DNA of 64,000 nucleotides from an uncultured virus (IMG/VR IMGVR_UViG_3300025870_000001). Taxonomy: Duplodnaviria; Heunggongvirae; Uroviricota; Caudoviricetes. Shown piece after piece: positions 1 to 64,000 of this stretch. Position 1 is the first letter of the stretch, and each line of letters opens with the position of its first letter. The notes beneath the pieces are model-generated. The model was not told the DNA's origin. It saw only the letters and a list, made by a program, of their open reading frames with translations, and did no database searches. The position numbers and the translations under genes are program-made. The stretch lies in IMG/VR virus record IMGVR_UViG_3300025870_000001; one strand, written 5' to 3'.

Positions 1-175
1 CCTCAGCCAAATCTCCAGTATCTTTTGTCGCTATATTTGCATCAACTCTTGCATCAGTATAGTAAAGATTAGAACCTTCCGCCAAATCACCAGTATCTTT
101 GGACGCAATATTTGCATCCACTCTTGCTTCAGTGTAATAAAGATTAGTAGAACCTTCTGCAAGGTCATCTGTCGT
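1..175 (-). repeat. Coding tandem repeat, ~75-bp unit (KDTGDLAEGSNLYYTDARVDANIA)
   Basis: ccagtatcttt and atatttgcatc...actcttgc recur at about 75-bp spacing, in frame within the fibre gene. Confidence 0.75.
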
Positions 176-1177
176 GTTGTTTGCAAGATTATCTTCTGTT
201 GCTGATATAGTGAGAGTTCCGGCGACATCATCATATACCAATGAAATATTAGCACCAGCCTGAATTAAATTTGCAACCCTATCATCTACTCTTTCATCAG
301 TGAAATATAGATTAGTTCCTTCTGCAAGGTCTGTAGTAGTTTTATTGCTTAAATCTAGATTGGAACCTGCTTGCAGTGCAATTCTTGCATCTGTTCTTGC
401 GTCTGTATAATATAGATTTATCGAACCTTCTGGAATGGCGTCTGTTGATCTTGATGCTAAAAATGTATTTACAGCACCTTCAACAATATCATCAGAGTCG
501 AATTCTGTGAAGTTAATTGAAATATCTAAAAGATTACCAGCATCATCATAGTTTTTGGTTATACCGACACCATCAACAATTAAATCAGCAACTCTATCGT
601 CTACTCTTTCATCTGTGTAGTAAAGGTTATTAGAACCTTCTATAATTCCATCAGATGTACCAGAGATACCAAAATTACCAATATATCTAGCACCAACTAC
701 ATATATTTTATTTCCACTAATTCCACTAGGAAGATTATCTCCAATGAAGTTTAGAACGCCTGATTGATAATCGAAGAACCATTCATCATTATTTCCAGAA
801 CCCGCTGCGAATAATTGGGTGCCTGTAGACTGCGGATTGGCAGCTCCTGCGCTATCAATATAAACTTTTACTTGATATGTAGAGCCAAACTCTGGGGGGA
901 TCCAATCCGCAGCACTTGTCTTCCATGTTCTATTTGCAGACGCAGTTAAATCTGATGAGGTTTCAGTTGACGTTAATTCTACTTGAGATGTATTTGATGT
1001 AGGAATAGTTGCCGGAATGTCTCCAGCTTCCGCCCATAACTTATCACCCCTAATCAAAAGTGAACTAGGAATACTTTCGTTTGTAGCGTTTTTAATTGAG
1101 TTTATGTCAGTTTTAGTGACACCATATCCCAATTTTTTCCAAAGAAAGTCTAACTTTTGATTGTCGTTAATTGCCAT
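1..1177 (-). CDS. Tail fibre-like virion protein with TDDLAEGSxNLYYT repeats (5' part; runs off the left edge of the window)
   Basis: Not in the ORF track because it is truncated. Translated by hand from ATG at 1177 (GGGGAAG upstream): MAINDNQKLDFLWKKLGYGVTKTD...EWFFDYQSGVLNF..., then repeats such as TTDLAEGTNLYFTDERVDDRV and KDTGDLAEGSNLYYTDARVDANIA. No stop seen before position 1. Confidence 0.8.
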   Translation of the reverse strand, partial: MAINDNQKLDFLWKKLGYGVTKTDINSIKNATNESIPSSLLIRGDKLWAEAGDIPATIPTSNTSQVELTSTETSSDLTASANRTWKTSAADWIPPEFGSTYQVKVYIDSAGAANPQSTGTQLFAAGSGNNDEWFFDYQSGVLNFIGDNLPSGISGNKIYVVGARYIGNFGISGTSDGIIEGSNNLYYTDERVDDRVADLIVDGVGITKNYDDAGNLLDISINFTEFDSDDIVEGAVNTFLASRSTDAIPEGSINLYYTDARTDARIALQAGSNLDLSNKTTTDLAEGTNLYFTDERVDDRVANLIQAGANISLVYDDVAGTLTISATEDNLANNTTDDLAEGSTNLYYTEARVDANIASKDTGDLAEGSNLYYTDARVDANIATKDTGDLAE

Positions 1178-1185
1178 GACTTCCC

Positions 1186-4100
1186 CTATGACACACTAAG
1201 TGTTGTTACTGATTGCCCCGCATCTAATGCAATTCTAACAAGAGCCACATTACCAGTAGCATTTGTTAGGTTTTCAGTTCCAAGGGTCATGGTATAATTA
1301 CCACTTAGAGAAGTATTTGATATTATTCTATCCGAACCAGTTGAAGCACAACCATCACTTCCGTTTCCACCGTTTCCAGTATTTCCGCCGGGTACACCGG
1401 CTCCAGCATACTGAACTCCACAATTTAACCACCCATTTATAGAACTAGAATTGTCTATAGAAGTTCCTGGCGCAGCAATCCAAACGCCTGCGACACCAGA
1501 GGCACTTGTTATATTTATATTGAAGTTTGCTGTAACTGTTCGTCTAAACGCCAAGGTAAAATACTGCGTTCCTGTGTCTCCAGAACGATTTGGGCCTGTC
1601 GGTAAATATCCACTACTATAGTCATTTACATTGTGTTCTATTTTTCCAATTCTCAGTGTTGCTTCTTTAGTTCCAGCCATTCCCAAATCGCTAGATTCTG
1701 TATATGGGTTATTAGTATAGAAATTGGTAGAACCATTAAATGATGGATTGTTTGTTGTTTCTGAACTAAAATCAAATATACGAACACCATCATCATTAAA
1801 TCCCGAACCAAGAGAAGACGAAACATCTATAGAAGTTTCTGAAATTCCACTCTGTCCGGCAGTATGCACTTGTATTGCTGTGGTATTTTGTACCATACTT
1901 CCACTTCCATTGACATTATTTGTTGTTACTCCAAGTCGTTCAATAGTTCTTACACTAGAACCAGTGATATTAACATTTAGATTTCCCAATGCATATGGAG
2001 TACCGTTTCCAGTGTTTGCATTTGGTATTCCACCAGTCAGGAAAGTAGTTGATCCATCGATTGCAGAATAGTTGTAGTTTTGGGTGGAGATTGCAGAACT
2101 GCTCGTTCCTTCTTGATTTGTACCACTACTTATAGTCACAACGCTTGAGGTATTTCTATATGTTTGGCCAATAAAATTATCAACAGTAATGCCACTCCAA
2201 GTTAAAGAAGAACCTGAAGTATAATAAGGAATTCCTGAAATATATCTATAATTTCCCACATTTTCTGTAATTGTACCAGATGTTGTGGTGGGGGTAGATG
2301 TTAAATCATCCTTCACAAATTGCACTAGATTTGTATCTCCAGTGCTTGAATGTGAAAGTTTAAAGGAGTTTACACCAACACCAACGGCCGAGGCAGTTTT
2401 TTCAACATGGGCCTTAAAACCTTTGTATAAATCTGGATGATATATACTAGAAGAGAAAGAAGTGGAAGACCCAGAAGAATTTAGTAAATTGTAATCGCTT
2501 TCTGCGTCTATGACAAGACTAGTGTAGGTTCCTTGCTGTCCACCAGTTATTAAAGTAACAACCCCATCCACACTACCGTTGACAATCGCAGAAAGTGTTC
2601 CAGAATCTGCATTATATGCATATGTAGAGAATGTAGTTGTTTCTATTGTACCAGATGTTTTTGTAGTTCTGTCCACATCTTGCCCGACAGATAATGAAGT
2701 TCCGCCAGAATTGTCAGTAAATCCTGCAGCCAATCTTGGTGATGTTCCTGTATCTCCAGTAAAACTGATAGATTTTGAGCTCAGCCCAGCTGGCGCTGAT
2801 ATGTTTGGATCATATACTTTGAGCGTAGAAGTAACATCATCAGGAATTACAGCAGGGTTTGCTGTGCTGTGAGAATCTAGAGTTAATCTTAAAGTATCTC
2901 TGTCAGTTCCAGTATCTGTATTTGCACCCCATGTATGTTGAAGTCTTGTGCCCGATACCCCGCCTGCTGCATTATCAGATGCAATAGTGTCATTTGCTGT
3001 ACCATCACCCCAATTCATATTGTAAGTGACATCTGCCATGGTCGTATTTGTTGTTAAATTTTGAAGATATAGACTATCTCCTTCAATAACATACAAATTA
3101 TTTCCACTGAGGGTTGACCCGCCAGTTGCATTTCTATAGAGGGCAAAAGCGGCGTCAGGATCGGCTGTATATATGATTATATAATCTGTGTTAGTTGCAC
3201 TTGCCTCGCTTCCAGCGCCAGACCCTGAGTTGTTATATGCTCTTACGGTAACGGTGTATGGACTTCCACTATTACTTGTATATGTATGACTTGGAGTTGA
3301 ATCTGTTGTGCCGTTTGTGTTTGAACCATCACCCCAATCAATATCATATCTATTTGGAGAACCATCTACATTTAATGATAGTGTTACCGTAGTTCCTTCG
3401 CCGCCAGCTGTTGGAGAACCAGTAAAGGTAACACTTCTAACAAAAACGCCAATTCTAATATTATTTAATGCTTCATTTAATTCATCAATTGCATCTGCAG
3501 TTTTATCAGTAGATTCTAGAACAATTGCTCCATCACTTAAACTTCCATCAGTGGCAGTTCCAAGTTCTATATCAGACGCTTTTTTATTATTAAATGCATT
3601 ATCAAAATCTGATTGGCTAAATGTTACGCCTGGCACAAAATTAGTACCATCCCAAACTAGTGCATCTCCATTGTTGGGCGCAGCAGTTGTCGTATCCACA
3701 TCTGAAAGATCATCCACGACTGCAGCTGCAATTCTTGCATCTGCTCTTGCGTTTGTGTAATAAAGATTGGTAGATCCTTCTGCGATATCATCTGTAGTTC
3801 TATTTGCAAGGAAAGTATTTACTGTACCCTCTACAATATCATCTGAATCGAATTCGGCAAAATTGATTGCAATGTCTAAAAGATTTCCGGCATCATCATA
3901 ATTTTTGGTAATTCCAACACCATCTTGGATGAGAGCTGCAACTCTATCATCTACTCGCTCAGCAGTGAAAAATAAATTAGTGGAACCTTCATTGATAGTA
4001 TCGCTATCGCCCTGAGTGAAACTGAAAACGCCAGTAGCACTATCGTAGTTTATACTACCAGTGGCACTTACCGCATTTCTAACTCTCGTATCTGTATAGT

Positions 4101-4752
4101 ATAAATTAGTCGTACCTTCTGATATGTCATCAGTAGTTCTTGATGCTAAAAATGTATTAACAGAACCTTCAACAATATCATCGGTATCAAACTCGGCAAA
4201 ATTAATTGCAATATCTAAAAGATTTCCAGCATCATCATAGTTTTTAGTAATACCTACGCCATCTTGAATTAATGCGGCGACTCTATCATCTACTCTTTCA
4301 TTTGTATAATAAAGATTTGTTCCCTCTGGAATATCTGTAGTTGTTCTACTTGCAAGGAAAGTGTTAACTGCGCCTTCGACAATATCATCGGAATCAAATT
4401 CAGTAAAATCTATAGAAATTGTTAGGAGATTACCGGCATCGTCATATACTTTGTTAATACCAGTTCCATCAACAAATAAAGATGCAACTCTATCGTCCAC
4501 CCTCTCAGATGTAAAGTATAAATTAGAAGTGCCTTCGGGGATTTGATCGGTATCTGGTTTATTGAGAAGGTCGGCCCAACTACCAGATTCGGCAATGTCT
4601 GCAAGACCAAGATTTGTTCTTGCACCTTGTGCAGTTGTTGCACCTGTACCGCCGTGTAGCAGTCCTAAAGTTTCTCCTGTTAAAAATTCACTTAAACCAG
4701 TAGTGTCTCCAGAACCATCTACAACAACTCTTATTGGAATTACATTAGACAT
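1186..4752 (-). CDS. Tail fibre/virion protein: N-terminal EGxxNLYYT repeat shaft, PKD-like domains, S/T/G/N-rich beta-rich C-terminus
   Basis: 1188-aa ORF. Three ~68-aa repeats (NLYYTNERVDDRVAALIQDGVGITKNYDDAGNLL...). PKD signatures IDWGDGS...PSHTY and MNWGDGT...LQHTW. Confidence 0.75.
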   Translation of the reverse strand: MSNVIPIRVVVDGSGDTTGLSEFLTGETLGLLHGGTGATTAQGARTNLGLADIAESGSWADLLNKPDTDQIPEGTSNLYFTSERVDDRVASLFVDGTGINKVYDDAGNLLTISIDFTEFDSDDIVEGAVNTFLASRTTTDIPEGTNLYYTNERVDDRVAALIQDGVGITKNYDDAGNLLDIAINFAEFDTDDIVEGSVNTFLASRTTDDISEGTTNLYYTDTRVRNAVSATGSINYDSATGVFSFTQGDSDTINEGSTNLFFTAERVDDRVAALIQDGVGITKNYDDAGNLLDIAINFAEFDSDDIVEGTVNTFLANRTTDDIAEGSTNLYYTNARADARIAAAVVDDLSDVDTTTAAPNNGDALVWDGTNFVPGVTFSQSDFDNAFNNKKASDIELGTATDGSLSDGAIVLESTDKTADAIDELNEALNNIRIGVFVRSVTFTGSPTAGGEGTTVTLSLNVDGSPNRYDIDWGDGSNTNGTTDSTPSHTYTSNSGSPYTVTVRAYNNSGSGAGSEASATNTDYIIIYTADPDAAFALYRNATGGSTLSGNNLYVIEGDSLYLQNLTTNTTMADVTYNMNWGDGTANDTIASDNAAGGVSGTRLQHTWGANTDTGTDRDTLRLTLDSHSTANPAVIPDDVTSTLKVYDPNISAPAGLSSKSISFTGDTGTSPRLAAGFTDNSGGTSLSVGQDVDRTTKTSGTIETTTFSTYAYNADSGTLSAIVNGSVDGVVTLITGGQQGTYTSLVIDAESDYNLLNSSGSSTSFSSSIYHPDLYKGFKAHVEKTASAVGVGVNSFKLSHSSTGDTNLVQFVKDDLTSTPTTTSGTITENVGNYRYISGIPYYTSGSSLTWSGITVDNFIGQTYRNTSSVVTISSGTNQEGTSSSAISTQNYNYSAIDGSTTFLTGGIPNANTGNGTPYALGNLNVNITGSSVRTIERLGVTTNNVNGSGSMVQNTTAIQVHTAGQSGISETSIDVSSSLGSGFNDDGVRIFDFSSETTNNPSFNGSTNFYTNNPYTESSDLGMAGTKEATLRIGKIEHNVNDYSSGYLPTGPNRSGDTGTQYFTLAFRRTVTANFNINITSASGVAGVWIAAPGTSIDNSSSINGWLNCGVQYAGAGVPGGNTGNGGNGSDGCASTGSDRIISNTSLSGNYTMTLGTENLTNATGNVALVRIALDAGQSVTTLSVS
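3780..4540 (-). repeat. Three ~200-bp coding repeats, with a fourth copy at ~430-640 in the neighbouring gene
   Basis: e.g. cttgatgctaaaaatgtatt...accttcaacaatatcatc at both ~451 and ~4139; atctaaaagatt.ccagcatcatcata-like blocks at ~523, ~3873 and ~4213. Confidence 0.85.
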
Positions 4753-4770
4753 TAAAGAACCTCTTTTTAC

Positions 4771-4778
4771 TATTTAGG
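4771..4778 (-). promoter_or_regulatory. Candidate T4-type late promoter variant CCTAAATA
   Basis: tatttagg on + strand, intergenic, ~20 nt upstream of the ATG at 4752. Confidence 0.5.
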
Positions 4779-4819
4779 AAGACTTTAAGACCTCTTTTGA
4801 TGGTCTGTAAAGTCTTCCT
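4776..4819. other. Long intergenic inverted repeat (hairpin)
   Basis: aggaagacttta (4776-4787) pairs with taaagtcttcct (4808-4819); agacc/ggtct inner stem; no U-tract follows on the coding strand. Confidence 0.75.
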
Positions 4820-4832
4820 TAATAATTCACTA

Positions 4833-7800
4833 TTAAGAGGTAAGAAGAGATGTATCTACATCAGTTGTATTAATTCCGTTACCGCCTACCAATTGCAGAA
4901 TTCTCATTCCATTACCATTGGCTTGAGTACTCATCATACCTTTATATAATCTTCTTTTATCATTTGTTCCAGTAGAACTAAATCTATCACTTGAGATGAG
5001 AGTATCTTGCCCAACAGCTCCAGCTGCACAGAAAGATATAAGGTCTAATTCAGTTCCTGTGTATAAGAACCTCTGAGTTCCTAATCTATTTGGAAACTGA
5101 ATTACTAATTGTCCAGCATCATTCAAAGATAACTGTTCTAGTGGATTTAGAACTGCATGTGAATCGACTTCGTTAATACCAGCAAACACATGTCTATCCC
5201 ATGGTTTTAATACATCTTTTTCTCTCACAACAAATCTTCTAAATCTTCCTTGAATATCTAAATTCATCGCTCGCAGCTCTTCGTCTTTCAATTCATCAAT
5301 TTTAAATTCTGTTAAATAATTTCCAGAAATATCATAAACTCCTTGATATGCTAACGAAGAAGTTCTTTCAGTAGTTTTTGAATTGAAATATGGAGTAAAA
5401 TCTGAGAACAATAATGGAGATTCTGATGATTGATATAGACAATGAATTGGCTGTTGATCAGAAGAAAAATCTGGAGCTCCAGTTGTTGCATCTACATGTC
5501 TTTGAACAACAAAGAATGCATTATCATCTGACTGATTTGTTGATGCCTGATCTTTTAGATACATCGCCATACCATGATCTGCTATAGTTATAGTATATGC
5601 CATTGGATATTGACTTGCAATTGATGGCTTGGTTTTTCCAGTTCTTCTAAACCAACCTTTTTGCACTCTCAATTTACCATCATTGAATGGTGTGTCTGCA
5701 ACAAGTTCAGACGAAGTTCCAGACAAAAAGCTTTCCTCATATCTATATTCATTATCTAATAGTATACCTTCTGTGAGTGTTACATTTACTGGTATTGTTG
5801 GGTTTGTAATTGTTGCCGAGTTTGTAAACGCAGCTGCTAAACCAGTTTTTTTATCACCATCACTCTCATAATGTGCCTCTCCAACTCTTCCGGCACGAAC
5901 ATTAAATCCGCTTTTAAGCTGCGAATCTAATTCAGACCTATTGACAAATGGATTAATTAGATGAGTGACAGATTCTTGATAACCATTAAATTGAGTTCTG
6001 ATTCCGCCCAAAAATCCTGGCTCTCTTAAATTTGAGGGCTTGGTTCCATCGCGCCCTTCTACCTCAGCAATATTTCCATCTGAATTTAATTGAAATTCAG
6101 TTGCAACATGAACATTAAGATATTCAAAATTATTTGTCGCAATTGCCGCATCTCCGCTTGAACTCGAAAGTTGCAAATGCGTAGTGTTGATATAAGGAGA
6201 TGTTTCATTAACTTCTATACCCCTTGATACATTAAACCTAACTCTCCAAGGTTGATCTCCATTATTACCAGAAATTGGTAAAGTTCTGTCAGTTTCAAAT
6301 ACAAGAGGACCCATACTACGGTCAGTAACATATTCGAAAGATTCTATTTTGAGTTCTTTGCTAAATGTAGAAAACTCACTCCAGTGCGTCAATCCGCGAT
6401 TTGCCAAACCATGTGTCGTATTTGGATGTAATTGAGCGGCATCTTGATCAAAAGAAACTTGCGGGCCCAAAGGTCTATCATCAGCAGATACTACTTGTTG
6501 ATAATATGAAACAAAATATGATGTTGCTTTGTTTTCATCCAACCCAGTAAAAACTGACCAAGTTCCATTTACTGGATTTGCAAATGTGCCCAAATCTCTA
6601 GACAGAGGAAATTGTAAACGGACTGCCGAAACATCTGTTGTGACGCCAAGTTGAATTTGAGCCAGATCTAGATCCAATGGATCTGCAACTCCGGCATTGC
6701 TTGCATCGATGAGAACATCTTCTGTATAAAAATTAGAAACGTCAGCAACAAATGCTGCTCTTGCTGGAAGGTCTGCAACTAAGAAACCATTCAATCCATA
6801 TTCTGCAGAAGTTGTATCTCCGATATTGACAGTAGTTCCTGTAAATGCCGAAGAATCCGTGCCTAAGAACCCATGAGTTTTTGATGTATCAGAAATTTTC
6901 ATATACGCAGTCGAGTTTCTATTATATTTGAGTGAAATATAATTAGAACCAGCAACAACAGTCATATATGAGTTTATATACGAATTTCCTCTCAATGCAT
7001 TTGCAATATTTTCGGATAATTGCGCAGCATTTAAATTTCTAGGAGATGTATATGAAACTGTAACATTTTTTACTGCTGCAGTATTTGTCAATTTATCTGC
7101 AGCTGCTTCGTCAATAACTCCAGTTAAGGTGATTTCAAACGTATCGGCAATATTTGATCCGTCTAAACCACGAATTTGAACTTCATGTACATATCCATTT
7201 GTATATGTGCTTCCAGTTATTTCTGTAGAACCGTCTGTTACTGTAGATGATGCGGTTGCTTGGGGAACAGTAAATATTGTTGGAGTATTTGCAAAAGAGG
7301 TTGTTGGCCTTTCAGTTCTTGTAAAAGTACAAGTAAGATTGTGACCTATTTCCCTAGATTCAAATTCAAGTACTCCTACTCTATCTGGGTCTAAAACGAC
7401 TTCAAATAATCCGCCTTTAGGATCTGCAATATTAGTTTTCACCAATTCATCCAACACAGATCTCGTAAATCCTTCTACTGAAGAATCGTTACCAACTGTT
7501 ACCGCAACTTCATATGTAACATTAGGAGCAGGAGATATTGAAGAATGAACAAATGAAAATGTGTAAATGTCTCCAATTTGAAAATTATTTTCTGTGAACG
7601 CCTGATCGAACCCAATTAAGAGTTCTCCTTTGTATTTTGCTGGTTCAACAGTTCCTGATGGAAAAAAGAATTGATCTTTTAGATTTGAAATCCAAAAAGC
7701 ATGTTTTACAGCTCCATCTGGCTGGACATCTCTTTTATAATGTCTTAATTCTGCTTTTGTATTGACACCGCTTGCGGCTGCAGGCAGAAAAGATACTCCC

Positions 7801-8711
7801 CTACCTACTTTAGTGAGAAGTGCTAAAATTTTATTATATTCATTTTCATAAACTTTTTGAGATAATGAAGGTAGTCCGACATATCCTGGCTGTGGGTTTG
7901 TTCCCTGCGTTGTTTTTAGTTTAGTGGGCGTTGGGTTTTTCTTTAAAAAATGGCCATTTGGTTGATTTGAAGGCCTATCAAGAGATGCTGCAGGGTCTCC
8001 AAATTTAATAACATCATCCACCGCAATAGTCTGTGCAGAAGAAACAGTTATTTGTGTTCCAGAGTTGATCGAAACGATAGTTGGGCCAGATGATACTGCA
8101 GCTCCATTAATTTCTAATAAAGTTTCTCCAACGGATAATTGCGCTGTATTATAGAAATATAGTACCGTGTCGCTGGTAACTGCTGATTTAGAAAATACTG
8201 TTGTTTTCCAAATTGAAGATCCGCCTCTAAGGGATGGATGTGGATTTAAGTATGAAAATAGTTCCGCATTTGGCCCAACAATTTTTGTAAAATCTAATGT
8301 TCCTGAGTATGAGTTGGGTTTATTAATAACCGTCGAAATGTCATCGTGCCAGTCTGGATCATTATATAAATCTTCAATAGCCTTAATTCTTCTGCTATAT
8401 TCTCCATCTAATTTAAAATCTGTATAGGTTGGATCTGTTGTTAGCGATATAGGATTATCTACGGCAAAGGCGCCCGCCGATTGTGTCTGAGTTGAAGAAT
8501 CATAATGCCATACAATAAATTCATCAATGAATTTTGTTAACTCTTCGTCTGTTATTACTAATTTTGTTATCTGTGGACCAACATCTACAAAACCATTTGC
8601 AAGAAGATCTTCAGACAACTGTACTAATAATGGTTTGAAAACTTCTTTTGTTGGGTCGTAATTATATCCATCTAAATGGACTACTTCGTTTCTTGTTATT
8701 GATACGGACAT
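4833..8711 (-). CDS. Virion structural protein, paralogue family member A (1292 aa)
   Basis: Shares ordered motifs WRVRF, WFRR, YPMAYTITIADHG, FVVQRHVD, PIHCLY, RFVVREKDVLKPWDRH, NPLEQLS, GNGMRI with the ORFs at 21890, 26425 and 30637. AGGAG RBS. Confidence 0.75.
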   Translation of the reverse strand: MSVSITRNEVVHLDGYNYDPTKEVFKPLLVQLSEDLLANGFVDVGPQITKLVITDEELTKFIDEFIVWHYDSSTQTQSAGAFAVDNPISLTTDPTYTDFKLDGEYSRRIKAIEDLYNDPDWHDDISTVINKPNSYSGTLDFTKIVGPNAELFSYLNPHPSLRGGSSIWKTTVFSKSAVTSDTVLYFYNTAQLSVGETLLEINGAAVSSGPTIVSINSGTQITVSSAQTIAVDDVIKFGDPAASLDRPSNQPNGHFLKKNPTPTKLKTTQGTNPQPGYVGLPSLSQKVYENEYNKILALLTKVGRGVSFLPAAASGVNTKAELRHYKRDVQPDGAVKHAFWISNLKDQFFFPSGTVEPAKYKGELLIGFDQAFTENNFQIGDIYTFSFVHSSISPAPNVTYEVAVTVGNDSSVEGFTRSVLDELVKTNIADPKGGLFEVVLDPDRVGVLEFESREIGHNLTCTFTRTERPTTSFANTPTIFTVPQATASSTVTDGSTEITGSTYTNGYVHEVQIRGLDGSNIADTFEITLTGVIDEAAADKLTNTAAVKNVTVSYTSPRNLNAAQLSENIANALRGNSYINSYMTVVAGSNYISLKYNRNSTAYMKISDTSKTHGFLGTDSSAFTGTTVNIGDTTSAEYGLNGFLVADLPARAAFVADVSNFYTEDVLIDASNAGVADPLDLDLAQIQLGVTTDVSAVRLQFPLSRDLGTFANPVNGTWSVFTGLDENKATSYFVSYYQQVVSADDRPLGPQVSFDQDAAQLHPNTTHGLANRGLTHWSEFSTFSKELKIESFEYVTDRSMGPLVFETDRTLPISGNNGDQPWRVRFNVSRGIEVNETSPYINTTHLQLSSSSGDAAIATNNFEYLNVHVATEFQLNSDGNIAEVEGRDGTKPSNLREPGFLGGIRTQFNGYQESVTHLINPFVNRSELDSQLKSGFNVRAGRVGEAHYESDGDKKTGLAAAFTNSATITNPTIPVNVTLTEGILLDNEYRYEESFLSGTSSELVADTPFNDGKLRVQKGWFRRTGKTKPSIASQYPMAYTITIADHGMAMYLKDQASTNQSDDNAFFVVQRHVDATTGAPDFSSDQQPIHCLYQSSESPLLFSDFTPYFNSKTTERTSSLAYQGVYDISGNYLTEFKIDELKDEELRAMNLDIQGRFRRFVVREKDVLKPWDRHVFAGINEVDSHAVLNPLEQLSLNDAGQLVIQFPNRLGTQRFLYTGTELDLISFCAAGAVGQDTLISSDRFSSTGTNDKRRLYKGMMSTQANGNGMRILQLVGGNGINTTDVDTSLLTS

Positions 8712-8752
8712 TATTAATCAACTCCTATTAATTTATTAAAGCGTTTTTGTAT

Positions 8753-8760
8753 TATTTATA
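8753..8760 (-). promoter_or_regulatory. T4-type late promoter TATAAATA
   Basis: Exact consensus, intergenic, ~40 nt upstream of 8711, preceded by a T-tract. Confidence 0.8.
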
Positions 8761-8769
8761 AAAAAAAGA

Positions 8770-9702
8770 TTATACACCGTTAGTTATTATATCGATGCTA
8801 TCTTGAGTTCCATTTTGAAAAGTAAAAGCAACAGTACCGCTAATTAGATTATTTCCTTGAAACGTTGTGGTTAGTGGAATATCATCTCTAGTACCTGTAG
8901 TTTTTTTAAACTTTATAAATCCACCTACTCCAAAATTAGTTTCTGGTCGAAATTTTCCAGTACCCGCATCATATGCCAACCCTACTATATTTGCCCCACT
9001 AACATCAGATGCAGAATGTCCAGCATATTCAAAGTTTTGTAAATTATCTTCTATAGTATTTATATCTGTTAAAATGCCACCTTCCACAGAGATAGCTCTG
9101 GTTCTTTCTGCTGCAATTGCCGTATCCAACAATTCGACTGCGCTTGCAATAGATGTAGATGTGTCTATATAATTTGTACCAGATGGTGTAATGTAAGAGC
9201 CATCTGTATCCAATCCAACTGCAAGCTCAATTGTATCTAATTCATTATATATCGGAGTTAGATTTACGCTAACTGATGTTATTAGAGTGTTAGGGTCGAA
9301 TGATGTTTCTAAACCCCCGCCAAATTCTATCTCTCCAGTAATGTTTCCGCCAACGGTTAAAGCAGTTCCCACTGCCAACCATGCTTCTCCTGTTCCATAA
9401 TAAAATGTTTTGAGAGATGTATCTATTGCAAATCTTCCAATACTTGGAGTTTGTGCATTTAGTGTTGCATAATCTGGATATTGGTCAAATCTATTAAGAT
9501 TGAAATTATCACGCATTGTACTTTTAATAGAATCTAAAATTTCTTCATTAGATGCTGTATCTGGTAGTCCATTTGCGCTAGCATCACCGCCAGCCCCAAT
9601 TCCACCATCCAAAATTCCTACAAAGTCAGATTCTAAAAATTCTGCAAGTACTACATCACCAGTTGGTTGTACGACCGCCTTTACTGGAAACGCTTGTGCC
9701 AT
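8770..9702 (-). CDS. Short fibre-like virion protein (310 aa)
   Basis: N-terminus (PVKAVVQPTGDVVLAEFLESDFVGILDGGIGA) resembles that of the 1188-aa fibre (PIRVVVDGSGDTTGLSEFLTGETLGLLHGGTGA). Central ELDTIELAVGL...TNYIDTSTSIASAVELLDTAI resembles repeats in the 387-aa fibre. AGGAG RBS. Confidence 0.65.
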   Translation of the reverse strand: MAQAFPVKAVVQPTGDVVLAEFLESDFVGILDGGIGAGGDASANGLPDTASNEEILDSIKSTMRDNFNLNRFDQYPDYATLNAQTPSIGRFAIDTSLKTFYYGTGEAWLAVGTALTVGGNITGEIEFGGGLETSFDPNTLITSVSVNLTPIYNELDTIELAVGLDTDGSYITPSGTNYIDTSTSIASAVELLDTAIAAERTRAISVEGGILTDINTIEDNLQNFEYAGHSASDVSGANIVGLAYDAGTGKFRPETNFGVGGFIKFKKTTGTRDDIPLTTTFQGNNLISGTVAFTFQNGTQDSIDIITNGV

Positions 9703-9721
9703 TTATTTCTCCTATTTTTTA

Positions 9722-9729
9722 TATTTATA
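9722..9729 (-). promoter_or_regulatory. T4-type late promoter TATAAATA
   Basis: Exact consensus, intergenic, 20 nt upstream of the ATG at 9702. Confidence 0.75.
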
Positions 9730-9730
9730 T

Positions 9731-10021
9731 TCAACCGCCCGCAAATACATTACCAGAACCACTGGCAACAGCAGAACCGCAAGCAACTGGATCACCTATT
9801 CTTCCTACAGGTTTGCCGTTCGCAAACACAGTACTCGATCCCCCACCAAGCACAGAACCATGACATGAAGGCCTTGGGTTGCAATGTACGGCCCATCCAT
9901 CACCTTTTCTATGCACGCCAATGCCATTGACGAACACATTTCCACTTCCGCCCGTATTATTTCTTGGTGGATATGCACCATGTCCTGTGCATGTGTCTCC
10001 TAATCTAGTTACAGCTGGCAT
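9731..10021 (-). CDS. PAAR-domain spike tip protein (T4 gp5.4-like)
   Basis: MPAVTRLGDTCTGHG...VFVNGIGVHRKGD...HC...CH...VFANGKPVGRIGDPVACGSAVASGSGNVFAGG: classic PAAR with metal-binding His/Cys. Confidence 0.95.
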   Translation of the reverse strand: MPAVTRLGDTCTGHGAYPPRNNTGGSGNVFVNGIGVHRKGDGWAVHCNPRPSCHGSVLGGGSSTVFANGKPVGRIGDPVACGSAVASGSGNVFAGG

Positions 10022-13000
10022 AAACTGGATACCCCCTTATTTCTCTTATATCATCTGTGTTATCGTAAAATGTTTTCTCATCTACATTAAAATTACAATT
10101 CAATTTAAAGTTTCCATTTTCATCTGATATATCTTCAAGGTATTTAAATCTATTGTCTTGTGTAATATCAATTGGAAATGTTTTCTTAAAATATTCTAAA
10201 TCAATTGAATTTAAAACTCTATTATTTACAATATAATTATTAGAAAATTTAGTTTCCTTGAACACAACCGAGTCTATAAATGCTTCATAATCATTTCTCT
10301 GTTCCAAATCGTTATATTCTCTAATTCCGATTAATAAATTCTTTTTATACAAATAATCTACAATATCGATTTTGGAATCCCTAAAGTCTTTTATTATCTC
10401 TAACATTTCTTCATCTATACTAGAATTATTTATATTAGGATCATACCTAAATTGCTCATCTTTTCTTCTAGACTCTAGCCATTCGCGCCGAGAGGCAAAA
10501 TCGGTATCGTCTATTTCTTCAGACTTATATAAAAATAAATCTCTATCAAACGAAAAATTATTATAAATCTTAAATACTACTGTAATTTCTTTTACTACTG
10601 CGCCAGAATTATCTATTACAAAATCGTCTACATAAAATGTTAAATTATCTTCATTTCTAACAACCTCTAAAACAACACTTTCTGATGTAGTAACTTTGGC
10701 AATAACTTCATTGTCTATTCCTGTAGAATTGATATTGTCTAAAAGAGATTGATTGCTATCTCTTTTTTCGATCAATACTTCTTTTTCTTGAATAGTTTCG
10801 GCAAAAATTATTTGTTGATCTAAACTTGATATATTAGTGGATAAAATAGAACTAGATGTGATAGATACATCTTCTACTGTTCTCTCGACACGATTTATGT
10901 CTATATCTCCTATCAATCTTTCTATTTCATGTCTAATTATTGTTACTACTTCAGTTCCAGAACCCAAATTAACTGATCTTTGAAATTCTCCTAACTTTGC
11001 TCCAACAAAAAAAGTAGTATCTCCTTGTGTAATCTCTTGGCCCGGAACAAATTCTCTTCCACTATTATCAGTAGGAATTAAATCAATTGTTCCTTTTGTG
11101 ATGTTTGTTCCAAGAATTTTTACAGAAAATTCTCTAGGAGAAATTGGATTGAAATCTGTATAATCGTAATCTAAGCTTTCGTTGTGGGATATAAAGTTAC
11201 CTTCATTATCCGTGAACCCCTGTGTCTTTGTCCACTCTTCGAATGCATATTCTCTCAAAAATTTATCTGTCTCTGATAGTGTACCAGATATAACCCCTTC
11301 GGTAGACAAGTTAAGACAATCTGGCAATCTTCCAGAAGATTCGTCAATTTGATATATGAAGTTGAAGTTTGAATTTTCTCTATTAAATCCCCACACTTCA
11401 TTTTTAGTACTGGCCAAATCCAGATCCCATTCAACATCAGAAAACTCAAACAAAAAGCTTGAGTTTATATCAGTTACTTCTTGAGTTTCTTTGTATATTC
11501 CTGTCTCGTGTCTGCCAGATCGGCCGGGAGCAGGAAAGCCTTCATTTTCTTTTCCATAATCAATCTTTGAAGCTTTCATGAAATTTAGATTAAAATTGCC
11601 TACAGGAATTGTCTCGTGGCCATAGGCATTTGAACCATCAGATCTAATATGCCCAGATGTAATTTTATCATAAAACGTTGGCTGAAATTTATTAACGTCA
11701 AATATATTAGAAGATATTCCAATAAAAGAATCAAAGAAAAATTCTATTACTCTGTCCACTACCCTAAAGTTTGGCCTGAATATTTCTTCTAACATCTGTT
11801 TTCCAAAAATATTCGTTTTTGGTGGAACGATCGCAGAAGTATGTAAAAAGAACTGTTCTATCATATAAGAAACATCAGTATTCTCAAGTTCAAAGTTGCT
11901 AAATTTTAAATTAGAATTCCACATGTCAATATCAACAAAAAATAATTTATGTATATATGTTTTATCTAAGGTTTCAGTGTAGTATGGCAAAACTTTAAAC
12001 TGCACATCTTTTGTCTGTTCAAAGAATAATCCCTTAACCGATTCATATTCAACCATAGATACGCTTCGATATAAACTCTTATCCAAAATATTAAATGTTT
12101 GTTTAAATTCATAAAATGGAGAAGACGCAAAATCAGCTGCATCAAAAGTTCTCGAATACTCTCTATTATCAAATGCAAAATCTTTTGCAATTTCTGAAAA
12201 CCTTTTAAAATTGTCAGCAGAGTCTATATATTTTTGAAATCCATAATTAATTGGGATAGTTTTATCTCTTGGTTTTCCAATATAAAGCGATTTTGTGATA
12301 TCTCTTAAATAATCAACAGGCCTGAAGAAATATAATCCTTTCTGAGTATCTAATACTAAATCTTGTTCTGATAAAATATTTTTAGAAGAATTTAATTCGT
12401 AACCATATTTTTTGGTTGTATTTAAGTCTGTCATACCAACAAACTCAGACAGAGTTAAATCTTTCAATCCAAAATCTATTCCCCCAACAAAATCACTTTG
12501 TTGATATTCAAAACTATATTTTATATTCATCAACGAAACATCTATGGTGTTATCTACTATACTTTCCTTTATAGAAAGACCGTCAGCTTGGCTTTCTATG
12601 ATAGAAGAAGTTTTAGTAAGTGATTCCATGAATTGTTTAAAAGTATCTGCTCCGTCAATATTTTCAATAATCTTTTGTCTATCAAACATTTCTGATGATA
12701 CTGAATTGAATTCAGATACAACATTTATTAAACTGAGTCCACCGTATAGCTGAATATCAATATTTTCTGTAAGATATTCTTGACGAGCACCAGTGAATGG
12801 GGAAAACTCAAATGTGGTTTTCTTGGGCATCAGTATCATATCTAAATTTGTATATTCTAGAATAGTTCCGCCATATAAAGAAGGCCTAATAAGATCAACA
12901 AAATCTTGATTATCTTCTTCCGCATTATAGAGTTCGAATGTGTATGTTTTGTATTTTTCAACAACAACATCATTTCCATTTTCTATAAAATATCTTTCCG

Positions 13001-14873
13001 CTGTAATTGATTCTATAAATTCAAAATTTTCTTTTGGATTTCGTGTGTAAGTTTCTACTGCTGCTTGTTCCATGGCAAAACCACCAACAAACAGCTGTCC
13101 TTGTTTGACAGTACTTAAAGAAACTCCACCTTCTAATAATGGATCGAAATTAATATTACTGAAAGATGCATTTCTTTGAGAGAAAGTTGAAAATCCAAAT
13201 CTAGAATTAATAAACCTTTTAGTATCTTCATATTCATTTAAATCTATTTCTATTACCGTTTGAAGGTCAATAGTAGTAGAATTCATCTGACTTGTGTATA
13301 CTTTAACAATGTTTTGGTTTTTTTCTACTCTTATCTTAGAACCAGTTGGACTTTGATCCCATCCACCAGCAGTATCTAGAGGGTTTGCTGGTGGCAGTTC
13401 ATTAGTCCACATATGACTACTTACATGACTTGATATAATGTTACCACTAAAATTGATAGACTGGCCGATGTTTGTAGCTAACATCCAAGTTTCTCCACCA
13501 AACATGCCGCCTTGAGTTCTAACAGCACTCAAAGTATACTCATAATCATCTTCTTTTACGTAGCCAACTATCACACCAATAGTATCATCGTCCTGAGCAG
13601 ATGAATTAATATCTACTTCCAGATTAAAAGAATCTATGGGTGATGGAGAAACAAATCCAATATACGACCTAGAATTTTCAGTAGATTTTATATTGTCATT
13701 AGAATCTACTGTCCAAGAATCCAATTCGCTTGGTCTATTTGGATATGTTGCAATTCCATTTGTCGGTAATGGGCCATGGGAAAACCTATGCCAAGAATTT
13801 AAAATACCATATGAATTTACACCAGTGGTTCTAGGCTGCACATCCAAGACACCATTTGTCAATCCATCCAAAGAAGTTAGAAATGTTATTTCCAGTTTTC
13901 TAGTAATTTCTCTATGTTTTACTAGTCTATAGGTGAAATCAGTTTCATGTAATAATTGAACTCCATCTATCTCAATAGTAAATGGTCTAGTATTAATATT
14001 ATCATTATCAATCCAATCATCGATTGAACTAACCCATATATTAGATGAATATACGCCATCATTAACAATATGAAAATTTTCTGTGTATTCGCCCGAATTT
14101 ATATCAAATGGATTTTCTATTATATCTGGAATTCTTTCAAACCCAAACCAAAGTAGACATCTTCCGGTGGGGATATCGATATCTCTAATGTTTATAGATA
14201 AATTATTCCAACCAATATCGTTTTCAACATCAAAGTCATAGGAAGCTACTAATTGAGAAGAAAGACCAGAATGAAATTCATCCAAATTGTTTATTGCATC
14301 CTCATATTCGTCAAGACTTCTATATACATGTATACGCAATCTTGGATTTGAAGTTTGAATATTTGTTGCATTTATCGAAAAATGGAAAGCATCATTTACA
14401 GTTTCTTCGACTAACTGATAATCTTGAACGTGTTCGACAGGTTTGGTTGCAGTTTTTCTGAAATCTCCTTCCAATACGATGAATGCGGCAGATTCTTTAT
14501 TTTTTTGATTTTGCCTTGATTGCCATTGCCCAGCATACATTTCATCGAAAAGAGAAATATATGAATTTGGATCTGGAGCCTCAATATTAGAATAATTTTC
14601 AGAAGTTTCTGTTCCCACTTGTACATAATTACTAGTACTTGCTTCTCTATAATCAACTTCTAGATAATTATAAATTAAATTGGATCGTATAACCTTGTAT
14701 GGCTTATACATCTGCAGAGGATCTAATGCATTTGCATTTCCTCTATCATTCTCTGGATAATAGTAATTTATATACTGCAACTCAACTTCAGTTGCAGAAT
14801 CAAAAATTATATTGTCTACTCTTCTCGTACTGGCCTTTACTGCTGGCCCGCCACGAATTGTAATTTGAGGCAT
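10005..14873 (-). CDS. Large virion-associated protein with a lectin/thrombospondin-C-like domain and an Ig-like motif (1622 aa)
   Basis: DDDTIGVIVGY...FGFSTFSQ lectin-like segment (~13145-13730); SSGRLPDCLNLSTEGVISGT putative-Ig motif; 3' end overlaps the PAAR start by 17 nt. Confidence 0.55.
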   Translation of the reverse strand: MPQITIRGGPAVKASTRRVDNIIFDSATEVELQYINYYYPENDRGNANALDPLQMYKPYKVIRSNLIYNYLEVDYREASTSNYVQVGTETSENYSNIEAPDPNSYISLFDEMYAGQWQSRQNQKNKESAAFIVLEGDFRKTATKPVEHVQDYQLVEETVNDAFHFSINATNIQTSNPRLRIHVYRSLDEYEDAINNLDEFHSGLSSQLVASYDFDVENDIGWNNLSINIRDIDIPTGRCLLWFGFERIPDIIENPFDINSGEYTENFHIVNDGVYSSNIWVSSIDDWIDNDNINTRPFTIEIDGVQLLHETDFTYRLVKHREITRKLEITFLTSLDGLTNGVLDVQPRTTGVNSYGILNSWHRFSHGPLPTNGIATYPNRPSELDSWTVDSNDNIKSTENSRSYIGFVSPSPIDSFNLEVDINSSAQDDDTIGVIVGYVKEDDYEYTLSAVRTQGGMFGGETWMLATNIGQSINFSGNIISSHVSSHMWTNELPPANPLDTAGGWDQSPTGSKIRVEKNQNIVKVYTSQMNSTTIDLQTVIEIDLNEYEDTKRFINSRFGFSTFSQRNASFSNINFDPLLEGGVSLSTVKQGQLFVGGFAMEQAAVETYTRNPKENFEFIESITAERYFIENGNDVVVEKYKTYTFELYNAEEDNQDFVDLIRPSLYGGTILEYTNLDMILMPKKTTFEFSPFTGARQEYLTENIDIQLYGGLSLINVVSEFNSVSSEMFDRQKIIENIDGADTFKQFMESLTKTSSIIESQADGLSIKESIVDNTIDVSLMNIKYSFEYQQSDFVGGIDFGLKDLTLSEFVGMTDLNTTKKYGYELNSSKNILSEQDLVLDTQKGLYFFRPVDYLRDITKSLYIGKPRDKTIPINYGFQKYIDSADNFKRFSEIAKDFAFDNREYSRTFDAADFASSPFYEFKQTFNILDKSLYRSVSMVEYESVKGLFFEQTKDVQFKVLPYYTETLDKTYIHKLFFVDIDMWNSNLKFSNFELENTDVSYMIEQFFLHTSAIVPPKTNIFGKQMLEEIFRPNFRVVDRVIEFFFDSFIGISSNIFDVNKFQPTFYDKITSGHIRSDGSNAYGHETIPVGNFNLNFMKASKIDYGKENEGFPAPGRSGRHETGIYKETQEVTDINSSFLFEFSDVEWDLDLASTKNEVWGFNRENSNFNFIYQIDESSGRLPDCLNLSTEGVISGTLSETDKFLREYAFEEWTKTQGFTDNEGNFISHNESLDYDYTDFNPISPREFSVKILGTNITKGTIDLIPTDNSGREFVPGQEITQGDTTFFVGAKLGEFQRSVNLGSGTEVVTIIRHEIERLIGDIDINRVERTVEDVSITSSSILSTNISSLDQQIIFAETIQEKEVLIEKRDSNQSLLDNINSTGIDNEVIAKVTTSESVVLEVVRNEDNLTFYVDDFVIDNSGAVVKEITVVFKIYNNFSFDRDLFLYKSEEIDDTDFASRREWLESRRKDEQFRYDPNINNSSIDEEMLEIIKDFRDSKIDIVDYLYKKNLLIGIREYNDLEQRNDYEAFIDSVVFKETKFSNNYIVNNRVLNSIDLEYFKKTFPIDITQDNRFKYLEDISDENGNFKLNCNFNVDEKTFYDNTDDIREIRGYPVYASCN

Positions 14874-14879
14874 GTTTAA

Positions 14880-17800
14880 TTATCCAAAAAATCTATTACT
14901 ATCATTTCTATCTATAAAGGGTCCAACTGGTTGGTTTGTATTTTTGTCCAGTATAGGAACCAATGTATATAATTTATCTTCTCCAGTTCTCATTATAATT
15001 ATCCCTTTTTCAGAACTAAAGTCATCTAGTGCTTCTGAAATTGGCGGAGACAATTCCGGCAATTCGCTTTCATTTCCACCCCCTGTTGGTGCTGAAGTTA
15101 TTGGATCTTCTGCCGGCGGTTGAGCAATTACAGGATTTTGATCTGCTTCTTCGCTTGGTGGTGAATTGATAAACTCTTCCGTTTCAGTTTCATCTGTCGC
15201 AACATTATTAACAGTACTTTCAGTTTCAGTTTCATCAGCTGATGGGCGCAATTCTATTGCCGCATCTACAGAAATATCTACGGATAATCTTGGTCTTGTT
15301 TCTTGATCCTCTGGTTCGTCAATACTTGTTGTTGGTGGTAAAGTTGCATCTTCAGAATCATCACTCAATTCAACTACGTCAACAATGGCTGTTTCTGTAT
15401 CGTCTTCTGACAACACAGGCGGAACCGTAGAATCTCCAAGGTCAGTATCTCCAATGGAAGAAACAGTATTGTCTGAAACTCTATCTTCGTCAGCTGTTGA
15501 TATAACTGCACCCTGATCTAAAGATGCATCATCATCTGATACGAATTGTATCGATTCTTGATCGCTTTCATCTTCATCAGTGAGAGTAGATACGCCCTGA
15601 TCTGTTGGAGTTTCGACATCTATCTGGACGCTTGATGATTGTTCGTTTGTAGTTTCTTCTACGACACCTGTAGCTTGAGATATTTCTTCTTGTTCGTCTA
15701 CAGATGATACAAAAGGAACGTCGGCATTATTTTGGGAGTCTTGGTCGCTTGAAAGTTTTAAATCTTCATCGTCAGCAATCTCAGAACCCTCTTCAGTCAC
15801 CAACTCTGTTATTTCCACCACATTTCCATCAGTTACTGGTGGAGTAGTATTATCTACTTCGGGCGTATCCGTTAATACACCAACAGCTGTGTCATCAAGG
15901 CCTTCACCTTCTAATATTTGTGTAGTTTCTGTATCGTTCTCTTCACTAAAGGCTTGAGATTGTGACGAATCTGTGGCATCAGTTCTATCATCAGTTGATA
16001 CCTCAATAGCATCCGTGGCATCAATTCGTTCATCTACGAGTGCGCCAGTAGCATCTGTAGAATCAACTCTATTATCCGTCAATCCTTCTACGGCATCTGT
16101 ATCATCAATTCTTTCATCAACAAGTGCTCCAATAGAATCTGTATCATCTGAACGTTCATCTTCTAATGCTACTATGCCTTCGCTAACGTCTGTTCTTCCA
16201 TCGGTAAGTGCCTCTACCGAATCTGTAGAATCTATTCTATCATCGGTTAGTGCTGCAACTGAATCTGTTTCTTCCGTTCTTTCATCGGTAAGTGCCTCTA
16301 CCGAATCTGTAGAATCTATTCTATCATCGGTTAGTGCTGCAACCGAATCTGTTTCTTCTGTTCTGGCATCATCTTGTGCCCCTAAAATTGTAACTTCGTC
16401 TTGACTATCATCAGTGAGCGCAGCTATAGAATCGGTATCATCAAACCTCTGGTCAGTTTGTGCTTCGATAGAATCTGTATTATCCTGTCTTTCGTCAGAA
16501 TTTAATGTAGATGGGCCAGAAGTGTCTTCTGTGGATGTTTCTGTAGAACCGACTGGTAAAGTATTATCATCCGTTTCTGTGCTAGTCAAGACACTTTCTG
16601 CTGAAGTATCGCCTAGATCATCAGTTCCTGATAAGCTGATAATACTATCATCAATATTATCTGAAATGCCTGTTGTGATTGCAGTAGTATCATCTACATT
16701 ATCATCTGTTACAGTGCTAACAATAGAAGATTCATCTAATCTTACATCAATATCAACTTCAATAAAATCAGACTCGTCTGTTGGTATTTCCGAAGAAACA
16801 TCCGTAATAATTAATTGGTCAGAAACATTTTCATCTGCTGCCGCAATTGCATCAGTATCGTCTACAGAACCTTGCTCGCCCTCTATACCGATAGATGTAT
16901 CATCTTCTTCGGTTTCATCTCCCGATACTGATATTGTAGAATTATCGATAGAATCATTATCTGTAGCTGCAACAGCATCAGTTCCATCTCCTATACCATC
17001 TCCATCAATAAGAACTTCGCCTTGAGCATCTGTAGGAATTTCTGTAGGAATTACTCCCTGCCCACTTGCATCTGCCGGAATTTCTGATATAGAAGACACT
17101 GCTATAGATTCTTCATCACTCTCATCCGAGTCGATAGAAATATCCACTGAAGAATCTATAGTAGTAGCTGATACGGAAGAAGTCTCTGCTGCAGAATCTT
17201 CTGCAGATTCATTATCTGATTGTAATATATCAGAATTGTCTTCTGAAATTTCTGCGCTAACTAAATTATCCAGAGAACTATCTTCTGGAGTTTCGTCTGA
17301 TATTTGCAAATCAACTAATGTATCATCTACAACATTGCCATCTGTCAAAGATACATCTGAAGTATCTACCTCTGATTCTGATGCAGAAAGTATCGCATCA
17401 GTATCATCGACTGCAGAAACAGTTGCAGTTTCAATTGCATCAGTATCATCAGGAGTTTCCGTATCGGTAGACTTTGCAATATCAATTTCATCCAACAATT
17501 GATCTGAATCTGTTATATCTTCTGTAGATAATTCTTCTATATTCTCAGCTGAGGTAGATTTAACTGTTTCGCTATCACCAATATTTTCAGTTGTTGTTGA
17601 TATATCTCCAGATAATTCCAATACTTCTTCACCGTCTGTCAAGACAACTGTAGATGTGTCATCGATAGAATCGATATCGCCCACAAGCAAGGAAGAGTTT
17701 TCTTCTACCTCTTCTCTATCAATCTGGCCTATTGCAGAACTATCTTCAGATGTCGTAGAATCTGAAAAAATATTATCTGTTGTTTCTTCTACATTTTCAT

Positions 17801-20800
17801 CTGCGATAGTTAATACTGATGTGTTATCACCAACTTCTTCAGATGTTGCTAAAATCCCTTCGTTGGTTTCTCCAACTTCTTCCGCGGCCGCAGCTGATGG
17901 GGATGTGTCATCTAGTGACCCTATATCATTTACTGATAAGGTTTCTGGAATATCTTCTACTTGTTCATCATCAACTATAGATATTTCAGAAACATCGCTC
18001 GTTTCTTCAGAAGATAATGATAAAGATTCTGAACTATCTTCTACATCTGCACTATCGCCAGCAATAATCGCGGAAGTATCTTCTGCCGCTTCTGCAGTTA
18101 CCTCTATGGATTCTGAACTATCTTCTACATCTGCACTATCGCCAGCAATAATCGCGGAAGTATCTTCTGTCGCTTCTACAGTTACCTCTATGGATTCTGA
18201 ACTATCCTCTACGCCTATAGAATCTCCAATAGAGATTGTAGAAGTATCTTCTGGTGCTTCTACAGTTACCTCTATGGATTCTGAACTATCCTCTACGCCT
18301 ATAGAATCTCCAATAGAGATTGTAGAAGTATCTTCTGGCGTCTCTGTTGGGGCTGTTTTAGATTCTGAACTATCATCTACATCTGTGGCCACGGGTGGTA
18401 TGATAGATGAAGTGTCTTCGGGTACATTGCTAGTAAGAAGTGAAGATTCAGTACTGTCAGTTGGAAGTTCTGATGGTGTTTCGGCGGATACTGTGAGATC
18501 GTCGGCGGCTTCGGTTGCTAAAACTGAAGGATCAGTGTTATCTTGTACGTTGTTTGCTGCTGCTAATAGAGTTTCAGTATCATCTTCTGATGTTTGAGAA
18601 GCGAGTATAAATTCTCCAGATTCGTCAGGGATTTCATCAACAGTAGAAGCTGTTTCAAAAGACGAATCTTGTGGTATTTCTGAATTTAAAATTTCATTTT
18701 CAGTTATATCTGGTATGTTTTCTGATGTATCAGAAGTTTTGGCAATATCATCCTGATTGACATTAGTTGATGTGACAAAATCGAATGAAGAATCGTCAGC
18801 AATATTTGAAGGTGCTTCTATCGTGTCTGTCGTATCTAAGCTCTCACCCGCCTCCGCGGCCGAAATAAATGAATTTTCATCTACATTTTCCGAATCTATA
18901 ACAGATGGTATAGAATCGTCTGGAACTTCTCCACTAGAGGAAATTGTTTCTGCAGAATTTTCATCTACATTTTCTGAATCTATAACAGATGGTATAGAAT
19001 CGTCTGGAACTTCTCCACTAGAGGAAATTGTTTCTGCAGAATTTTCATCTACATTTTCATCTGCAACTACAATAATATTAGATTGATCAGCATCATCATT
19101 AGCAGATGAGGAAACTATAAAACTATCCTCATCAACATTCTCTGATGCCACACCTAAAGCAATGTCGGTATCTTGTACATTTTCAGAAGATGATAAACTT
19201 TCTGATGTAACTTCGGGAGTAGTATCTTCGCCTAATGTTGATGATAGTGAAAGGTCTTCTAATTGATCAGAACTAGCAATAATAGAATCTGTTGAATCTT
19301 CTGGAACTTCGGCATTTTCATTTGAAATGGTAGATGCATCATTGCTTTCGGAATCTGAAACTGATGTGAACGAAGAGAAATCTTCAGAAGTTTCTGTGGT
19401 TGTAGTTATTTCTGGGGAAAAATCATCTGATGTCTCTGTAGACCCAACAACAAAATCTGTATTATCTACTGTATCATCTGCCCCAGCGTTTATTTCCGCA
19501 CTGCCAGTTATTTTATCTTGAGCTTCGGCGATATCTACACTTTCGCTAGTTTCTCTAACATCTAGAAAGCTAGCAATTTCTTCTTGTTCTGTCTGTTGTA
19601 GCGCAGTTTCGACAAAAGTTTCAATATCTTCTACAAGGGTTTTATCTTGTAAATTAAAGGTTTCTTCAATTTCAGATATTGGAGTATCTAAAAGAGTATT
19701 TACAAATACATCCGTAAAATAATTCTGTGTAGTAGTGGATATATTTTCAGTTATGGACTGAGCAGTTAAATCCTGTAAAGCTTCTATCTCTACAACACTC
19801 TGAACACTATTTTCGATAAAAGACTGTAGTTCTGCAATTGATAGTATATTTGTATTTTTTAATTCATCAACATCAATAAAATTAGATAGATTTTGAATAA
19901 TAAAATCAATAGTTAATTTTTCGCTAAAGCTCTCCAACTGAGATAGGAAAGAATTTTCAGTCTGTTCGATTAAGTCTGCTAACTTGAGGTCAGAATTTTC
20001 TGATAACTCTCCTATTAGTTGCTCTATAAGATTTGATTTTTCAAGATTTTCATCATATTCTGAATTTAATGTGGATACTGTTTCTATATTTTCTGTGGGA
20101 GCTATTTCGGATAGCGATTGTGTCTCAGAAAATTCTGTTAGATCTAAAGTTGACTGGTCTTCTTTTTCAGTAGAATTTATAAACTTCGCATCGGAAGATG
20201 TAATATTCTCAACAACTTCGGTAGAAGAGATTTCAGAAATAGATATAGTTTCACTAGTCTCTGTCGCAGATGTTTCTTTTGTGTCTGCAGTTTCACTAGT
20301 CTCTGTCGCAGATGTTTCTTTTGTGTCTGCAGTTTCTAAAACTTCGGTAGAAGAGATTTCGGAAATGGATATAGTTTCACTAGTCTCTGCTGTAGATGTT
20401 TCTTTTGTAACAGAAGATTCTACAGTTTCTTTTGTTTCAATTTCTGATACATCACTTATATCAGAAATTTCAGTAGATTCTAAATTTGAGGCCTCAATAG
20501 TCTCAACGCTTTCCAATGATGTTATCTGAGAAATATCTAGCTCTTCGATAGTTTCAGTAACATCTATTCCAATAGCAGAATTAGATTCATTTTCTTCAAT
20601 TGTGCCAAGATCACTAATCGCCTGCGTTTCCACAGTATCTGTAATCGTCTGTTCTTCTGTAGATATAGTTTCCGATTCTTCGGTAGTTTCAATATCTGAT
20701 ATTGCAATAATTTCAGTATTTTCTATTGCTGCAAGGTCAGATAATCCCAATTCTTCAGTTTCTTCTACAGAAACTATAGAAGAAGTTTCAGTAACTTCAG

Positions 20801-21815
20801 CATCTTCAGTAACTTCAATATCTGTATCATCAGTAGTTTCTTCTGGTGCAGAATATACTAATGTTTTTAATTCAGTATCTTGTAGATAAGCCAGAACAAA
20901 CTGCCGCAAACTAACCATATCATCATCTGTGATATATTTTGAACGTCTTGTAAGCTCTGTTATCTTTTCAGATGTAAATTCTAATTCGGATAAATCTGGC
21001 GCAATTACTAAATTACCCACATTTTCAGCAACAAATTTTTGTAAAATTTCTTTTACTTCTGTCACATCTTCTTCGAATGTGTTAATTCTTTTAGCAACAT
21101 TTGAATATAATTGTGACGTTGCCGCCGAAATAGTTTTCGCAGAAAAATCTTTTGATATATTATCAGAAATATTAGTTGTTTTTTGTGCGTCTTGTACAAC
21201 TTGATCAGAAATATTAGTTGTTTTTTGTGCGTCTTGTACAACTTGATCAGAAATATTAGTTGTTTTTTGTGCGTCTTGTACAACTTGATCAGAAATATTA
21301 GTTGTTTTTTGTGCGTCTTGTACAACTTGATTGGCCACATTAATAATAGTATCCTGAACTTCTCTTTCAGGTTCGTCTGCGAAAGTTAAAGTTCTGGTAA
21401 TTTCTACATCATAATTAGCAGTCTGTGGGTCATTCAATTCTACATTAAATTCTAAAGTAGTTCCATCAACATCAAATGTATAATTATTTGTAGAATTTAA
21501 TGTGGGATTTGTTACAGATAGTCTGACAATATCTCCGTCTGAAACAGATACACTTGTACCACTATCTACACCGTTTTTTATAATCTTTCCAGAAGAAAAT
21601 GTTACTGTAGATGGATCTGTTGTTAATCCGCTAACAAATATTTGGTTTGTCTGAGTAGTTATATTCCAAGATGCAGTAGATGTATCATAAACATAAGTTA
21701 GACTACCCTCAGTGACGCTCTGCCCGTCTGTGGGGTTGGTTACGCCAGCTGGCGAACCTATTCCAATCTTTACTTTGATTATATCTCTGAATAAGAATAT
21801 GTTTATGACTGACAT
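14880..21815 (-). CDS. Giant hyper-acidic D/E/S/T-rich protein with 14-residue periodicity (2311 aa)
   Basis: Continuous ORF. N-terminal PTDGQSVTEGSLTYVYDTSTASW resembles a phage fibre attachment motif. Most of the length is D/E/S/T/I/V/A-rich with very few basic or aromatic residues. Confidence 0.8.
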   Translation of the reverse strand: MSVINIFLFRDIIKVKIGIGSPAGVTNPTDGQSVTEGSLTYVYDTSTASWNITTQTNQIFVSGLTTDPSTVTFSSGKIIKNGVDSGTSVSVSDGDIVRLSVTNPTLNSTNNYTFDVDGTTLEFNVELNDPQTANYDVEITRTLTFADEPEREVQDTIINVANQVVQDAQKTTNISDQVVQDAQKTTNISDQVVQDAQKTTNISDQVVQDAQKTTNISDNISKDFSAKTISAATSQLYSNVAKRINTFEEDVTEVKEILQKFVAENVGNLVIAPDLSELEFTSEKITELTRRSKYITDDDMVSLRQFVLAYLQDTELKTLVYSAPEETTDDTDIEVTEDAEVTETSSIVSVEETEELGLSDLAAIENTEIIAISDIETTEESETISTEEQTITDTVETQAISDLGTIEENESNSAIGIDVTETIEELDISQITSLESVETIEASNLESTEISDISDVSEIETKETVESSVTKETSTAETSETISISEISSTEVLETADTKETSATETSETADTKETSATETSETISISEISSTEVVENITSSDAKFINSTEKEDQSTLDLTEFSETQSLSEIAPTENIETVSTLNSEYDENLEKSNLIEQLIGELSENSDLKLADLIEQTENSFLSQLESFSEKLTIDFIIQNLSNFIDVDELKNTNILSIAELQSFIENSVQSVVEIEALQDLTAQSITENISTTTQNYFTDVFVNTLLDTPISEIEETFNLQDKTLVEDIETFVETALQQTEQEEIASFLDVRETSESVDIAEAQDKITGSAEINAGADDTVDNTDFVVGSTETSDDFSPEITTTTETSEDFSSFTSVSDSESNDASTISNENAEVPEDSTDSIIASSDQLEDLSLSSTLGEDTTPEVTSESLSSSENVQDTDIALGVASENVDEDSFIVSSSANDDADQSNIIVVADENVDENSAETISSSGEVPDDSIPSVIDSENVDENSAETISSSGEVPDDSIPSVIDSENVDENSFISAAEAGESLDTTDTIEAPSNIADDSSFDFVTSTNVNQDDIAKTSDTSENIPDITENEILNSEIPQDSSFETASTVDEIPDESGEFILASQTSEDDTETLLAAANNVQDNTDPSVLATEAADDLTVSAETPSELPTDSTESSLLTSNVPEDTSSIIPPVATDVDDSSESKTAPTETPEDTSTISIGDSIGVEDSSESIEVTVEAPEDTSTISIGDSIGVEDSSESIEVTVEATEDTSAIIAGDSADVEDSSESIEVTAEAAEDTSAIIAGDSADVEDSSESLSLSSEETSDVSEISIVDDEQVEDIPETLSVNDIGSLDDTSPSAAAAEEVGETNEGILATSEEVGDNTSVLTIADENVEETTDNIFSDSTTSEDSSAIGQIDREEVEENSSLLVGDIDSIDDTSTVVLTDGEEVLELSGDISTTTENIGDSETVKSTSAENIEELSTEDITDSDQLLDEIDIAKSTDTETPDDTDAIETATVSAVDDTDAILSASESEVDTSDVSLTDGNVVDDTLVDLQISDETPEDSSLDNLVSAEISEDNSDILQSDNESAEDSAAETSSVSATTIDSSVDISIDSDESDEESIAVSSISEIPADASGQGVIPTEIPTDAQGEVLIDGDGIGDGTDAVAATDNDSIDNSTISVSGDETEEDDTSIGIEGEQGSVDDTDAIAAADENVSDQLIITDVSSEIPTDESDFIEVDIDVRLDESSIVSTVTDDNVDDTTAITTGISDNIDDSIISLSGTDDLGDTSAESVLTSTETDDNTLPVGSTETSTEDTSGPSTLNSDERQDNTDSIEAQTDQRFDDTDSIAALTDDSQDEVTILGAQDDARTEETDSVAALTDDRIDSTDSVEALTDERTEETDSVAALTDDRIDSTDSVEALTDGRTDVSEGIVALEDERSDDTDSIGALVDERIDDTDAVEGLTDNRVDSTDATGALVDERIDATDAIEVSTDDRTDATDSSQSQAFSEENDTETTQILEGEGLDDTAVGVLTDTPEVDNTTPPVTDGNVVEITELVTEEGSEIADDEDLKLSSDQDSQNNADVPFVSSVDEQEEISQATGVVEETTNEQSSSVQIDVETPTDQGVSTLTDEDESDQESIQFVSDDDASLDQGAVISTADEDRVSDNTVSSIGDTDLGDSTVPPVLSEDDTETAIVDVVELSDDSEDATLPPTTSIDEPEDQETRPRLSVDISVDAAIELRPSADETETESTVNNVATDETETEEFINSPPSEEADQNPVIAQPPAEDPITSAPTGGGNESELPELSPPISEALDDFSSEKGIIIMRTGEDKLYTLVPILDKNTNQPVGPFIDRNDSNRFFG
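16195..16365 (-). repeat. 84-bp (2x14 aa) coding tandem duplication
   Basis: RTEETDSVAALTDDRIDSTDSVEALTD occurs twice with near-identical DNA. Confidence 0.85.
18025..18375 (-). repeat. Four 84-bp (2x14 aa) coding repeats
   Basis: EDTSTISIGDSIGVEDSSESIEVTVEA x2 followed by EDTSAIIAGDSADVEDSSES x2. Confidence 0.85.
18872..19060 (-). repeat. 84-bp (2x14 aa) coding tandem duplication
   Basis: ENVDENSAETISSSGEVPDDSIPSVIDS x2. Confidence 0.85.
20214..20405 (-). repeat. 42-bp-period mosaic repeat
   Basis: ETSTAETSETISIS / EISSTEVLETADTK / ETSATETSETADTK / ETSATETSETISIS / EISSTEVVENITSS. Confidence 0.8.
21162..21329 (-). repeat. Perfect 42-bp tandem repeat x4 (QVVQDAQKTTNISD)
   Basis: atcagaaatattagttgttttttgtgcgtcttgtacaacttg repeated four times with no spacers. 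Confidence 0.95.
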
Positions 21816-21825
21816 CGTATCTCTA

Positions 21826-21856
21826 TAAAAAATAAGGGGAAGCTAATGCCTCCCCT
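21826..21856 (-). terminator. Rho-independent terminator
   Basis: Minus strand AGGGGAGGC-ATTA-GCTTCCCCT followed by TATTTTTT, downstream of the 1488-aa gene. Confidence 0.8.
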
Positions 21857-21889
21857 ATATTTATTTCAAATTTTAATCTTTAGAGATTA

Positions 21890-24800
21890 TCAAGAAAAAG
21901 TATTATCCGCAATCGCTGCAATATCTCTTGGAGTATAATCACTATATTGTGGTCTGATAGGCCCACCTCTGGTTAAGAGGAAGATTCTCATACCATTACC
22001 AAATGGTTTAGTTGACATCATACCAACATATGTTCTATGTGTTGCATTTGTTGTCGTATCAAGTGCATCCGCGCCATCTCTAAATGCAGTAGATGCAGTT
22101 GCAGCCGCAGCGCCCTGTTTTGCATTATGCCAATCATATGGCTGACGGAAGTTGAGCTTATCTCCATTTGAAGATACATGTTCAGAGCCAGGCGTATGGC
22201 CCGTTTCTAATGTACTTTCTTGTGCAGAGTCTAAGTCATACTTAGTTGCAGATGTTTTAATAATACCACCTTGAGTAGAACTATCAGCACCAGCCACACA
22301 AATCAAATCCATTTCTGCATCACTGTAGATAAATCTCTGTGATGCTAGTGGAGTTGGGAAGTTAAAGATAACTGTTTTATCTTGCGTGATTGATAGCTGT
22401 TCAACAGGGTTGATACATGCAGGGCTGTCAACCTGTGGAATAACAGCAGAAACATGATAATCCCAAGGTTTAAACACATCATTCTCACGAACAACAAATC
22501 TATAGATACCTTTAGCAACTTTATGAATGTCATTCCAGATAGAAGGAATATCTCTATCTTCTGGAACTGATACTAAGTATGTTGATTTACCTGTATCTCT
22601 TTCTTCAACATCATTATAGTTTTCATAAGAAAGTTTTACAACTGTACCATTTTCTATCGGTTGGTTAAAGGTCCATGTATCGTCGGTGAGAGAATATGCA
22701 TACATTGGTTTTTCAACACCAAAATATTCTAAACTGACATTTGTAGTACCAAACTCAACATTACCATCGGCATTAATAGTATAGTTCTGTCCAAGAACAG
22801 CAGCATCTGCTTCTGAACCATCCACGAATACTTTAAGTCTGTTGATTTCAAACAATGGATTTGATGCGGTTCCGCTTCTTCCAAAGAAGTTTGTATATTG
22901 ATTATCAAATCCAGCGCCATTCCAAGCATATTCGTATACAAATGTATCGTCTTCTGGGAATGTATCAATAACTGCCTCAATTCTCATAGCCGTACAAGTT
23001 GCCGAAGCATTCAAAGCTCCAGAAGTTTCAACAATCGCAGCCTGTGCTGCTGTGGTTACAATATCACCAACTTTCATGCTGATTGCACCAGTACCTGGCG
23101 TAGTCCACATTGTATATACAACAGCACTACCTACTGTGTGCTGTTCAAACCCTTTTTTCGTGGCGGCAGCTGCGCCAGCTTGGTCGGCATAGTCAGTAAG
23201 AAATCCACTTGTAGCACCCCTTTGAGAATGTTGAGGTAGTCCTACGATTTCAGCATCTGCAGATGTTGATGGCACCGGCGTAAATGAAGCTGGAGTTGCT
23301 GCAACAGCACTTATAGAATTGCCGGCAGCATCAACTGTTGCATCCATTAAAGTGTAATGGACAAGTTGAACTCTTCTTGAAGCAACTAAAGTTTGTGCTT
23401 CTGGTGATGTTGGAGTAAACAAAGCAACACTTGATACGATAGGAAGTTCCCTTGCGTCACCAGTTGGACTTGCTGCTGGAGCTAGTTCAGTTTTATCTAG
23501 AATTTTTACATCAGTTCTAGGATCTAAGTATGTATCAACTCCAGTAGAAGAACGATGTCTAACTCTATATACAGATAATCCAAGTCTTGCAGGGCCCTGC
23601 ATTTGGTTTCTAGCAGCATTAAAGTTTGCTAACCCACCAGTAGTGAATGAACCGTCATCACCAAACGTTGTCGTATTAGAATGAGCATCTACAGTCGCAG
23701 TTCTTGATGCAACAGTATTATCAAAAGCAGTGATTCTCTGTCCAACAGGAACAAAAGAAGTTCCATATGCTGAACCATAATTTAAAGGAAATTCAGTTCT
23801 TTGTGAGATATCTGGCCCGCCTGTGGCCGCAAAAGTCGAAATCTGGTTTGATGCTGCGATTTCTGCATAGTTTGACGAAATCACTGATGGTAATTTTGCC
23901 TGATCGTTAATAACTGTATATCCAGTAGTTGAGTTTGTTCCAAGGCTACCAGCATCGTTTAAAGGAATACCCGCTGTTGCCGATGTATTTTTATATCCTG
24001 CCCCACCGCTATATGCCAAACCACTCTTAACTTCAATTGGATTTGAGTCTGTTAAAATAGACTGTTCTACTGGAAGGCCTGCCTTCAGCTGTCTTCCATT
24101 CACATCAAACACTTGTAATTCGTCCAATGCTTTTGATGTGATTGTAGTTTGTCCTGTTGCAGTATCAAAGTCTTCGCTCACCTCTGCAAAGAAACCAACA
24201 TTATAGTTAGATGTTTCTTCTGGGCGAGTTGATGGAGAATATAAACAATGAACAGGTGATTTACCATCTTCAAATTCAATTCTACCTGATACGTTATTAA
24301 CGTGTCTCTGTACAACAAACCATGCGTAGTCATCGTCTTGATCTACTGATGCTTGGTCAAACAAGAACAATCCAGTACCGTGGTCAGTACATGTCAAACG
24401 ATATGCAAGTGGATAACCACTTTCAATATCATCTGTCGTTTTACCTTGTCTACGGAACCAACCAGATTTTGCTTTGTTTGTATCGTTAGAGAAGTTATAA
24501 TAGATTTCGCTAAGTTCGCCAGGCTGTCTAAACACCGCCTGCTTAATACCGTCACGACCCTGTCCTTTTGTCAAATCTCCATTATCTTTGATTTGTAATG
24601 CAGTTGCGATATTAACATAAAGATACTCATCTCTACGGTCATAGAAGAAGCGCATTCTCCATTTTTGTGGTTTCCGAGCATCTTTAACTGGTTGAGTTAA
24701 TGAAACTGTTGATGGAATTGCCACAGTTGCAGAGTTTACATCCGCTTTAGATGACAAAAGATCTGTCGCTTTTTCAGATTCAACAACAAACATATCACCA

Positions 24801-26356
24801 ATTCTATTAAGACATTCTTTTACTGCTCTATGGTCTTGTTGTCCATTTACAGCAATTGGAATTGGCTCTGAGGCATCTGCATCTTGGAATGGATATATGA
24901 TATTATATGGCTGAGATTCGAAATCAGACTTATTAATTGCTATTCTCCATTCACCCTTTACATATACTGTTTTAGTTGCATTATCAAAAGCATTTACATC
25001 TATTGAGTCTTCTGTTGCACTATCTAATTTAACAGTAACAACACCAGTAGCATCATCAACAGCAGAAATTAAGGCTGCACCTTTGCCATTAGGTTCAATA
25101 ATACGTTTACCAACATCAGCAGTCGTTAAACCACCCGCCACTGGATTTGCAGCAGTAGCATTGACAAAATCTCCAACTAAAGTTTTTCCAGAGATATCTG
25201 TTAATGTGAAAGTTCCATCTGCAGCACCCGATCCAACAGTCGGAGCAGCTGCCCATGTCAATGTTGCATTCTGTTGTTGTACAGATGTCCATGCAGAACT
25301 ATAATAGTTTCCATATGGGTGTAAACATAAGTCTGTTGCGAGTGTTCTTAAAACACCATTTTGTGCTTTAGGGTCTTTAATAGTATCTACGAAATATTCT
25401 AATACGACTGTATCTCCAACTGAAAAAGATTCACTTCTCCAAGTCACTGTTCCATAGTCCAGCGCAAGCTGGTCTGCATCAACGACTGAACTTACTTTGA
25501 TAACTAGATCTGGAGCAGAACCACCAATATTACCCAATTGTGCTTCGGCAATTGTGATTTCATTTCCTATTAGATAGTCTTGGCCAAATGTCAAAGGAAC
25601 AACTTTGGTAACATTTCCTGTTAAATCGACGAATACTTGAAAAGACCCACCAGTACCAGAAGTAGCGTTTGCCACACCGTCTGGATCATTTCCTACTGCA
25701 ACAGATGTTGGAGTGACTAAATATACGCCCCCACGATGTCCAGCAGTTCCAGAATCTGTTTCTACACCAGTTACGGCTCCAACGCCATCATAAAAGGAGA
25801 CAAAAAATTGATTTTTCGCCGGAGACTCATCAACAACTGCAGTTGTAGGATTGGTAGAAGGATCATATCCTTGTCCAGAAATAGAAACATCTACAGAAAC
25901 TACTCTACCACTACCGTCAGTAGTAGCAGTTGCAGTTGCCTGTTTAAATGTACCAGTTGCTGGTTGGCCACCCCTAATTGTGACGTTGAAAGAAGTAGAC
26001 GGTGCATAACCCAATCCACCAGATAATACTGAGATGGATTCGATACCGCCAGTATTTGTATAAGTGATGCCACCCAAGGATGCTGGTTGGCTTCCGTTTC
26101 TATATGTCTGTGTTAATGGTGAAGTTACTGTGGTAACTGTTCCGCCAATAAACTGTCTTCTTTGCGAAGATAGAGAATATGGAGAAATTCTATCAAATTC
26201 TCCTTGCGCGGGGCGGCCGAGCCTTGTGAATGTTTGGTTAAAACTATTCAAAAATTGAAATTTCTGTTGATGCTTTTGTTGTTGCATCGAAACCATTTCA
26301 TTTCTCTGAATAGAGAATCCACCTGACATAAATTCTGTAGATAATGAAGTAGTCAT
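21890..26356 (-). CDS. Virion structural protein, paralogue family member B (1488 aa)
   Basis: KPQKWRMRF, GRDGIK, RQPGEL, WFRR, YPLAYRLTCTDHG, DDDYAWFVVQRHV, PVHCLYS, RFVVRENDVFKPWDYH, INPVEQLSIT, GNGMRIF. AAGGAG RBS. Confidence 0.75.
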   Translation of the reverse strand: MTTSLSTEFMSGGFSIQRNEMVSMQQQKHQQKFQFLNSFNQTFTRLGRPAQGEFDRISPYSLSSQRRQFIGGTVTTVTSPLTQTYRNGSQPASLGGITYTNTGGIESISVLSGGLGYAPSTSFNVTIRGGQPATGTFKQATATATTDGSGRVVSVDVSISGQGYDPSTNPTTAVVDESPAKNQFFVSFYDGVGAVTGVETDSGTAGHRGGVYLVTPTSVAVGNDPDGVANATSGTGGSFQVFVDLTGNVTKVVPLTFGQDYLIGNEITIAEAQLGNIGGSAPDLVIKVSSVVDADQLALDYGTVTWRSESFSVGDTVVLEYFVDTIKDPKAQNGVLRTLATDLCLHPYGNYYSSAWTSVQQQNATLTWAAAPTVGSGAADGTFTLTDISGKTLVGDFVNATAANPVAGGLTTADVGKRIIEPNGKGAALISAVDDATGVVTVKLDSATEDSIDVNAFDNATKTVYVKGEWRIAINKSDFESQPYNIIYPFQDADASEPIPIAVNGQQDHRAVKECLNRIGDMFVVESEKATDLLSSKADVNSATVAIPSTVSLTQPVKDARKPQKWRMRFFYDRRDEYLYVNIATALQIKDNGDLTKGQGRDGIKQAVFRQPGELSEIYYNFSNDTNKAKSGWFRRQGKTTDDIESGYPLAYRLTCTDHGTGLFLFDQASVDQDDDYAWFVVQRHVNNVSGRIEFEDGKSPVHCLYSPSTRPEETSNYNVGFFAEVSEDFDTATGQTTITSKALDELQVFDVNGRQLKAGLPVEQSILTDSNPIEVKSGLAYSGGAGYKNTSATAGIPLNDAGSLGTNSTTGYTVINDQAKLPSVISSNYAEIAASNQISTFAATGGPDISQRTEFPLNYGSAYGTSFVPVGQRITAFDNTVASRTATVDAHSNTTTFGDDGSFTTGGLANFNAARNQMQGPARLGLSVYRVRHRSSTGVDTYLDPRTDVKILDKTELAPAASPTGDARELPIVSSVALFTPTSPEAQTLVASRRVQLVHYTLMDATVDAAGNSISAVAATPASFTPVPSTSADAEIVGLPQHSQRGATSGFLTDYADQAGAAAATKKGFEQHTVGSAVVYTMWTTPGTGAISMKVGDIVTTAAQAAIVETSGALNASATCTAMRIEAVIDTFPEDDTFVYEYAWNGAGFDNQYTNFFGRSGTASNPLFEINRLKVFVDGSEADAAVLGQNYTINADGNVEFGTTNVSLEYFGVEKPMYAYSLTDDTWTFNQPIENGTVVKLSYENYNDVEERDTGKSTYLVSVPEDRDIPSIWNDIHKVAKGIYRFVVRENDVFKPWDYHVSAVIPQVDSPACINPVEQLSITQDKTVIFNFPTPLASQRFIYSDAEMDLICVAGADSSTQGGIIKTSATKYDLDSAQESTLETGHTPGSEHVSSNGDKLNFRQPYDWHNAKQGAAAATASTAFRDGADALDTTTNATHRTYVGMMSTKPFGNGMRIFLLTRGGPIRPQYSDYTPRDIAAIADNTFS

Positions 26357-26398
26357 TTATTGATCTCCTTTAGATGTATTATAATTTTGTTTTCTTTT

Positions 26399-26406
26399 TA
26401 TTTATA
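26399..26406 (-). promoter_or_regulatory. T4-type late promoter TATAAATA
   Basis: Exact consensus, intergenic, upstream of 26356. Confidence 0.8.
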
Positions 26407-26424
26407 AAAACTTTTCTTTGTAAA

Positions 26425-29400
26425 TTATTCACCAAGTACCGAGCCTGGAGCCTTTCCTTCAGTAACATCACTATATCTAATACTAGATCCTGTTACTTGC
26501 ATGAAAATTCTCATACCGTTTCCATCTGGAAGAGTTGAAACCATACCTTCATATTTTCTGGCATCTTTTCTCCAAATATATTTTGTTTGATCGGGCCCAT
26601 CATGTCCAGCATATCTAGTTGTTTGATTTGCTGCCATTGCTGGAGTGGTAGTTGGAATATATTCTCCATTACCAAAGCCACCTGCAGGCCCGTTGATGCC
26701 ATCACTATCTCCGTATTTGTTGATTTCAACATGACCTGCTTGTGTAGAGAAGTCTGCTGAAGAAACACAAATCAAATCTAGTTCACTTTGAGGATAGTAA
26801 AATCTCTGAGATGTGATTTGAGTTGGGAAGGAGAAAACAAAATTTCTGTCTTGTGTAATTGATAACTGTTCTTGTGGGTTAATAATAGCATGAGAGTCTA
26901 TTTCATGCATTGTTGCTGATACATGATAATCCCATGGTTTTAGAACATCCTGCTCACGAACAATAAATCTGTTAATAGTTTTAACTTCATTCATATTTGT
27001 CTCAGGGAAATTTCTATCTTCTGGTGTAGAAATTATATATGTATTTTGAGATGGATTTGAAGACGTATAATTAACTAAAGAAATAGAAAAGTTAGACATA
27101 GACCTTGGTGCATGTTTAAACACTAAAGTTTTATTCATGAAATCGTAAATATATTCTTGAGTTGTGCTATCTCCATCTGTCCATACTATATCGCCAGGCA
27201 ATAAACTAGTATATGCTTGTTTATTCGAAGATTTAGTAAGATTACTTGTCGTAATAGTATAGCTTCCTGCTGCTTTGTCCAAGAAAAATGCTCTTCCAGT
27301 TGCAGAGTTTACTACATTATTGTTAATAGTTCCTGATACAGCTTCTCCTAACAAATTAGGTACAACCGCCGCATCCTCTGCTGGAAGTTTGAAGTTAGAA
27401 CCTAAAGTTTCTACTCCTGCTGCTTCGAGCATTTCCAAGAATCTACCTGCAGTAGTTGGATCTCCATTGACTACCCAATCATCATATGTTAGAACATATG
27501 CGGCATTATCTCTTCTAACTTCCACATCATCTAAAGTAACAACCATAGATTCCATTACCTTTGCAGCATTATTCTGTTGTGCATTATATAAAATATCTAA
27601 CAGTGCAGAATCGCCTTCGGTGTAGTCGGATATAGAAATAGCATCTGGAACAGACGGTACGCCGCTTGCACTGTTTGCCTGAGAAGCTGCTTTGGCAAAT
27701 GTTGAAACTCTATCTAAGAAGTTTTCTGGGAAAATTACATTTCTAGATGGTGATGGAGCCATATCATTTTGTTGAACCCAACTCGCAATCGGAGCTGTAG
27801 TTGCAGTTTGTTCACTTCCATCAAGTGAAATCTCAACCAACCCATCGGGTGCGGTTGTATCGCGATCAAGAGCATTTGGTGAATTGGATGCACCCATCGT
27901 GAATGCTGTTGCTCTTCTTCTTGGAAGACTATTAAATCCAGTGATTGCCAGATCAGTTGGCACTCTTGTTCTAGATGTAATCATATCGCCGCCGGTGCCG
28001 CCAGGCAGATCCATAATCTGCGCTGCGTTGGTTTGAGTAAAATCATTGTTTGTTGTCACATTTCCTGTTGGACTTGTTCCAATAAGAATTGGATCGCCTG
28101 CAGTTAGAGTGTTAAATCCTGCAGACGGATCTGCAGATGAAGTAAATACTAATTCGCCAGACACATTATTCCAACTCACCACGCGGCCGCCGTTGTATAC
28201 ATAATTTGGAGATGATCCTGATTGCGCAGCAATAAACATGCCTGGGATCAGTTCCAACGCGATGACTGAATTTGGATTTAAATATATCACATATACAGTT
28301 TGCGACCAAAGAGTTTCAGTTGCAGAACCCTGTGCGCCTGTAATACCTCTATAGAGGTCTGATTTTACATCCGTGTTATATACACCAGAACCATATCCAG
28401 ATGCACCAGCCGCATATCCAAAACTATTGAAGTCGATAGCATTTACCAATCCATTAAATATAGATTTACTCTTATCAATCCATACAGTTGGACCTTCTGT
28501 CTTGAAAATAGTTCCTAGTGAATTTGACACAGGAGCAGCAGGAGATAAATCTGCTAAATCATCAGTTGAATAGTAATTACTTATAGAACTGATATCGACA
28601 GGACGCTTTGCCGGAGAATACACACAGTGAACAGGCGCTTTCTCAGTAAATTCTGGTTGTCCTGTTGTCTGGTCAACATGTCTCTGTACAACAAACCATG
28701 CATAGTCATCATCTTGATCTACTGCACTCTGGCCATATAAAAACAACCCCATACCATGATCGGTACAAGTTATTCTATATGACATAGGATAAGTTTGCGT
28801 AATCTCATCAACAATTTGAGGTCTTCTAAACCATTGAGATTTTGCAGTAGATATAGATAAATTTGCGCCTTTACCGATAGCCGGTTCTTTATATACATCA
28901 CACAACTCTCCTGGCTCTCTATAAACTGGAGATTTGATACCATCTCTACCCTGTGGTTGTGATATGGACATATCATCTTTCAATTGGTAATCTGTCGCAA
29001 CGTTAACTTTAATTTCATTGCTATTTTCTAACCAATCAAAACGAATTCTCCATTTCTGAGGTTTTCTTGACGCTGCTGGAGATAGACTATTTAAGAAATT
29101 TAAATTAGTATCTGATAACAAATCTACGCCCTTTTCGGATTCTACCAGAAAATTATTTGTAATTCTTCTAAGCGCTGCCTTTACATCATCTAAGTGGTTG
29201 CTTGCAGGCATTGGATGAATTAATCTAAAAGGTGTTGCAAACTCATCATTCTCTTGGAATGTTAAATTAAATACATCACCTTCTGATATTTTCGATAGTG
29301 TAGCTTTTCTTGCATCTGTAGGTAACTCTACATCACTTCCAACAAGTCCTTGTGCTTCAGTGATGTTTGGGTTTCCGCTGACCTGTGGCCAGATAATAAA

Positions 29401-30567
29401 TCCATTTAATCCTGTAACGCCGTCCGATGCGAGTTGTGGAGTGCTATAATCCCAAATCTGATTTGCACCAAGAGAATCTGTTTTTGGCCAAGAATTTGTA
29501 CCAGACTGGTCTGGGCCCAAGCCTTTTGGCCCTACTAGAGCTCCATATGGAACATCAATTGTTTTCCCCCAATGATATGCAATTACAACATTTACAACTG
29601 CCATGTCAGTAATCCATGTCATAGGTGTAGTAGAAGGGTTTCTTTTTAGTTTAAAAGTTGATTTTCTTGTAGCAACATCACTAGATACTACATAATCATC
29701 TTTTGGCAATACTCTACCATTCAAAGATACTCTGAATTCGCCACTACCTAAATCGCCTTCAATTAATGGAAAATCATCCATTAAAGTAATGTAGGTGGTA
29801 TCGTCTGCTGGATCAATCGCCGAAAAACCTGTTCCAGCAACCGCGCCGCTCATATCTTTTGTAGCAGTTTCTCTATGCTCAGTAACAACCTTCCACAACT
29901 GATCTACCTGTCTTTGTGTTGGAAGTACTGTAGAACCGTCATTGCCAAAATCGTGGTTATATCTTACTGAAACTGTATTTTTAAATCCTTCTCCTACATA
30001 ATCTCCTTCGTTTATTTCTTGGACACCAGTCGGACTTGCTGCAACAAAGTCAGTATTGTTAGAGAATTTTGATCTGAAGATTTCTGGAGTTTCAAATGGA
30101 TGAATACACAAGTCGTGAGCTAATTGAAAAAATAATCCACCATCATTACCAGTAAATTTTTCCATTGCCTCAATATAATTGATGTTTAAAGTTTCGCCAG
30201 TGATAGGTTTTGCGGTTTCACTAAACACTAAGGCACCAAATTCACCAATACCAGAAACATATTTTATGCTCCCTTCTCCTGCTAAAGTTGAGCCTTCTTC
30301 ATATGAGTTTGCAACCCATTCTTGAATTTCAGTAAATCCTGCAGTCAAATTATTTTTGAGTATGTTTTTACCTTGGGTTCTGTCCAAAAACAGTCTCACA
30401 CTACCCAATCTGATATCCCAATCCCAAGTCTTATCTGTGAAATCTGGTTTAGATCTCAACAAATATGTATCTGTGCCGGAATTGGCATTATGTATTTCTT
30501 TCTGTGATCTATGAATGACATCAACAATGTCATTTCTCTGAACACTAAATCCACTGGCAATAGGCAT
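26425..30567 (-). CDS. Virion structural protein, paralogue family member C (1380 aa)
   Basis: Same ordered motif set (KPQKWRIRF ... DDDYAWFVVQRHVD ... RFIVREQDVLKPWDYH ... GNGMRIF). AAGGAG RBS. Confidence 0.75.
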   Translation of the reverse strand: MPIASGFSVQRNDIVDVIHRSQKEIHNANSGTDTYLLRSKPDFTDKTWDWDIRLGSVRLFLDRTQGKNILKNNLTAGFTEIQEWVANSYEEGSTLAGEGSIKYVSGIGEFGALVFSETAKPITGETLNINYIEAMEKFTGNDGGLFFQLAHDLCIHPFETPEIFRSKFSNNTDFVAASPTGVQEINEGDYVGEGFKNTVSVRYNHDFGNDGSTVLPTQRQVDQLWKVVTEHRETATKDMSGAVAGTGFSAIDPADDTTYITLMDDFPLIEGDLGSGEFRVSLNGRVLPKDDYVVSSDVATRKSTFKLKRNPSTTPMTWITDMAVVNVVIAYHWGKTIDVPYGALVGPKGLGPDQSGTNSWPKTDSLGANQIWDYSTPQLASDGVTGLNGFIIWPQVSGNPNITEAQGLVGSDVELPTDARKATLSKISEGDVFNLTFQENDEFATPFRLIHPMPASNHLDDVKAALRRITNNFLVESEKGVDLLSDTNLNFLNSLSPAASRKPQKWRIRFDWLENSNEIKVNVATDYQLKDDMSISQPQGRDGIKSPVYREPGELCDVYKEPAIGKGANLSISTAKSQWFRRPQIVDEITQTYPMSYRITCTDHGMGLFLYGQSAVDQDDDYAWFVVQRHVDQTTGQPEFTEKAPVHCVYSPAKRPVDISSISNYYSTDDLADLSPAAPVSNSLGTIFKTEGPTVWIDKSKSIFNGLVNAIDFNSFGYAAGASGYGSGVYNTDVKSDLYRGITGAQGSATETLWSQTVYVIYLNPNSVIALELIPGMFIAAQSGSSPNYVYNGGRVVSWNNVSGELVFTSSADPSAGFNTLTAGDPILIGTSPTGNVTTNNDFTQTNAAQIMDLPGGTGGDMITSRTRVPTDLAITGFNSLPRRRATAFTMGASNSPNALDRDTTAPDGLVEISLDGSEQTATTAPIASWVQQNDMAPSPSRNVIFPENFLDRVSTFAKAASQANSASGVPSVPDAISISDYTEGDSALLDILYNAQQNNAAKVMESMVVTLDDVEVRRDNAAYVLTYDDWVVNGDPTTAGRFLEMLEAAGVETLGSNFKLPAEDAAVVPNLLGEAVSGTINNNVVNSATGRAFFLDKAAGSYTITTSNLTKSSNKQAYTSLLPGDIVWTDGDSTTQEYIYDFMNKTLVFKHAPRSMSNFSISLVNYTSSNPSQNTYIISTPEDRNFPETNMNEVKTINRFIVREQDVLKPWDYHVSATMHEIDSHAIINPQEQLSITQDRNFVFSFPTQITSQRFYYPQSELDLICVSSADFSTQAGHVEINKYGDSDGINGPAGGFGNGEYIPTTTPAMAANQTTRYAGHDGPDQTKYIWRKDARKYEGMVSTLPDGNGMRIFMQVTGSSIRYSDVTEGKAPGSVLGE

Positions 30568-30595
30568 TAAAATCTCCTTTGTGTATTTTTCTTTA

Positions 30596-30603
30596 TATTT
30601 ATA
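30596..30603 (-). promoter_or_regulatory. T4-type late promoter TATAAATA
   Basis: Exact consensus, intergenic, upstream of 30567, preceded by a T-tract. Confidence 0.8.
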
Positions 30604-30636
30604 AAAAAAAATTAGTCTTTATTTGTTTATTTTTTA

Positions 30637-32688
30637 TTATGTTCCAGAACCAACTGGATCATTTGAATCTATATTCGTGTCTGAATTAAAAATGTACTGG
30701 CCATTTACTAAAACCATTATACGCATACCATTACCAAACGCAGCAGTTGATCGCATTCCCTGATATCTTCTCTTATCGTTGTTTACGCCATCGTACAGAT
30801 ATGTTGTCATAGGAATGTTGCTGCTCTCTGCAACCACTTCGGCAGAAGAGAAGCAAATTAAATCTGTTTCTTCTTTTGGATACATAAATCTTTGCGTTGT
30901 CAATCCAGTTGGAAACGTAATTACAAATCTATTTTCATCTGTAATAGATAATTGTTCAAGTGGATTTATAATTGCATTGCTATCTATTTGATGTCTTGTT
31001 GCAAACTTATGAACATCAGAAGGTTTTAAAATATCAAATTCTCTAACAACAAATCTCCAAATATTTTTGGCAGCTGCCTCATCTCCTAAATAATCTTCTC
31101 TATCATGAGGACTTAAAATATAAAATGTTCTTGCATTATCTACTGAGTTTATGTGATACGAGTTTCCCTGATCGTCAAATATTGTATCTATTTGATCAGC
31201 AGCAGTCTGTAAATTTGCAGCCTGACTAGAAAAATAAACTCCAGCATCACTAGAATATGAAGATTCTCTGGAACATGAATATAAACAATGGACAGGAAAT
31301 TTTGAACCTTCATCGGTTCTAGGCAATCCAGTTTCATTATTTACAGTTCTTTGTAGCGCAAACCATGCATAATCATCTGCCTGATCTCCAGCGGCATCGT
31401 CATAAATGTAAAGAATTAATCCTCTTTCTGTCATCGTAAGTCTATATGAAAACGGATATGTTCCTTCTAGTGTCGGATCAGTTTTTGGATATCTCTTAAA
31501 CCACCCACCACCTTTTCTCTTATTTCTGAATCTTATAGAACGATTATTAATATATTTGGTATAATTAGAAACATCTGCTGGAGCAGTAGCTTGTGCAGTA
31601 CTTCGTCCTGTTGTCGGCATATAAAATGTTGCTAGTGGATATTCAACAAACGTAAATGATGTAGATGTACCCGAGCCGCCATTTGCAGTATCTCTTGTAT
31701 TTGCAGCCGTTTGGTCGAGATAAAGAGGATAGTAAAACGCTGGCACAGTTCCGTAGGTGTTTGTATCTGTTTCGGTTCCATATACATAATATGGCCCACT
31801 ATTTGCAGGGTCTGCAGAAATTACAATATCTTCAAAAGTCAAATCTACCATTTCGCCAGGATTTCTCACGACTGAAGTATCAACTGAAGCTCCATTTTCT
31901 AATGTTATAATTCCATCAGAAGAAAGTTGTGGAGATGTAATACTACCATCATTTAAAATTTGAGATGATGTTCCAGCATTTACCTTTAACCATCCATACA
32001 TTGGATTGGGGATTCCAGAACTATTTTCCCAGCCCGAAGACAATATTCCATTAAAAGTATAGCCAGGATGATATTGATCAGGCACAAATGTAGTTTCATC
32101 AATTGTATTTCCTGCCGAATACTGCGTTCCGCCCCGAGCAGACATTCTTAAATTTAATTGATATAACTCTTGAGAAAATTCTTTATCTCCAGTATTACCG
32201 GCAACATCATAATACAATCTAGGACGCAAATCAAGTTCAAACCTAATTCTATAATTCTGATCAATACCTCTTGCTACTGCCCCACTTTTTGGAAGAATGT
32301 CATCAGAAGATTCGAACACCATAACATGTTGTTCTGGATCGATTCCTGCATTTTTTTGACTAAAATTAGCAACTCCAGAATATGGCCCAGAACCTGCTCC
32401 ATTAGATGTAGATGGACGATTTAAAGAAACTTGTGTAAAAAATTGTTTATTAATATATGTAATAGGATTTGCAATTGTACTATCAACCAGTTCATTTCCA
32501 GCTATAGGATTTCCATTATACATTGTCCAACTTGAAGTTAAATCTTGGGCCAATGCCATCATCGCACCACCAGACACCACTTCACCACTGGATATCTCGC
32601 CAGCACCTTGCAGTGTGGTGAAAGAACTTCTTTGCCTCGACATACCATAACTAGTAAGTGTCGATGGATCTACAAATCTTTGCGCCAT
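30637..32688 (-). CDS. Virion structural protein, paralogue family member D (683 aa, most compact)
   Basis: YRIRF, RNPGEM, WFKR, YPFSYRLTMTERG, DDYAWFALQRTVN, PVHCLYS, RFVVREFDILKPSDVH, INPLEQLSIT, GNGMRIM. Confidence 0.75.
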   Translation of the reverse strand: MAQRFVDPSTLTSYGMSRQRSSFTTLQGAGEISSGEVVSGGAMMALAQDLTSSWTMYNGNPIAGNELVDSTIANPITYINKQFFTQVSLNRPSTSNGAGSGPYSGVANFSQKNAGIDPEQHVMVFESSDDILPKSGAVARGIDQNYRIRFELDLRPRLYYDVAGNTGDKEFSQELYQLNLRMSARGGTQYSAGNTIDETTFVPDQYHPGYTFNGILSSGWENSSGIPNPMYGWLKVNAGTSSQILNDGSITSPQLSSDGIITLENGASVDTSVVRNPGEMVDLTFEDIVISADPANSGPYYVYGTETDTNTYGTVPAFYYPLYLDQTAANTRDTANGGSGTSTSFTFVEYPLATFYMPTTGRSTAQATAPADVSNYTKYINNRSIRFRNKRKGGGWFKRYPKTDPTLEGTYPFSYRLTMTERGLILYIYDDAAGDQADDYAWFALQRTVNNETGLPRTDEGSKFPVHCLYSCSRESSYSSDAGVYFSSQAANLQTAADQIDTIFDDQGNSYHINSVDNARTFYILSPHDREDYLGDEAAAKNIWRFVVREFDILKPSDVHKFATRHQIDSNAIINPLEQLSITDENRFVITFPTGLTTQRFMYPKEETDLICFSSAEVVAESSNIPMTTYLYDGVNNDKRRYQGMRSTAAFGNGMRIMVLVNGQYIFNSDTNIDSNDPVGSGT

Positions 32689-32691
32689 TAC

Positions 32692-35600
32692 CTATTCCTT
32701 TTCCAAATCTTTTAGCCAATCATTTTCCAAAACTCTAACCATATTCTTATATGTTAGATATGCTTTTTCATCTTCTTGTCTATTTATATGAGAAATAGAT
32801 AGGTCAATTTGTTCACCAATCCAATTCCACACGGCATGTGTCTTTGGAATTGCCGTAACGATTTTAGGAGCTATGTTGTAGTATTCTTCAATTTCATTAG
32901 GATAATTTTTCAACAAGAAATTATCTCTGTATATACGCAATGTATTGAGAGTAGTTCCATCATCTGCCTCACCTCGCATTTCTACTACAGCAGTAGTCAA
33001 GAAACATCCACCGCCGCTACTTTGGTTGGATACTGAACCCCCGCCGCTGTCGTTTATATTGTCATCTCGTATTGGACCAGTGTTTCCAACCCCTGTATTA
33101 TTACTGAAAACACCGTCTGGTTGCTGCTTGCGAAGATCTTGTATCTGGGCGTGAGTCATTCCTGTTGAGAAATTAGTTGTTGTGCCAGTAGAAGGTTCGT
33201 AGTGAGAATAAAACGAACCCGAGCTTCCCCCACCATCATTATCATTATTACTTGCCGGTGGAGTAGTTGGAGTGGGTACTGCAACTGCAAAAGATGCTGA
33301 TGTTCCTTCGGTAGTTCCACTTGAAGTTTCTTTAGAACAACTCCAATATGTAATTCCGTCTTGAACATAAAAGTTTCCATGTCTCTCTGAAGAATTACTG
33401 GAACTAAAAGTAGTTGCTGAAAGTTTTATAGAACTAAAATTGTCATGTCCAACTTGAAGCTTTCCGTCTTTTGATCTAGTTTTGATAGTAACTGTTTTAT
33501 TTGGACTAATTCCAATTCCAGAAGTTACTAGTTTGTATACCTCATCATAACCAACCTCGGCCGTTACAGAACCATTGCTAATAGAAATCTGGGCGGGCCC
33601 AATCTCTGCATCAGAAGATGCAACTTTTTTGAAAATTAATTGATGTGCGGTGCTGCCTGTTGTTGTAATATCAAATTTAACATTACATTTTCTGATGAAC
33701 CAATTAGGAACATCTTCTAAGTCTGGGCCATCTCGCACACCCTTAGTTCCAATTGCAATCTCATCTGCAGAATGCCAATCAGGTTCGCGGTATAATGATT
33801 GCACTGGCAATTCGTTTGCAGTATCTACATAATTTGGTGTGATATTGATATTTGCACCTGTGGATTTAAATCCCATTTTTGTTTGGAATTTTCCATTCTT
33901 TTTAATCCTTGCAGTATATCCAATATAATATCTTCTAGGATTTTCTGGGTCATCTGAGCCAGGCAATAAAACATTTAATGTATTAGTTCTGTTAGGTAAG
34001 TCTGTATTAGTACCCTTATCCGAAACTCCATTGGTGACTAGAGATTTTAATACTCTTCCTGTATCATCCATTAAAACTATACCAGCATGAGACATCATAG
34101 AGAATGATGGGCCGTGCTGTCCATATATTTGCACAATCCCATCACCGCCCCTATCTGATTTAGATACAAATCTTTCGCCCTCATTATTATATACATCTGT
34201 ATATTCATTCCTAGAAGCTTTGCCTCCTTGAGGAACTTTGATAGTAATAATTTCGCCAGGCGCAGTTTCAAAATCTCCAAGATATGCAGTTGCAGCAGCA
34301 TACCCCCCATATGTATTCGTCCATCCAAGAGAATTGCTTCCTCTACCACCATGTTGGCCGGGCCCGCCGCCGGCACCAAATGCAGGAGTGCCAGAAGGCC
34401 CAGAAAGATTTGGATATTCCGCTGCTGCTTCTGTTCCTGAACCATACAGAGAATTTCCACCTTTACCAACACTACCATCAGCGCTATGAACCTTGCCCTG
34501 TGCGTCTGCCCATCTAAAGAACATATTGATCGGATGTTTTCCTACTCCAAAATCTGAAAGCACATTACCGCTTAAATCTAATTGGCCAGCATATACTGCC
34601 TCGTCTGGAAATTCTGCAAGTCTTTTTCCCTCACCTTTTTCTGTTTTTTCTCCGCCCACAACTTTCATTATATCACTACGCGCAGTTGTCCAATTTGGAT
34701 CGTTTGATAGTGAAACATCGCCCGAAATCTCAGAATCTGCAACAATAGGAGTTCTCAATACACCATAATACCGTATCCCATTTGCAGTTGAAATTTGACT
34801 TTGCGTTTCATACTGCCAATTAGTAGTTTCCAGTTCATGTTTACTAGATCCAGCATGGCGATTTGAAAAGAAACTTCCCTTAAGCGCGTTGTTCCAATAA
34901 AACTGAACATTAAAGTTTTTATTAGAAGCCATTTGAGATTTTACTTTTACATATCCATTTCCACCATTACCACCAGCACCTGCCTGAGTCGAACCACCAT
35001 CTTTTGGGCCTCCAACACCACCTTGGCCAATACTAGTTACGTTTAATGTAACATTAGATTTTCCTGTTAGATCTATCACAAATGTATTTGATGCGCCTGC
35101 TTTACCACCTTCAGCGCCGTAACCAGTGCGCCAATTTACGGCACCAGAACCACCACCGCCGCCGGCTGCTCTTCCACCATTTCCGCCAGGCTTTCCATGG
35201 ATACTACTGGCCAGTTTTACCCCTCCAGCTCCACCTGTTCCAACTGAACTATTTTCACCCTTTTGTCCATTTGGTCTATAACTTGCATTTTCGAACAATG
35301 TCGTAGAACCCCCATCGGACTTTCCTCTCTTACCCCCGCGGCCTCCAGCGCCGCCGGTTGCAGTTTTAGTATTACTGTTCCATTGTACTATAGTTCCAGT
35401 TCCTGCCGTGCCCGCTGTACCCTGACCTTTCCAGTCATCGCCGCCGGAGCCACCGCCGCCGCCGCCACCTATAATGGTGATGGTATGTTTCATATTACCT
35501 TGTAATGTAAAAGCAGTTTCGGATGTGATTGCTGGATGGTCGACTTCAGTTGGAGTTATTTTTACGAAATCTCCTGTCACCGTTCCATTATTTCCAACAG

Positions 35601-36360
35601 TATGTTGACCCTGTTCTGGAACTATTTGTGTATCTGGAACCCCATCTGGATCTTGGCCGCCGGGCGCTCCATATAATTCGACAGTTCCGTTTTCTGAAAT
35701 AATTCTTGCATCCCCACCCTTATATCCAGATTCTTCTGTAGCAGGCAATGTCTTATCCAATAAAAAGTCACCACTCAATTCAGTTTTCTGAACACTTCCA
35801 GAACCACCACCAGCTGTCGCAACAATTCTAAATCTTGTAAACTTAGCAGGAATTGTCAAAGACCATTCACCAAATTCAAAGTAATCTTTATTTTCTTGAG
35901 TATTTCTAAGAAGTTTTTCAAAATTACTACTAGCACCAACTTCTGTTTCTAAATCAACTTCAACACCTTTTGTTGCGTTTCCGCTCCAAACTTCAACCAA
36001 TGCAGCAGGAGAACGAATGTCAACTGCAACAGCATGTCTATCATTAATGCGTGTTACGTGTTGTCTCCAATTATCTTGAATATCTGTCCAATTATTTACT
36101 TCAGCAGTTTCTTGCCAAAAATCGTCAACATCAATTGGAGGTAATGTAATACTAGTAGGACGAACTTGATCACTAGAACCATAGAAGTCGCTAAAGCAAA
36201 TAGTTCCTCTTGTCGGAATTCCATCGTTTTCAACTATGTCGGGAACATTTACACCATCTCTATAATATTCACTAATACAGTGTGGTGCTGAATTGCTTCC
36301 TGGCCTGAATTCGCCTTGGATTTGTGCTAATGTTACTCTGCCCGTCTTAGGTATCGTCAT
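32692..36360 (-). CDS. Glycine-rich tail fibre adhesin with C-terminal CFI-box-CTERM-like domain (1222 aa)
   Basis: N-terminal TGRVTLAQIQGEF...ISEYYRDG...GTICFSDFYG fibre-tip module; Gly-rich loops (IIGGGGGGGSGG...GGNGGNGYVKV); C-terminal GGGCFLTTAVV...LNTLRIYRDNFL...EEYYNIAPKIV. Confidence 0.75.
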   Translation of the reverse strand: MTIPKTGRVTLAQIQGEFRPGSNSAPHCISEYYRDGVNVPDIVENDGIPTRGTICFSDFYGSSDQVRPTSITLPPIDVDDFWQETAEVNNWTDIQDNWRQHVTRINDRHAVAVDIRSPAALVEVWSGNATKGVEVDLETEVGASSNFEKLLRNTQENKDYFEFGEWSLTIPAKFTRFRIVATAGGGSGSVQKTELSGDFLLDKTLPATEESGYKGGDARIISENGTVELYGAPGGQDPDGVPDTQIVPEQGQHTVGNNGTVTGDFVKITPTEVDHPAITSETAFTLQGNMKHTITIIGGGGGGGSGGDDWKGQGTAGTAGTGTIVQWNSNTKTATGGAGGRGGKRGKSDGGSTTLFENASYRPNGQKGENSSVGTGGAGGVKLASSIHGKPGGNGGRAAGGGGGSGAVNWRTGYGAEGGKAGASNTFVIDLTGKSNVTLNVTSIGQGGVGGPKDGGSTQAGAGGNGGNGYVKVKSQMASNKNFNVQFYWNNALKGSFFSNRHAGSSKHELETTNWQYETQSQISTANGIRYYGVLRTPIVADSEISGDVSLSNDPNWTTARSDIMKVVGGEKTEKGEGKRLAEFPDEAVYAGQLDLSGNVLSDFGVGKHPINMFFRWADAQGKVHSADGSVGKGGNSLYGSGTEAAAEYPNLSGPSGTPAFGAGGGPGQHGGRGSNSLGWTNTYGGYAAATAYLGDFETAPGEIITIKVPQGGKASRNEYTDVYNNEGERFVSKSDRGGDGIVQIYGQHGPSFSMMSHAGIVLMDDTGRVLKSLVTNGVSDKGTNTDLPNRTNTLNVLLPGSDDPENPRRYYIGYTARIKKNGKFQTKMGFKSTGANINITPNYVDTANELPVQSLYREPDWHSADEIAIGTKGVRDGPDLEDVPNWFIRKCNVKFDITTTGSTAHQLIFKKVASSDAEIGPAQISISNGSVTAEVGYDEVYKLVTSGIGISPNKTVTIKTRSKDGKLQVGHDNFSSIKLSATTFSSSNSSERHGNFYVQDGITYWSCSKETSSGTTEGTSASFAVAVPTPTTPPASNNDNDGGGSSGSFYSHYEPSTGTTTNFSTGMTHAQIQDLRKQQPDGVFSNNTGVGNTGPIRDDNINDSGGGSVSNQSSGGGCFLTTAVVEMRGEADDGTTLNTLRIYRDNFLLKNYPNEIEEYYNIAPKIVTAIPKTHAVWNWIGEQIDLSISHINRQEDEKAYLTYKNMVRVLENDWLKDLEKE
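32781..32788 (-). promoter_or_regulatory. Candidate late promoter TATAAATA within the 3' end of the upstream gene
   Basis: Exact consensus ~95 nt upstream of the ATG at 32688; intragenic, so it could be chance. Confidence 0.45.
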
Positions 36361-36382
36361 CGAAATACTCTTTTATTAAATG

Positions 36383-37546
36383 TTAAAATTGTACATATGC
36401 ACAAACATCACCAGAACTTCTAATTGCATTATTCTGAGAACCATTGACTTCCAAATCTCCACCATTGATAGATAGTGTTCCTGTCATTGTATCTCCATTT
36501 CTTCTAACAAATGGAGTCGAATCTGCGCCGGCAAGCAATGGAGCTAGTAATGAATATAAAGAATTTATCGCTGCAACAATATTAGAAATATCTCCAATAT
36601 TACCGTCTAATGCTGATAAATTACCAATGGTTACTTTATCTTCTTTAGTTGCAATGTCTGTCACTAGTGTTGCAATTTGTGTATCGATATCAGTTTCTAA
36701 TTTAGAATCCAAAGATTTTATTTTATCATCCAACAATTTAATATTGTATCTAACTTCAGTACCAACGGCATAATCATTTGCCAAGTCTGCGGCAAGAATA
36801 CCCTGAGAATTTAATCCCACTGAATCTAAAATATTTCCAACTTTTATATTGATAGCATCAATAGAATTTACATTTACAACAATATTATCGCTGTTTACTT
36901 TTACTTGGCTATCTAATTCAATAAGATTTGTTTTTACGGCAGCATTCCCATTGGTTGCTGACATATAATTTACATTATCTCCATTATAATTAAATGTACC
37001 ATTTGCATTAGTTCCGATAGTAGCTCTAAGAGTATCTACCATGTCGGATTCATCTTTTAAACCAGTGTCTAAAGCGTTTAATGCTTGCATCACTGTACTT
37101 GATGTATTGATATAAGTTGCTCCAGTTGGAAAAGATACCGTTCCGTTTGCTGCAAATCCTAATGTTGTTTGTGTTAAATCTAATTCTGATTGTAATGCAT
37201 TGTCTTTAGTCAATCTAATTAATGCTTCAGCAGCTACTGCATCTGTAGTATATTTTTCGTGATATGCTACCGCAGCGTTCAAAGTATCCACGATGGTAGA
37301 TCTTATAATCTTACCATCAATTTCTGTCATTGACCCAATATTTGCGGTATTGGTATCTGCATGAGTATCTACTTCATTGATTGCATCTACTATTGTTGAT
37401 TGTCCGTCAGTGTTAAGAAAATTCAAATTTCCTACATTCTGGGCAGCTGCCTCAGTATGTGCAATCATAGAGTTGGTTTTAACTCTCCACTCTTCGAATG
37501 TATCTGTTTGTATTACACTGACAAGTGTTGGATATTCTACTGCCAT
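36383..37546 (-). CDS. Short tail fibre / connector with coiled-coil segments (387 aa)
   Basis: N-terminal TDTFEEWRVKTN baseplate-attachment-type motif; GNL..L.T...TIVDAINE repeats; C-terminal FVRRNGDTMTGTLSI...SSGDVCAY typical of fibre ends. Confidence 0.7.
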   Translation of the reverse strand: MAVEYPTLVSVIQTDTFEEWRVKTNSMIAHTEAAAQNVGNLNFLNTDGQSTIVDAINEVDTHADTNTANIGSMTEIDGKIIRSTIVDTLNAAVAYHEKYTTDAVAAEALIRLTKDNALQSELDLTQTTLGFAANGTVSFPTGATYINTSSTVMQALNALDTGLKDESDMVDTLRATIGTNANGTFNYNGDNVNYMSATNGNAAVKTNLIELDSQVKVNSDNIVVNVNSIDAINIKVGNILDSVGLNSQGILAADLANDYAVGTEVRYNIKLLDDKIKSLDSKLETDIDTQIATLVTDIATKEDKVTIGNLSALDGNIGDISNIVAAINSLYSLLAPLLAGADSTPFVRRNGDTMTGTLSINGGDLEVNGSQNNAIRSSGDVCAYVQF

Positions 37547-37753
37547 TTAAATTCTCTCCAATATTACGTTTAATATTTTTTTAATTTCGTCCATTTCAGA
37601 TTTAAGGTCTTTTATTTCTTCATCTCTTCTTTTGATAGAGTGCATTTTATTCATATAATCTCTGTATGCATTATTATCAGTATTTATTATAGCCTTAGAA
37701 TGCATATCTCTCTGCAATGTTTTATTTTCTTTTACAATATGTCTGTTTGTCAT
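37547..37753 (-). CDS. Small conserved hypothetical protein of the type found after VrlC-like genes
   Basis: 68 aa, LQRDMHSKAIINTD...Y..YM plus a coiled-coil tail; abuts both neighbours. Confidence 0.7.
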   Translation of the reverse strand: MTNRHIVKENKTLQRDMHSKAIINTDNNAYRDYMNKMHSIKRRDEEIKDLKSEMDEIKKILNVILERI

Positions 37754-40700
37754 CTAACTCGCCAATGCAATCACTCTAAAATCTTTTACTTTTGGTACAA
37801 TAGAAGAATTATTTGTTTTCAAAACAATTTTGATAGAAACGGATGTAAATTCTGACAATCCTCTCAAATCAAAATCAAACTCTTTATAATCTTCTGGGCC
37901 GGTTGAAGCAATGTTATATGCAGCAGGACGACTCATTAATGTATATGAAAGTTTAGAAAATAATTGATCTTCTGATGTTTTCACTCTATAATAAAAGTCA
38001 ACATTGCATCCATCCTGTCTATTCACTGATGCTAATACTCTCAGAGATGTTGCTGGTTGGTCTAAAGTGACTTCTCTTGTCATATATTTAGTCGCAACAG
38101 AACCACCAGCTGCAGAAGTTTCATCAACAAATCCAGTATTAACATGTCCAATAACTCCATCTGCTACATTAGCAGGACTGTTAGTTTGATTTGATATCAG
38201 GATTGCACTCATACGCTGTGTGTCGATGATGGGAGATAAATTGTCAACCTCTGTTCTCATTCCTACTCTAAATACCAAAGATTTCTTATCTATAGGCGAA
38301 GACTCTGTATTGAATTCGTTTTCATTAAAGTATGTTGCAACCATCTTTGGAGATGTCAATTCATAATTTGTATTTGGAATAAATCCAGAATAAATTGGAT
38401 CTTTTATGCCAGGAACCTGAGTAGAATCTTGTGATGTTCCGCTCAATCCTCTCATACTGAATGTCATCGAAGTTTTTGGCAATTCAATATTTTGTATAAT
38501 CGGTTTGATTAGATCATACTTAAAGTTTGAAGAGACAGTTGGACTCGATGCAGTGTTAGACTTCGGAGTAAATAAGTCATCCGTAGTTGGCAAGACACTG
38601 CCATTATATGCAACTTGAGATGTAGAACTGCCAATTGGATAAAAAGGATTTCTCAAATCAATTGTAAAACTGTTATATGTCGTGTCTGTGACCAAATGCG
38701 TTCCGTTGAATGATTCTGATGGAAATACTCCATAGGTTCCAAAGAAATTTTTCAAAGTAACATAATTATAGCCATTGGATTGCCAAAATTTAGTTGCAAC
38801 CATCCCGCCGCTATCTGATATAGAAAATGTTACTTTTGTGTCTCCATTGAAAACTTTTAAAGAGTTTCTATTGAGCTTTTCTGCCCATAGATCATTTCCA
38901 TTATCATCTCTTTCATTATTTTGTAGATAGATTTCTGCTTGAGTATTCGTATCAAACTTTGCTCGCGAAACTCTAAACTTCAAATCTTCCATTTGATCGG
39001 CAGTCCATGTAGATGCGTTCTGAGACTTAAAGAAGACGCCCGCATATGGCTGTTGTGATATCTTACCACTACCATCTAGAGAATCCTCTCCCATTCTTGC
39101 TACATGACATCTATATCCCTGTGTATCTGCCATAATTACGATACAATATTCTGTCTCATCTTGTACATATATCGGCGATGGGAAAACAAAAGATGTTGGA
39201 AGAGTACCATCATCAGAAACCGCAGCGTTTTCTGGATATACAATAGATTGTCCTAGTATTTTAGGGCCAGGATAACCATTAACAGTCTGTCTCAATTGAA
39301 CTGTTACTGGTTTTGTGGCATCTTTAGTTGAGAAAAATAATTCAACTGCAGTGATAAAACATCCACCATCCTGATTAATCATGATAGTTTGTGCAAGAGG
39401 ATCATACCATCCGCCGGCCGTAACTGTCGTGTTTATACTAGTATCTGTAATGGCTTCAGAATCACTAACCTCTCTGGTAGAGAAGTCTGGAAGTCTAGTG
39501 AGAATAATTTGATCTGCAACTGTTTCGATTGTACCCGATGCAACATAAGTTGTCTGTGCTTCAGTATCAGTGTCCTGTGAATTATTAGGCTGGTCAGACA
39601 TCTTAAAGATTCTTTCACCAGTTTTGAATTTCATGTTGTCTGAATTTGGAATAGAGAAAATACCAGAAACAAATCCAGAGGAGTCTGAAATTATAGAATT
39701 GCTTCCAGACACAATTCCTGAAGCTTTCCACGTTCCAATATTTCTACTTTTTTCACCAGTTCCCTGATCTGGATCTGGATACACAATAAATATAGTTTCT
39801 CCTTCAGAAAAACCAAGAGAATCTGCGTTTGATTGTAAATGTAAGCGCAAACTTGTAGCAGCAAGATAATTTATATCATAAATTCTTGCCTCAGTATTAG
39901 TTGTTCCGCCACGTATAATTACCTGCCCTAGATTATCTCTAACCAGACTTGGATTTTCTCTTCTCCAAGTCGCAGTAACAGCTGGAGTGTCGGTAGTAGT
40001 AAGTTTTACAGTCGTTTTACAAAAATCAGAAACATTTACTCCATCAAAATATTGATATAGTTTTGTATTTGGTTTTAATTTTTCTCCGCTGAAATATACA
40101 TCTCTGGCTCTAATAAATGGTATAATTTCTGTGCTTACAGTCCTAGTTCCAACACTCTCTCGATCATCTCGCATAGAAACTAGTTGCTCTGTACCAGTTC
40201 TAGTTTTTTGTCCTGTCAAAGTAGTTGTAGTGATTGTTGTAGTTTCTTGTCTTACCAAACCAGCAGAGGCAACAATTGGAGTAAAAATACTTGCAGTGGC
40301 ATTGCTTCTATTTGCTCTTCTAGTAGAAGCTGTAGAAGAATCGTCACGGCCTGTCCAATTTTCTTCCCAACCATTCCACATGGTTCCCATCACACCATCT
40401 TGTGGCAAAAGAGCTCCAAATATATTATCATATTGTTCTCTTCTATCTGTAACAATATCTGGTGCCTGTTTTGTTTCTTTCCATTCGTCGGTTGAAGGGA
40501 ACATAGAAATGCTTCCTCTAAATGTGAAGATTGCAAATGGATTAACATTTACTGTTTTAGAAGATTTTTCTTGAGTAATCAAATATTCGCTAGTATATGG
40601 CAAATGGATTTTTTGTTCTTTGATAGCATAACCACTAGAACTTCTTGCATCTAATGTCATATTTACTAATTTTTCTGAGAAAAATGGACGCAGAACACCT

Positions 40701-43700
40701 TCAGTTTTACTGATTGAAACTTTGTAATCTGGATCAAATACGTTACCAACTGTATGGTCTACAAATCTATCTACAATAAATCCATTTTTAAATCTATCAT
40801 TTCCATTTTCATCTTTTACTGCTAAATCCATGGTATCTTTTTCTAGCATGTTCAGAGATGTATAGTATTCTAGATTTTCAATTCTTTTTTCTAACTTACC
40901 GATATCCCGCATTGTATATCGTTTATTGTCGCGCATCTTAGTTGCAATTGCTTTAGGCCCGACAGTATATGGATCAGATTCTAATTCATATAATACCATA
41001 CCCTCTGATGGATCTTCTGGCATAGATGGATTTTCTGCTGGAGAACCATATTTCAATCTAACTCTTCCAAGCTTGTCCATGAATAGTTTATCTTTTCTTG
41101 CAAGGTAAACTCTGAGATCAGCACTCACTGCAGTACCATCAATTGGATAATCCGTTGCTGAGGAAACCATACCTCTTCCAAATGGATATCCTGTAGTTTG
41201 TACATAGCTGGCAACAGGGCGGAAATCTAAGACATCTGAAAGTCTCTCAGAACCATAATATCCAATACTTGCATATCCATCAACATATGAGTCTACAGAT
41301 GCATAATCTCCAACTCCATGGTTATAATATGAATATATTGCTATCGGTCTACCACCACAAGGAAGACTTCCTGGCTTCAGATCCAATTCTCCCAATTGAA
41401 TGATAGATGGTTTTTGTCCATCGAATAGATCATATCTGTCTGTGATATCATTAAGTTTGACAGGAACTTCTGTAGGATTTGTTATAAGATTTCCATTAGT
41501 CCAAGCATTAATAATTTCTGTATTAAATGGATTTTCAATTCCATCAACAACAAGTAATACTGCTAATTCTGTAAGAGAAGTTGTTACAGAGTTGTCTAAA
41601 TTTACATTAAATGGAGATTGTCCAGTTTGTTCATAAAATTCATAGGCCTTGAATGCAAAATCAAAATCTGCTGTAGTCATTTCATGAATAAATTTTTTGT
41701 TGTCTGAGACAACTCCAGTTCTATATGCAACATTATTTACATTACATGTGTCATATAATTTTATTAATTCTCTAACATCTGCGTTCTGTAGTTGCAAATT
41801 CGACAAACTCATACTAACATCACCACTTGCACCAACCGCAAAACTAGGATTGACAGTTCCTGTAGATGTGCTACTATTGATTCCCAACACATCTGCTTCA
41901 TAGGAACTAGTCGTATCGTTAACGGCACCAACAGTGTTGTCGTAATTTGCAGAATTGATAGCAGAGCCTTCAATTCCAACAAGACTTAATGGCAATTCGA
42001 TGTAATTTTTTACTAGAGTTTTTGTTTTTTCTTTTGCATTAGTCTTTTTCATGGGAACTAATGCAGTAAATCCAGAAGTAATAGCACCAGTACCTGTCAC
42101 ATCAAAAGAAACCGTTCTCAAGTCTGCAGAAAACGCTAGGTTTTGTATATATCCAACAAGTCCAGAAGTATCGCTTGAATTAGCACTAGAAAATATGTTA
42201 TATAGTGATGGAATATTTTCAAAATATGTATCTGCCTCTGTGGCAATTAGAGTGACAGTACCAGCAGGAAATGAAACTGAATTGAATTGCTTCATCACAG
42301 AATATTGAGTGTCAATTGATGAAACACCTGTCAATTCATTTATGTTTCTTGCAGTCCGTACCCATTTTTTTCCAGTATCAACTAAACTAGATCCGCTAGT
42401 GTTATGTAAAACAGATTTACTAAAAATTCTGGCAAGGACATTTCCAGTATCGGCCGTTTGAGAATTATTCCATGAAGCTGCATTTGTAGTTGACGTATCT
42501 GTAGAAGGTATTGCCTCGCTGACTAGTTCATTTGTTGTAAATGAGGCAGATGGTAATACTCCAGTACCTTCTGCTCCGGCAGTAATATTTCCAGAGTTTA
42601 AAGGTTTTATCAGCATGGTATTGGTTATATTATTATGGTAATAATTAATACCTCTAAAGTTTACATTATATCTATCAAATATTAAACTTTTAGGAGTAAA
42701 TCCACCCTGCACTTCAGTCAAATCTAATTGTGTCAGAATATTTCCAGCATTTTCATATATGTCAGAACTAGAGTTGGAGACTGTTGTTTCGCTTACAATA
42801 GACCTTGCGTCGATCATTGTGTATGGTTGGGTTGTTCTAGGATTTAATTCATATTCAATGTCATATAGATATACTTTATAAATCGCAGATTCTTTTGATT
42901 GCTCAATATCATCTGTTGGTCTATAATTAGATTGTAGATAGTTATTCAATCTTGCGCTATTAGAAGACTCTGAAAAATATTCTACAGCCTTTACTTTTGC
43001 TGTTGCAATCACATCAACACCATAAATATTTGTTCCTAGAGTGGTTCCCCCACCTTGAAAAAATATAGAAGTTGGATCATATGTTATTGTGTGAAGATAG
43101 TTCGATTCGCCAGAATCTATATTAGAATCTATATTAATAAATTGAGAAGTTCCACTTTGCGACGAATGCACATTTACAAGATTGACAGATTCGTCAATTT
43201 TAAATAAACCTTTAGTATCTGTAACATATATAAATGAACCCAAATTTACTGGCATATACTTATTATTGATTTGATAATTACTTCTAGATTTATCAAATAT
43301 TACATACTTAGATTGATTTGAAGATGGTTTTCTTTCAATTTCATATCCTCTTACATATGCCTTACCAGCTTCAACCCCTACTGCTAGTTTATCTCTAATC
43401 GCATCTAAAAGATTTTCGTGCGTCTGGCCAGGATAGTATAACAATCCAGTATTGTCTAAATTTTGATCTGCATATGTCGTTAAATCTATAGTAGAAATTG
43501 TATGGGCCTGTCCGTCACCATCAACAACCATTCCTAAATCATCTGGAAAATTTTGTAATGCAAAATCTTTTGCAGCAACCTCAGTTTCAAAAACTAAATC
43601 CGACATCGTATATACGCCGCCGTTATTATTTTCACTGAAATATTCTCTGATATCTAATTTAAATGGACGAACTGTATAATCACCAGATTCGTCATATGTT

Positions 43701-44695
43701 CTTCTAGCTAACGTTTTCATCAATACAGAATAATCTGTAGAAGAAACATAGTTGCTAACAAATCCATTTCTAACTGCAATCAATTCAACAAAATTTGTAG
43801 TATCAATTGCGTCATAATCTCTCTTAGCAAGAGTTAATTGAACCTTGTATCTATCAGCGCCAGGAGAATTATAATTAGTTGTTCCTAATGAATTATCTAG
43901 AAGACTTGGGTCGTCATTATAATTAACAACAGATTCCGATATTTCTAGGCCAATTTTATATGATGGTGTGTTTGAATATTTGTCAAGAATTAAACTCTGA
44001 GATGCAACTCTTACCAAATTTCCATTGATGTAGTACACACCCTCTTCGATAAATGCTTGCGATCCAATTCCGATTGGATTTTGTACAGTTGAAGATGTTT
44101 GAACTGTACAAACTAAATTCACCCCATCGGTTGTTGTTGCAACAAGTTCTTCTCCCTCAACGAAAGTAGAAGTCTGTCCTTCAGAAATTGTTACAGTTTC
44201 TCCATTTACGGTAAATGATGCTGTACCGCCATCTAGTATGTTTACTGTCGTTCCATCACTAAATGTTGTAGAACCAGATGTTGTACCATCCAAATACTTT
44301 AAGTATAATGTTGTAAACTCGTCATTGTCGCCGTCGATTACATCATCATTATTCAAATCAACTTCATCGGAGTAATTGACAACCAATGCGCGTATGCCTG
44401 TGCTCTTACCCTGTACTATCTTTCCCACGAAACCATTGGCAGTAGAAAGTGTTCCGTTAAGAGAAACTTTGACATAATTTGCCTTTAAGTCCAACGCGGC
44501 CTGGCCAGGAATTACCATTGCTCCTTCTTTGAAGAAATGGTCTGATAAATTTGATATTTGCCCCTGCAAAATACTTTGCAGTTGGGTCATCTCTCTTGCC
44601 TGAACAGAATTGCCGGGCTTGAATAGTATTTTTAGATAACCCTTATTTACGTCAAAATCATCAAAATAGGGGGTGACATTAAGATTTAAGGCCAT
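37754..44695 (-). CDS. VrlC-like / DUF4815 large baseplate-associated structural protein (2313 aa)
   Basis: NLNVTPYFDDFD...ILFKPGNSVQAREMTQLQSILQ; SPGADRYK; LARRTYDESGDY; RYTMRDIGKLEKRIENLEYYTSL; DPLAQT; FFKSQNASTWTADQMEDLKF; PKVKDFRVIAL. Confidence 0.9.
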   Translation of the reverse strand: MALNLNVTPYFDDFDVNKGYLKILFKPGNSVQAREMTQLQSILQGQISNLSDHFFKEGAMVIPGQAALDLKANYVKVSLNGTLSTANGFVGKIVQGKSTGIRALVVNYSDEVDLNNDDVIDGDNDEFTTLYLKYLDGTTSGSTTFSDGTTVNILDGGTASFTVNGETVTISEGQTSTFVEGEELVATTTDGVNLVCTVQTSSTVQNPIGIGSQAFIEEGVYYINGNLVRVASQSLILDKYSNTPSYKIGLEISESVVNYNDDPSLLDNSLGTTNYNSPGADRYKVQLTLAKRDYDAIDTTNFVELIAVRNGFVSNYVSSTDYSVLMKTLARRTYDESGDYTVRPFKLDIREYFSENNNGGVYTMSDLVFETEVAAKDFALQNFPDDLGMVVDGDGQAHTISTIDLTTYADQNLDNTGLLYYPGQTHENLLDAIRDKLAVGVEAGKAYVRGYEIERKPSSNQSKYVIFDKSRSNYQINNKYMPVNLGSFIYVTDTKGLFKIDESVNLVNVHSSQSGTSQFINIDSNIDSGESNYLHTITYDPTSIFFQGGGTTLGTNIYGVDVIATAKVKAVEYFSESSNSARLNNYLQSNYRPTDDIEQSKESAIYKVYLYDIEYELNPRTTQPYTMIDARSIVSETTVSNSSSDIYENAGNILTQLDLTEVQGGFTPKSLIFDRYNVNFRGINYYHNNITNTMLIKPLNSGNITAGAEGTGVLPSASFTTNELVSEAIPSTDTSTTNAASWNNSQTADTGNVLARIFSKSVLHNTSGSSLVDTGKKWVRTARNINELTGVSSIDTQYSVMKQFNSVSFPAGTVTLIATEADTYFENIPSLYNIFSSANSSDTSGLVGYIQNLAFSADLRTVSFDVTGTGAITSGFTALVPMKKTNAKEKTKTLVKNYIELPLSLVGIEGSAINSANYDNTVGAVNDTTSSYEADVLGINSSTSTGTVNPSFAVGASGDVSMSLSNLQLQNADVRELIKLYDTCNVNNVAYRTGVVSDNKKFIHEMTTADFDFAFKAYEFYEQTGQSPFNVNLDNSVTTSLTELAVLLVVDGIENPFNTEIINAWTNGNLITNPTEVPVKLNDITDRYDLFDGQKPSIIQLGELDLKPGSLPCGGRPIAIYSYYNHGVGDYASVDSYVDGYASIGYYGSERLSDVLDFRPVASYVQTTGYPFGRGMVSSATDYPIDGTAVSADLRVYLARKDKLFMDKLGRVRLKYGSPAENPSMPEDPSEGMVLYELESDPYTVGPKAIATKMRDNKRYTMRDIGKLEKRIENLEYYTSLNMLEKDTMDLAVKDENGNDRFKNGFIVDRFVDHTVGNVFDPDYKVSISKTEGVLRPFFSEKLVNMTLDARSSSGYAIKEQKIHLPYTSEYLITQEKSSKTVNVNPFAIFTFRGSISMFPSTDEWKETKQAPDIVTDRREQYDNIFGALLPQDGVMGTMWNGWEENWTGRDDSSTASTRRANRSNATASIFTPIVASAGLVRQETTTITTTTLTGQKTRTGTEQLVSMRDDRESVGTRTVSTEIIPFIRARDVYFSGEKLKPNTKLYQYFDGVNVSDFCKTTVKLTTTDTPAVTATWRRENPSLVRDNLGQVIIRGGTTNTEARIYDINYLAATSLRLHLQSNADSLGFSEGETIFIVYPDPDQGTGEKSRNIGTWKASGIVSGSNSIISDSSGFVSGIFSIPNSDNMKFKTGERIFKMSDQPNNSQDTDTEAQTTYVASGTIETVADQIILTRLPDFSTREVSDSEAITDTSINTTVTAGGWYDPLAQTIMINQDGGCFITAVELFFSTKDATKPVTVQLRQTVNGYPGPKILGQSIVYPENAAVSDDGTLPTSFVFPSPIYVQDETEYCIVIMADTQGYRCHVARMGEDSLDGSGKISQQPYAGVFFKSQNASTWTADQMEDLKFRVSRAKFDTNTQAEIYLQNNERDDNGNDLWAEKLNRNSLKVFNGDTKVTFSISDSGGMVATKFWQSNGYNYVTLKNFFGTYGVFPSESFNGTHLVTDTTYNSFTIDLRNPFYPIGSSTSQVAYNGSVLPTTDDLFTPKSNTASSPTVSSNFKYDLIKPIIQNIELPKTSMTFSMRGLSGTSQDSTQVPGIKDPIYSGFIPNTNYELTSPKMVATYFNENEFNTESSPIDKKSLVFRVGMRTEVDNLSPIIDTQRMSAILISNQTNSPANVADGVIGHVNTGFVDETSAAGGSVATKYMTREVTLDQPATSLRVLASVNRQDGCNVDFYYRVKTSEDQLFSKLSYTLMSRPAAYNIASTGPEDYKEFDFDLRGLSEFTSVSIKIVLKTNNSSIVPKVKDFRVIALAS

Positions 44696-44716
44696 ATTTT
44701 CTTTCTCTCAATTTAA

Positions 44717-46387
44717 TTAAAATTCAAAGACAACTTTGATATCTTCGATCTGGTCGATTGCTCTAGCCACTGGCTGTCTGTTTTCTGTATAAAGTACTTT
44801 GCCAGAACCAGTCAAAATATCAAATGGTTCTTCATCAGCAGTTCCAAAATCTGGGTGTTTTGGTCCTCTGTAAGATTCTTCCGTTGCCGGTGGATTATCA
44901 GACGTTGCCTCTTGAGGATCTGCCACAATTGCGATTTGTCTGAACTGTGCCTCATCACCAGAAACAGGGAATATAACTTTAGTTTCAGAATTTCCTAAAC
45001 TATTATCTCTGGTTGATTGTTCGTCATACTCCAATCGCATGGAAACCATAACATAATATCCAGCTAATTCTTCTATTGCATTGTACCCATGACCATAATC
45101 TGGAGAAATAATCGGTTTTACTTTACATGCATTCACATTTTGATTTCCATTACCATCCACTGCAGGCACATTAGATGTATCAATCTCGGCAGAATCTACT
45201 GCACTCCAGTTTGCACCTTTAGCAGTAATTACCATACTAGAAATTTTATCAATAGTAACAATACCATATGCTGTAAACCCTGCACCATTTCCAGCAACTG
45301 AAACGCCAGGCGCGATGATGAGGTTTCTATCAGCACCACCAGTAAAGGTGCCGTTGACTGTCACTGCAGCTGTGGTTCCTGTGACGTTCCACTGTGTGAT
45401 TTCAAACTGTTCATTATTTCCCAAATCGATTATAAAATATTTTGTATAATCAAGAGATGTATTAGATATATTAGGAATAGATAAAGTATTTCCTGTTAAT
45501 GCTATTCCAGTTTTATTAATATTCGGGTGATATCCAGACCCCCCAGATACAGCACCACCCACTTCATTTGGTTCGATTTTGATCCACTCAATTTCGCCAT
45601 CTATGCCGGCAGCATTTTGTTGAATTTGCCACTGCACATATTCTGCACTAGAAACATCCACTGGCTCATATAAAATCGTATCAACTGGAATATAATCTTT
45701 TGTTAAAAACTTTAATGCATCCGACAGTTCAATTGAATACATGTACTTCCAAACATACCCATCAGAAGTTTCTTGAAATTCAGTAGTAGATGTTGAAGTA
45801 GGTTTGACAGTAGATGCGACCGTTTGCACACCTACAGCATCATCTACATATGCTCTGTTATTAATACATTTATACACATTATATTGATTTCCAGAATCTG
45901 TTACAACATAATTGTTTGGAATGATTTCTTCTGGGGAATCATGTTCGAACATAGTATAAACTCTACCAGAAGTCCAATTAATTCTTGGAATTGCAAGAGT
46001 CATATCTGCATAGTTTACTTTTTTCATAGCGATAGTATCTGCGTTCACACTATAACCATAGCCAATAGAATCTTGTGGAGTTGGTGGATTTGCATCATTA
46101 GTCCATGGAGTATGTTTTGCAACTGACATGTACAGATTATTGTACACCGCCAGTCCTTGATGTATCCATGTAACTGTGCCATCAGTCAATGAAGATGGCG
46201 TTGGGCCGGTTCCAGTTGCCGCTGATGTGCCTGTAGCCACTGCGACAAAGAGATTTCTATTGTTTACAACCGAATCGCCAGCACTATATGATTGGTTAGT
46301 ATTCCAAACTGGGGCCGAACGATTTATTGATTGCAAAAATTCTTGAGCGTTAAAAATTCTCAATTTATTTGTGATAATTGCTGCCAT
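44717..46387 (-). CDS. gp8: Baseplate wedge protein gp8
   Basis: MAAIITNKLRIFNAQEF; IPRINWTSG; YNVYKCINN; DGYVWKYMY; FLTKDYIPV; GKVLYTENRQPVARAIDQIEDIKVVFEF. Confidence 0.92.
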   Translation of the reverse strand: MAAIITNKLRIFNAQEFLQSINRSAPVWNTNQSYSAGDSVVNNRNLFVAVATGTSAATGTGPTPSSLTDGTVTWIHQGLAVYNNLYMSVAKHTPWTNDANPPTPQDSIGYGYSVNADTIAMKKVNYADMTLAIPRINWTSGRVYTMFEHDSPEEIIPNNYVVTDSGNQYNVYKCINNRAYVDDAVGVQTVASTVKPTSTSTTEFQETSDGYVWKYMYSIELSDALKFLTKDYIPVDTILYEPVDVSSAEYVQWQIQQNAAGIDGEIEWIKIEPNEVGGAVSGGSGYHPNINKTGIALTGNTLSIPNISNTSLDYTKYFIIDLGNNEQFEITQWNVTGTTAAVTVNGTFTGGADRNLIIAPGVSVAGNGAGFTAYGIVTIDKISSMVITAKGANWSAVDSAEIDTSNVPAVDGNGNQNVNACKVKPIISPDYGHGYNAIEELAGYYVMVSMRLEYDEQSTRDNSLGNSETKVIFPVSGDEAQFRQIAIVADPQEATSDNPPATEESYRGPKHPDFGTADEEPFDILTGSGKVLYTENRQPVARAIDQIEDIKVVFEF

Positions 46388-46420
46388 GTTTTTACCTTTT
46401 GAATCTTTGTAAGTTTGTAC

Positions 46421-46428
46421 TATTTATA
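46421..46428 (-). promoter_or_regulatory. T4-type late promoter TATAAATA
   Basis: Exact consensus, intergenic, upstream of gp8. Confidence 0.8.
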
Positions 46429-46434
46429 ATCTTT

Positions 46435-49400
46435 TTAATCGACTAAAGTAGAACTTATTATAATATTTAATTCCTCTATACTAGAAGGAGATGAATTGTA
46501 TGTTACAATATTGGATTCTGATGCAAAATTAGATTTATCATGTAGTCCGCCAGGAACTGCATACTTCCCAAAAGTATTTAAATATAGTTCATTTTCGTCA
46601 AAATCTATTCTGTCAACATTATAATCCAACATCTGCACCTTTTCATTAAACTTTGCCCTTTCAACTGATAAGTTAGTTGGGCCCATTCTCTTTCTTGTAC
46701 TAGAATTTGGTTCTTCTTCACTCATGACCAAATAAACAGGATTTAAATCTACATGTGCATCTAATACTGCTCTGTATTTTCTATCCGATTTTTCAGTTAT
46801 TTCTGCTATTCTAGTATTCGTCCATTTATGATCTGTTCCATCCGTATTCGCAATCCATTCATCATCACCATCTACTTCTACTGGCAAGAAATACCACATA
46901 TTATATTGTGTTGGTCTTCTTGCAACATGTGTCAAAGTAGTACCTTGTATCAATTTTCTTCTATTTAGCCACGGAGATGTATACATTTCTGCCTGTGGAC
47001 TGAACAAATATGGAGAAAGGTTTTGCCAAGGAAAAGATGCAGTAAAGTAAAACTTAAATCTTTCTAGAGAACGGTAAGTTGTGTGTAGAGTTGGAACATC
47101 TCCTTCTTTATTATTGTTATATCTTCCAGAAATATTTATGATCATTTTTTCATCTCTTGGATTGGCACCATCTGCTGTGGAACCTATCCAATGATTTGGT
47201 TGTCTATCAACATTTCCTCTAAATATATTATCCCATCTGAACTCCACTCTATTTTCTGGAGATAGATTTGGCATAGTCTTATAATGACGCAAGTATTTAA
47301 CGCTAAGAATTGCATATCTATCTTCAGCATCATCATCAAATTCTACAGAAGTAACTTCATATTTACCCCAAGGCCGAGTATTCAACCATTCATCACTTGT
47401 AATATTTGCATCTGAAGTATCATATACAGTAAAGTTATTTCCAATGATTTCAGATTCATAATAATTTGCATTATCAGTGCCGAAAGCATCTTTATAATTC
47501 AATGCAATTTTTTCCACTAAATTCCAATCTAGGGCATCTGCATTTGAGCTATCTAAAAGTGCATATCTACCCGAACCAGTATCAACAGATGCTGCCCCAA
47601 TAGTATCATCGGATATTTCGCCAGTACCAACACCGGCATATAATCCATCAATCATACTATCGATTGTTGGTTGTCTATTGTCATATGTAACTCGTATTCC
47701 ATGCGAATTTAAATTGTTTGTATCTTGAACATCAGAGTGTCCATAAGTCCATCTTCCCAAACCATCCATATTTTTGACTTTAAGATTAATATTTTTAATA
47801 ATCTCATAAATCAACTGACTCCATGCAGAGTTTGTAGTTCTTCTCAGGCCTGCCGTAGTGGTTATAGAATATTCACCAAACATCATCATACCAGCTGGGT
47901 GTAGAACCTTTTTAACTATTTTTCGCCACTCATCAATATATCTTCCAACTTTTATAACATAAGAATAGTCTTGCCATAGATAACTATCCGTAATTCTATT
48001 ATTATCGGATAAGAACCCTTGATCGTTTATATATGCACCCTCTCTTACACAAAGAGGGCCTGTCTTGACTGTTACTTGTGCATCTCCATTACCTATGCTT
48101 GAAAGGTCTATTGTGGGTGCTGTGTCATATCCTACTCCAAAGCCATCATATTCATCTTGGATATCACTTTCAAATATCTTTACCTTACTAATTCCACCAA
48201 TAGAACTTCCCATACCTTTGAAAAATGCTCCATCGCCTTGTGAGGAATAACTTAGAGTTTTATTCCTCACATAACCATATGGTTGTCTAATATAATTAGC
48301 ACCTTTGCTTATAAGTCTTGTTCCAGAAACTCCAGCAGGAGGCCGCGCAGAATATTTAACTCTTAACGAATGGCCATCTGGTAAGTTGTATGTAGAATAT
48401 ATTCCAGTAGCATCAGCATGACGCAGTGAAATTTTATTACCAGCAGCTGCGTTTGTGTTGTCGTATATAATATATTCAACATCATCTTCAATATTAGAAT
48501 ACGAAGAAACTTTTACTATATCACCTTCAGATAGTCCACTATTAAAAATTATCTGCTCACCGTCTGTTGCAGTAAAGTTTGTATTTGATACATCATTAAC
48601 TAATATATTGACTTGGAGTGATGCATCATATTCAAGGGCGAATATGGTCTGGCCCTGATCTGCTGTAAAAGTATTTTGCTGTTGTGTAGAGTTTCTTATA
48701 GTTCTATAACTAGGAACAGGATTTACATGAATAGGATTTAATCCGTTGCCACTTATTGGATTTTCTGTACCCCTATCTTCAACTAAGATATCTCCATCTA
48801 CATTTATTGGTTGTTCTTCATATCTCTGCCCTGAGGTAAACCTCATACTACCAAAGAAACCTAACGTATAATCGAACATAATATAATCTGCACTCACCTC
48901 TTGTCTTGCACCAACATAAAAGTTAGTTCCAGATGAGTATTGCAACATATTAACACTTGAAATTGTATCTTCTTTTTTGCCATCTACATATAGTGTAGTG
49001 CTGGCATTTGAGAAATGAATAGCAATATGATGCCATTTTCCAAATTCCAATTGAGCAGAAGTTAATTGATTGCCACCACCATCTTCCAATAATAATGTTC
49101 CATCTGGTCTTTGCCAAAGGATTGATTTTTGTTCGCCAGTATTTTCAACATTAAAAGAGAATAAAGTTCCGCCAGGAGATGAAAGATCAGTAACCGATAT
49201 AGATTTTCTAAAATACCAAAAGTCTAATGTCAATTCTCCAGAAGTTAATTTTTCGTCCAGTACTGCATCAATATCATTAGTTCTCGTATAGCCAAAATTA
49301 GTGAATAGTGCGTTATCGCCTACTTTAGATAATCCGGCTACAAAATTATCTTTAATCCACTGATATCCCAATCTTTGTCCAGAAATAGTTAGAGTTTGAC

Positions 49401-52293
49401 CTACTTCATATCCAGAACCAGCAAAACTAGGAGAAACTGTGGCAGAAAAGTTTCCAGAATTTATCGATACATCGAATTTTGCCCCACGACCCTTACCATT
49501 CATTACATTCAAATTTAAATAACTATCTGAATTTGCAGCAGTTCCATTCAACACAGACAGCTTTCGGACTTGGCCAGAAACAAAAGAACCATCAACGTTT
49601 CCGTCTACAGTTTCATCAATCCGTATCGTTAAATCATTAGTACCGTCGGCCCCGCCTAGTTTCGAGCCCAAAACAGTTATGATAGAACCAACTACATAAT
49701 TGCTTCCCCTATCTTTGCCAAACGGATCAACTGTTTCATAAGAATTACCAATCTTGTTTACAGAAAATCTCAAATCAGAACCACCAGATACATCTACAGA
49801 ATATGTCGGTGAAAAGTAAGAATTTACAGAATCCGGCATCGCCTTAGCTGGATCCATCAATTGGAATGCAGATATCTGTCCACCTTGTGGGCGGCCGATC
49901 GCGGCGAAATCATTAATTCTACCACTATCGTCAACTTCTGTCACCTGTATCACCAAATCATGTTCTGGAGTACTTCCGCCAATCAAAGTGCCTGGAATTG
50001 TAAAAGTATCACCCACTACATATCCTGTAGTTGGGGATGGATTATTATTTGAATCTGCATCACTCAAAAGAAGAGAAATAAGTTTTGGATATGTCGCCTG
50101 TGTTGTGTCTATATCCCAAACAGCACCAGTGCCATTTTCAGATGTGGTAGTATATTGTGTATCCTCAATGTCTGTAACAACAACTCCACCAGTTACTGCA
50201 GTGATTTTTACAAACACATCGTGAGTAATATCTTCGCCCTGTGGGGCAAAATTGCTACCCAATATTTTAACAACATCATTGACTGAATACAATTGGGAAT
50301 TGTCTGTAGATGAAAGACTAATATTGCTAATGATATTATTTGTAATTACAACATCAAAATTAGCACCAAATCCCAATCCATTGTTCAACACTGCATCTTG
50401 TCTCAGTAGATCTACTGTTGCAGGGAATATGGAAGTAGTATTAGCTGTGGTATTTACTACTGAAACTCCAGTAATCGCCCCATCCGCATCTACTGATGTA
50501 ACTGTTAAATCTAAATCTTGTCTAACTCTTGTTTCTGTTGGATCCCCCTGATTTATATTGACAATATTTCCCAAAGGAAATTCTACAGGCATTAGTGAAG
50601 ATTTGTGTCTATATGAAAGTGCATTTGCCTTTTTATCTAAAAAATAACCCTGATATTGATTATCATTTCTGAATAAGATCTGATCGGTTCCAAGAAATGC
50701 TTCATAATCATATAGGATGAAAACATCGTCATATTTTGTGTCTATATTTTCTATAGAAACTACAGTGTTTGTTGAATTTGCTGGATATATATCTCCGCTC
50801 AAAGAAATATCAAAAACAGTCATAGGATATTCTAGAGACTCAGGGTTTTGATTAAATATAACTTCATAATTTGTTGTAGTTGAACTTATATCAGCAACTT
50901 CGCCAAGACCACCAGAACCCAATGTGCCAGTATCTGCAAATTCAATCTGTTCTCCAGTAATATATCCTTCACCAGCACCAACAATTTCAATTTCTTCTAT
51001 GTGGCCAGGCGTAGTGTGTTCTATAAGAGCAGAGAACCCTGTGCCAGAACCGGCAGACGAAATATATGGGGTCAGTCCACGATTTCTTGGATAGTCTGTG
51101 CCTGGGCTTGTTATTTCAAATCCAACAACACATTCATATAATTCTTCTTCATAGCTTGTATTATTTGTTTGAAAAATTTCAATTTTTTCTTTACTAGAGA
51201 ATTCTCCAATAATATTAGTTATAAAATATTCTCTAACTAGATTATTGCCCAATTTAAAATCTTTATAGTATTCTACAATACCTTCTGCTTTGGAAGTTTT
51301 TCCAACGACTTTATATGGAGTTTCTATTTTTGGATCTGTAGGAGCACTTCTAGTATATGGAATTGCTCTAAGACTCTTATTAGAATCCCAAACATTATTG
51401 CTCAATTTAAATATATTTGTTTTGGGGTAGTAAATATCAATATCTTCATTAAATATAGCACGAAATAAAAACTTAAAAGATGGTTCTGTACCTTTTGATT
51501 GGTAGAACTCTTTCATAAACTTTAAAAAATTCTTTTGATTCGTATAGCTCGTTTTTTTAACTGAGGCATCACTAACAATTTTCTTCACAGCATCTTCGGT
51601 GTCTGCAGTAGCAGTTGTTGCCAACAAAGACTGGATATAAAATCTAACTTTTATTAAGTCATTACTAGTTGGTTTTTGTGGGTCGCCATTACTGTCTATG
51701 AATTTTATTTGATTATTATCTAAAATATAATCTACATTTTCTACTAACTCTACATAACTACCTAATGCCCCACCAGACTGCAGTTCTGGATCTGTAAGAT
51801 GTTCAACGATTGCATCTAAAGTAGTTCCCGTACCTCTAGCAGACCCAGCCGCATTAGAAAAAACTCTAATATCGACAACAGAACTATCATCATTTGGATT
51901 ACCAAGATAATATATAGGACTGAAATAATTTAATTTAAATGTATGGTTATTTCCATCTGCAAAAAAGTGTTGATCAGAAGTAGTTTCAGTTAAAGATTGA
52001 GTATCTGCTTCTACATTTTCATCTGAAAACTGTAAACCTTTTATTCTTGTAATATTTGGAAAACTATCGGCAAGTTCACTTTTAAACATCGAAACGAATA
52101 AATCAAGAGTTTGATCTAGGTCAGTATAATCTACGATTTTATTAGTAACTTGTGATACATTACTCTCTTTAGCCATCCACTCATAATAAAGTTCTAAAAA
52201 CTTAACAAACTTACCATATTCTTCATCACTAGAAATATAGAAAGGAAGTTGTTCTCTAATGTAGGCTGATATGTTTTTAATATTTTCTTGCAT
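46435..52293 (-). CDS. gp7: Baseplate wedge initiator gp7-like, with inserted repeats and a LamG-like domain (1952 aa)
   Basis: FVKFLELYYEW; FYQSKGTEPSFKFLFRAIFNE; ITDSYLWQDYSYVIK...WRKIVKKVLHPAGMMMFGE; lies between gp6 and gp8. Confidence 0.85.
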   Translation of the reverse strand: MQENIKNISAYIREQLPFYISSDEEYGKFVKFLELYYEWMAKESNVSQVTNKIVDYTDLDQTLDLFVSMFKSELADSFPNITRIKGLQFSDENVEADTQSLTETTSDQHFFADGNNHTFKLNYFSPIYYLGNPNDDSSVVDIRVFSNAAGSARGTGTTLDAIVEHLTDPELQSGGALGSYVELVENVDYILDNNQIKFIDSNGDPQKPTSNDLIKVRFYIQSLLATTATADTEDAVKKIVSDASVKKTSYTNQKNFLKFMKEFYQSKGTEPSFKFLFRAIFNEDIDIYYPKTNIFKLSNNVWDSNKSLRAIPYTRSAPTDPKIETPYKVVGKTSKAEGIVEYYKDFKLGNNLVREYFITNIIGEFSSKEKIEIFQTNNTSYEEELYECVVGFEITSPGTDYPRNRGLTPYISSAGSGTGFSALIEHTTPGHIEEIEIVGAGEGYITGEQIEFADTGTLGSGGLGEVADISSTTTNYEVIFNQNPESLEYPMTVFDISLSGDIYPANSTNTVVSIENIDTKYDDVFILYDYEAFLGTDQILFRNDNQYQGYFLDKKANALSYRHKSSLMPVEFPLGNIVNINQGDPTETRVRQDLDLTVTSVDADGAITGVSVVNTTANTTSIFPATVDLLRQDAVLNNGLGFGANFDVVITNNIISNISLSSTDNSQLYSVNDVVKILGSNFAPQGEDITHDVFVKITAVTGGVVVTDIEDTQYTTTSENGTGAVWDIDTTQATYPKLISLLLSDADSNNNPSPTTGYVVGDTFTIPGTLIGGSTPEHDLVIQVTEVDDSGRINDFAAIGRPQGGQISAFQLMDPAKAMPDSVNSYFSPTYSVDVSGGSDLRFSVNKIGNSYETVDPFGKDRGSNYVVGSIITVLGSKLGGADGTNDLTIRIDETVDGNVDGSFVSGQVRKLSVLNGTAANSDSYLNLNVMNGKGRGAKFDVSINSGNFSATVSPSFAGSGYEVGQTLTISGQRLGYQWIKDNFVAGLSKVGDNALFTNFGYTRTNDIDAVLDEKLTSGELTLDFWYFRKSISVTDLSSPGGTLFSFNVENTGEQKSILWQRPDGTLLLEDGGGNQLTSAQLEFGKWHHIAIHFSNASTTLYVDGKKEDTISSVNMLQYSSGTNFYVGARQEVSADYIMFDYTLGFFGSMRFTSGQRYEEQPINVDGDILVEDRGTENPISGNGLNPIHVNPVPSYRTIRNSTQQQNTFTADQGQTIFALEYDASLQVNILVNDVSNTNFTATDGEQIIFNSGLSEGDIVKVSSYSNIEDDVEYIIYDNTNAAAGNKISLRHADATGIYSTYNLPDGHSLRVKYSARPPAGVSGTRLISKGANYIRQPYGYVRNKTLSYSSQGDGAFFKGMGSSIGGISKVKIFESDIQDEYDGFGVGYDTAPTIDLSSIGNGDAQVTVKTGPLCVREGAYINDQGFLSDNNRITDSYLWQDYSYVIKVGRYIDEWRKIVKKVLHPAGMMMFGEYSITTTAGLRRTTNSAWSQLIYEIIKNINLKVKNMDGLGRWTYGHSDVQDTNNLNSHGIRVTYDNRQPTIDSMIDGLYAGVGTGEISDDTIGAASVDTGSGRYALLDSSNADALDWNLVEKIALNYKDAFGTDNANYYESEIIGNNFTVYDTSDANITSDEWLNTRPWGKYEVTSVEFDDDAEDRYAILSVKYLRHYKTMPNLSPENRVEFRWDNIFRGNVDRQPNHWIGSTADGANPRDEKMIINISGRYNNNKEGDVPTLHTTYRSLERFKFYFTASFPWQNLSPYLFSPQAEMYTSPWLNRRKLIQGTTLTHVARRPTQYNMWYFLPVEVDGDDEWIANTDGTDHKWTNTRIAEITEKSDRKYRAVLDAHVDLNPVYLVMSEEEPNSSTRKRMGPTNLSVERAKFNEKVQMLDYNVDRIDFDENELYLNTFGKYAVPGGLHDKSNFASESNIVTYNSSPSSIEELNIIISSTLVD

Positions 52294-52295
52294 TT

Positions 52296-54335
52296 TTAGT
52301 AACCACTACCACTGCTAGAGCTTGATCCGCTTGAACCAGCAGATGTTTGAGAACTATCTCCATATACTCTAGTTATTGAGCCACTACTTCCACTAGATAT
52401 AGAAGCAGAGTTTGTATTATAAGAAGTAGAAACATTTCTAGAAACTACAACCCTCTGCGTTGAGATGTCATAGTTTTCATTAAATTCGTCCGTATCTTCA
52501 ATAAGATTAACTTCCAACTCATCCATATCAATATAAATTATTTGATTTCTAACAGGAAAAATATCATTTGATGCTGGAGTACATGCAATTCCTATCATAT
52601 CGCCACCCAATACTCCTGTAACATTTAAGTCTGGAATATCGACCAGACCTGTTGTATAATTTACAGTACCAATAGCATTTAATGTATAAATTCTTGTTCC
52701 AAAATTATTGATATTATACATTCTGATGCTTCCAAGCCCATTATCGTCTATATAAAATGGAAGTTCGTTTCCAGAAATATAAAATGCGTTTGAGTATATG
52801 GAATTTGGAGAAATATTATTACTAAAATTAAAAGAATATTTGCTTGATGTATTTACTGTTGCGGATTGTTCATTTATCATTATAATTGTAGTTAAGTTAT
52901 TGGTAATACTCTCATCTGTTTGGTCAATCTTGGCAAGAAATTGAGAATACCTAAAATAACTGTTAAAATCATTCAAGAATTTACTATTATAATCTATGAT
53001 AGAATTTTTAACAGCAGCTGTCAGATCTGCAGTTTCTAATAAGGTAGATTCGTTATCATATTTCACTTGAGTATTGATTTTTAATTTAATAAAATCTGGA
53101 TCAACAATATCTGGAGTAAGTCCTAAAACAGAATAATTTTTAACTAAAGAATTCTTTACAGAAACTTTTTCTTGCTCAGACAAATATAATCCACTATTTG
53201 GTTTAATAGAAATAAATATTCTACCATATTGTGGAGGGTCATTATCTTCACCACCCCAAACATTCATTGAAGCTGTTTGTGGATAAATTTTTGGAATAAT
53301 TGTCATATAATCTCTAGAAGTTACTGCACGATTTTGTCCTTCAAAAGTTCTTGGAGCATAAAATTTAATCGATTCTATACTCTCTTTATCAGAACCACCA
53401 TAAGTTCTACCAATTATAGATAAATTGTTTGGGAAAACAGTAGGAGTTGCTGCCCGTATATTATCAGGAACATCTTTTCCCAACATTGTCATTTGGCCAG
53501 TAAGTCCATTTACTGCTGCACCGGCAGAAGTAACATATCTAATAGTAAGTTCATTTCCAGATACCAAATTTTTTCCAAGAACTCCATCTCCAAACAAAAC
53601 CTCATAATTTCCATCAGCAGATTCTTGTAAAAAATATCTAGTGGAAACATCAGTCAATGCCATCGTATCGGTGTTTAATGTATACTCTTCTATGAAATCA
53701 CTAAATTTATTTTCTTTAACAAAAACTTTCAACGTAGAAGTATCGACATTTGGGTTTGATATCAAAAATCTTTGATTTACATCAGAAGTGTCCACGATAT
53801 AACTTTCAGTTACTAAACTACCTTGGATTACTTCAAGGTCAAATATTTCGTAAATATGTCTAAACTGGCCATTGCCAATATCAATTGGATCTTGTGAACG
53901 ATTGACTACTCTCGAAACTGATGGTACAAATCTATAGTCAACTCCGTCAACTGATAACTTAAATACAAAATTACTATCAATTTTAATATTTGCAAACTTA
54001 GTATTTGATTTATCTCCAATTCTATTCTCGATCATAAAAACTGATGATAATGTTGCCTTTGCAGATCTTGTAGAGGTTGGAGTATATCCAAGCAATTTTG
54101 CTTTGGATACCACGTTGTCTCTAATTCTGGCGGTGTCTAAAAACATTTCATTTGCCATCATGTTCAAATAGAATGAGTTATAATATGTGTTATATCCCAA
54201 GATATCAGTAAGAGTATCTAGTGCAGAACCTTCAAAGTTATAATCTCTAAAAGTTTCATCCGATTTCATATAGTCTTTTATAGAGGACTTTATAGCCTCA
54301 AAATCTAATTCAGATATATTAATGTTTTTTGCCAT
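52296..54335 (-). CDS. gp6: Baseplate wedge protein gp6
   Basis: ISELDFEAIKSSIKDYM...FRDYNFEGSAL...YNTYYNSFYLNMMANEMFLDTA; ESIESIKFYAP...QNRAVTSRDY; WGGEDNDPPQYGRIFISIKP. Confidence 0.95.
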   Translation of the reverse strand: MAKNINISELDFEAIKSSIKDYMKSDETFRDYNFEGSALDTLTDILGYNTYYNSFYLNMMANEMFLDTARIRDNVVSKAKLLGYTPTSTRSAKATLSSVFMIENRIGDKSNTKFANIKIDSNFVFKLSVDGVDYRFVPSVSRVVNRSQDPIDIGNGQFRHIYEIFDLEVIQGSLVTESYIVDTSDVNQRFLISNPNVDTSTLKVFVKENKFSDFIEEYTLNTDTMALTDVSTRYFLQESADGNYEVLFGDGVLGKNLVSGNELTIRYVTSAGAAVNGLTGQMTMLGKDVPDNIRAATPTVFPNNLSIIGRTYGGSDKESIESIKFYAPRTFEGQNRAVTSRDYMTIIPKIYPQTASMNVWGGEDNDPPQYGRIFISIKPNSGLYLSEQEKVSVKNSLVKNYSVLGLTPDIVDPDFIKLKINTQVKYDNESTLLETADLTAAVKNSIIDYNSKFLNDFNSYFRYSQFLAKIDQTDESITNNLTTIIMINEQSATVNTSSKYSFNFSNNISPNSIYSNAFYISGNELPFYIDDNGLGSIRMYNINNFGTRIYTLNAIGTVNYTTGLVDIPDLNVTGVLGGDMIGIACTPASNDIFPVRNQIIYIDMDELEVNLIEDTDEFNENYDISTQRVVVSRNVSTSYNTNSASISSGSSGSITRVYGDSSQTSAGSSGSSSSSGSGY

Positions 54336-54794
54336 CTATCTTACTCTTTTTACTTTTAAAGTATAGTCAAATACTTCTGTTGCCGGTGGTACTTTATATT
54401 TAATTTCAATATTCAACTGATTATTATCAGTTGCCCTAGTCACAGAACCTTTTCCATATCTATTTTCCCCATCACCAACAAATTGAACGTCTGTCACTAC
54501 AACTCTAGGCTCATATTCTGCTATAGTCAATCTTATAGTTTCTTTTATATTTATTTCGTCTGGAATGGACATATATTCAATATCTGATATCAATTCAAAA
54601 AGATTTCCATACATATTACCACCAAAATTTTGAAAGAAAGGTTTTTCACCTTTATTGGTAAGTAAAATATTCACAAGACTCTGTTCAATTGCAGGGAATT
54701 TATTTTGCTCGGGAATATCTTTTTTAATCTTTATATCTCCAGAAGACATTCTGGTAAATTTTAAATCAAAATCTTTATTAGTTACTAGTGTCAT
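54336..54794 (-). CDS. gp25: Baseplate wedge/sheath initiator gp25
   Basis: AIEQSLVNILLTNKGEKPFFQNFG...LFE...IAEYEPRV; lies between gp5 and gp6. Confidence 0.92.
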   Translation of the reverse strand: MTLVTNKDFDLKFTRMSSGDIKIKKDIPEQNKFPAIEQSLVNILLTNKGEKPFFQNFGGNMYGNLFELISDIEYMSIPDEINIKETIRLTIAEYEPRVVVTDVQFVGDGENRYGKGSVTRATDNNQLNIEIKYKVPPATEVFDYTLKVKRVR

Positions 54795-54802
54795 TTTTCT
54801 TC

Positions 54803-57079
54803 CTATGGATTTAAATCAATTTTCGGGGCTTTAATCGTAGTATTCCCACCAGATTCGGTATCTAGAGTTTTTCCTATTTTTGCGTCCACTGCACCAGTAA
54901 CATTAATATTGACATCTTTATCTACAACAATATTTAGGTTTCCTTTTACATAAATATTATTATCACCAAAAACAATTTCATAATTGTCTTTTACTATCTT
55001 AGTGACCATGCTGCCATCTGGATGCATTTCTTGGAAAGTTCCCGATTTATGCATTACATTAATTCTTTCAGCCCCAGGCGTATCATCAAACTCTTGGACA
55101 TGTCCAGACTCTGTAAATAATACTTTATTGTGGGGATATTTCGCCGCGTATGGATTTTCTGGTTCTTCGAATAGGTCAGTTGTGTCTCTAGTCTTTTCTT
55201 TTTGTTGTACTGAATATGGTTTATCCTCAGAGGCGACTCCAGACGCTCCAGAGCCCTTTGCGTTTGTGGTGTAACCATCTGTAGTGGTCGCAGCTGCTGC
55301 CTCTGCAGCATCCTTCTGTGCATTCACAGAAGACTCTTGAACACTATCGGGTGCAATTTCCCACAACACCGTACCATCTGTCAAATTAGAAGTTCTGGGG
55401 CCACCATCAGTTCCAGAAGTTCCTGCTTTTTTTGCAATATAAACTTTTTGTTCTATAAAAGTAGATTCTCCAGCACCTTTAAGAAGTCTATTGGCGTTTA
55501 CTTCATGTCCAGCCATTTGATTATTTACTTTATCTCTGACTGTTCCGGCAGCACCACCATTATTTGCATCAGTTCTACCATAATACTTTTCACCAACGCC
55601 GCCAGCATTGATTGCAGAATAAACTTCCAATCTTCCCATGCCAGATCTAACACCAGCACCTTTGAGATATTTTACAACAGCACCATTAGGCCCAAGTTGG
55701 GAATCTAATGCAGTCTGTTCTGTTGAAAAATTTGCTCCATATTGTCTGGCTTGCGGTTCTCCAAATTGTATCAGTCCTCTATGCTGCCCCCATTGAGTAG
55801 TCGGGCCTTTCTTGCGTGGATCGAAAGTACCACCTGTTTCATATGATATCACTGTTGCTAAATCTGTTGCAGATATACCCAGAGAGGCAGCAGAAGAAAT
55901 AATACCAGTTTTCAATGTGAAAGGCGGCCCTCCAACTGAGTTTTGTCCTTCTGGCAACTTTGGGCCCTTAACCAAGTCTCCAACTGCATATGATGTTTTT
56001 TCGTTCCAATCGCTAACATCTAATGTGGGTTTGGGTTGTGTTTTTGCGCCAGTTCCAGATGGAGTTGAATATGTAGAACCAGTAATTGGTGCTGAGTTAC
56101 CAACAATTGCACTTTGATTTCCACTTGCATCTGGAACAATACCATTACGCTTTAGACGAACTGTTCCACGCTCTCCACTTGCCATACTGAAATGCATCGT
56201 ATCTTTTTTAGAGCTCCAGTCACCACCCCAACCCAGACCATATTTCTTAGCGATTGCAGATGTGTTTGATGGCATGTCAGTGATAAACCTATCACTATAA
56301 GGATTTTCCGCTGGATTGATATCTATTGACGCACCAGATGCATGATAACTCCATTTACCATTTCCAGCTGCAGATTTTCTATAAACATAACCACCAATAC
56401 TGTAGATAGTATATCCATTAGGATGATTTGGAGAAGGTGTCTTTTCTAATTCATTAATGAATCCTTGAAAATTGTCCTTGAATACTGTAGCAACCCATGC
56501 ACTCTTACCATTCTTAGTTGTAACTTTAGATATACGTTTTCTGTTCTCTTCGTCTGAAGATGTTCCAGATTGATCTACATCTTCGCTGTAATGCTTCCCA
56601 TGTCCACCATCATCAGGTCCAGAAGAATCTACGGCAGTTCCAGAAGAACCAGTATCTGGAGGAACGCCTTGAGCAAGTCTGTTAACATCTGTCTCATTAG
56701 TTGTAGATGCGCCAGGAACTCTTTCTTCAGTAGACGGATATGAACCATCCTCTGCTCCTGTAGATGTTTCATTTGGTCGTCCATAGACTGTTCCCCAAAT
56801 GATAGGGTCTTGGCCGGATTGTCCATCTCTAAAGAACCCCATAACCCATGCGCCAGGCAATGCACCAGTTGGAGATTGTCCTACACCAGCAATTGCTGCA
56901 GATGTGATAGGCATTATCGGGGAGGCCCAAGGAAGTTTTGTTGTTGGTAGTAATGACCTGTCTTCATTATGAAATCCAAAGATTCTAACTCTAACTCTAC
57001 CTAATGCTTCGGGGTCGTTTACATCTTCGACAATTCCTTGCCACCAAACTAAACCTTCTTTACCACTGAAAAAATCCAT
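54803..57079 (-). CDS. gp5: Baseplate hub / tail spike gp5 with M15-family peptidase and lysozyme-like domains
   Basis: OB-fold WWQGIVEDVNDPEALGRVRVRIFGFH...WVMGFFRDGQSGQDPIIWG; C-terminal YPHNKVLFTESGHVQEFDDTPGAERINVMHKSGT beta-helix ending IDLNP. Confidence 0.93.
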   Translation of the reverse strand: MDFFSGKEGLVWWQGIVEDVNDPEALGRVRVRIFGFHNEDRSLLPTTKLPWASPIMPITSAAIAGVGQSPTGALPGAWVMGFFRDGQSGQDPIIWGTVYGRPNETSTGAEDGSYPSTEERVPGASTTNETDVNRLAQGVPPDTGSSGTAVDSSGPDDGGHGKHYSEDVDQSGTSSDEENRKRISKVTTKNGKSAWVATVFKDNFQGFINELEKTPSPNHPNGYTIYSIGGYVYRKSAAGNGKWSYHASGASIDINPAENPYSDRFITDMPSNTSAIAKKYGLGWGGDWSSKKDTMHFSMASGERGTVRLKRNGIVPDASGNQSAIVGNSAPITGSTYSTPSGTGAKTQPKPTLDVSDWNEKTSYAVGDLVKGPKLPEGQNSVGGPPFTLKTGIISSAASLGISATDLATVISYETGGTFDPRKKGPTTQWGQHRGLIQFGEPQARQYGANFSTEQTALDSQLGPNGAVVKYLKGAGVRSGMGRLEVYSAINAGGVGEKYYGRTDANNGGAAGTVRDKVNNQMAGHEVNANRLLKGAGESTFIEQKVYIAKKAGTSGTDGGPRTSNLTDGTVLWEIAPDSVQESSVNAQKDAAEAAAATTTDGYTTNAKGSGASGVASEDKPYSVQQKEKTRDTTDLFEEPENPYAAKYPHNKVLFTESGHVQEFDDTPGAERINVMHKSGTFQEMHPDGSMVTKIVKDNYEIVFGDNNIYVKGNLNIVVDKDVNINVTGAVDAKIGKTLDTESGGNTTIKAPKIDLNP

Positions 57080-58380
57080 TATCTACCGCCTCCACCAAAG
57101 CCAACCGGCCCAACCAGCTGGGGAACTGGAGAAGGAAGAGTTTCGTTGAATGAATCTTTTACTAATTCTAAATCCATAATATATCTCCCACCCTGTATTC
57201 TATGTCTCAATGCGAATATTATATATTTCCCACTATAATATTCATCCTTTTTATCTGGATCAGTTGAACTAAACAAAGGAACATTTAATTCAAGACAATC
57301 GCCCGTAACCAAGTCACTATCTCCATACACTGTAATTGTACATTTAATATTTTCCATCAATTGTTTATAAAACAGTCTACTTAAAAATATCTTCTCTTGG
57401 TTGTATAGCGGCTTGCCAGCAGTCAATTCGACTTCTGGAAGGAGATAATAGGATTCTGGGCGATACTGTCTCCCCTGTCCGCTTACATCTTGGATAGGCC
57501 CATCATTCATATACTGATAGTCTGTAGAGTTATCCCAATATGAATGAGTGAAGGTTTTTGTATTTCTTGTAACCATATCTACCGTAGTGAGATTTCCAAC
57601 ATACATACCCTTTGCGATATTATCTAAAACAGAAAAGTTTGAGTTGAAAGAATATGTTATTACTTTTTTGTTTTCTGAATTTGGATCTAAAAAGGCATCA
57701 GGAGCTCCAGATCCAGTATTTTTTAAATCTCCCAAAAAGAACTCATTTCTCTTTTCACCCTGTGCCATAGATTCTATAGATTTTAATTTATAACCTTTTG
57801 TTGTTTCGAAAAATACATAGGACGAACTCTTATATGATTCTGAATATGCTCTATCACATAGAAAATTTATTGCTCGCATAGGAGTCATATTAGGAATTAT
57901 AATTCCAGTTTCTTGATCATATCTATCGTCGCTCGGTTCTACATCAAATGTCTTAGATGAATTAATTCTTTCAAAACATTTTTGGGCTATTTCAGTAGCA
58001 CTTCCTTCAAAGTGTTCAGATATTCTAGTTTCAAAATTAGAGATCATGTCTTCAGTAACCAATTCCAAATTATAACTTTGTGCTAAATTTTCATTAGATA
58101 CCGATGATATTTTATGTATTACCATATTAAGAGAAATTTGAGTATCACCGCCGCGCGTTTTAAATTGGATCTCAACCTTTTCCTGTCCTATAACTGGCAG
58201 GTAGTTCATCAAACCAACATCATCTAATATAGTAATTCTTGCTGTAATACTAGAGGAAAATAAATCTTCATATATTTGAATAGAAGAAGCAAGCGTAACT
58301 ACACTTTGTTTAAATCCATTATGAGAAGTTATTTCTAATTTAGATAACTCATAATCTCCTAGTTTAGTAAAATCAGACAT
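57079..58380 (-). CDS. Baseplate hub protein (gp27-like, marine T4-like type)
   Basis: IQIYEDLFSSSITARITILD...LPVIGQEKV; YVFFETTKGYKLKSIESM; ITVYGDSDLVTGD...YSGKYIIFALRH; lies between gp53 and gp5. Confidence 0.75.
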   Translation of the reverse strand: MSDFTKLGDYELSKLEITSHNGFKQSVVTLASSIQIYEDLFSSSITARITILDDVGLMNYLPVIGQEKVEIQFKTRGGDTQISLNMVIHKISSVSNENLAQSYNLELVTEDMISNFETRISEHFEGSATEIAQKCFERINSSKTFDVEPSDDRYDQETGIIIPNMTPMRAINFLCDRAYSESYKSSSYVFFETTKGYKLKSIESMAQGEKRNEFFLGDLKNTGSGAPDAFLDPNSENKKVITYSFNSNFSVLDNIAKGMYVGNLTTVDMVTRNTKTFTHSYWDNSTDYQYMNDGPIQDVSGQGRQYRPESYYLLPEVELTAGKPLYNQEKIFLSRLFYKQLMENIKCTITVYGDSDLVTGDCLELNVPLFSSTDPDKKDEYYSGKYIIFALRHRIQGGRYIMDLELVKDSFNETLPSPVPQLVGPVGFGGGGR

Positions 58381-59129
58381 TATTTAGAAGCCTCTTCCCA
58401 ATCTTTCAAAAAATCATTAATCAAATCTGTCCGTAATAGTTTTATTCTTCTATTCTTCTCATTATTATCAAAAGCATTATCCCAAACCGAATATAATTTA
58501 TACTGTTTCTTTTTTTGTATATCTAGATTTGCATAAGAACTATTTGAAATCTTATGAGTATCGTCAACAGACATATACCATATTGGAAGTTTTTTTGAAA
58601 TATCCAATGCTATTATCTTATCGTCCGATGTAAGTTTATCCCAAGAAGTCAAAAAATTATTCTGGTTCTCTTGTATTTCTCTACCATTCCAAATATAAAA
58701 ATCTCCATCAACTCTAGCAAGTTGGCCAACAGTTCTTGCACTTCTTTGTTGCAGAGAATCCTTATCCAATTCATTATTTTCTTTTTGAGGAATTGCATTT
58801 TTTCTTTTTAAATCAAAATATGGAAGAATTTCTGGATTATAAGTTTTCTTTATTGAATTGATAAGCTCTGTTTCTGTTCTTGGCCATTCCGAATACCTAT
58901 CCTTTATATCATTTACCAACAAAATAATCCAAGACAATTTAGAATCTTTGTAGTAATTATATGCAATTTTTTCTGGAGTTTCGGAGTCGTGAACTGTATG
59001 ATCGAAAGTAGAAAGAGGATTGTTTCTATATTCTTGCATTACATAAGAATATTTAAAAATATTCTTTACCTCTCTAGATTGTCCATTAAGGTTTATGTCA
59101 TATTTTATATTGTTTAATCTATCGAACAT
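58380..59129 (-). CDS. gp53: Baseplate wedge protein gp53 (LysM-like)
   Basis: ETPEKIAYNYYKDSKLSWIILLVNDIKDRYSEWP; NEKNRRIKLL. Confidence 0.9.
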   Translation of the reverse strand: MFDRLNNIKYDINLNGQSREVKNIFKYSYVMQEYRNNPLSTFDHTVHDSETPEKIAYNYYKDSKLSWIILLVNDIKDRYSEWPRTETELINSIKKTYNPEILPYFDLKRKNAIPQKENNELDKDSLQQRSARTVGQLARVDGDFYIWNGREIQENQNNFLTSWDKLTSDDKIIALDISKKLPIWYMSVDDTHKISNSSYANLDIQKKKQYKLYSVWDNAFDNNEKNRRIKLLRTDLINDFLKDWEEASK

Positions 59130-59130
59130 A

Positions 59131-59919
59131 TTAATATCCTGCCTTTACATCACTTCTGGTTATCAATTGTACTTCTTGGAAAGTCATACTAAGATTTACA
59201 ACTGATGGAGCTCCACTAGATGCAAACATTCCAAACGAACCATTTCCGCCAAATTCAACATCAAAGTCAGTTAATACACATGGTTTTATTTTATTTAAAT
59301 GTTTTGATTCTGTACCATCTATCATATATTTTAGTTCAAAGTAATTTGGGGGAGTAAAAAAGTTACCAGCGTTTCCAGATAATTCTGGAGACATATTCAT
59401 TCTAAAAAATTCTATTATGTCGGTAAGTACATCCGATTCTTTTTCTGACTTGGGCATTAAATTATATGCATAAGAAAAACTTCTATATTCTGGGCCCTGA
59501 TACAAAGTATGTCTATTTGCAGCTGCTGTCGATCTACCTAATGCTTGCGCAGCAAGTGTTGCAGATTCTCCGCCCGCGCCAAGACTAGCAGTTAGTGCAT
59601 CACCGCCACCACCAATAATTCCTTTTATTGTTTTTAATACACCAGACATTTCTGGTGGATTATCGGCATTTCCCTGTTCAAAAATATTTGCGATCCCTGA
59701 TAATGCAGTACCATCGTTAGTATTTTGAAAATTTTGTTTTGTTGTATTTTTAATATTTTCTGGAAGGAACAACTGAACAGTACCGACCACTTCCTGTGAA
59801 GGTTGGTCATCTCTGGATTTAACTTTTGTATATCCAGCAACTCGCCCCGAATATGCAGTAAACAATAAATGATCTCCGGCGTTTGGGCCAGATTCAATTG
59901 GATAGGTGTAACCTGCCAT
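59131..59919 (-). CDS. gp48: Baseplate tail-tube cap gp48
   Basis: VQLFLPENI; YQGPEYRSFSYAYNLMPKSEKES; KIKPCVLTDFDVEF; LSMTFQEVQLITR. AGGAG RBS. Confidence 0.88.
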   Translation of the reverse strand: MAGYTYPIESGPNAGDHLLFTAYSGRVAGYTKVKSRDDQPSQEVVGTVQLFLPENIKNTTKQNFQNTNDGTALSGIANIFEQGNADNPPEMSGVLKTIKGIIGGGGDALTASLGAGGESATLAAQALGRSTAAANRHTLYQGPEYRSFSYAYNLMPKSEKESDVLTDIIEFFRMNMSPELSGNAGNFFTPPNYFELKYMIDGTESKHLNKIKPCVLTDFDVEFGGNGSFGMFASSGAPSVVNLSMTFQEVQLITRSDVKAGY

Positions 59920-59931
59920 ATTAAAAATTCT

Positions 59932-59955
59932 CCTAAATAGTTAAATATATTTATA
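59932..59955. promoter_or_regulatory. Face-to-face late promoter pair driving the divergent operons
   Basis: TATAAATA on the - strand (59948-59955) for the gp48 operon; CCTAAATA on the + strand (59932-59939) for the gp4 operon. Confidence 0.65.
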
Positions 59956-59973
59956 AAGGTTTTTTTGATTGAA

Positions 59974-60414
59974 ATGAGAAGATTTACATATAGAGGAAAA
60001 TACAACCCAAAACACCCACAAAAATATGTAGGCAATGTTAAAAATATTGTTTATCGATCCATGTGGGAAAGAAGGTTTATGAAATATTGTGACGATAATC
60101 CAGAAGTCCTTGTTTGGTCAAGTGAAGAGCTCGTAATACCCTATTTATCTCCAATCGATAGAAAGATGCACAGATATTATCCAGATTTCTTGATAAAGGT
60201 AAAAAGAAATGATTCGACACAGACAGTTGTAGTAGAAGTGAAACCAAAAAGAGAAACCAAACCACCAAAAAAGAAACAAAAAATTACACCTAGATATTTA
60301 AGTGAAATGAAAACATGGTCAGTAAATGAAGCAAAATGGAAAGCTGCAAATGAATTTTGCAAAGACAGAAGATGGGAATTTAAAATTATGACAGAAGATC
60401 AGTTAGGAAGATAA
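59974..60414 (+). CDS. gp4: Head completion protein gp4 (TnsA-like nuclease fold)
   Basis: YRGKYNPKHPQKYVG...IVYRSMWERRFMKYCD...WSSEE...HRYYPDF...VEVKP...VNEAKWKAA. ATG at 59974 preferred over TTG at 59965. Confidence 0.93.
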   Translation: MRRFTYRGKYNPKHPQKYVGNVKNIVYRSMWERRFMKYCDDNPEVLVWSSEELVIPYLSPIDRKMHRYYPDFLIKVKRNDSTQTVVVEVKPKRETKPPKKKQKITPRYLSEMKTWSVNEAKWKAANEFCKDRRWEFKIMTEDQLGR

Positions 60415-60415
60415 T

Positions 60416-60988
60416 ATGGCAAACTTCGCACCACTCTTAGCAAGACTTGCACAAAGAGGAATACAACCAAATACCAATGCAGCCAGAGAATGGTTCAGAA
60501 AAAAGGTAAGAGAAACTAGAATTAGTAGAAATGCACTTTTATCTGATTCCGATAGAAAGGCTGGAGGACTACAAGTTGGACATATGTATTGTTACAACTA
60601 CGATCCAAAATTTGCGAAAAAACTACCATACTATGATGAGTTTCCTCTCATATTTGTGATAGAAAGAACCTCTAAAGGATTTGTAGGAATTAATTTGCAT
60701 TATGTGTCTCCAAGAAACAGAGTTGCAATTATGAACGCATTAGATAAGACAGTCCGTGGCAGAAACTATGATGAGAAAACAAAATTGGCAATTTCTTATA
60801 ATATCCTAAAAGGTTTGTCTAAATATAACATGATAAAACCCTGTGTAAAAAAATATCTATATGGACATGTTAAAGGTAATTTTGTTAAGATAGATGCAAA
60901 CGAATGGGATATTGCATTATTTTTACCAGTGCAAAAATTTAGAAAAGCAGCTGCATCCAAAGTTTGGTCAGATTCTGCAAGAAGATAG
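60416..60988 (+). CDS. gp2: DNA end protector protein gp2
   Basis: GHMYCYNYDPK...LPYYDEFPL...GINLHY...PCVKKYL..HV...EWDIALFLPVQKF. Confidence 0.92.
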   Translation: MANFAPLLARLAQRGIQPNTNAAREWFRKKVRETRISRNALLSDSDRKAGGLQVGHMYCYNYDPKFAKKLPYYDEFPLIFVIERTSKGFVGINLHYVSPRNRVAIMNALDKTVRGRNYDEKTKLAISYNILKGLSKYNMIKPCVKKYLYGHVKGNFVKIDANEWDIALFLPVQKFRKAAASKVWSDSARR

Positions 60989-60995
60989 GATTAAA

Positions 60996-61556
60996 ATGGG
61001 AAGTATAACTGACTTTGTTTCCGAAATTAATAGAACTGGATTTTCCAGAGCAAATCGTTATGAGATGGTGTTTGTAGTACCAACCGCAGTAAACGGATTG
61101 TCGCCAGGCCTAAGCAGATCTCTAACATATAGAATAGCATCTGTCAACCTACCAAGTAAATCAATCGCAACTACAGAAACCAAAGTATATGGCCCAGTAA
61201 GACAGGCACCATATTCTACGACATATGACCAATTAACTTTTAGTATGTATCTCAGTAAAGATTTGCGCGAGCGAAAATCTATGGAAAACTGGATGCATTA
61301 TATTGTAGATTATGACAATCATAAAATAAGATATTTGAATGAATATAAGGGATCGATATATTTGGCAGTTTTTGACGAACAGGAAAATCAAACAGCATCC
61401 TATCATTTCATGGAGGCATTTCCACTATCAATTGGAGAAGTTGCGTTAGCATATGCAAATGAAGATGTGGCGCAATGTCAGATAACAATGTCATATAGAA
61501 AATATATAGAAACCGACTCAAAACAGTGGCAGGCTGCTAATGGAAGTTATTATTAA
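60996..61556 (+). CDS. gp54: Tail-tube initiator gp54-like (gp19 fold)
   Basis: GFSRANRYEM; SVNLPSKSIAT; YGPVRQAPY; EAFPLSIGEVALAY; ITMSYR. Start placed at ATG 60996 (AGGA upstream, just after the gp2 stop). Confidence 0.75.
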   Translation: MGSITDFVSEINRTGFSRANRYEMVFVVPTAVNGLSPGLSRSLTYRIASVNLPSKSIATTETKVYGPVRQAPYSTTYDQLTFSMYLSKDLRERKSMENWMHYIVDYDNHKIRYLNEYKGSIYLAVFDEQENQTASYHFMEAFPLSIGEVALAYANEDVAQCQITMSYRKYIETDSKQWQAANGSYY

Positions 61557-61558
61557 GA

Positions 61559-61566
61559 GATAAATA
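61559..61566 (+). promoter_or_regulatory. Candidate late promoter GATAAATA
   Basis: nATAAATA variant, intergenic, upstream of gp26 (GAGGA RBS). Confidence 0.6.
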
Positions 61567-61604
61567 AACAGAAGTATTATAATATTAATTTATGAGGAAT
61601 AATT

Positions 61605-62330
61605 ATGTTACCAAGAATTGATACACCCACGTATGAATTGACATTACCATCAACTAAGAAGAAACTAAAATTTAGGCCATTCTTAGTAAAAGAAGAAAAA
61701 ATTCTTCTGATGGCACAAGAAGGAGATACATCAGAAGAAAAAATTGATGCTGTTAAACAGATTATAAGAAATTGTATTTTACAAGATATCGATGTAGATA
61801 AATTATCAACATTTGATATCGAATATATTTTCATTCAATTAAGATCAAAATCTGTTGGAAATATTATACAGCTAAACTATAAAAGAGAAAATTGTGCAGA
61901 TAAGGAAGATGGGGCAGGGGATTGTCAAATACCTTTTCTTTTAAACTTAGACGATACTAAGATTGAAAATATGACACAAGATCACTCAAATGAAATAGTT
62001 TTAACAGATGATATTTCAATTTTAATGAAATATCCAGATTTTTCTTTGATGAATCAGTTGGTAGATGCAGAATCATACGATGATTTGGTTGAATTGATTG
62101 CTAATTGTATAGAGTTTATAAAAGACTCTGACGAAATGCATAATGTATCTGACTACACTAGTCAGGATGTGAAAGATTTTATTGAGAATTTGACACAGAA
62201 TCAATTTGAGAAAATTAATGAATTTTTTGAAAACATGCCAGAAACAACTTGTGACGTAAATATCACCTGTTCAAAATGTGGCTTTAAAAAAGAAATGAAA
62301 GTGAGGGGTATTTCCGATTTTTTTTCCTAA
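61605..62330 (+). CDS. gp26: Baseplate hub assembly protein gp26-like
   Basis: LPRIDTPTYELTLPS...FRPFLVKEEKILLMA...FDIEYIFIQLRSKSVG...MKYP...FFENMP...CSKC...GISDFF. Confidence 0.9.
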   Translation: MLPRIDTPTYELTLPSTKKKLKFRPFLVKEEKILLMAQEGDTSEEKIDAVKQIIRNCILQDIDVDKLSTFDIEYIFIQLRSKSVGNIIQLNYKRENCADKEDGAGDCQIPFLLNLDDTKIENMTQDHSNEIVLTDDISILMKYPDFSLMNQLVDAESYDDLVELIANCIEFIKDSDEMHNVSDYTSQDVKDFIENLTQNQFEKINEFFENMPETTCDVNITCSKCGFKKEMKVRGISDFFS

Positions 62331-62512
62331 GCTTAAATCATGAATCCCTGGCGTCTTTGTATAGGAATAATTTTGCGTTAATGCACCACCATAAATATAG
62401 TTTAACTGAGTTGAATGATATGATTCCTTGGGAGAGAGAAGTATATCTTAATTTATTGATTGGTTATTTAGAAGAAGAAAAAAGAAGAAAAGAACAACTT
62501 AAAAATCAATAA
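62318..62512 (+). CDS. gp51: gp51-like baseplate hub assembly reading frame, probably entered by -1 frameshift from gp26
   Basis: Not in the ORF track. The -1 frame reads FFFLSLNHESLASLYRNNFALMHHHKYSLTELNDMIPWEREVYLNLLIGYLEEEKRRKEQLKNQ*, matching the short gp51-like protein of marine T4-likes. First in-frame ATG (62381) lies inside the conserved region. Confidence 0.8.
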   Translation, partial: FFFLSLNHESLASLYRNNFALMHHHKYSLTELNDMIPWEREVYLNLLIGYLEEEKRRKEQLKNQ

Positions 62513-62523
62513 GGAACTATAAC

Positions 62524-62847
62524 ATGACCAAAACACTCGAAACCGACAGCGTATTAAATAATGCAGACGCGAATGGAGATAATGTTATAAGCAATGATGA
62601 ATTGGCGAGACACGAAAGAATGTTGAAAATTGAAAATGAAGATAAAAAAGAAGATCAAATCAGATCCATGGCATGGTTTGCATTGGCAGGCATGTTGTTA
62701 TATCCGTTTGCGGTGGTGATTGCAGATTTAGTTGAATTAGATAATGCAGCAAAAATATTAGGTGACATGGCACCAACATATTTTGTATCAGTCGCAGCAT
62801 TAGTTGCAGCATTCTTCGGCGCACAAGCATATACTAAAGGCAAATAA
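62524..62847 (+). CDS. Small membrane protein with an EF-hand-like loop and two transmembrane helices (holin-like topology)
   Basis: DANGDNVISNDE loop; hydrophobic MAWFALAGMLLYPFAVVIA and YFVSVAALVAAFFGA; basic C-terminus; AAGGA RBS. Confidence 0.65.
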   Translation: MTKTLETDSVLNNADANGDNVISNDELARHERMLKIENEDKKEDQIRSMAWFALAGMLLYPFAVVIADLVELDNAAKILGDMAPTYFVSVAALVAAFFGAQAYTKGK

Positions 62848-64000
62848 ATGGCAGATCTTGCACCAGTAACAGAAAAACTGATAAAACAAAATCAAGAAGA
62901 ACTAGCAAAGTCTGTAAAGGATGCAAGTACGTCCTTACAGTCTGCTGGTGCAAGACAAGCTCTTACAGAAATTGCATCTATTTTTGAAGAACAATCTGGA
63001 GTGTCAGTAAAAGAATTTAAACAGAGCAGAGATAAAATCACTGCACTGTCATCATCTTTGGATGAAATGGATACTGTATCAAATACTGAAAGAAAAATAC
63101 TTGAAGATATTCTTAAAAATTCCCAGACAAGTATAAAAGAAAACGCAAACTTCAAAAAAAGCATTGGGGAATTAACATCTAATGCAGTTAAGTCTGGACT
63201 AGATGGTGTGGGCGGAATGTTAACTGGCGCTCTTGCACAGAGTCCTATTCTGGCTCTTGGTGCAAGTTTTCTTGGAGATCGTGTAAAACAATTTAGAGAA
63301 AGACGCGCAGCCGCCAAAGAAGAAGAAAATCAGAGAATAGAGAGAATAAAACAAGAAACCGAAATCGAGAAAAAAGAATTTGAGATTTTAAGAACCCAAA
63401 TATCTAATGAAGATGCTATTTCTCGTTCTAATATGGATCAGCAAAAGATTCAAGAAGAAGCAAGATCCAGAGGTGTATCTGAACAAACTGTAATAGATGA
63501 AGTAAAAGATAATATTATCAGGACAGCTAAAAATGAAAAACTTTCAAATGATGCGAAAAAAGCAGAATTAGATGCAATAGAAGATCTCAAAAAGAAATAT
63601 GAAATTGAAACTGAAGTATCTAAACCAGAAAGTCCTACAGAAAACTTTAATGATAATATAAGTACACCAGAAACAACTGAAACGGATACAAATGCACTAT
63701 TAGATATTGATGAAAAGTTGGGGCCCAATCAAGCATACTTAGAAGAAATTAGAGACCTCTTGCAATGGATGAAAGATAATGATGGAAATCCTACTTCTCT
63801 AGAAATAGAAGAAGCAAGAGAATTGAGAAGAGAAAGAAAAAAGACACTTGAGATTGAAAAGGCACAACTCAAAGCAATGCAGGGAATGGGTGCCGGTGGT
63901 TTAGGTATATCATCTGGTAAGGCCGGTGGCAATGAAGGAAGTTTATTAGATACGGTTGGTGATATTGGTGGGGGAGTTGCCGCGTTGGGTGGTCTTGCTG
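62848..64000 (+). CDS. Probable tape-measure / gp29-like protein (5' part; runs off the right edge)
   Basis: ATG directly after the previous stop; MADLAPVTEKLIKQNQEELAK...; long helical E/K-rich segments alternate with G/A/L-rich segments (GGMLTGALAQSPILALGASFLG; GGGVAALGGLA). No stop seen to the window end. Confidence 0.6.
   Translation, partial: MADLAPVTEKLIKQNQEELAKSVKDASTSLQSAGARQALTEIASIFEEQSGVSVKEFKQSRDKITALSSSLDEMDTVSNTERKILEDILKNSQTSIKENANFKKSIGELTSNAVKSGLDGVGGMLTGALAQSPILALGASFLGDRVKQFRERRAAAKEEENQRIERIKQETEIEKKEFEILRTQISNEDAISRSNMDQQKIQEEARSRGVSEQTVIDEVKDNIIRTAKNEKLSNDAKKAELDAIEDLKKKYEIETEVSKPESPTENFNDNISTPETTETDTNALLDIDEKLGPNQAYLEEIRDLLQWMKDNDGNPTSLEIEEARELRRERKKTLEIEKAQLKAMQGMGAGGLGISSGKAGGNEGSLLDTVGDIGGGVAALGGLA

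Follow-up and report, generated by a model that had tools for sequence, protein, structure and literature searches.

Across the 64,000-nucleotide stretch of uncultured-virus DNA analyzed here (the window), CCNGG and CCGG sites are retained almost only where a G precedes or a C follows them, a flank rule that is real and nearly absolute. Based on this footprint, on its distribution among related phages and on the genes of these relatives, we consider it probable (roughly 0.7) that the pattern reflects restriction avoidance combined with a GCC-directed cytosine hypermodification, with the unavoidable sites placed on a protected base. The original prediction had proposed that GGC/GCC is modified and that codon choice has been selected so that such sites overlap a modified base; the footprint, the codon shuffles and the relatives' genes all speak in favor of this core idea.

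Sites were counted exactly on the plus strand of the window (G+C 36.2%) and compared with 500 synonymous-codon shuffles inside each of 26 ORFs, covering 98% of the window. CCNGG occurs 42 times (36 CCWGG and 6 CCSGG), each time with a 5' G or a 3' C, while the shuffles gave 19.7 ± 3.7 flanked sites (maximum 31) and 40.5 ± 4.6 unflanked ones (minimum 26); codon-preserving shuffling thus does not reproduce the bias. For CCGG, 48 of 50 sites are flanked (24.1 expected, maximum 35), and the two unflanked sites, at 11042 and 14164, stand against 32.9 ± 5.0 expected (minimum 16). These are precisely the exceptions that had been named beforehand; the earlier estimate of roughly 35 CCGG sites was too low, although the flanking rule attached to it held. 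Among 68 GGNCC sites just 8 are GGWCC, a five-fold depletion (43.0 ± 4.2 expected, minimum 30), and GGCC is enriched two-fold (113 sites vs 57.3 ± 6.3, maximum 78). GGWCC is a site type that is unable to overlap GCC or GGC. The control CCWWGG lies at the null (27 observed, 27.0 expected), GGTACC has no site in the window, and the most over-represented 6-mer is GCCAGG/CCTGGC.

The reading frame of the sites revealed how the rule is accommodated in coding sequence. Forty of the 42 CCNGG sites lie in frame 0 as Pro-Gly codon pairs, with one in frame 2 and one in non-coding DNA, so optional sites have been purged; all but one of the 40 fall within the minus-strand structural run. Among these pairs, 32 (80%) write Gly as GGC, a codon that makes up 18% of Gly codons in total, and 23 have a G at the third position of the codon before Pro (vs 11% overall); no pair lacks both. 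The claim that Pro-Gly sites are always flanked was confirmed by the exact count of 42/42, which left no unflanked CCNGG in the window, and its examples at 6016, 28910, 23094, 39267, 43428 and 49991 were all as described. Gly-Pro pairs (n = 46) use GGC 21 times, GGG 18, GGT 4 and GGA 3; a preponderance of GGC and GGG (39/46) had likewise been foreseen, together with the scarcity of GGWCC, whose survivors are in-frame Gly-Pro pairs in seven of eight cases. Five related sequence sets together contain 12 unflanked CCGG sites, eight of which have a GC directly before or after the site (GCCCGG or CCGGGC). Individual sites and genes are collected in Table 1.

Table 1. Sites and genes in the window and in related sequences.
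Feature	Position	Strand	Details
Footprint	1..64000		CCNGG/CCGG kept as GCCNGG/CCNGGC and GCCGG/CCGGC; GGWCC and GGTACC purged; GGCC enriched
Pro-Gly site kept through preceding codon	6016..6020	-	GAG CCA GGA; G of GAG creates GCC
Pro-Gly site kept through Gly codon	49991..49995	-	ATT CCA GGC; GGC gives the 3' C
Unflanked CCGG	11042..11045		Within GCCCGG: GCC overlaps the first C; enclosing CCCGG is G-flanked
Sole window CCGG without any GCC/GGC overlap	14164..14167		TTCCGGTG
Overlapping CCNGG pair (44500/44505)	44500..44509	-	CCTGGCCAGG; one out of frame (frame 2); both flanked
Sole non-coding CCNGG	62347..62351	+	CCTGG followed by C; rule obeyed
Surviving GGWCC	6307..6311	-	One of 8
Other seven GGWCC (start positions)	8575, 14920, 22670, 28490, 33074, 44862, 56616
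20 structural ORFs, T4-like myovirus	2..59919	-	gp5, gp6, gp8, gp25, gp53, gp48-like; giant fiber/baseplate proteins of up to 2313 aa
Plus-strand ORFs	59965..63999	+	Head completion gp4-like, DNA end protector gp2-like, gp19-like, baseplate hub gp26-like, start of an 817-aa protein
Mom homolog	G001 L004:14815-15621	-	11 kb past the window; PF25680 E 2e-47; phrog_1384
CmoY-like	G033 L349:1653-2615		Asn_synthase PF00733; 41% identical to SpCmoY over 280 aa
CmoX-like	G033 L349:2612-3808		58% identical to SpCmoX; PF00145 E 5e-58; PDB 8YF3 E 9e-141
CmoA-like	G033 L349:3762-4499		61% identical to SpCmoA over 229 aa

As in classical restriction-site avoidance, GATC, ACGT, GTAC, GGWCC, GGTACC, CCGG and CCNGG are depleted against the codon-preserving null. 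Unlike in the classical case, the depletion here is conditional on one flanking base and all-or-none, and sites forced by the protein are kept and shifted to the protected context, with the dipeptide itself retained.

The window represents the tail and baseplate module of a marine T4-like myovirus that is widespread and has the OM43 phage Melnitz among its relatives. The minus-strand run has Pfam matches to Gp5_OB, Gp6-like, Phage-Gp8, GPW_gp25, Phage_gp53, T4_tail_cap and DUF4815, and the plus-strand ORFs are supported by PF12322 T4_baseplate (E 2e-61), phrog_218 and phrog_429; the gp26 of the window is only ~40% identical to that of Melnitz or HTVC008M. The phage is common, with 20 runs from 19 studies holding at least 82% of the words sampled from a 10-kb stretch. 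Pfam and PHROG matches revealed no DNA-modification gene among the window ORFs.

The rule extends to the relatives. In the five related sequence sets (~695 kb, Melnitz included) 441 of 442 CCNGG and 294 of 306 CCGG sites are flanked, and 80 IMG/VR loci anchored on a Mom gene gave 572/578 and 226/232, respectively. G033, the closest complete relative (203,815 bp, CheckV 100% complete), is syntenic with the window and has 143 of its 144 CCNGG sites flanked. Two marine Kyanoviridae, Melnitz EXVC044M (MZ577097) and HTVC008M (NC_020484), share the T4-like module with the window. Melnitz resembles the window lineage in having a Mom gene (75% identical) and the full flank rule (CCNGG 72/72, CCGG 15/15, GGWCC 0), whereas HTVC008M has neither Mom, nor a C5 enzyme, nor the CCNGG rule (30 of 147 sites flanked vs 30.8 expected). 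When, in an unbiased scan, all palindromes of 4–6 bp were combined with each flank base over 491 kb of related genomes, G-/-C-flanked CCWGG, CCNGG and CCGG stood far above everything else. Some sub-lineages keep the CCNGG rule with CCGG and GGWCC unconstrained; separable rules of this kind are expected if a constant modification meets variable host enzymes.

We compared palindromes in G033 to delimit the protected motif. All six palindromes containing GCC/GGC have observed/expected ratios of at least 1.1 (GGCC 1.69, GGGCCC 3.1), while 6 of 18 with GC but no GCC fall below 0.5, among the purged ones GTGCAC (0 vs 13), TGCGCA (1 vs 11) and CTGCAG (17 vs 83). In HTVC008M, without CmoX, the ratio for GGCC is 0.32. 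In the 491-kb set of relatives, GCGC sites are tolerated when they read GGCGC/GCGCC (244 vs 187) and are depleted otherwise (83 vs 141). CCTAGG is nearly absent (1 vs 16.3), although a G flank should rescue it. The footprint thus indicates that protection would lie at G-C-C, with hardly any at GCA, GCG or GCT, which fits the three-base GCC/GGC motif proposed from the window. M.CviPI of the chlorella viruses is a GpC-specific C5 methyltransferase, and it offers a partial parallel as a viral enzyme that acts on cytosine C5 at a very short G-C target and guards many overlapping restriction sites. However, blanket GpC protection misfits this lineage, in which AGCT, GTGCAC, TGCGCA and CTGCAG are purged despite their GC, and CmoX-family enzymes use carboxy-SAM rather than SAM as donor.

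Candidate genes for such a modification lie side by side in G033, as CmoY-, CmoX- and CmoA-like ORFs. Modification genes, for which a search of the rest of the genome had been suggested, were found in this relative, and no CmoX, CmoA or CmoY was detected in the 85 kb made up of the window and the 99.4%-identical contig G001. The CmoX-like protein keeps both the SPPC motif and the GRMVPP arginine (Cx-SAM-binding; R350 in SpCmoX), and the CmoA-like protein scores 119 bits (E 2e-34) against TIGR00740, under the curated equivalog cut-off of 193 bits. In the Synechococcus phage S-B43, CmoX carboxymethylates the C of GC motifs, CmoA supplies Cx-SAM and CmoY adds glycine, giving 5-carboxymethylcytosine and then its glycine amide on a C after G; ~75% of GC sequences are reported as modified, and the modification blocked HhaI in vitro (Yang et al., Nat Commun 2025, PMC12783734). 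This hypermodification was first described in December 2025, and its authors note that the sequence specificities of thousands of homologs have yet to be worked out (PMC12783734). In G-CCNGG the 5' flank creates precisely the base that is the published target, and the demand for this G next to the outer C is consistent with the GC motif. Of the enzyme types offered with the original prediction, it is the GpC-type cytosine enzyme that fits. The two systems differ in gene order (A-Y-X in S-B43, Y-X-A in G033), in a 6-residue insertion in the target-recognition region of the G033 CmoX, and in the motif, G-C-C only according to the clade's footprint and GC according to the paper (PMC12783734). The CmoY-like ligase of G033 is divergent from SpCmoY, so the final adduct may differ from that of S-B43, and the ligase of the L273–L279 group is in turn only ~45% identical to it.

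The window phage itself may carry a Cmo cluster, judging from its relatives and from co-occurrence in metagenomes. All four runs chosen solely for holding the window (word shares 1.00, 0.92, 0.92 and 0.88) also hold long contigs ~98–98.5% identical to a CmoX/CmoA locus (L278), with the same variant letters in each, which is co-occurrence and not linkage, since related phages also co-occur in metagenomes. In an association table of 25 CmoX-anchored loci, each with a minimum of 4 CCNGG sites and of 1.5 kb on either side of CmoX, 13 of 15 loci with CmoA beside CmoX obey the rule vs 0 of 10 with a CmoX-like gene but no CmoA, largely one phylogenetic split. Loci with CmoX and CmoA yet no rule are L292 and L347 within the table and L281 and L346 outside its filters.

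A different route to a modified GGC was proposed by analogy with phage CAjan, whose 7-deazaguanine motif is GGC: a DpdA-type transglycosylase would replace the G. The footprint is symmetric, and a modified C in GCC and a modified G in GGC leave the same trace. The gene content makes this route very improbable, since a Pfam scan of 136 ORFs of G033, 32 of the G001 extension and 94 of G003 found no TGT/DpdA, QueC, QueD, QueE or FolE, the Melnitz annotation has no 7-deazaguanine genes, and G033 has the complete cytosine-modifying cluster instead. The G033 scan took 136 of 152 ORFs in bases 1–141,000 (non-nested, 70 aa or longer); the other 16 were 10 large structural ORFs and 6 crossing locus borders.

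Melnitz bears on the chemistry. Its C5-methyltransferase is of a non-CmoX type, only 39% identical to the G033 enzyme and with GLMVAP where the latter has its arginine motif, and a CmoA was not found in Melnitz; because 72/72 sites are flanked there all the same, carboxymethyl chemistry is not required for the footprint. This leads to the question of whether another GCC/GGC modifier, encoded by the host or by an unannotated phage ORF, could be responsible, as most small ORFs have no family and the Melnitz host also encodes a type II methylase according to the Melnitz paper. We regard this as quite unlikely, since the rule spans phages of 30–42% G+C, probably with different hosts, and the only recognizable DNA-modifying genes are the C5 enzyme (in G033 and Melnitz; the G001, G002 and G003 sequences do not include that part of the genome) and Mom (in all five).

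It is also conceivable that no modification is involved and that host enzymes cut only HCCNGGD and HCCGGD, with GCC-flanked copies not being targets. In the cleanest sub-lineages flanked sites lie at expectation (24 vs 20.5; 22 vs 19.7) and unflanked ones vanish, the outcome of plain avoidance of a 7-bp degenerate site. We know of no restriction enzyme with such H...D flank specificity around CCNGG or CCGG. Moreover, the CCNGG and CCGG rules vary independently among sub-lineages, so each would need the identical unusual specificity, and enzymes of this kind leave unexplained the rescue of GCGC by the same flank, the GCC palindromes at or above expectation together with the depletion of GGCC in HTVC008M, and the rule tracking CmoA beside CmoX. 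S-B43 is a point in favor, because its GC modification is proven (PMC12783734) and yet it has no flank rescue in 100 kb, where CCWGG is unconstrained and CCGG (2 vs 80), GGCC (28 vs 66) and AGCT (92 vs 249) are depleted. The S-B43 counts also speak against the hypermodification reading, as does S-CRM01, which has no rule in the 50 kb counted. On balance, flank-specific cleavage seems unlikely.

Under restriction avoidance coupled with GCC-directed hypermodification, hosts of the clade would carry restriction enzymes that cut CCNGG and, for most sub-lineages, also CCGG, GGWCC and GGTACC, and the phage would have removed every target site that synonymous change can remove. Pro-Gly forces CCNGG, which makes those sites unremovable, and they would be kept only with a preceding G, the third base of the prior codon, or with a C behind, from GGC; with either of these neighbors, the site's outer C falls within G-C-C. 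The lineage, to judge from the relatives, encodes a CmoX-family cytosine C5 enzyme, a CmoA carboxy-SAM synthase and a CmoY-like amide ligase, and the clade enzyme would act fully on G-C-C. A bulky C5 group on one strand within the site would suffice to block cleavage, and if so, selection would have tuned the flanking codons so that forced sites carry the protected base. The GCC preference of the clade enzyme and the protection of forced sites are thus probable readings of the pattern. The wider proposition is more tentative, at a little under even odds: that the clade CmoX is specific for G-C-C and not GC, that a cytosine modified on one strand blocks CCNGG/CCGG cutters in nature, that coding is tuned to it genome-wide, and that Melnitz reached the same motif through a different C5 enzyme.

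If true, the target motif and the in vivo protective role of a new hypermodification would be readable from sequence alone. The footprint is natural-selection evidence that a CmoX-family or related C5 modification protects ocean phage DNA. It predicts G-C-C as a testable protected motif, for which a cultured relative that obeys the rule exists in Melnitz on OM43. Seeking restriction sites that survive only in one flanking context offers a cheap route from genome sequence to modification motifs. The footprint also shows the reach of anti-restriction selection into coding sequence, with GGC making up 80% of the Gly codons that follow Pro, compared with 18% of Gly codons overall.

The lineage encodes one further modification gene, a Mom homolog, which G001, G002, G003, G033 and Melnitz carry and HTVC008M lacks, and all 80 Mom-anchored loci obey the rule. 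A Mom-family enzyme could in principle be the modifier, acting on the exocyclic amine of C or G in GCC/GGC and not on adenine. This is highly improbable, as Mom is precisely absent between its two neighbors, with gene order otherwise conserved, in five loci (L194, L196, L201, L206 and L212), and in the first four of these 24 of 25 CCNGG sites are flanked, with one unflanked vs 28.5 expected. Mom was therefore rejected as a requirement for the footprint, which persists where the gene is absent. Phages with 42%-identical Mom homologs avoid CCNGG, CCGG and GGCC outright, an Edwardsiella phage having 0, 0 and 3 of them in 50 kb. Furthermore, Mu Mom modifies adenine in SAS to N6-carbamoylmethyladenine (PMC13219725, PMC7261163), and the rescued contexts, such as GCCGG, have no adenine; a Mom of SAS type would leave no CCWGG or GGWCC uncovered, yet both are purged. 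The Mom of this lineage, 31% identical to that of Mu and dispensable for the CCNGG rule, is probably a second, independent anti-restriction modification.

The original prediction held that CCNGG and CCGG sites are kept in this DNA almost only beside GCC or GGC, and exact counts together with codon shuffles confirmed this. All 42 CCNGG sites in the window carry a 5' G or a 3' C (hereafter "flanked", the added base forming GCC or GGC), as do 48 of the 50 CCGG sites, the exceptions at 11042 and 14164 being the same two that had been named beforehand. The null model consisted of 500 shuffles in which synonymous codons were permuted inside ORFs.

Site counts in the window against the codon-shuffle null
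Site	Observed	Expected	Shuffle extreme
Unflanked CCNGG	0	40.5 +/- 4.6	minimum 26
Flanked CCNGG	42	19.7	maximum 31
Unflanked CCGG	2	32.9 +/- 5.0	minimum 16
Flanked CCGG	48	24.1	maximum 35
GGWCC	8	43.0	
GGCC	113	57.3	
CCWWGG (control)	27	27.0	

In-frame Pro-Gly pairs account for 40 of the 42 CCNGG sites; those that could be removed synonymously are gone, and the forced sites alone are left. The Gly codon following Pro is GGC in 32 of these 40 pairs, compared with 18% among all Gly codons, and 23 of the 40 follow a codon with G as its last base, compared with 11% overall, with no Pro-Gly pair in the window lacking both features. Of the 46 Gly-Pro pairs, 39 have GGC or GGG as the Gly codon. A type III-style orientation bias was ruled out, as single-flank sites occur in both orientations (17 and 9). 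GGTACC is absent from the window (0 sites vs ~ 8 expected under a Markov model) and GATC, ACGT, GTAC and TTAA are depleted against the codon-shuffle null, which points to a wide restriction repertoire among the hosts.

The window (64 kb, 36.2% G+C, 98% coding) is the module for baseplate and tail fibres in a T4-like myovirus, with gp5-, gp6-, gp8-, gp25-, gp53-, gp48-, gp19- and gp26-type proteins (Pfam) and giant structural ORFs, the largest of 2313 aa. Its gp26-like protein shares ~ 40% identity with the counterparts found in HTVC008M, a Pelagibacter phage, and in T4-like cyanophages, and a megablast search of cultured phages with 7.7 kb of the window returned no match. Twenty runs of marine or seawater origin, drawn from 19 studies, contain 82-100% of the words sampled from one 10-kb stretch. 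The IMG/VR contig G001 (64,663 bp) matches window positions 20226-64000 at 99.4% identity and extends 20.9 kb further. Between window 21162-21331 and G001 937-1064, where the otherwise near-identical sequences shift, 86-base BLAST matches with a 42-base offset suggest a difference in tandem-repeat copy number within a 2311-aa ORF.

Coordinates of features in the window, in the G001 extension (L004, L005) and around the gene cluster of the complete relative G033 (L349)
Feature	Location	Strand	Evidence
ORF, 2311 aa	window 14880-21815		
Cytochrome c	L004:5467-5874		
DUF1127 small protein	L004:6069-6311		
Mom-family protein, 268 aa	L004:14815-15621 (G001 54815-55621)	minus	PF25680, E 2e-47; ~ 11 kb past window end
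SET-domain protein, 94 aa	L004:17228-17512		
Na+/Pi-cotransporter fragment	L005:2107-2586		
ORF, 501 aa	L349:269-1774		
CmoY-like, Asn-synthase-like	L349:1653-2615		41% identity to SpCmoY (S-B43) over 280 aa
CmoX-like, C5-methyltransferase fold	L349:2612-3808		8YF3, E 9e-141; 58% identity to SpCmoX
CmoA-like, class I methyltransferase	L349:3762-4499		CmoA, E 2e-34; 61% identity to SpCmoA
ORF, 791 aa	L349:4572-6947		

The flank rule extends across a clade. Across 80 IMG/VR loci anchored on a neighbouring gene, 572 of 578 CCNGG and 226 of 232 CCGG sites are flanked. Melnitz (141.5 kb), a cultured phage of OM43 (Methylophilales; grown on strain H5P1), has 72/72 and 15/15 flanked sites, respectively, and contains neither GGWCC nor GGTACC; the corresponding values are 87/87 and 47/47 for the related contig G003, 87/87 and 40/40 for G002, and 143/144 and 135/145 for the complete 203.8-kb relative G033. 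When the five sequence sets were pooled (~ 695 kb), 441 of 442 CCNGG and 294 of 306 CCGG sites were flanked, and eight of the 12 unflanked CCGG sites were GCCCGG/CCGGGC, which have a one-base GCC overlap. When all palindromes of 4-6 bp were scanned without bias in combination with the four flank bases over 491 kb (window plus G001 extension, Melnitz, G003 and G002), CCWGG, CCNGG and CCGG ranked highest, in each case with the G-/-C flank; for CCNGG, 298 flanked sites were found vs 138 expected, and 0 unflanked vs 282 expected. Among gp26-anchored loci, the rule is present down to ~ 50% protein identity and mostly lost below, and HTVC008M shows no CCNGG effect (147 sites vs 142 expected, of which 30 flanked vs 30.8 expected). 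The CCNGG, CCGG and GGWCC constraints are separable, as some sub-lineages follow the CCNGG rule with CCGG and GGWCC at expectation; this would be expected if a constant protection faces differing sets of host enzymes.

In HTVC008M (L089, L105, L106), 41 of 51 CCGG sites are flanked, 30 of them in a single word, ACCGGC/GCCGGT. Unflanked CCGG is low in this phage (10 vs 31.6), although it has no C5 methyltransferase or Mom, and GGCC is depleted three-fold (O/E 0.32).

One candidate for the protecting enzyme was the Mom-family protein encoded in the G001 extension, which has 31% identity to the Mom of phage Mu. Homologues with at least 68% identity occur in all 80 loci examined, the Melnitz homologue (75% identity) is annotated in its record as 'DUF465', and Mom is the sole recognisable DNA-modifying family among the 94 G003 ORFs without an HTVC008M counterpart. 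Mom was nevertheless rejected as the cause of the rule, because a syntenic Mom-less sub-lineage still obeys it: in L194, L196, L201, L206 and L212 the gene order is kept with Mom exactly absent between its two neighbours, and in L194, L196, L201 and L206 together 24 of 25 CCNGG sites are flanked, leaving 1 unflanked vs 28.5 expected. The target of Mu Mom is described as adenine in SAS (PMC13219725), which does not fit GCCGG, a site without adenine; moreover, every CCWGG and GGWCC site would lie within reach of an SAS enzyme, yet both types are purged. Where the Mom homologue is 42% identical, the phages just avoid the sites, and flank rescue was not seen in Mom-bearing phages of independent origin (Edwardsiella ET-ABTNL-9, 50 of 90 kb; Psychrobacter Y8A; Mu). 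Whole-record searches of 28 fragmentary contigs gave three Mom matches, with the absences uninformative at 7-61% completeness.

CCGG and GGWCC are unconstrained in the Mom-less sub-lineage, and every Mom-bearing locus has the CCGG rule and few GGWCC. In the pooled 491-kb genomes, TCGA occurs at expectation when flanked (GTCGA/TCGAC, 391 vs 386) and is otherwise depleted (603 vs 799). Since TCGAC places the A in a G-A-C (SAS) context, this pattern could be a Mom footprint; a comparable flank rescue was not seen for ACGT in the window.

The closest complete relative, G033, keeps synteny with the window (~ 73-82% identity at the nucleotide level across the structural module, neighbouring proteins 84-92% identical) and carries adjacent CmoY-, CmoX- and CmoA-like genes resembling the 5-carboxymethylcytosine system of the cyanophage S-B43. 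The structure 8YF3 is that of CmoX from this Synechococcus phage. The enzyme is described as carboxymethylating cytosine at C5 within a GC motif, the group coming from Cx-SAM that CmoA produces, and CmoY as joining glycine to the carboxymethylated product (PMC12783734). The same source places the product on ~ 75% of GC sequences in S-B43 DNA, states that carboxymethylation blocks HhaI, and reports 5,615 homologues with specificities given as unknown. A G-C step of the kind targeted by S-B43 CmoX arises where a 5' G adjoins the outer C of CC(N)GG. The CmoX-like protein of G033 has the SPPC motif and the GRMVPP arginine; the score of its CmoA-like protein is below the NCBIfam equivalog cut-off. 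The 791-aa and 501-aa ORFs flanking the cluster matched no Pfam or NCBIfam family; the former has a homologue in HTVC008M annotated as a peptidase, and a homologue of the latter adjoins the Melnitz methyltransferase.

The flank rule alone cannot separate GC from GCC as the protected motif, because the sites begin with CC. In G033, all six palindromes containing GCC/GGC have O/E of 1.1-3.1, and six of the 18 with GC but no GCC have O/E < 0.5; GC-only counts include GTGCAC (0 vs 13), TGCGCA (1 vs 11) and CTGCAG (17 vs 83). Purging of AGCT, GTGCAC, TGCGCA and CTGCAG rules out blanket GpC protection. In the 491-kb scan, the G-/-C flank rescues GCGC as well. Purged palindromes beginning with C plus a non-C base gain little from a G flank (O/E 0.29 flanked vs 0.21 unflanked), the surviving CACGTG, CGATCG, CTCGAG and CCTAGG sites are flanked in 9 of 9 cases, and CCTAGG is nearly absent despite possible flank rescue. 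We read these counts as indicating that G-C-C would be fully protected and other GC steps weakly. A 6-residue insertion in the recognition region of G033 CmoX relative to SpCmoX is a candidate cause of this preference.

The association of the rule with CmoA was tabulated for 25 CmoX-anchored loci with four or more CCNGG sites and a minimum of 1.5 kb to either side of CmoX. The rule is present in 13 of 15 loci having CmoA beside CmoX and in none of 10 having a CmoX-like gene without CmoA or CmoY, a contrast that is largely a single phylogenetic split and has the weight of one or two independent comparisons. The CmoX recognition regions are near-identical between the two groups, which suggests that they differ in cofactor supply and not in the enzyme, and no residues in CmoX were found that separate rule-obeying from unbiased phages. 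Four loci with CmoX and CmoA do not follow the rule; two of them (L292, L347) are in the table and two (L281, L346) lie outside its filters. A large marine clade (L293-L295, L297, L298, L301-L326; ~ 32-34% G+C) encodes a CmoX-like protein with the arginine motif, with neither CmoA nor CmoY in the vicinity. The CCNGG rule is missing from this clade; GGCC is depleted (44 vs 83), as is unflanked GCGC (7 vs 23.6), but flanked GCGC is not (26 vs 27.3).

Cmo genes were not seen in the window and G001 extension (85 kb). No C5 methyltransferase (PF00145) was found in G002, G003 or the 36%-complete contig G004, a result that is void for G002 and G003 because both lack the entire replication module housing the gene. 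All four runs chosen solely for containing the window also hold long contigs ~ 98-98.5% identical to L278, a locus whose CmoX and CmoA are 94% and 83% identical to those of G033; this shows that they co-occur and does not establish linkage. These contigs carry the same variant letters in all four runs, with other sequence in place of L278:7617-9186, and the uncovered parts prove nothing.

Taken with the footprint, the Cmo genes of the relatives support the original prediction that a modification directed at GCC/GGC is combined with compensating codon choice. The agent is likely cytosine hypermodification at C5 of the CmoX type, or else an enzyme related to it that acts at C5; Mom and the 7-deazaguanine route mentioned beforehand are disfavoured. 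Against this stand the absence of flank rescue in the CmoX-bearing cyanophages S-B43 (100 of 214 kb) and S-CRM01 (50 of 179 kb), the four CmoX/CmoA loci with no rule, the near-absence of CCTAGG and the lack of Cmo genes in the window's own 85 kb. Melnitz, in which no CmoA was found, follows the rule with a C5 enzyme that is only 39% identical to the G033 one and lacks the arginine. What matters is the motif and not necessarily the carboxymethyl chemistry. The CmoX-type system itself is already known; what appears to be new, judged from genomic sequence, is the flank-conditional footprint, the G-C-C preference it implies, and evidence of protection in natural populations.

In the 100 kb of S-B43 (L359 and L360, 80001-180000), CCGG is depleted (2 vs 80), and GGCC (28 vs 66) and AGCT (92 vs 249) are strongly depleted although both contain GC and the phage is experimentally GC-modified. 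The same stretch has no CCSGG, and CCWGG is unconstrained (164 vs 154). The cytochrome c, DUF1127, SET and Na+/Pi-cotransporter genes of the G001 extension are unusual cargo in a T4-like phage, and the DUF1127 and SET genes were found again in G003, G033 and Melnitz.
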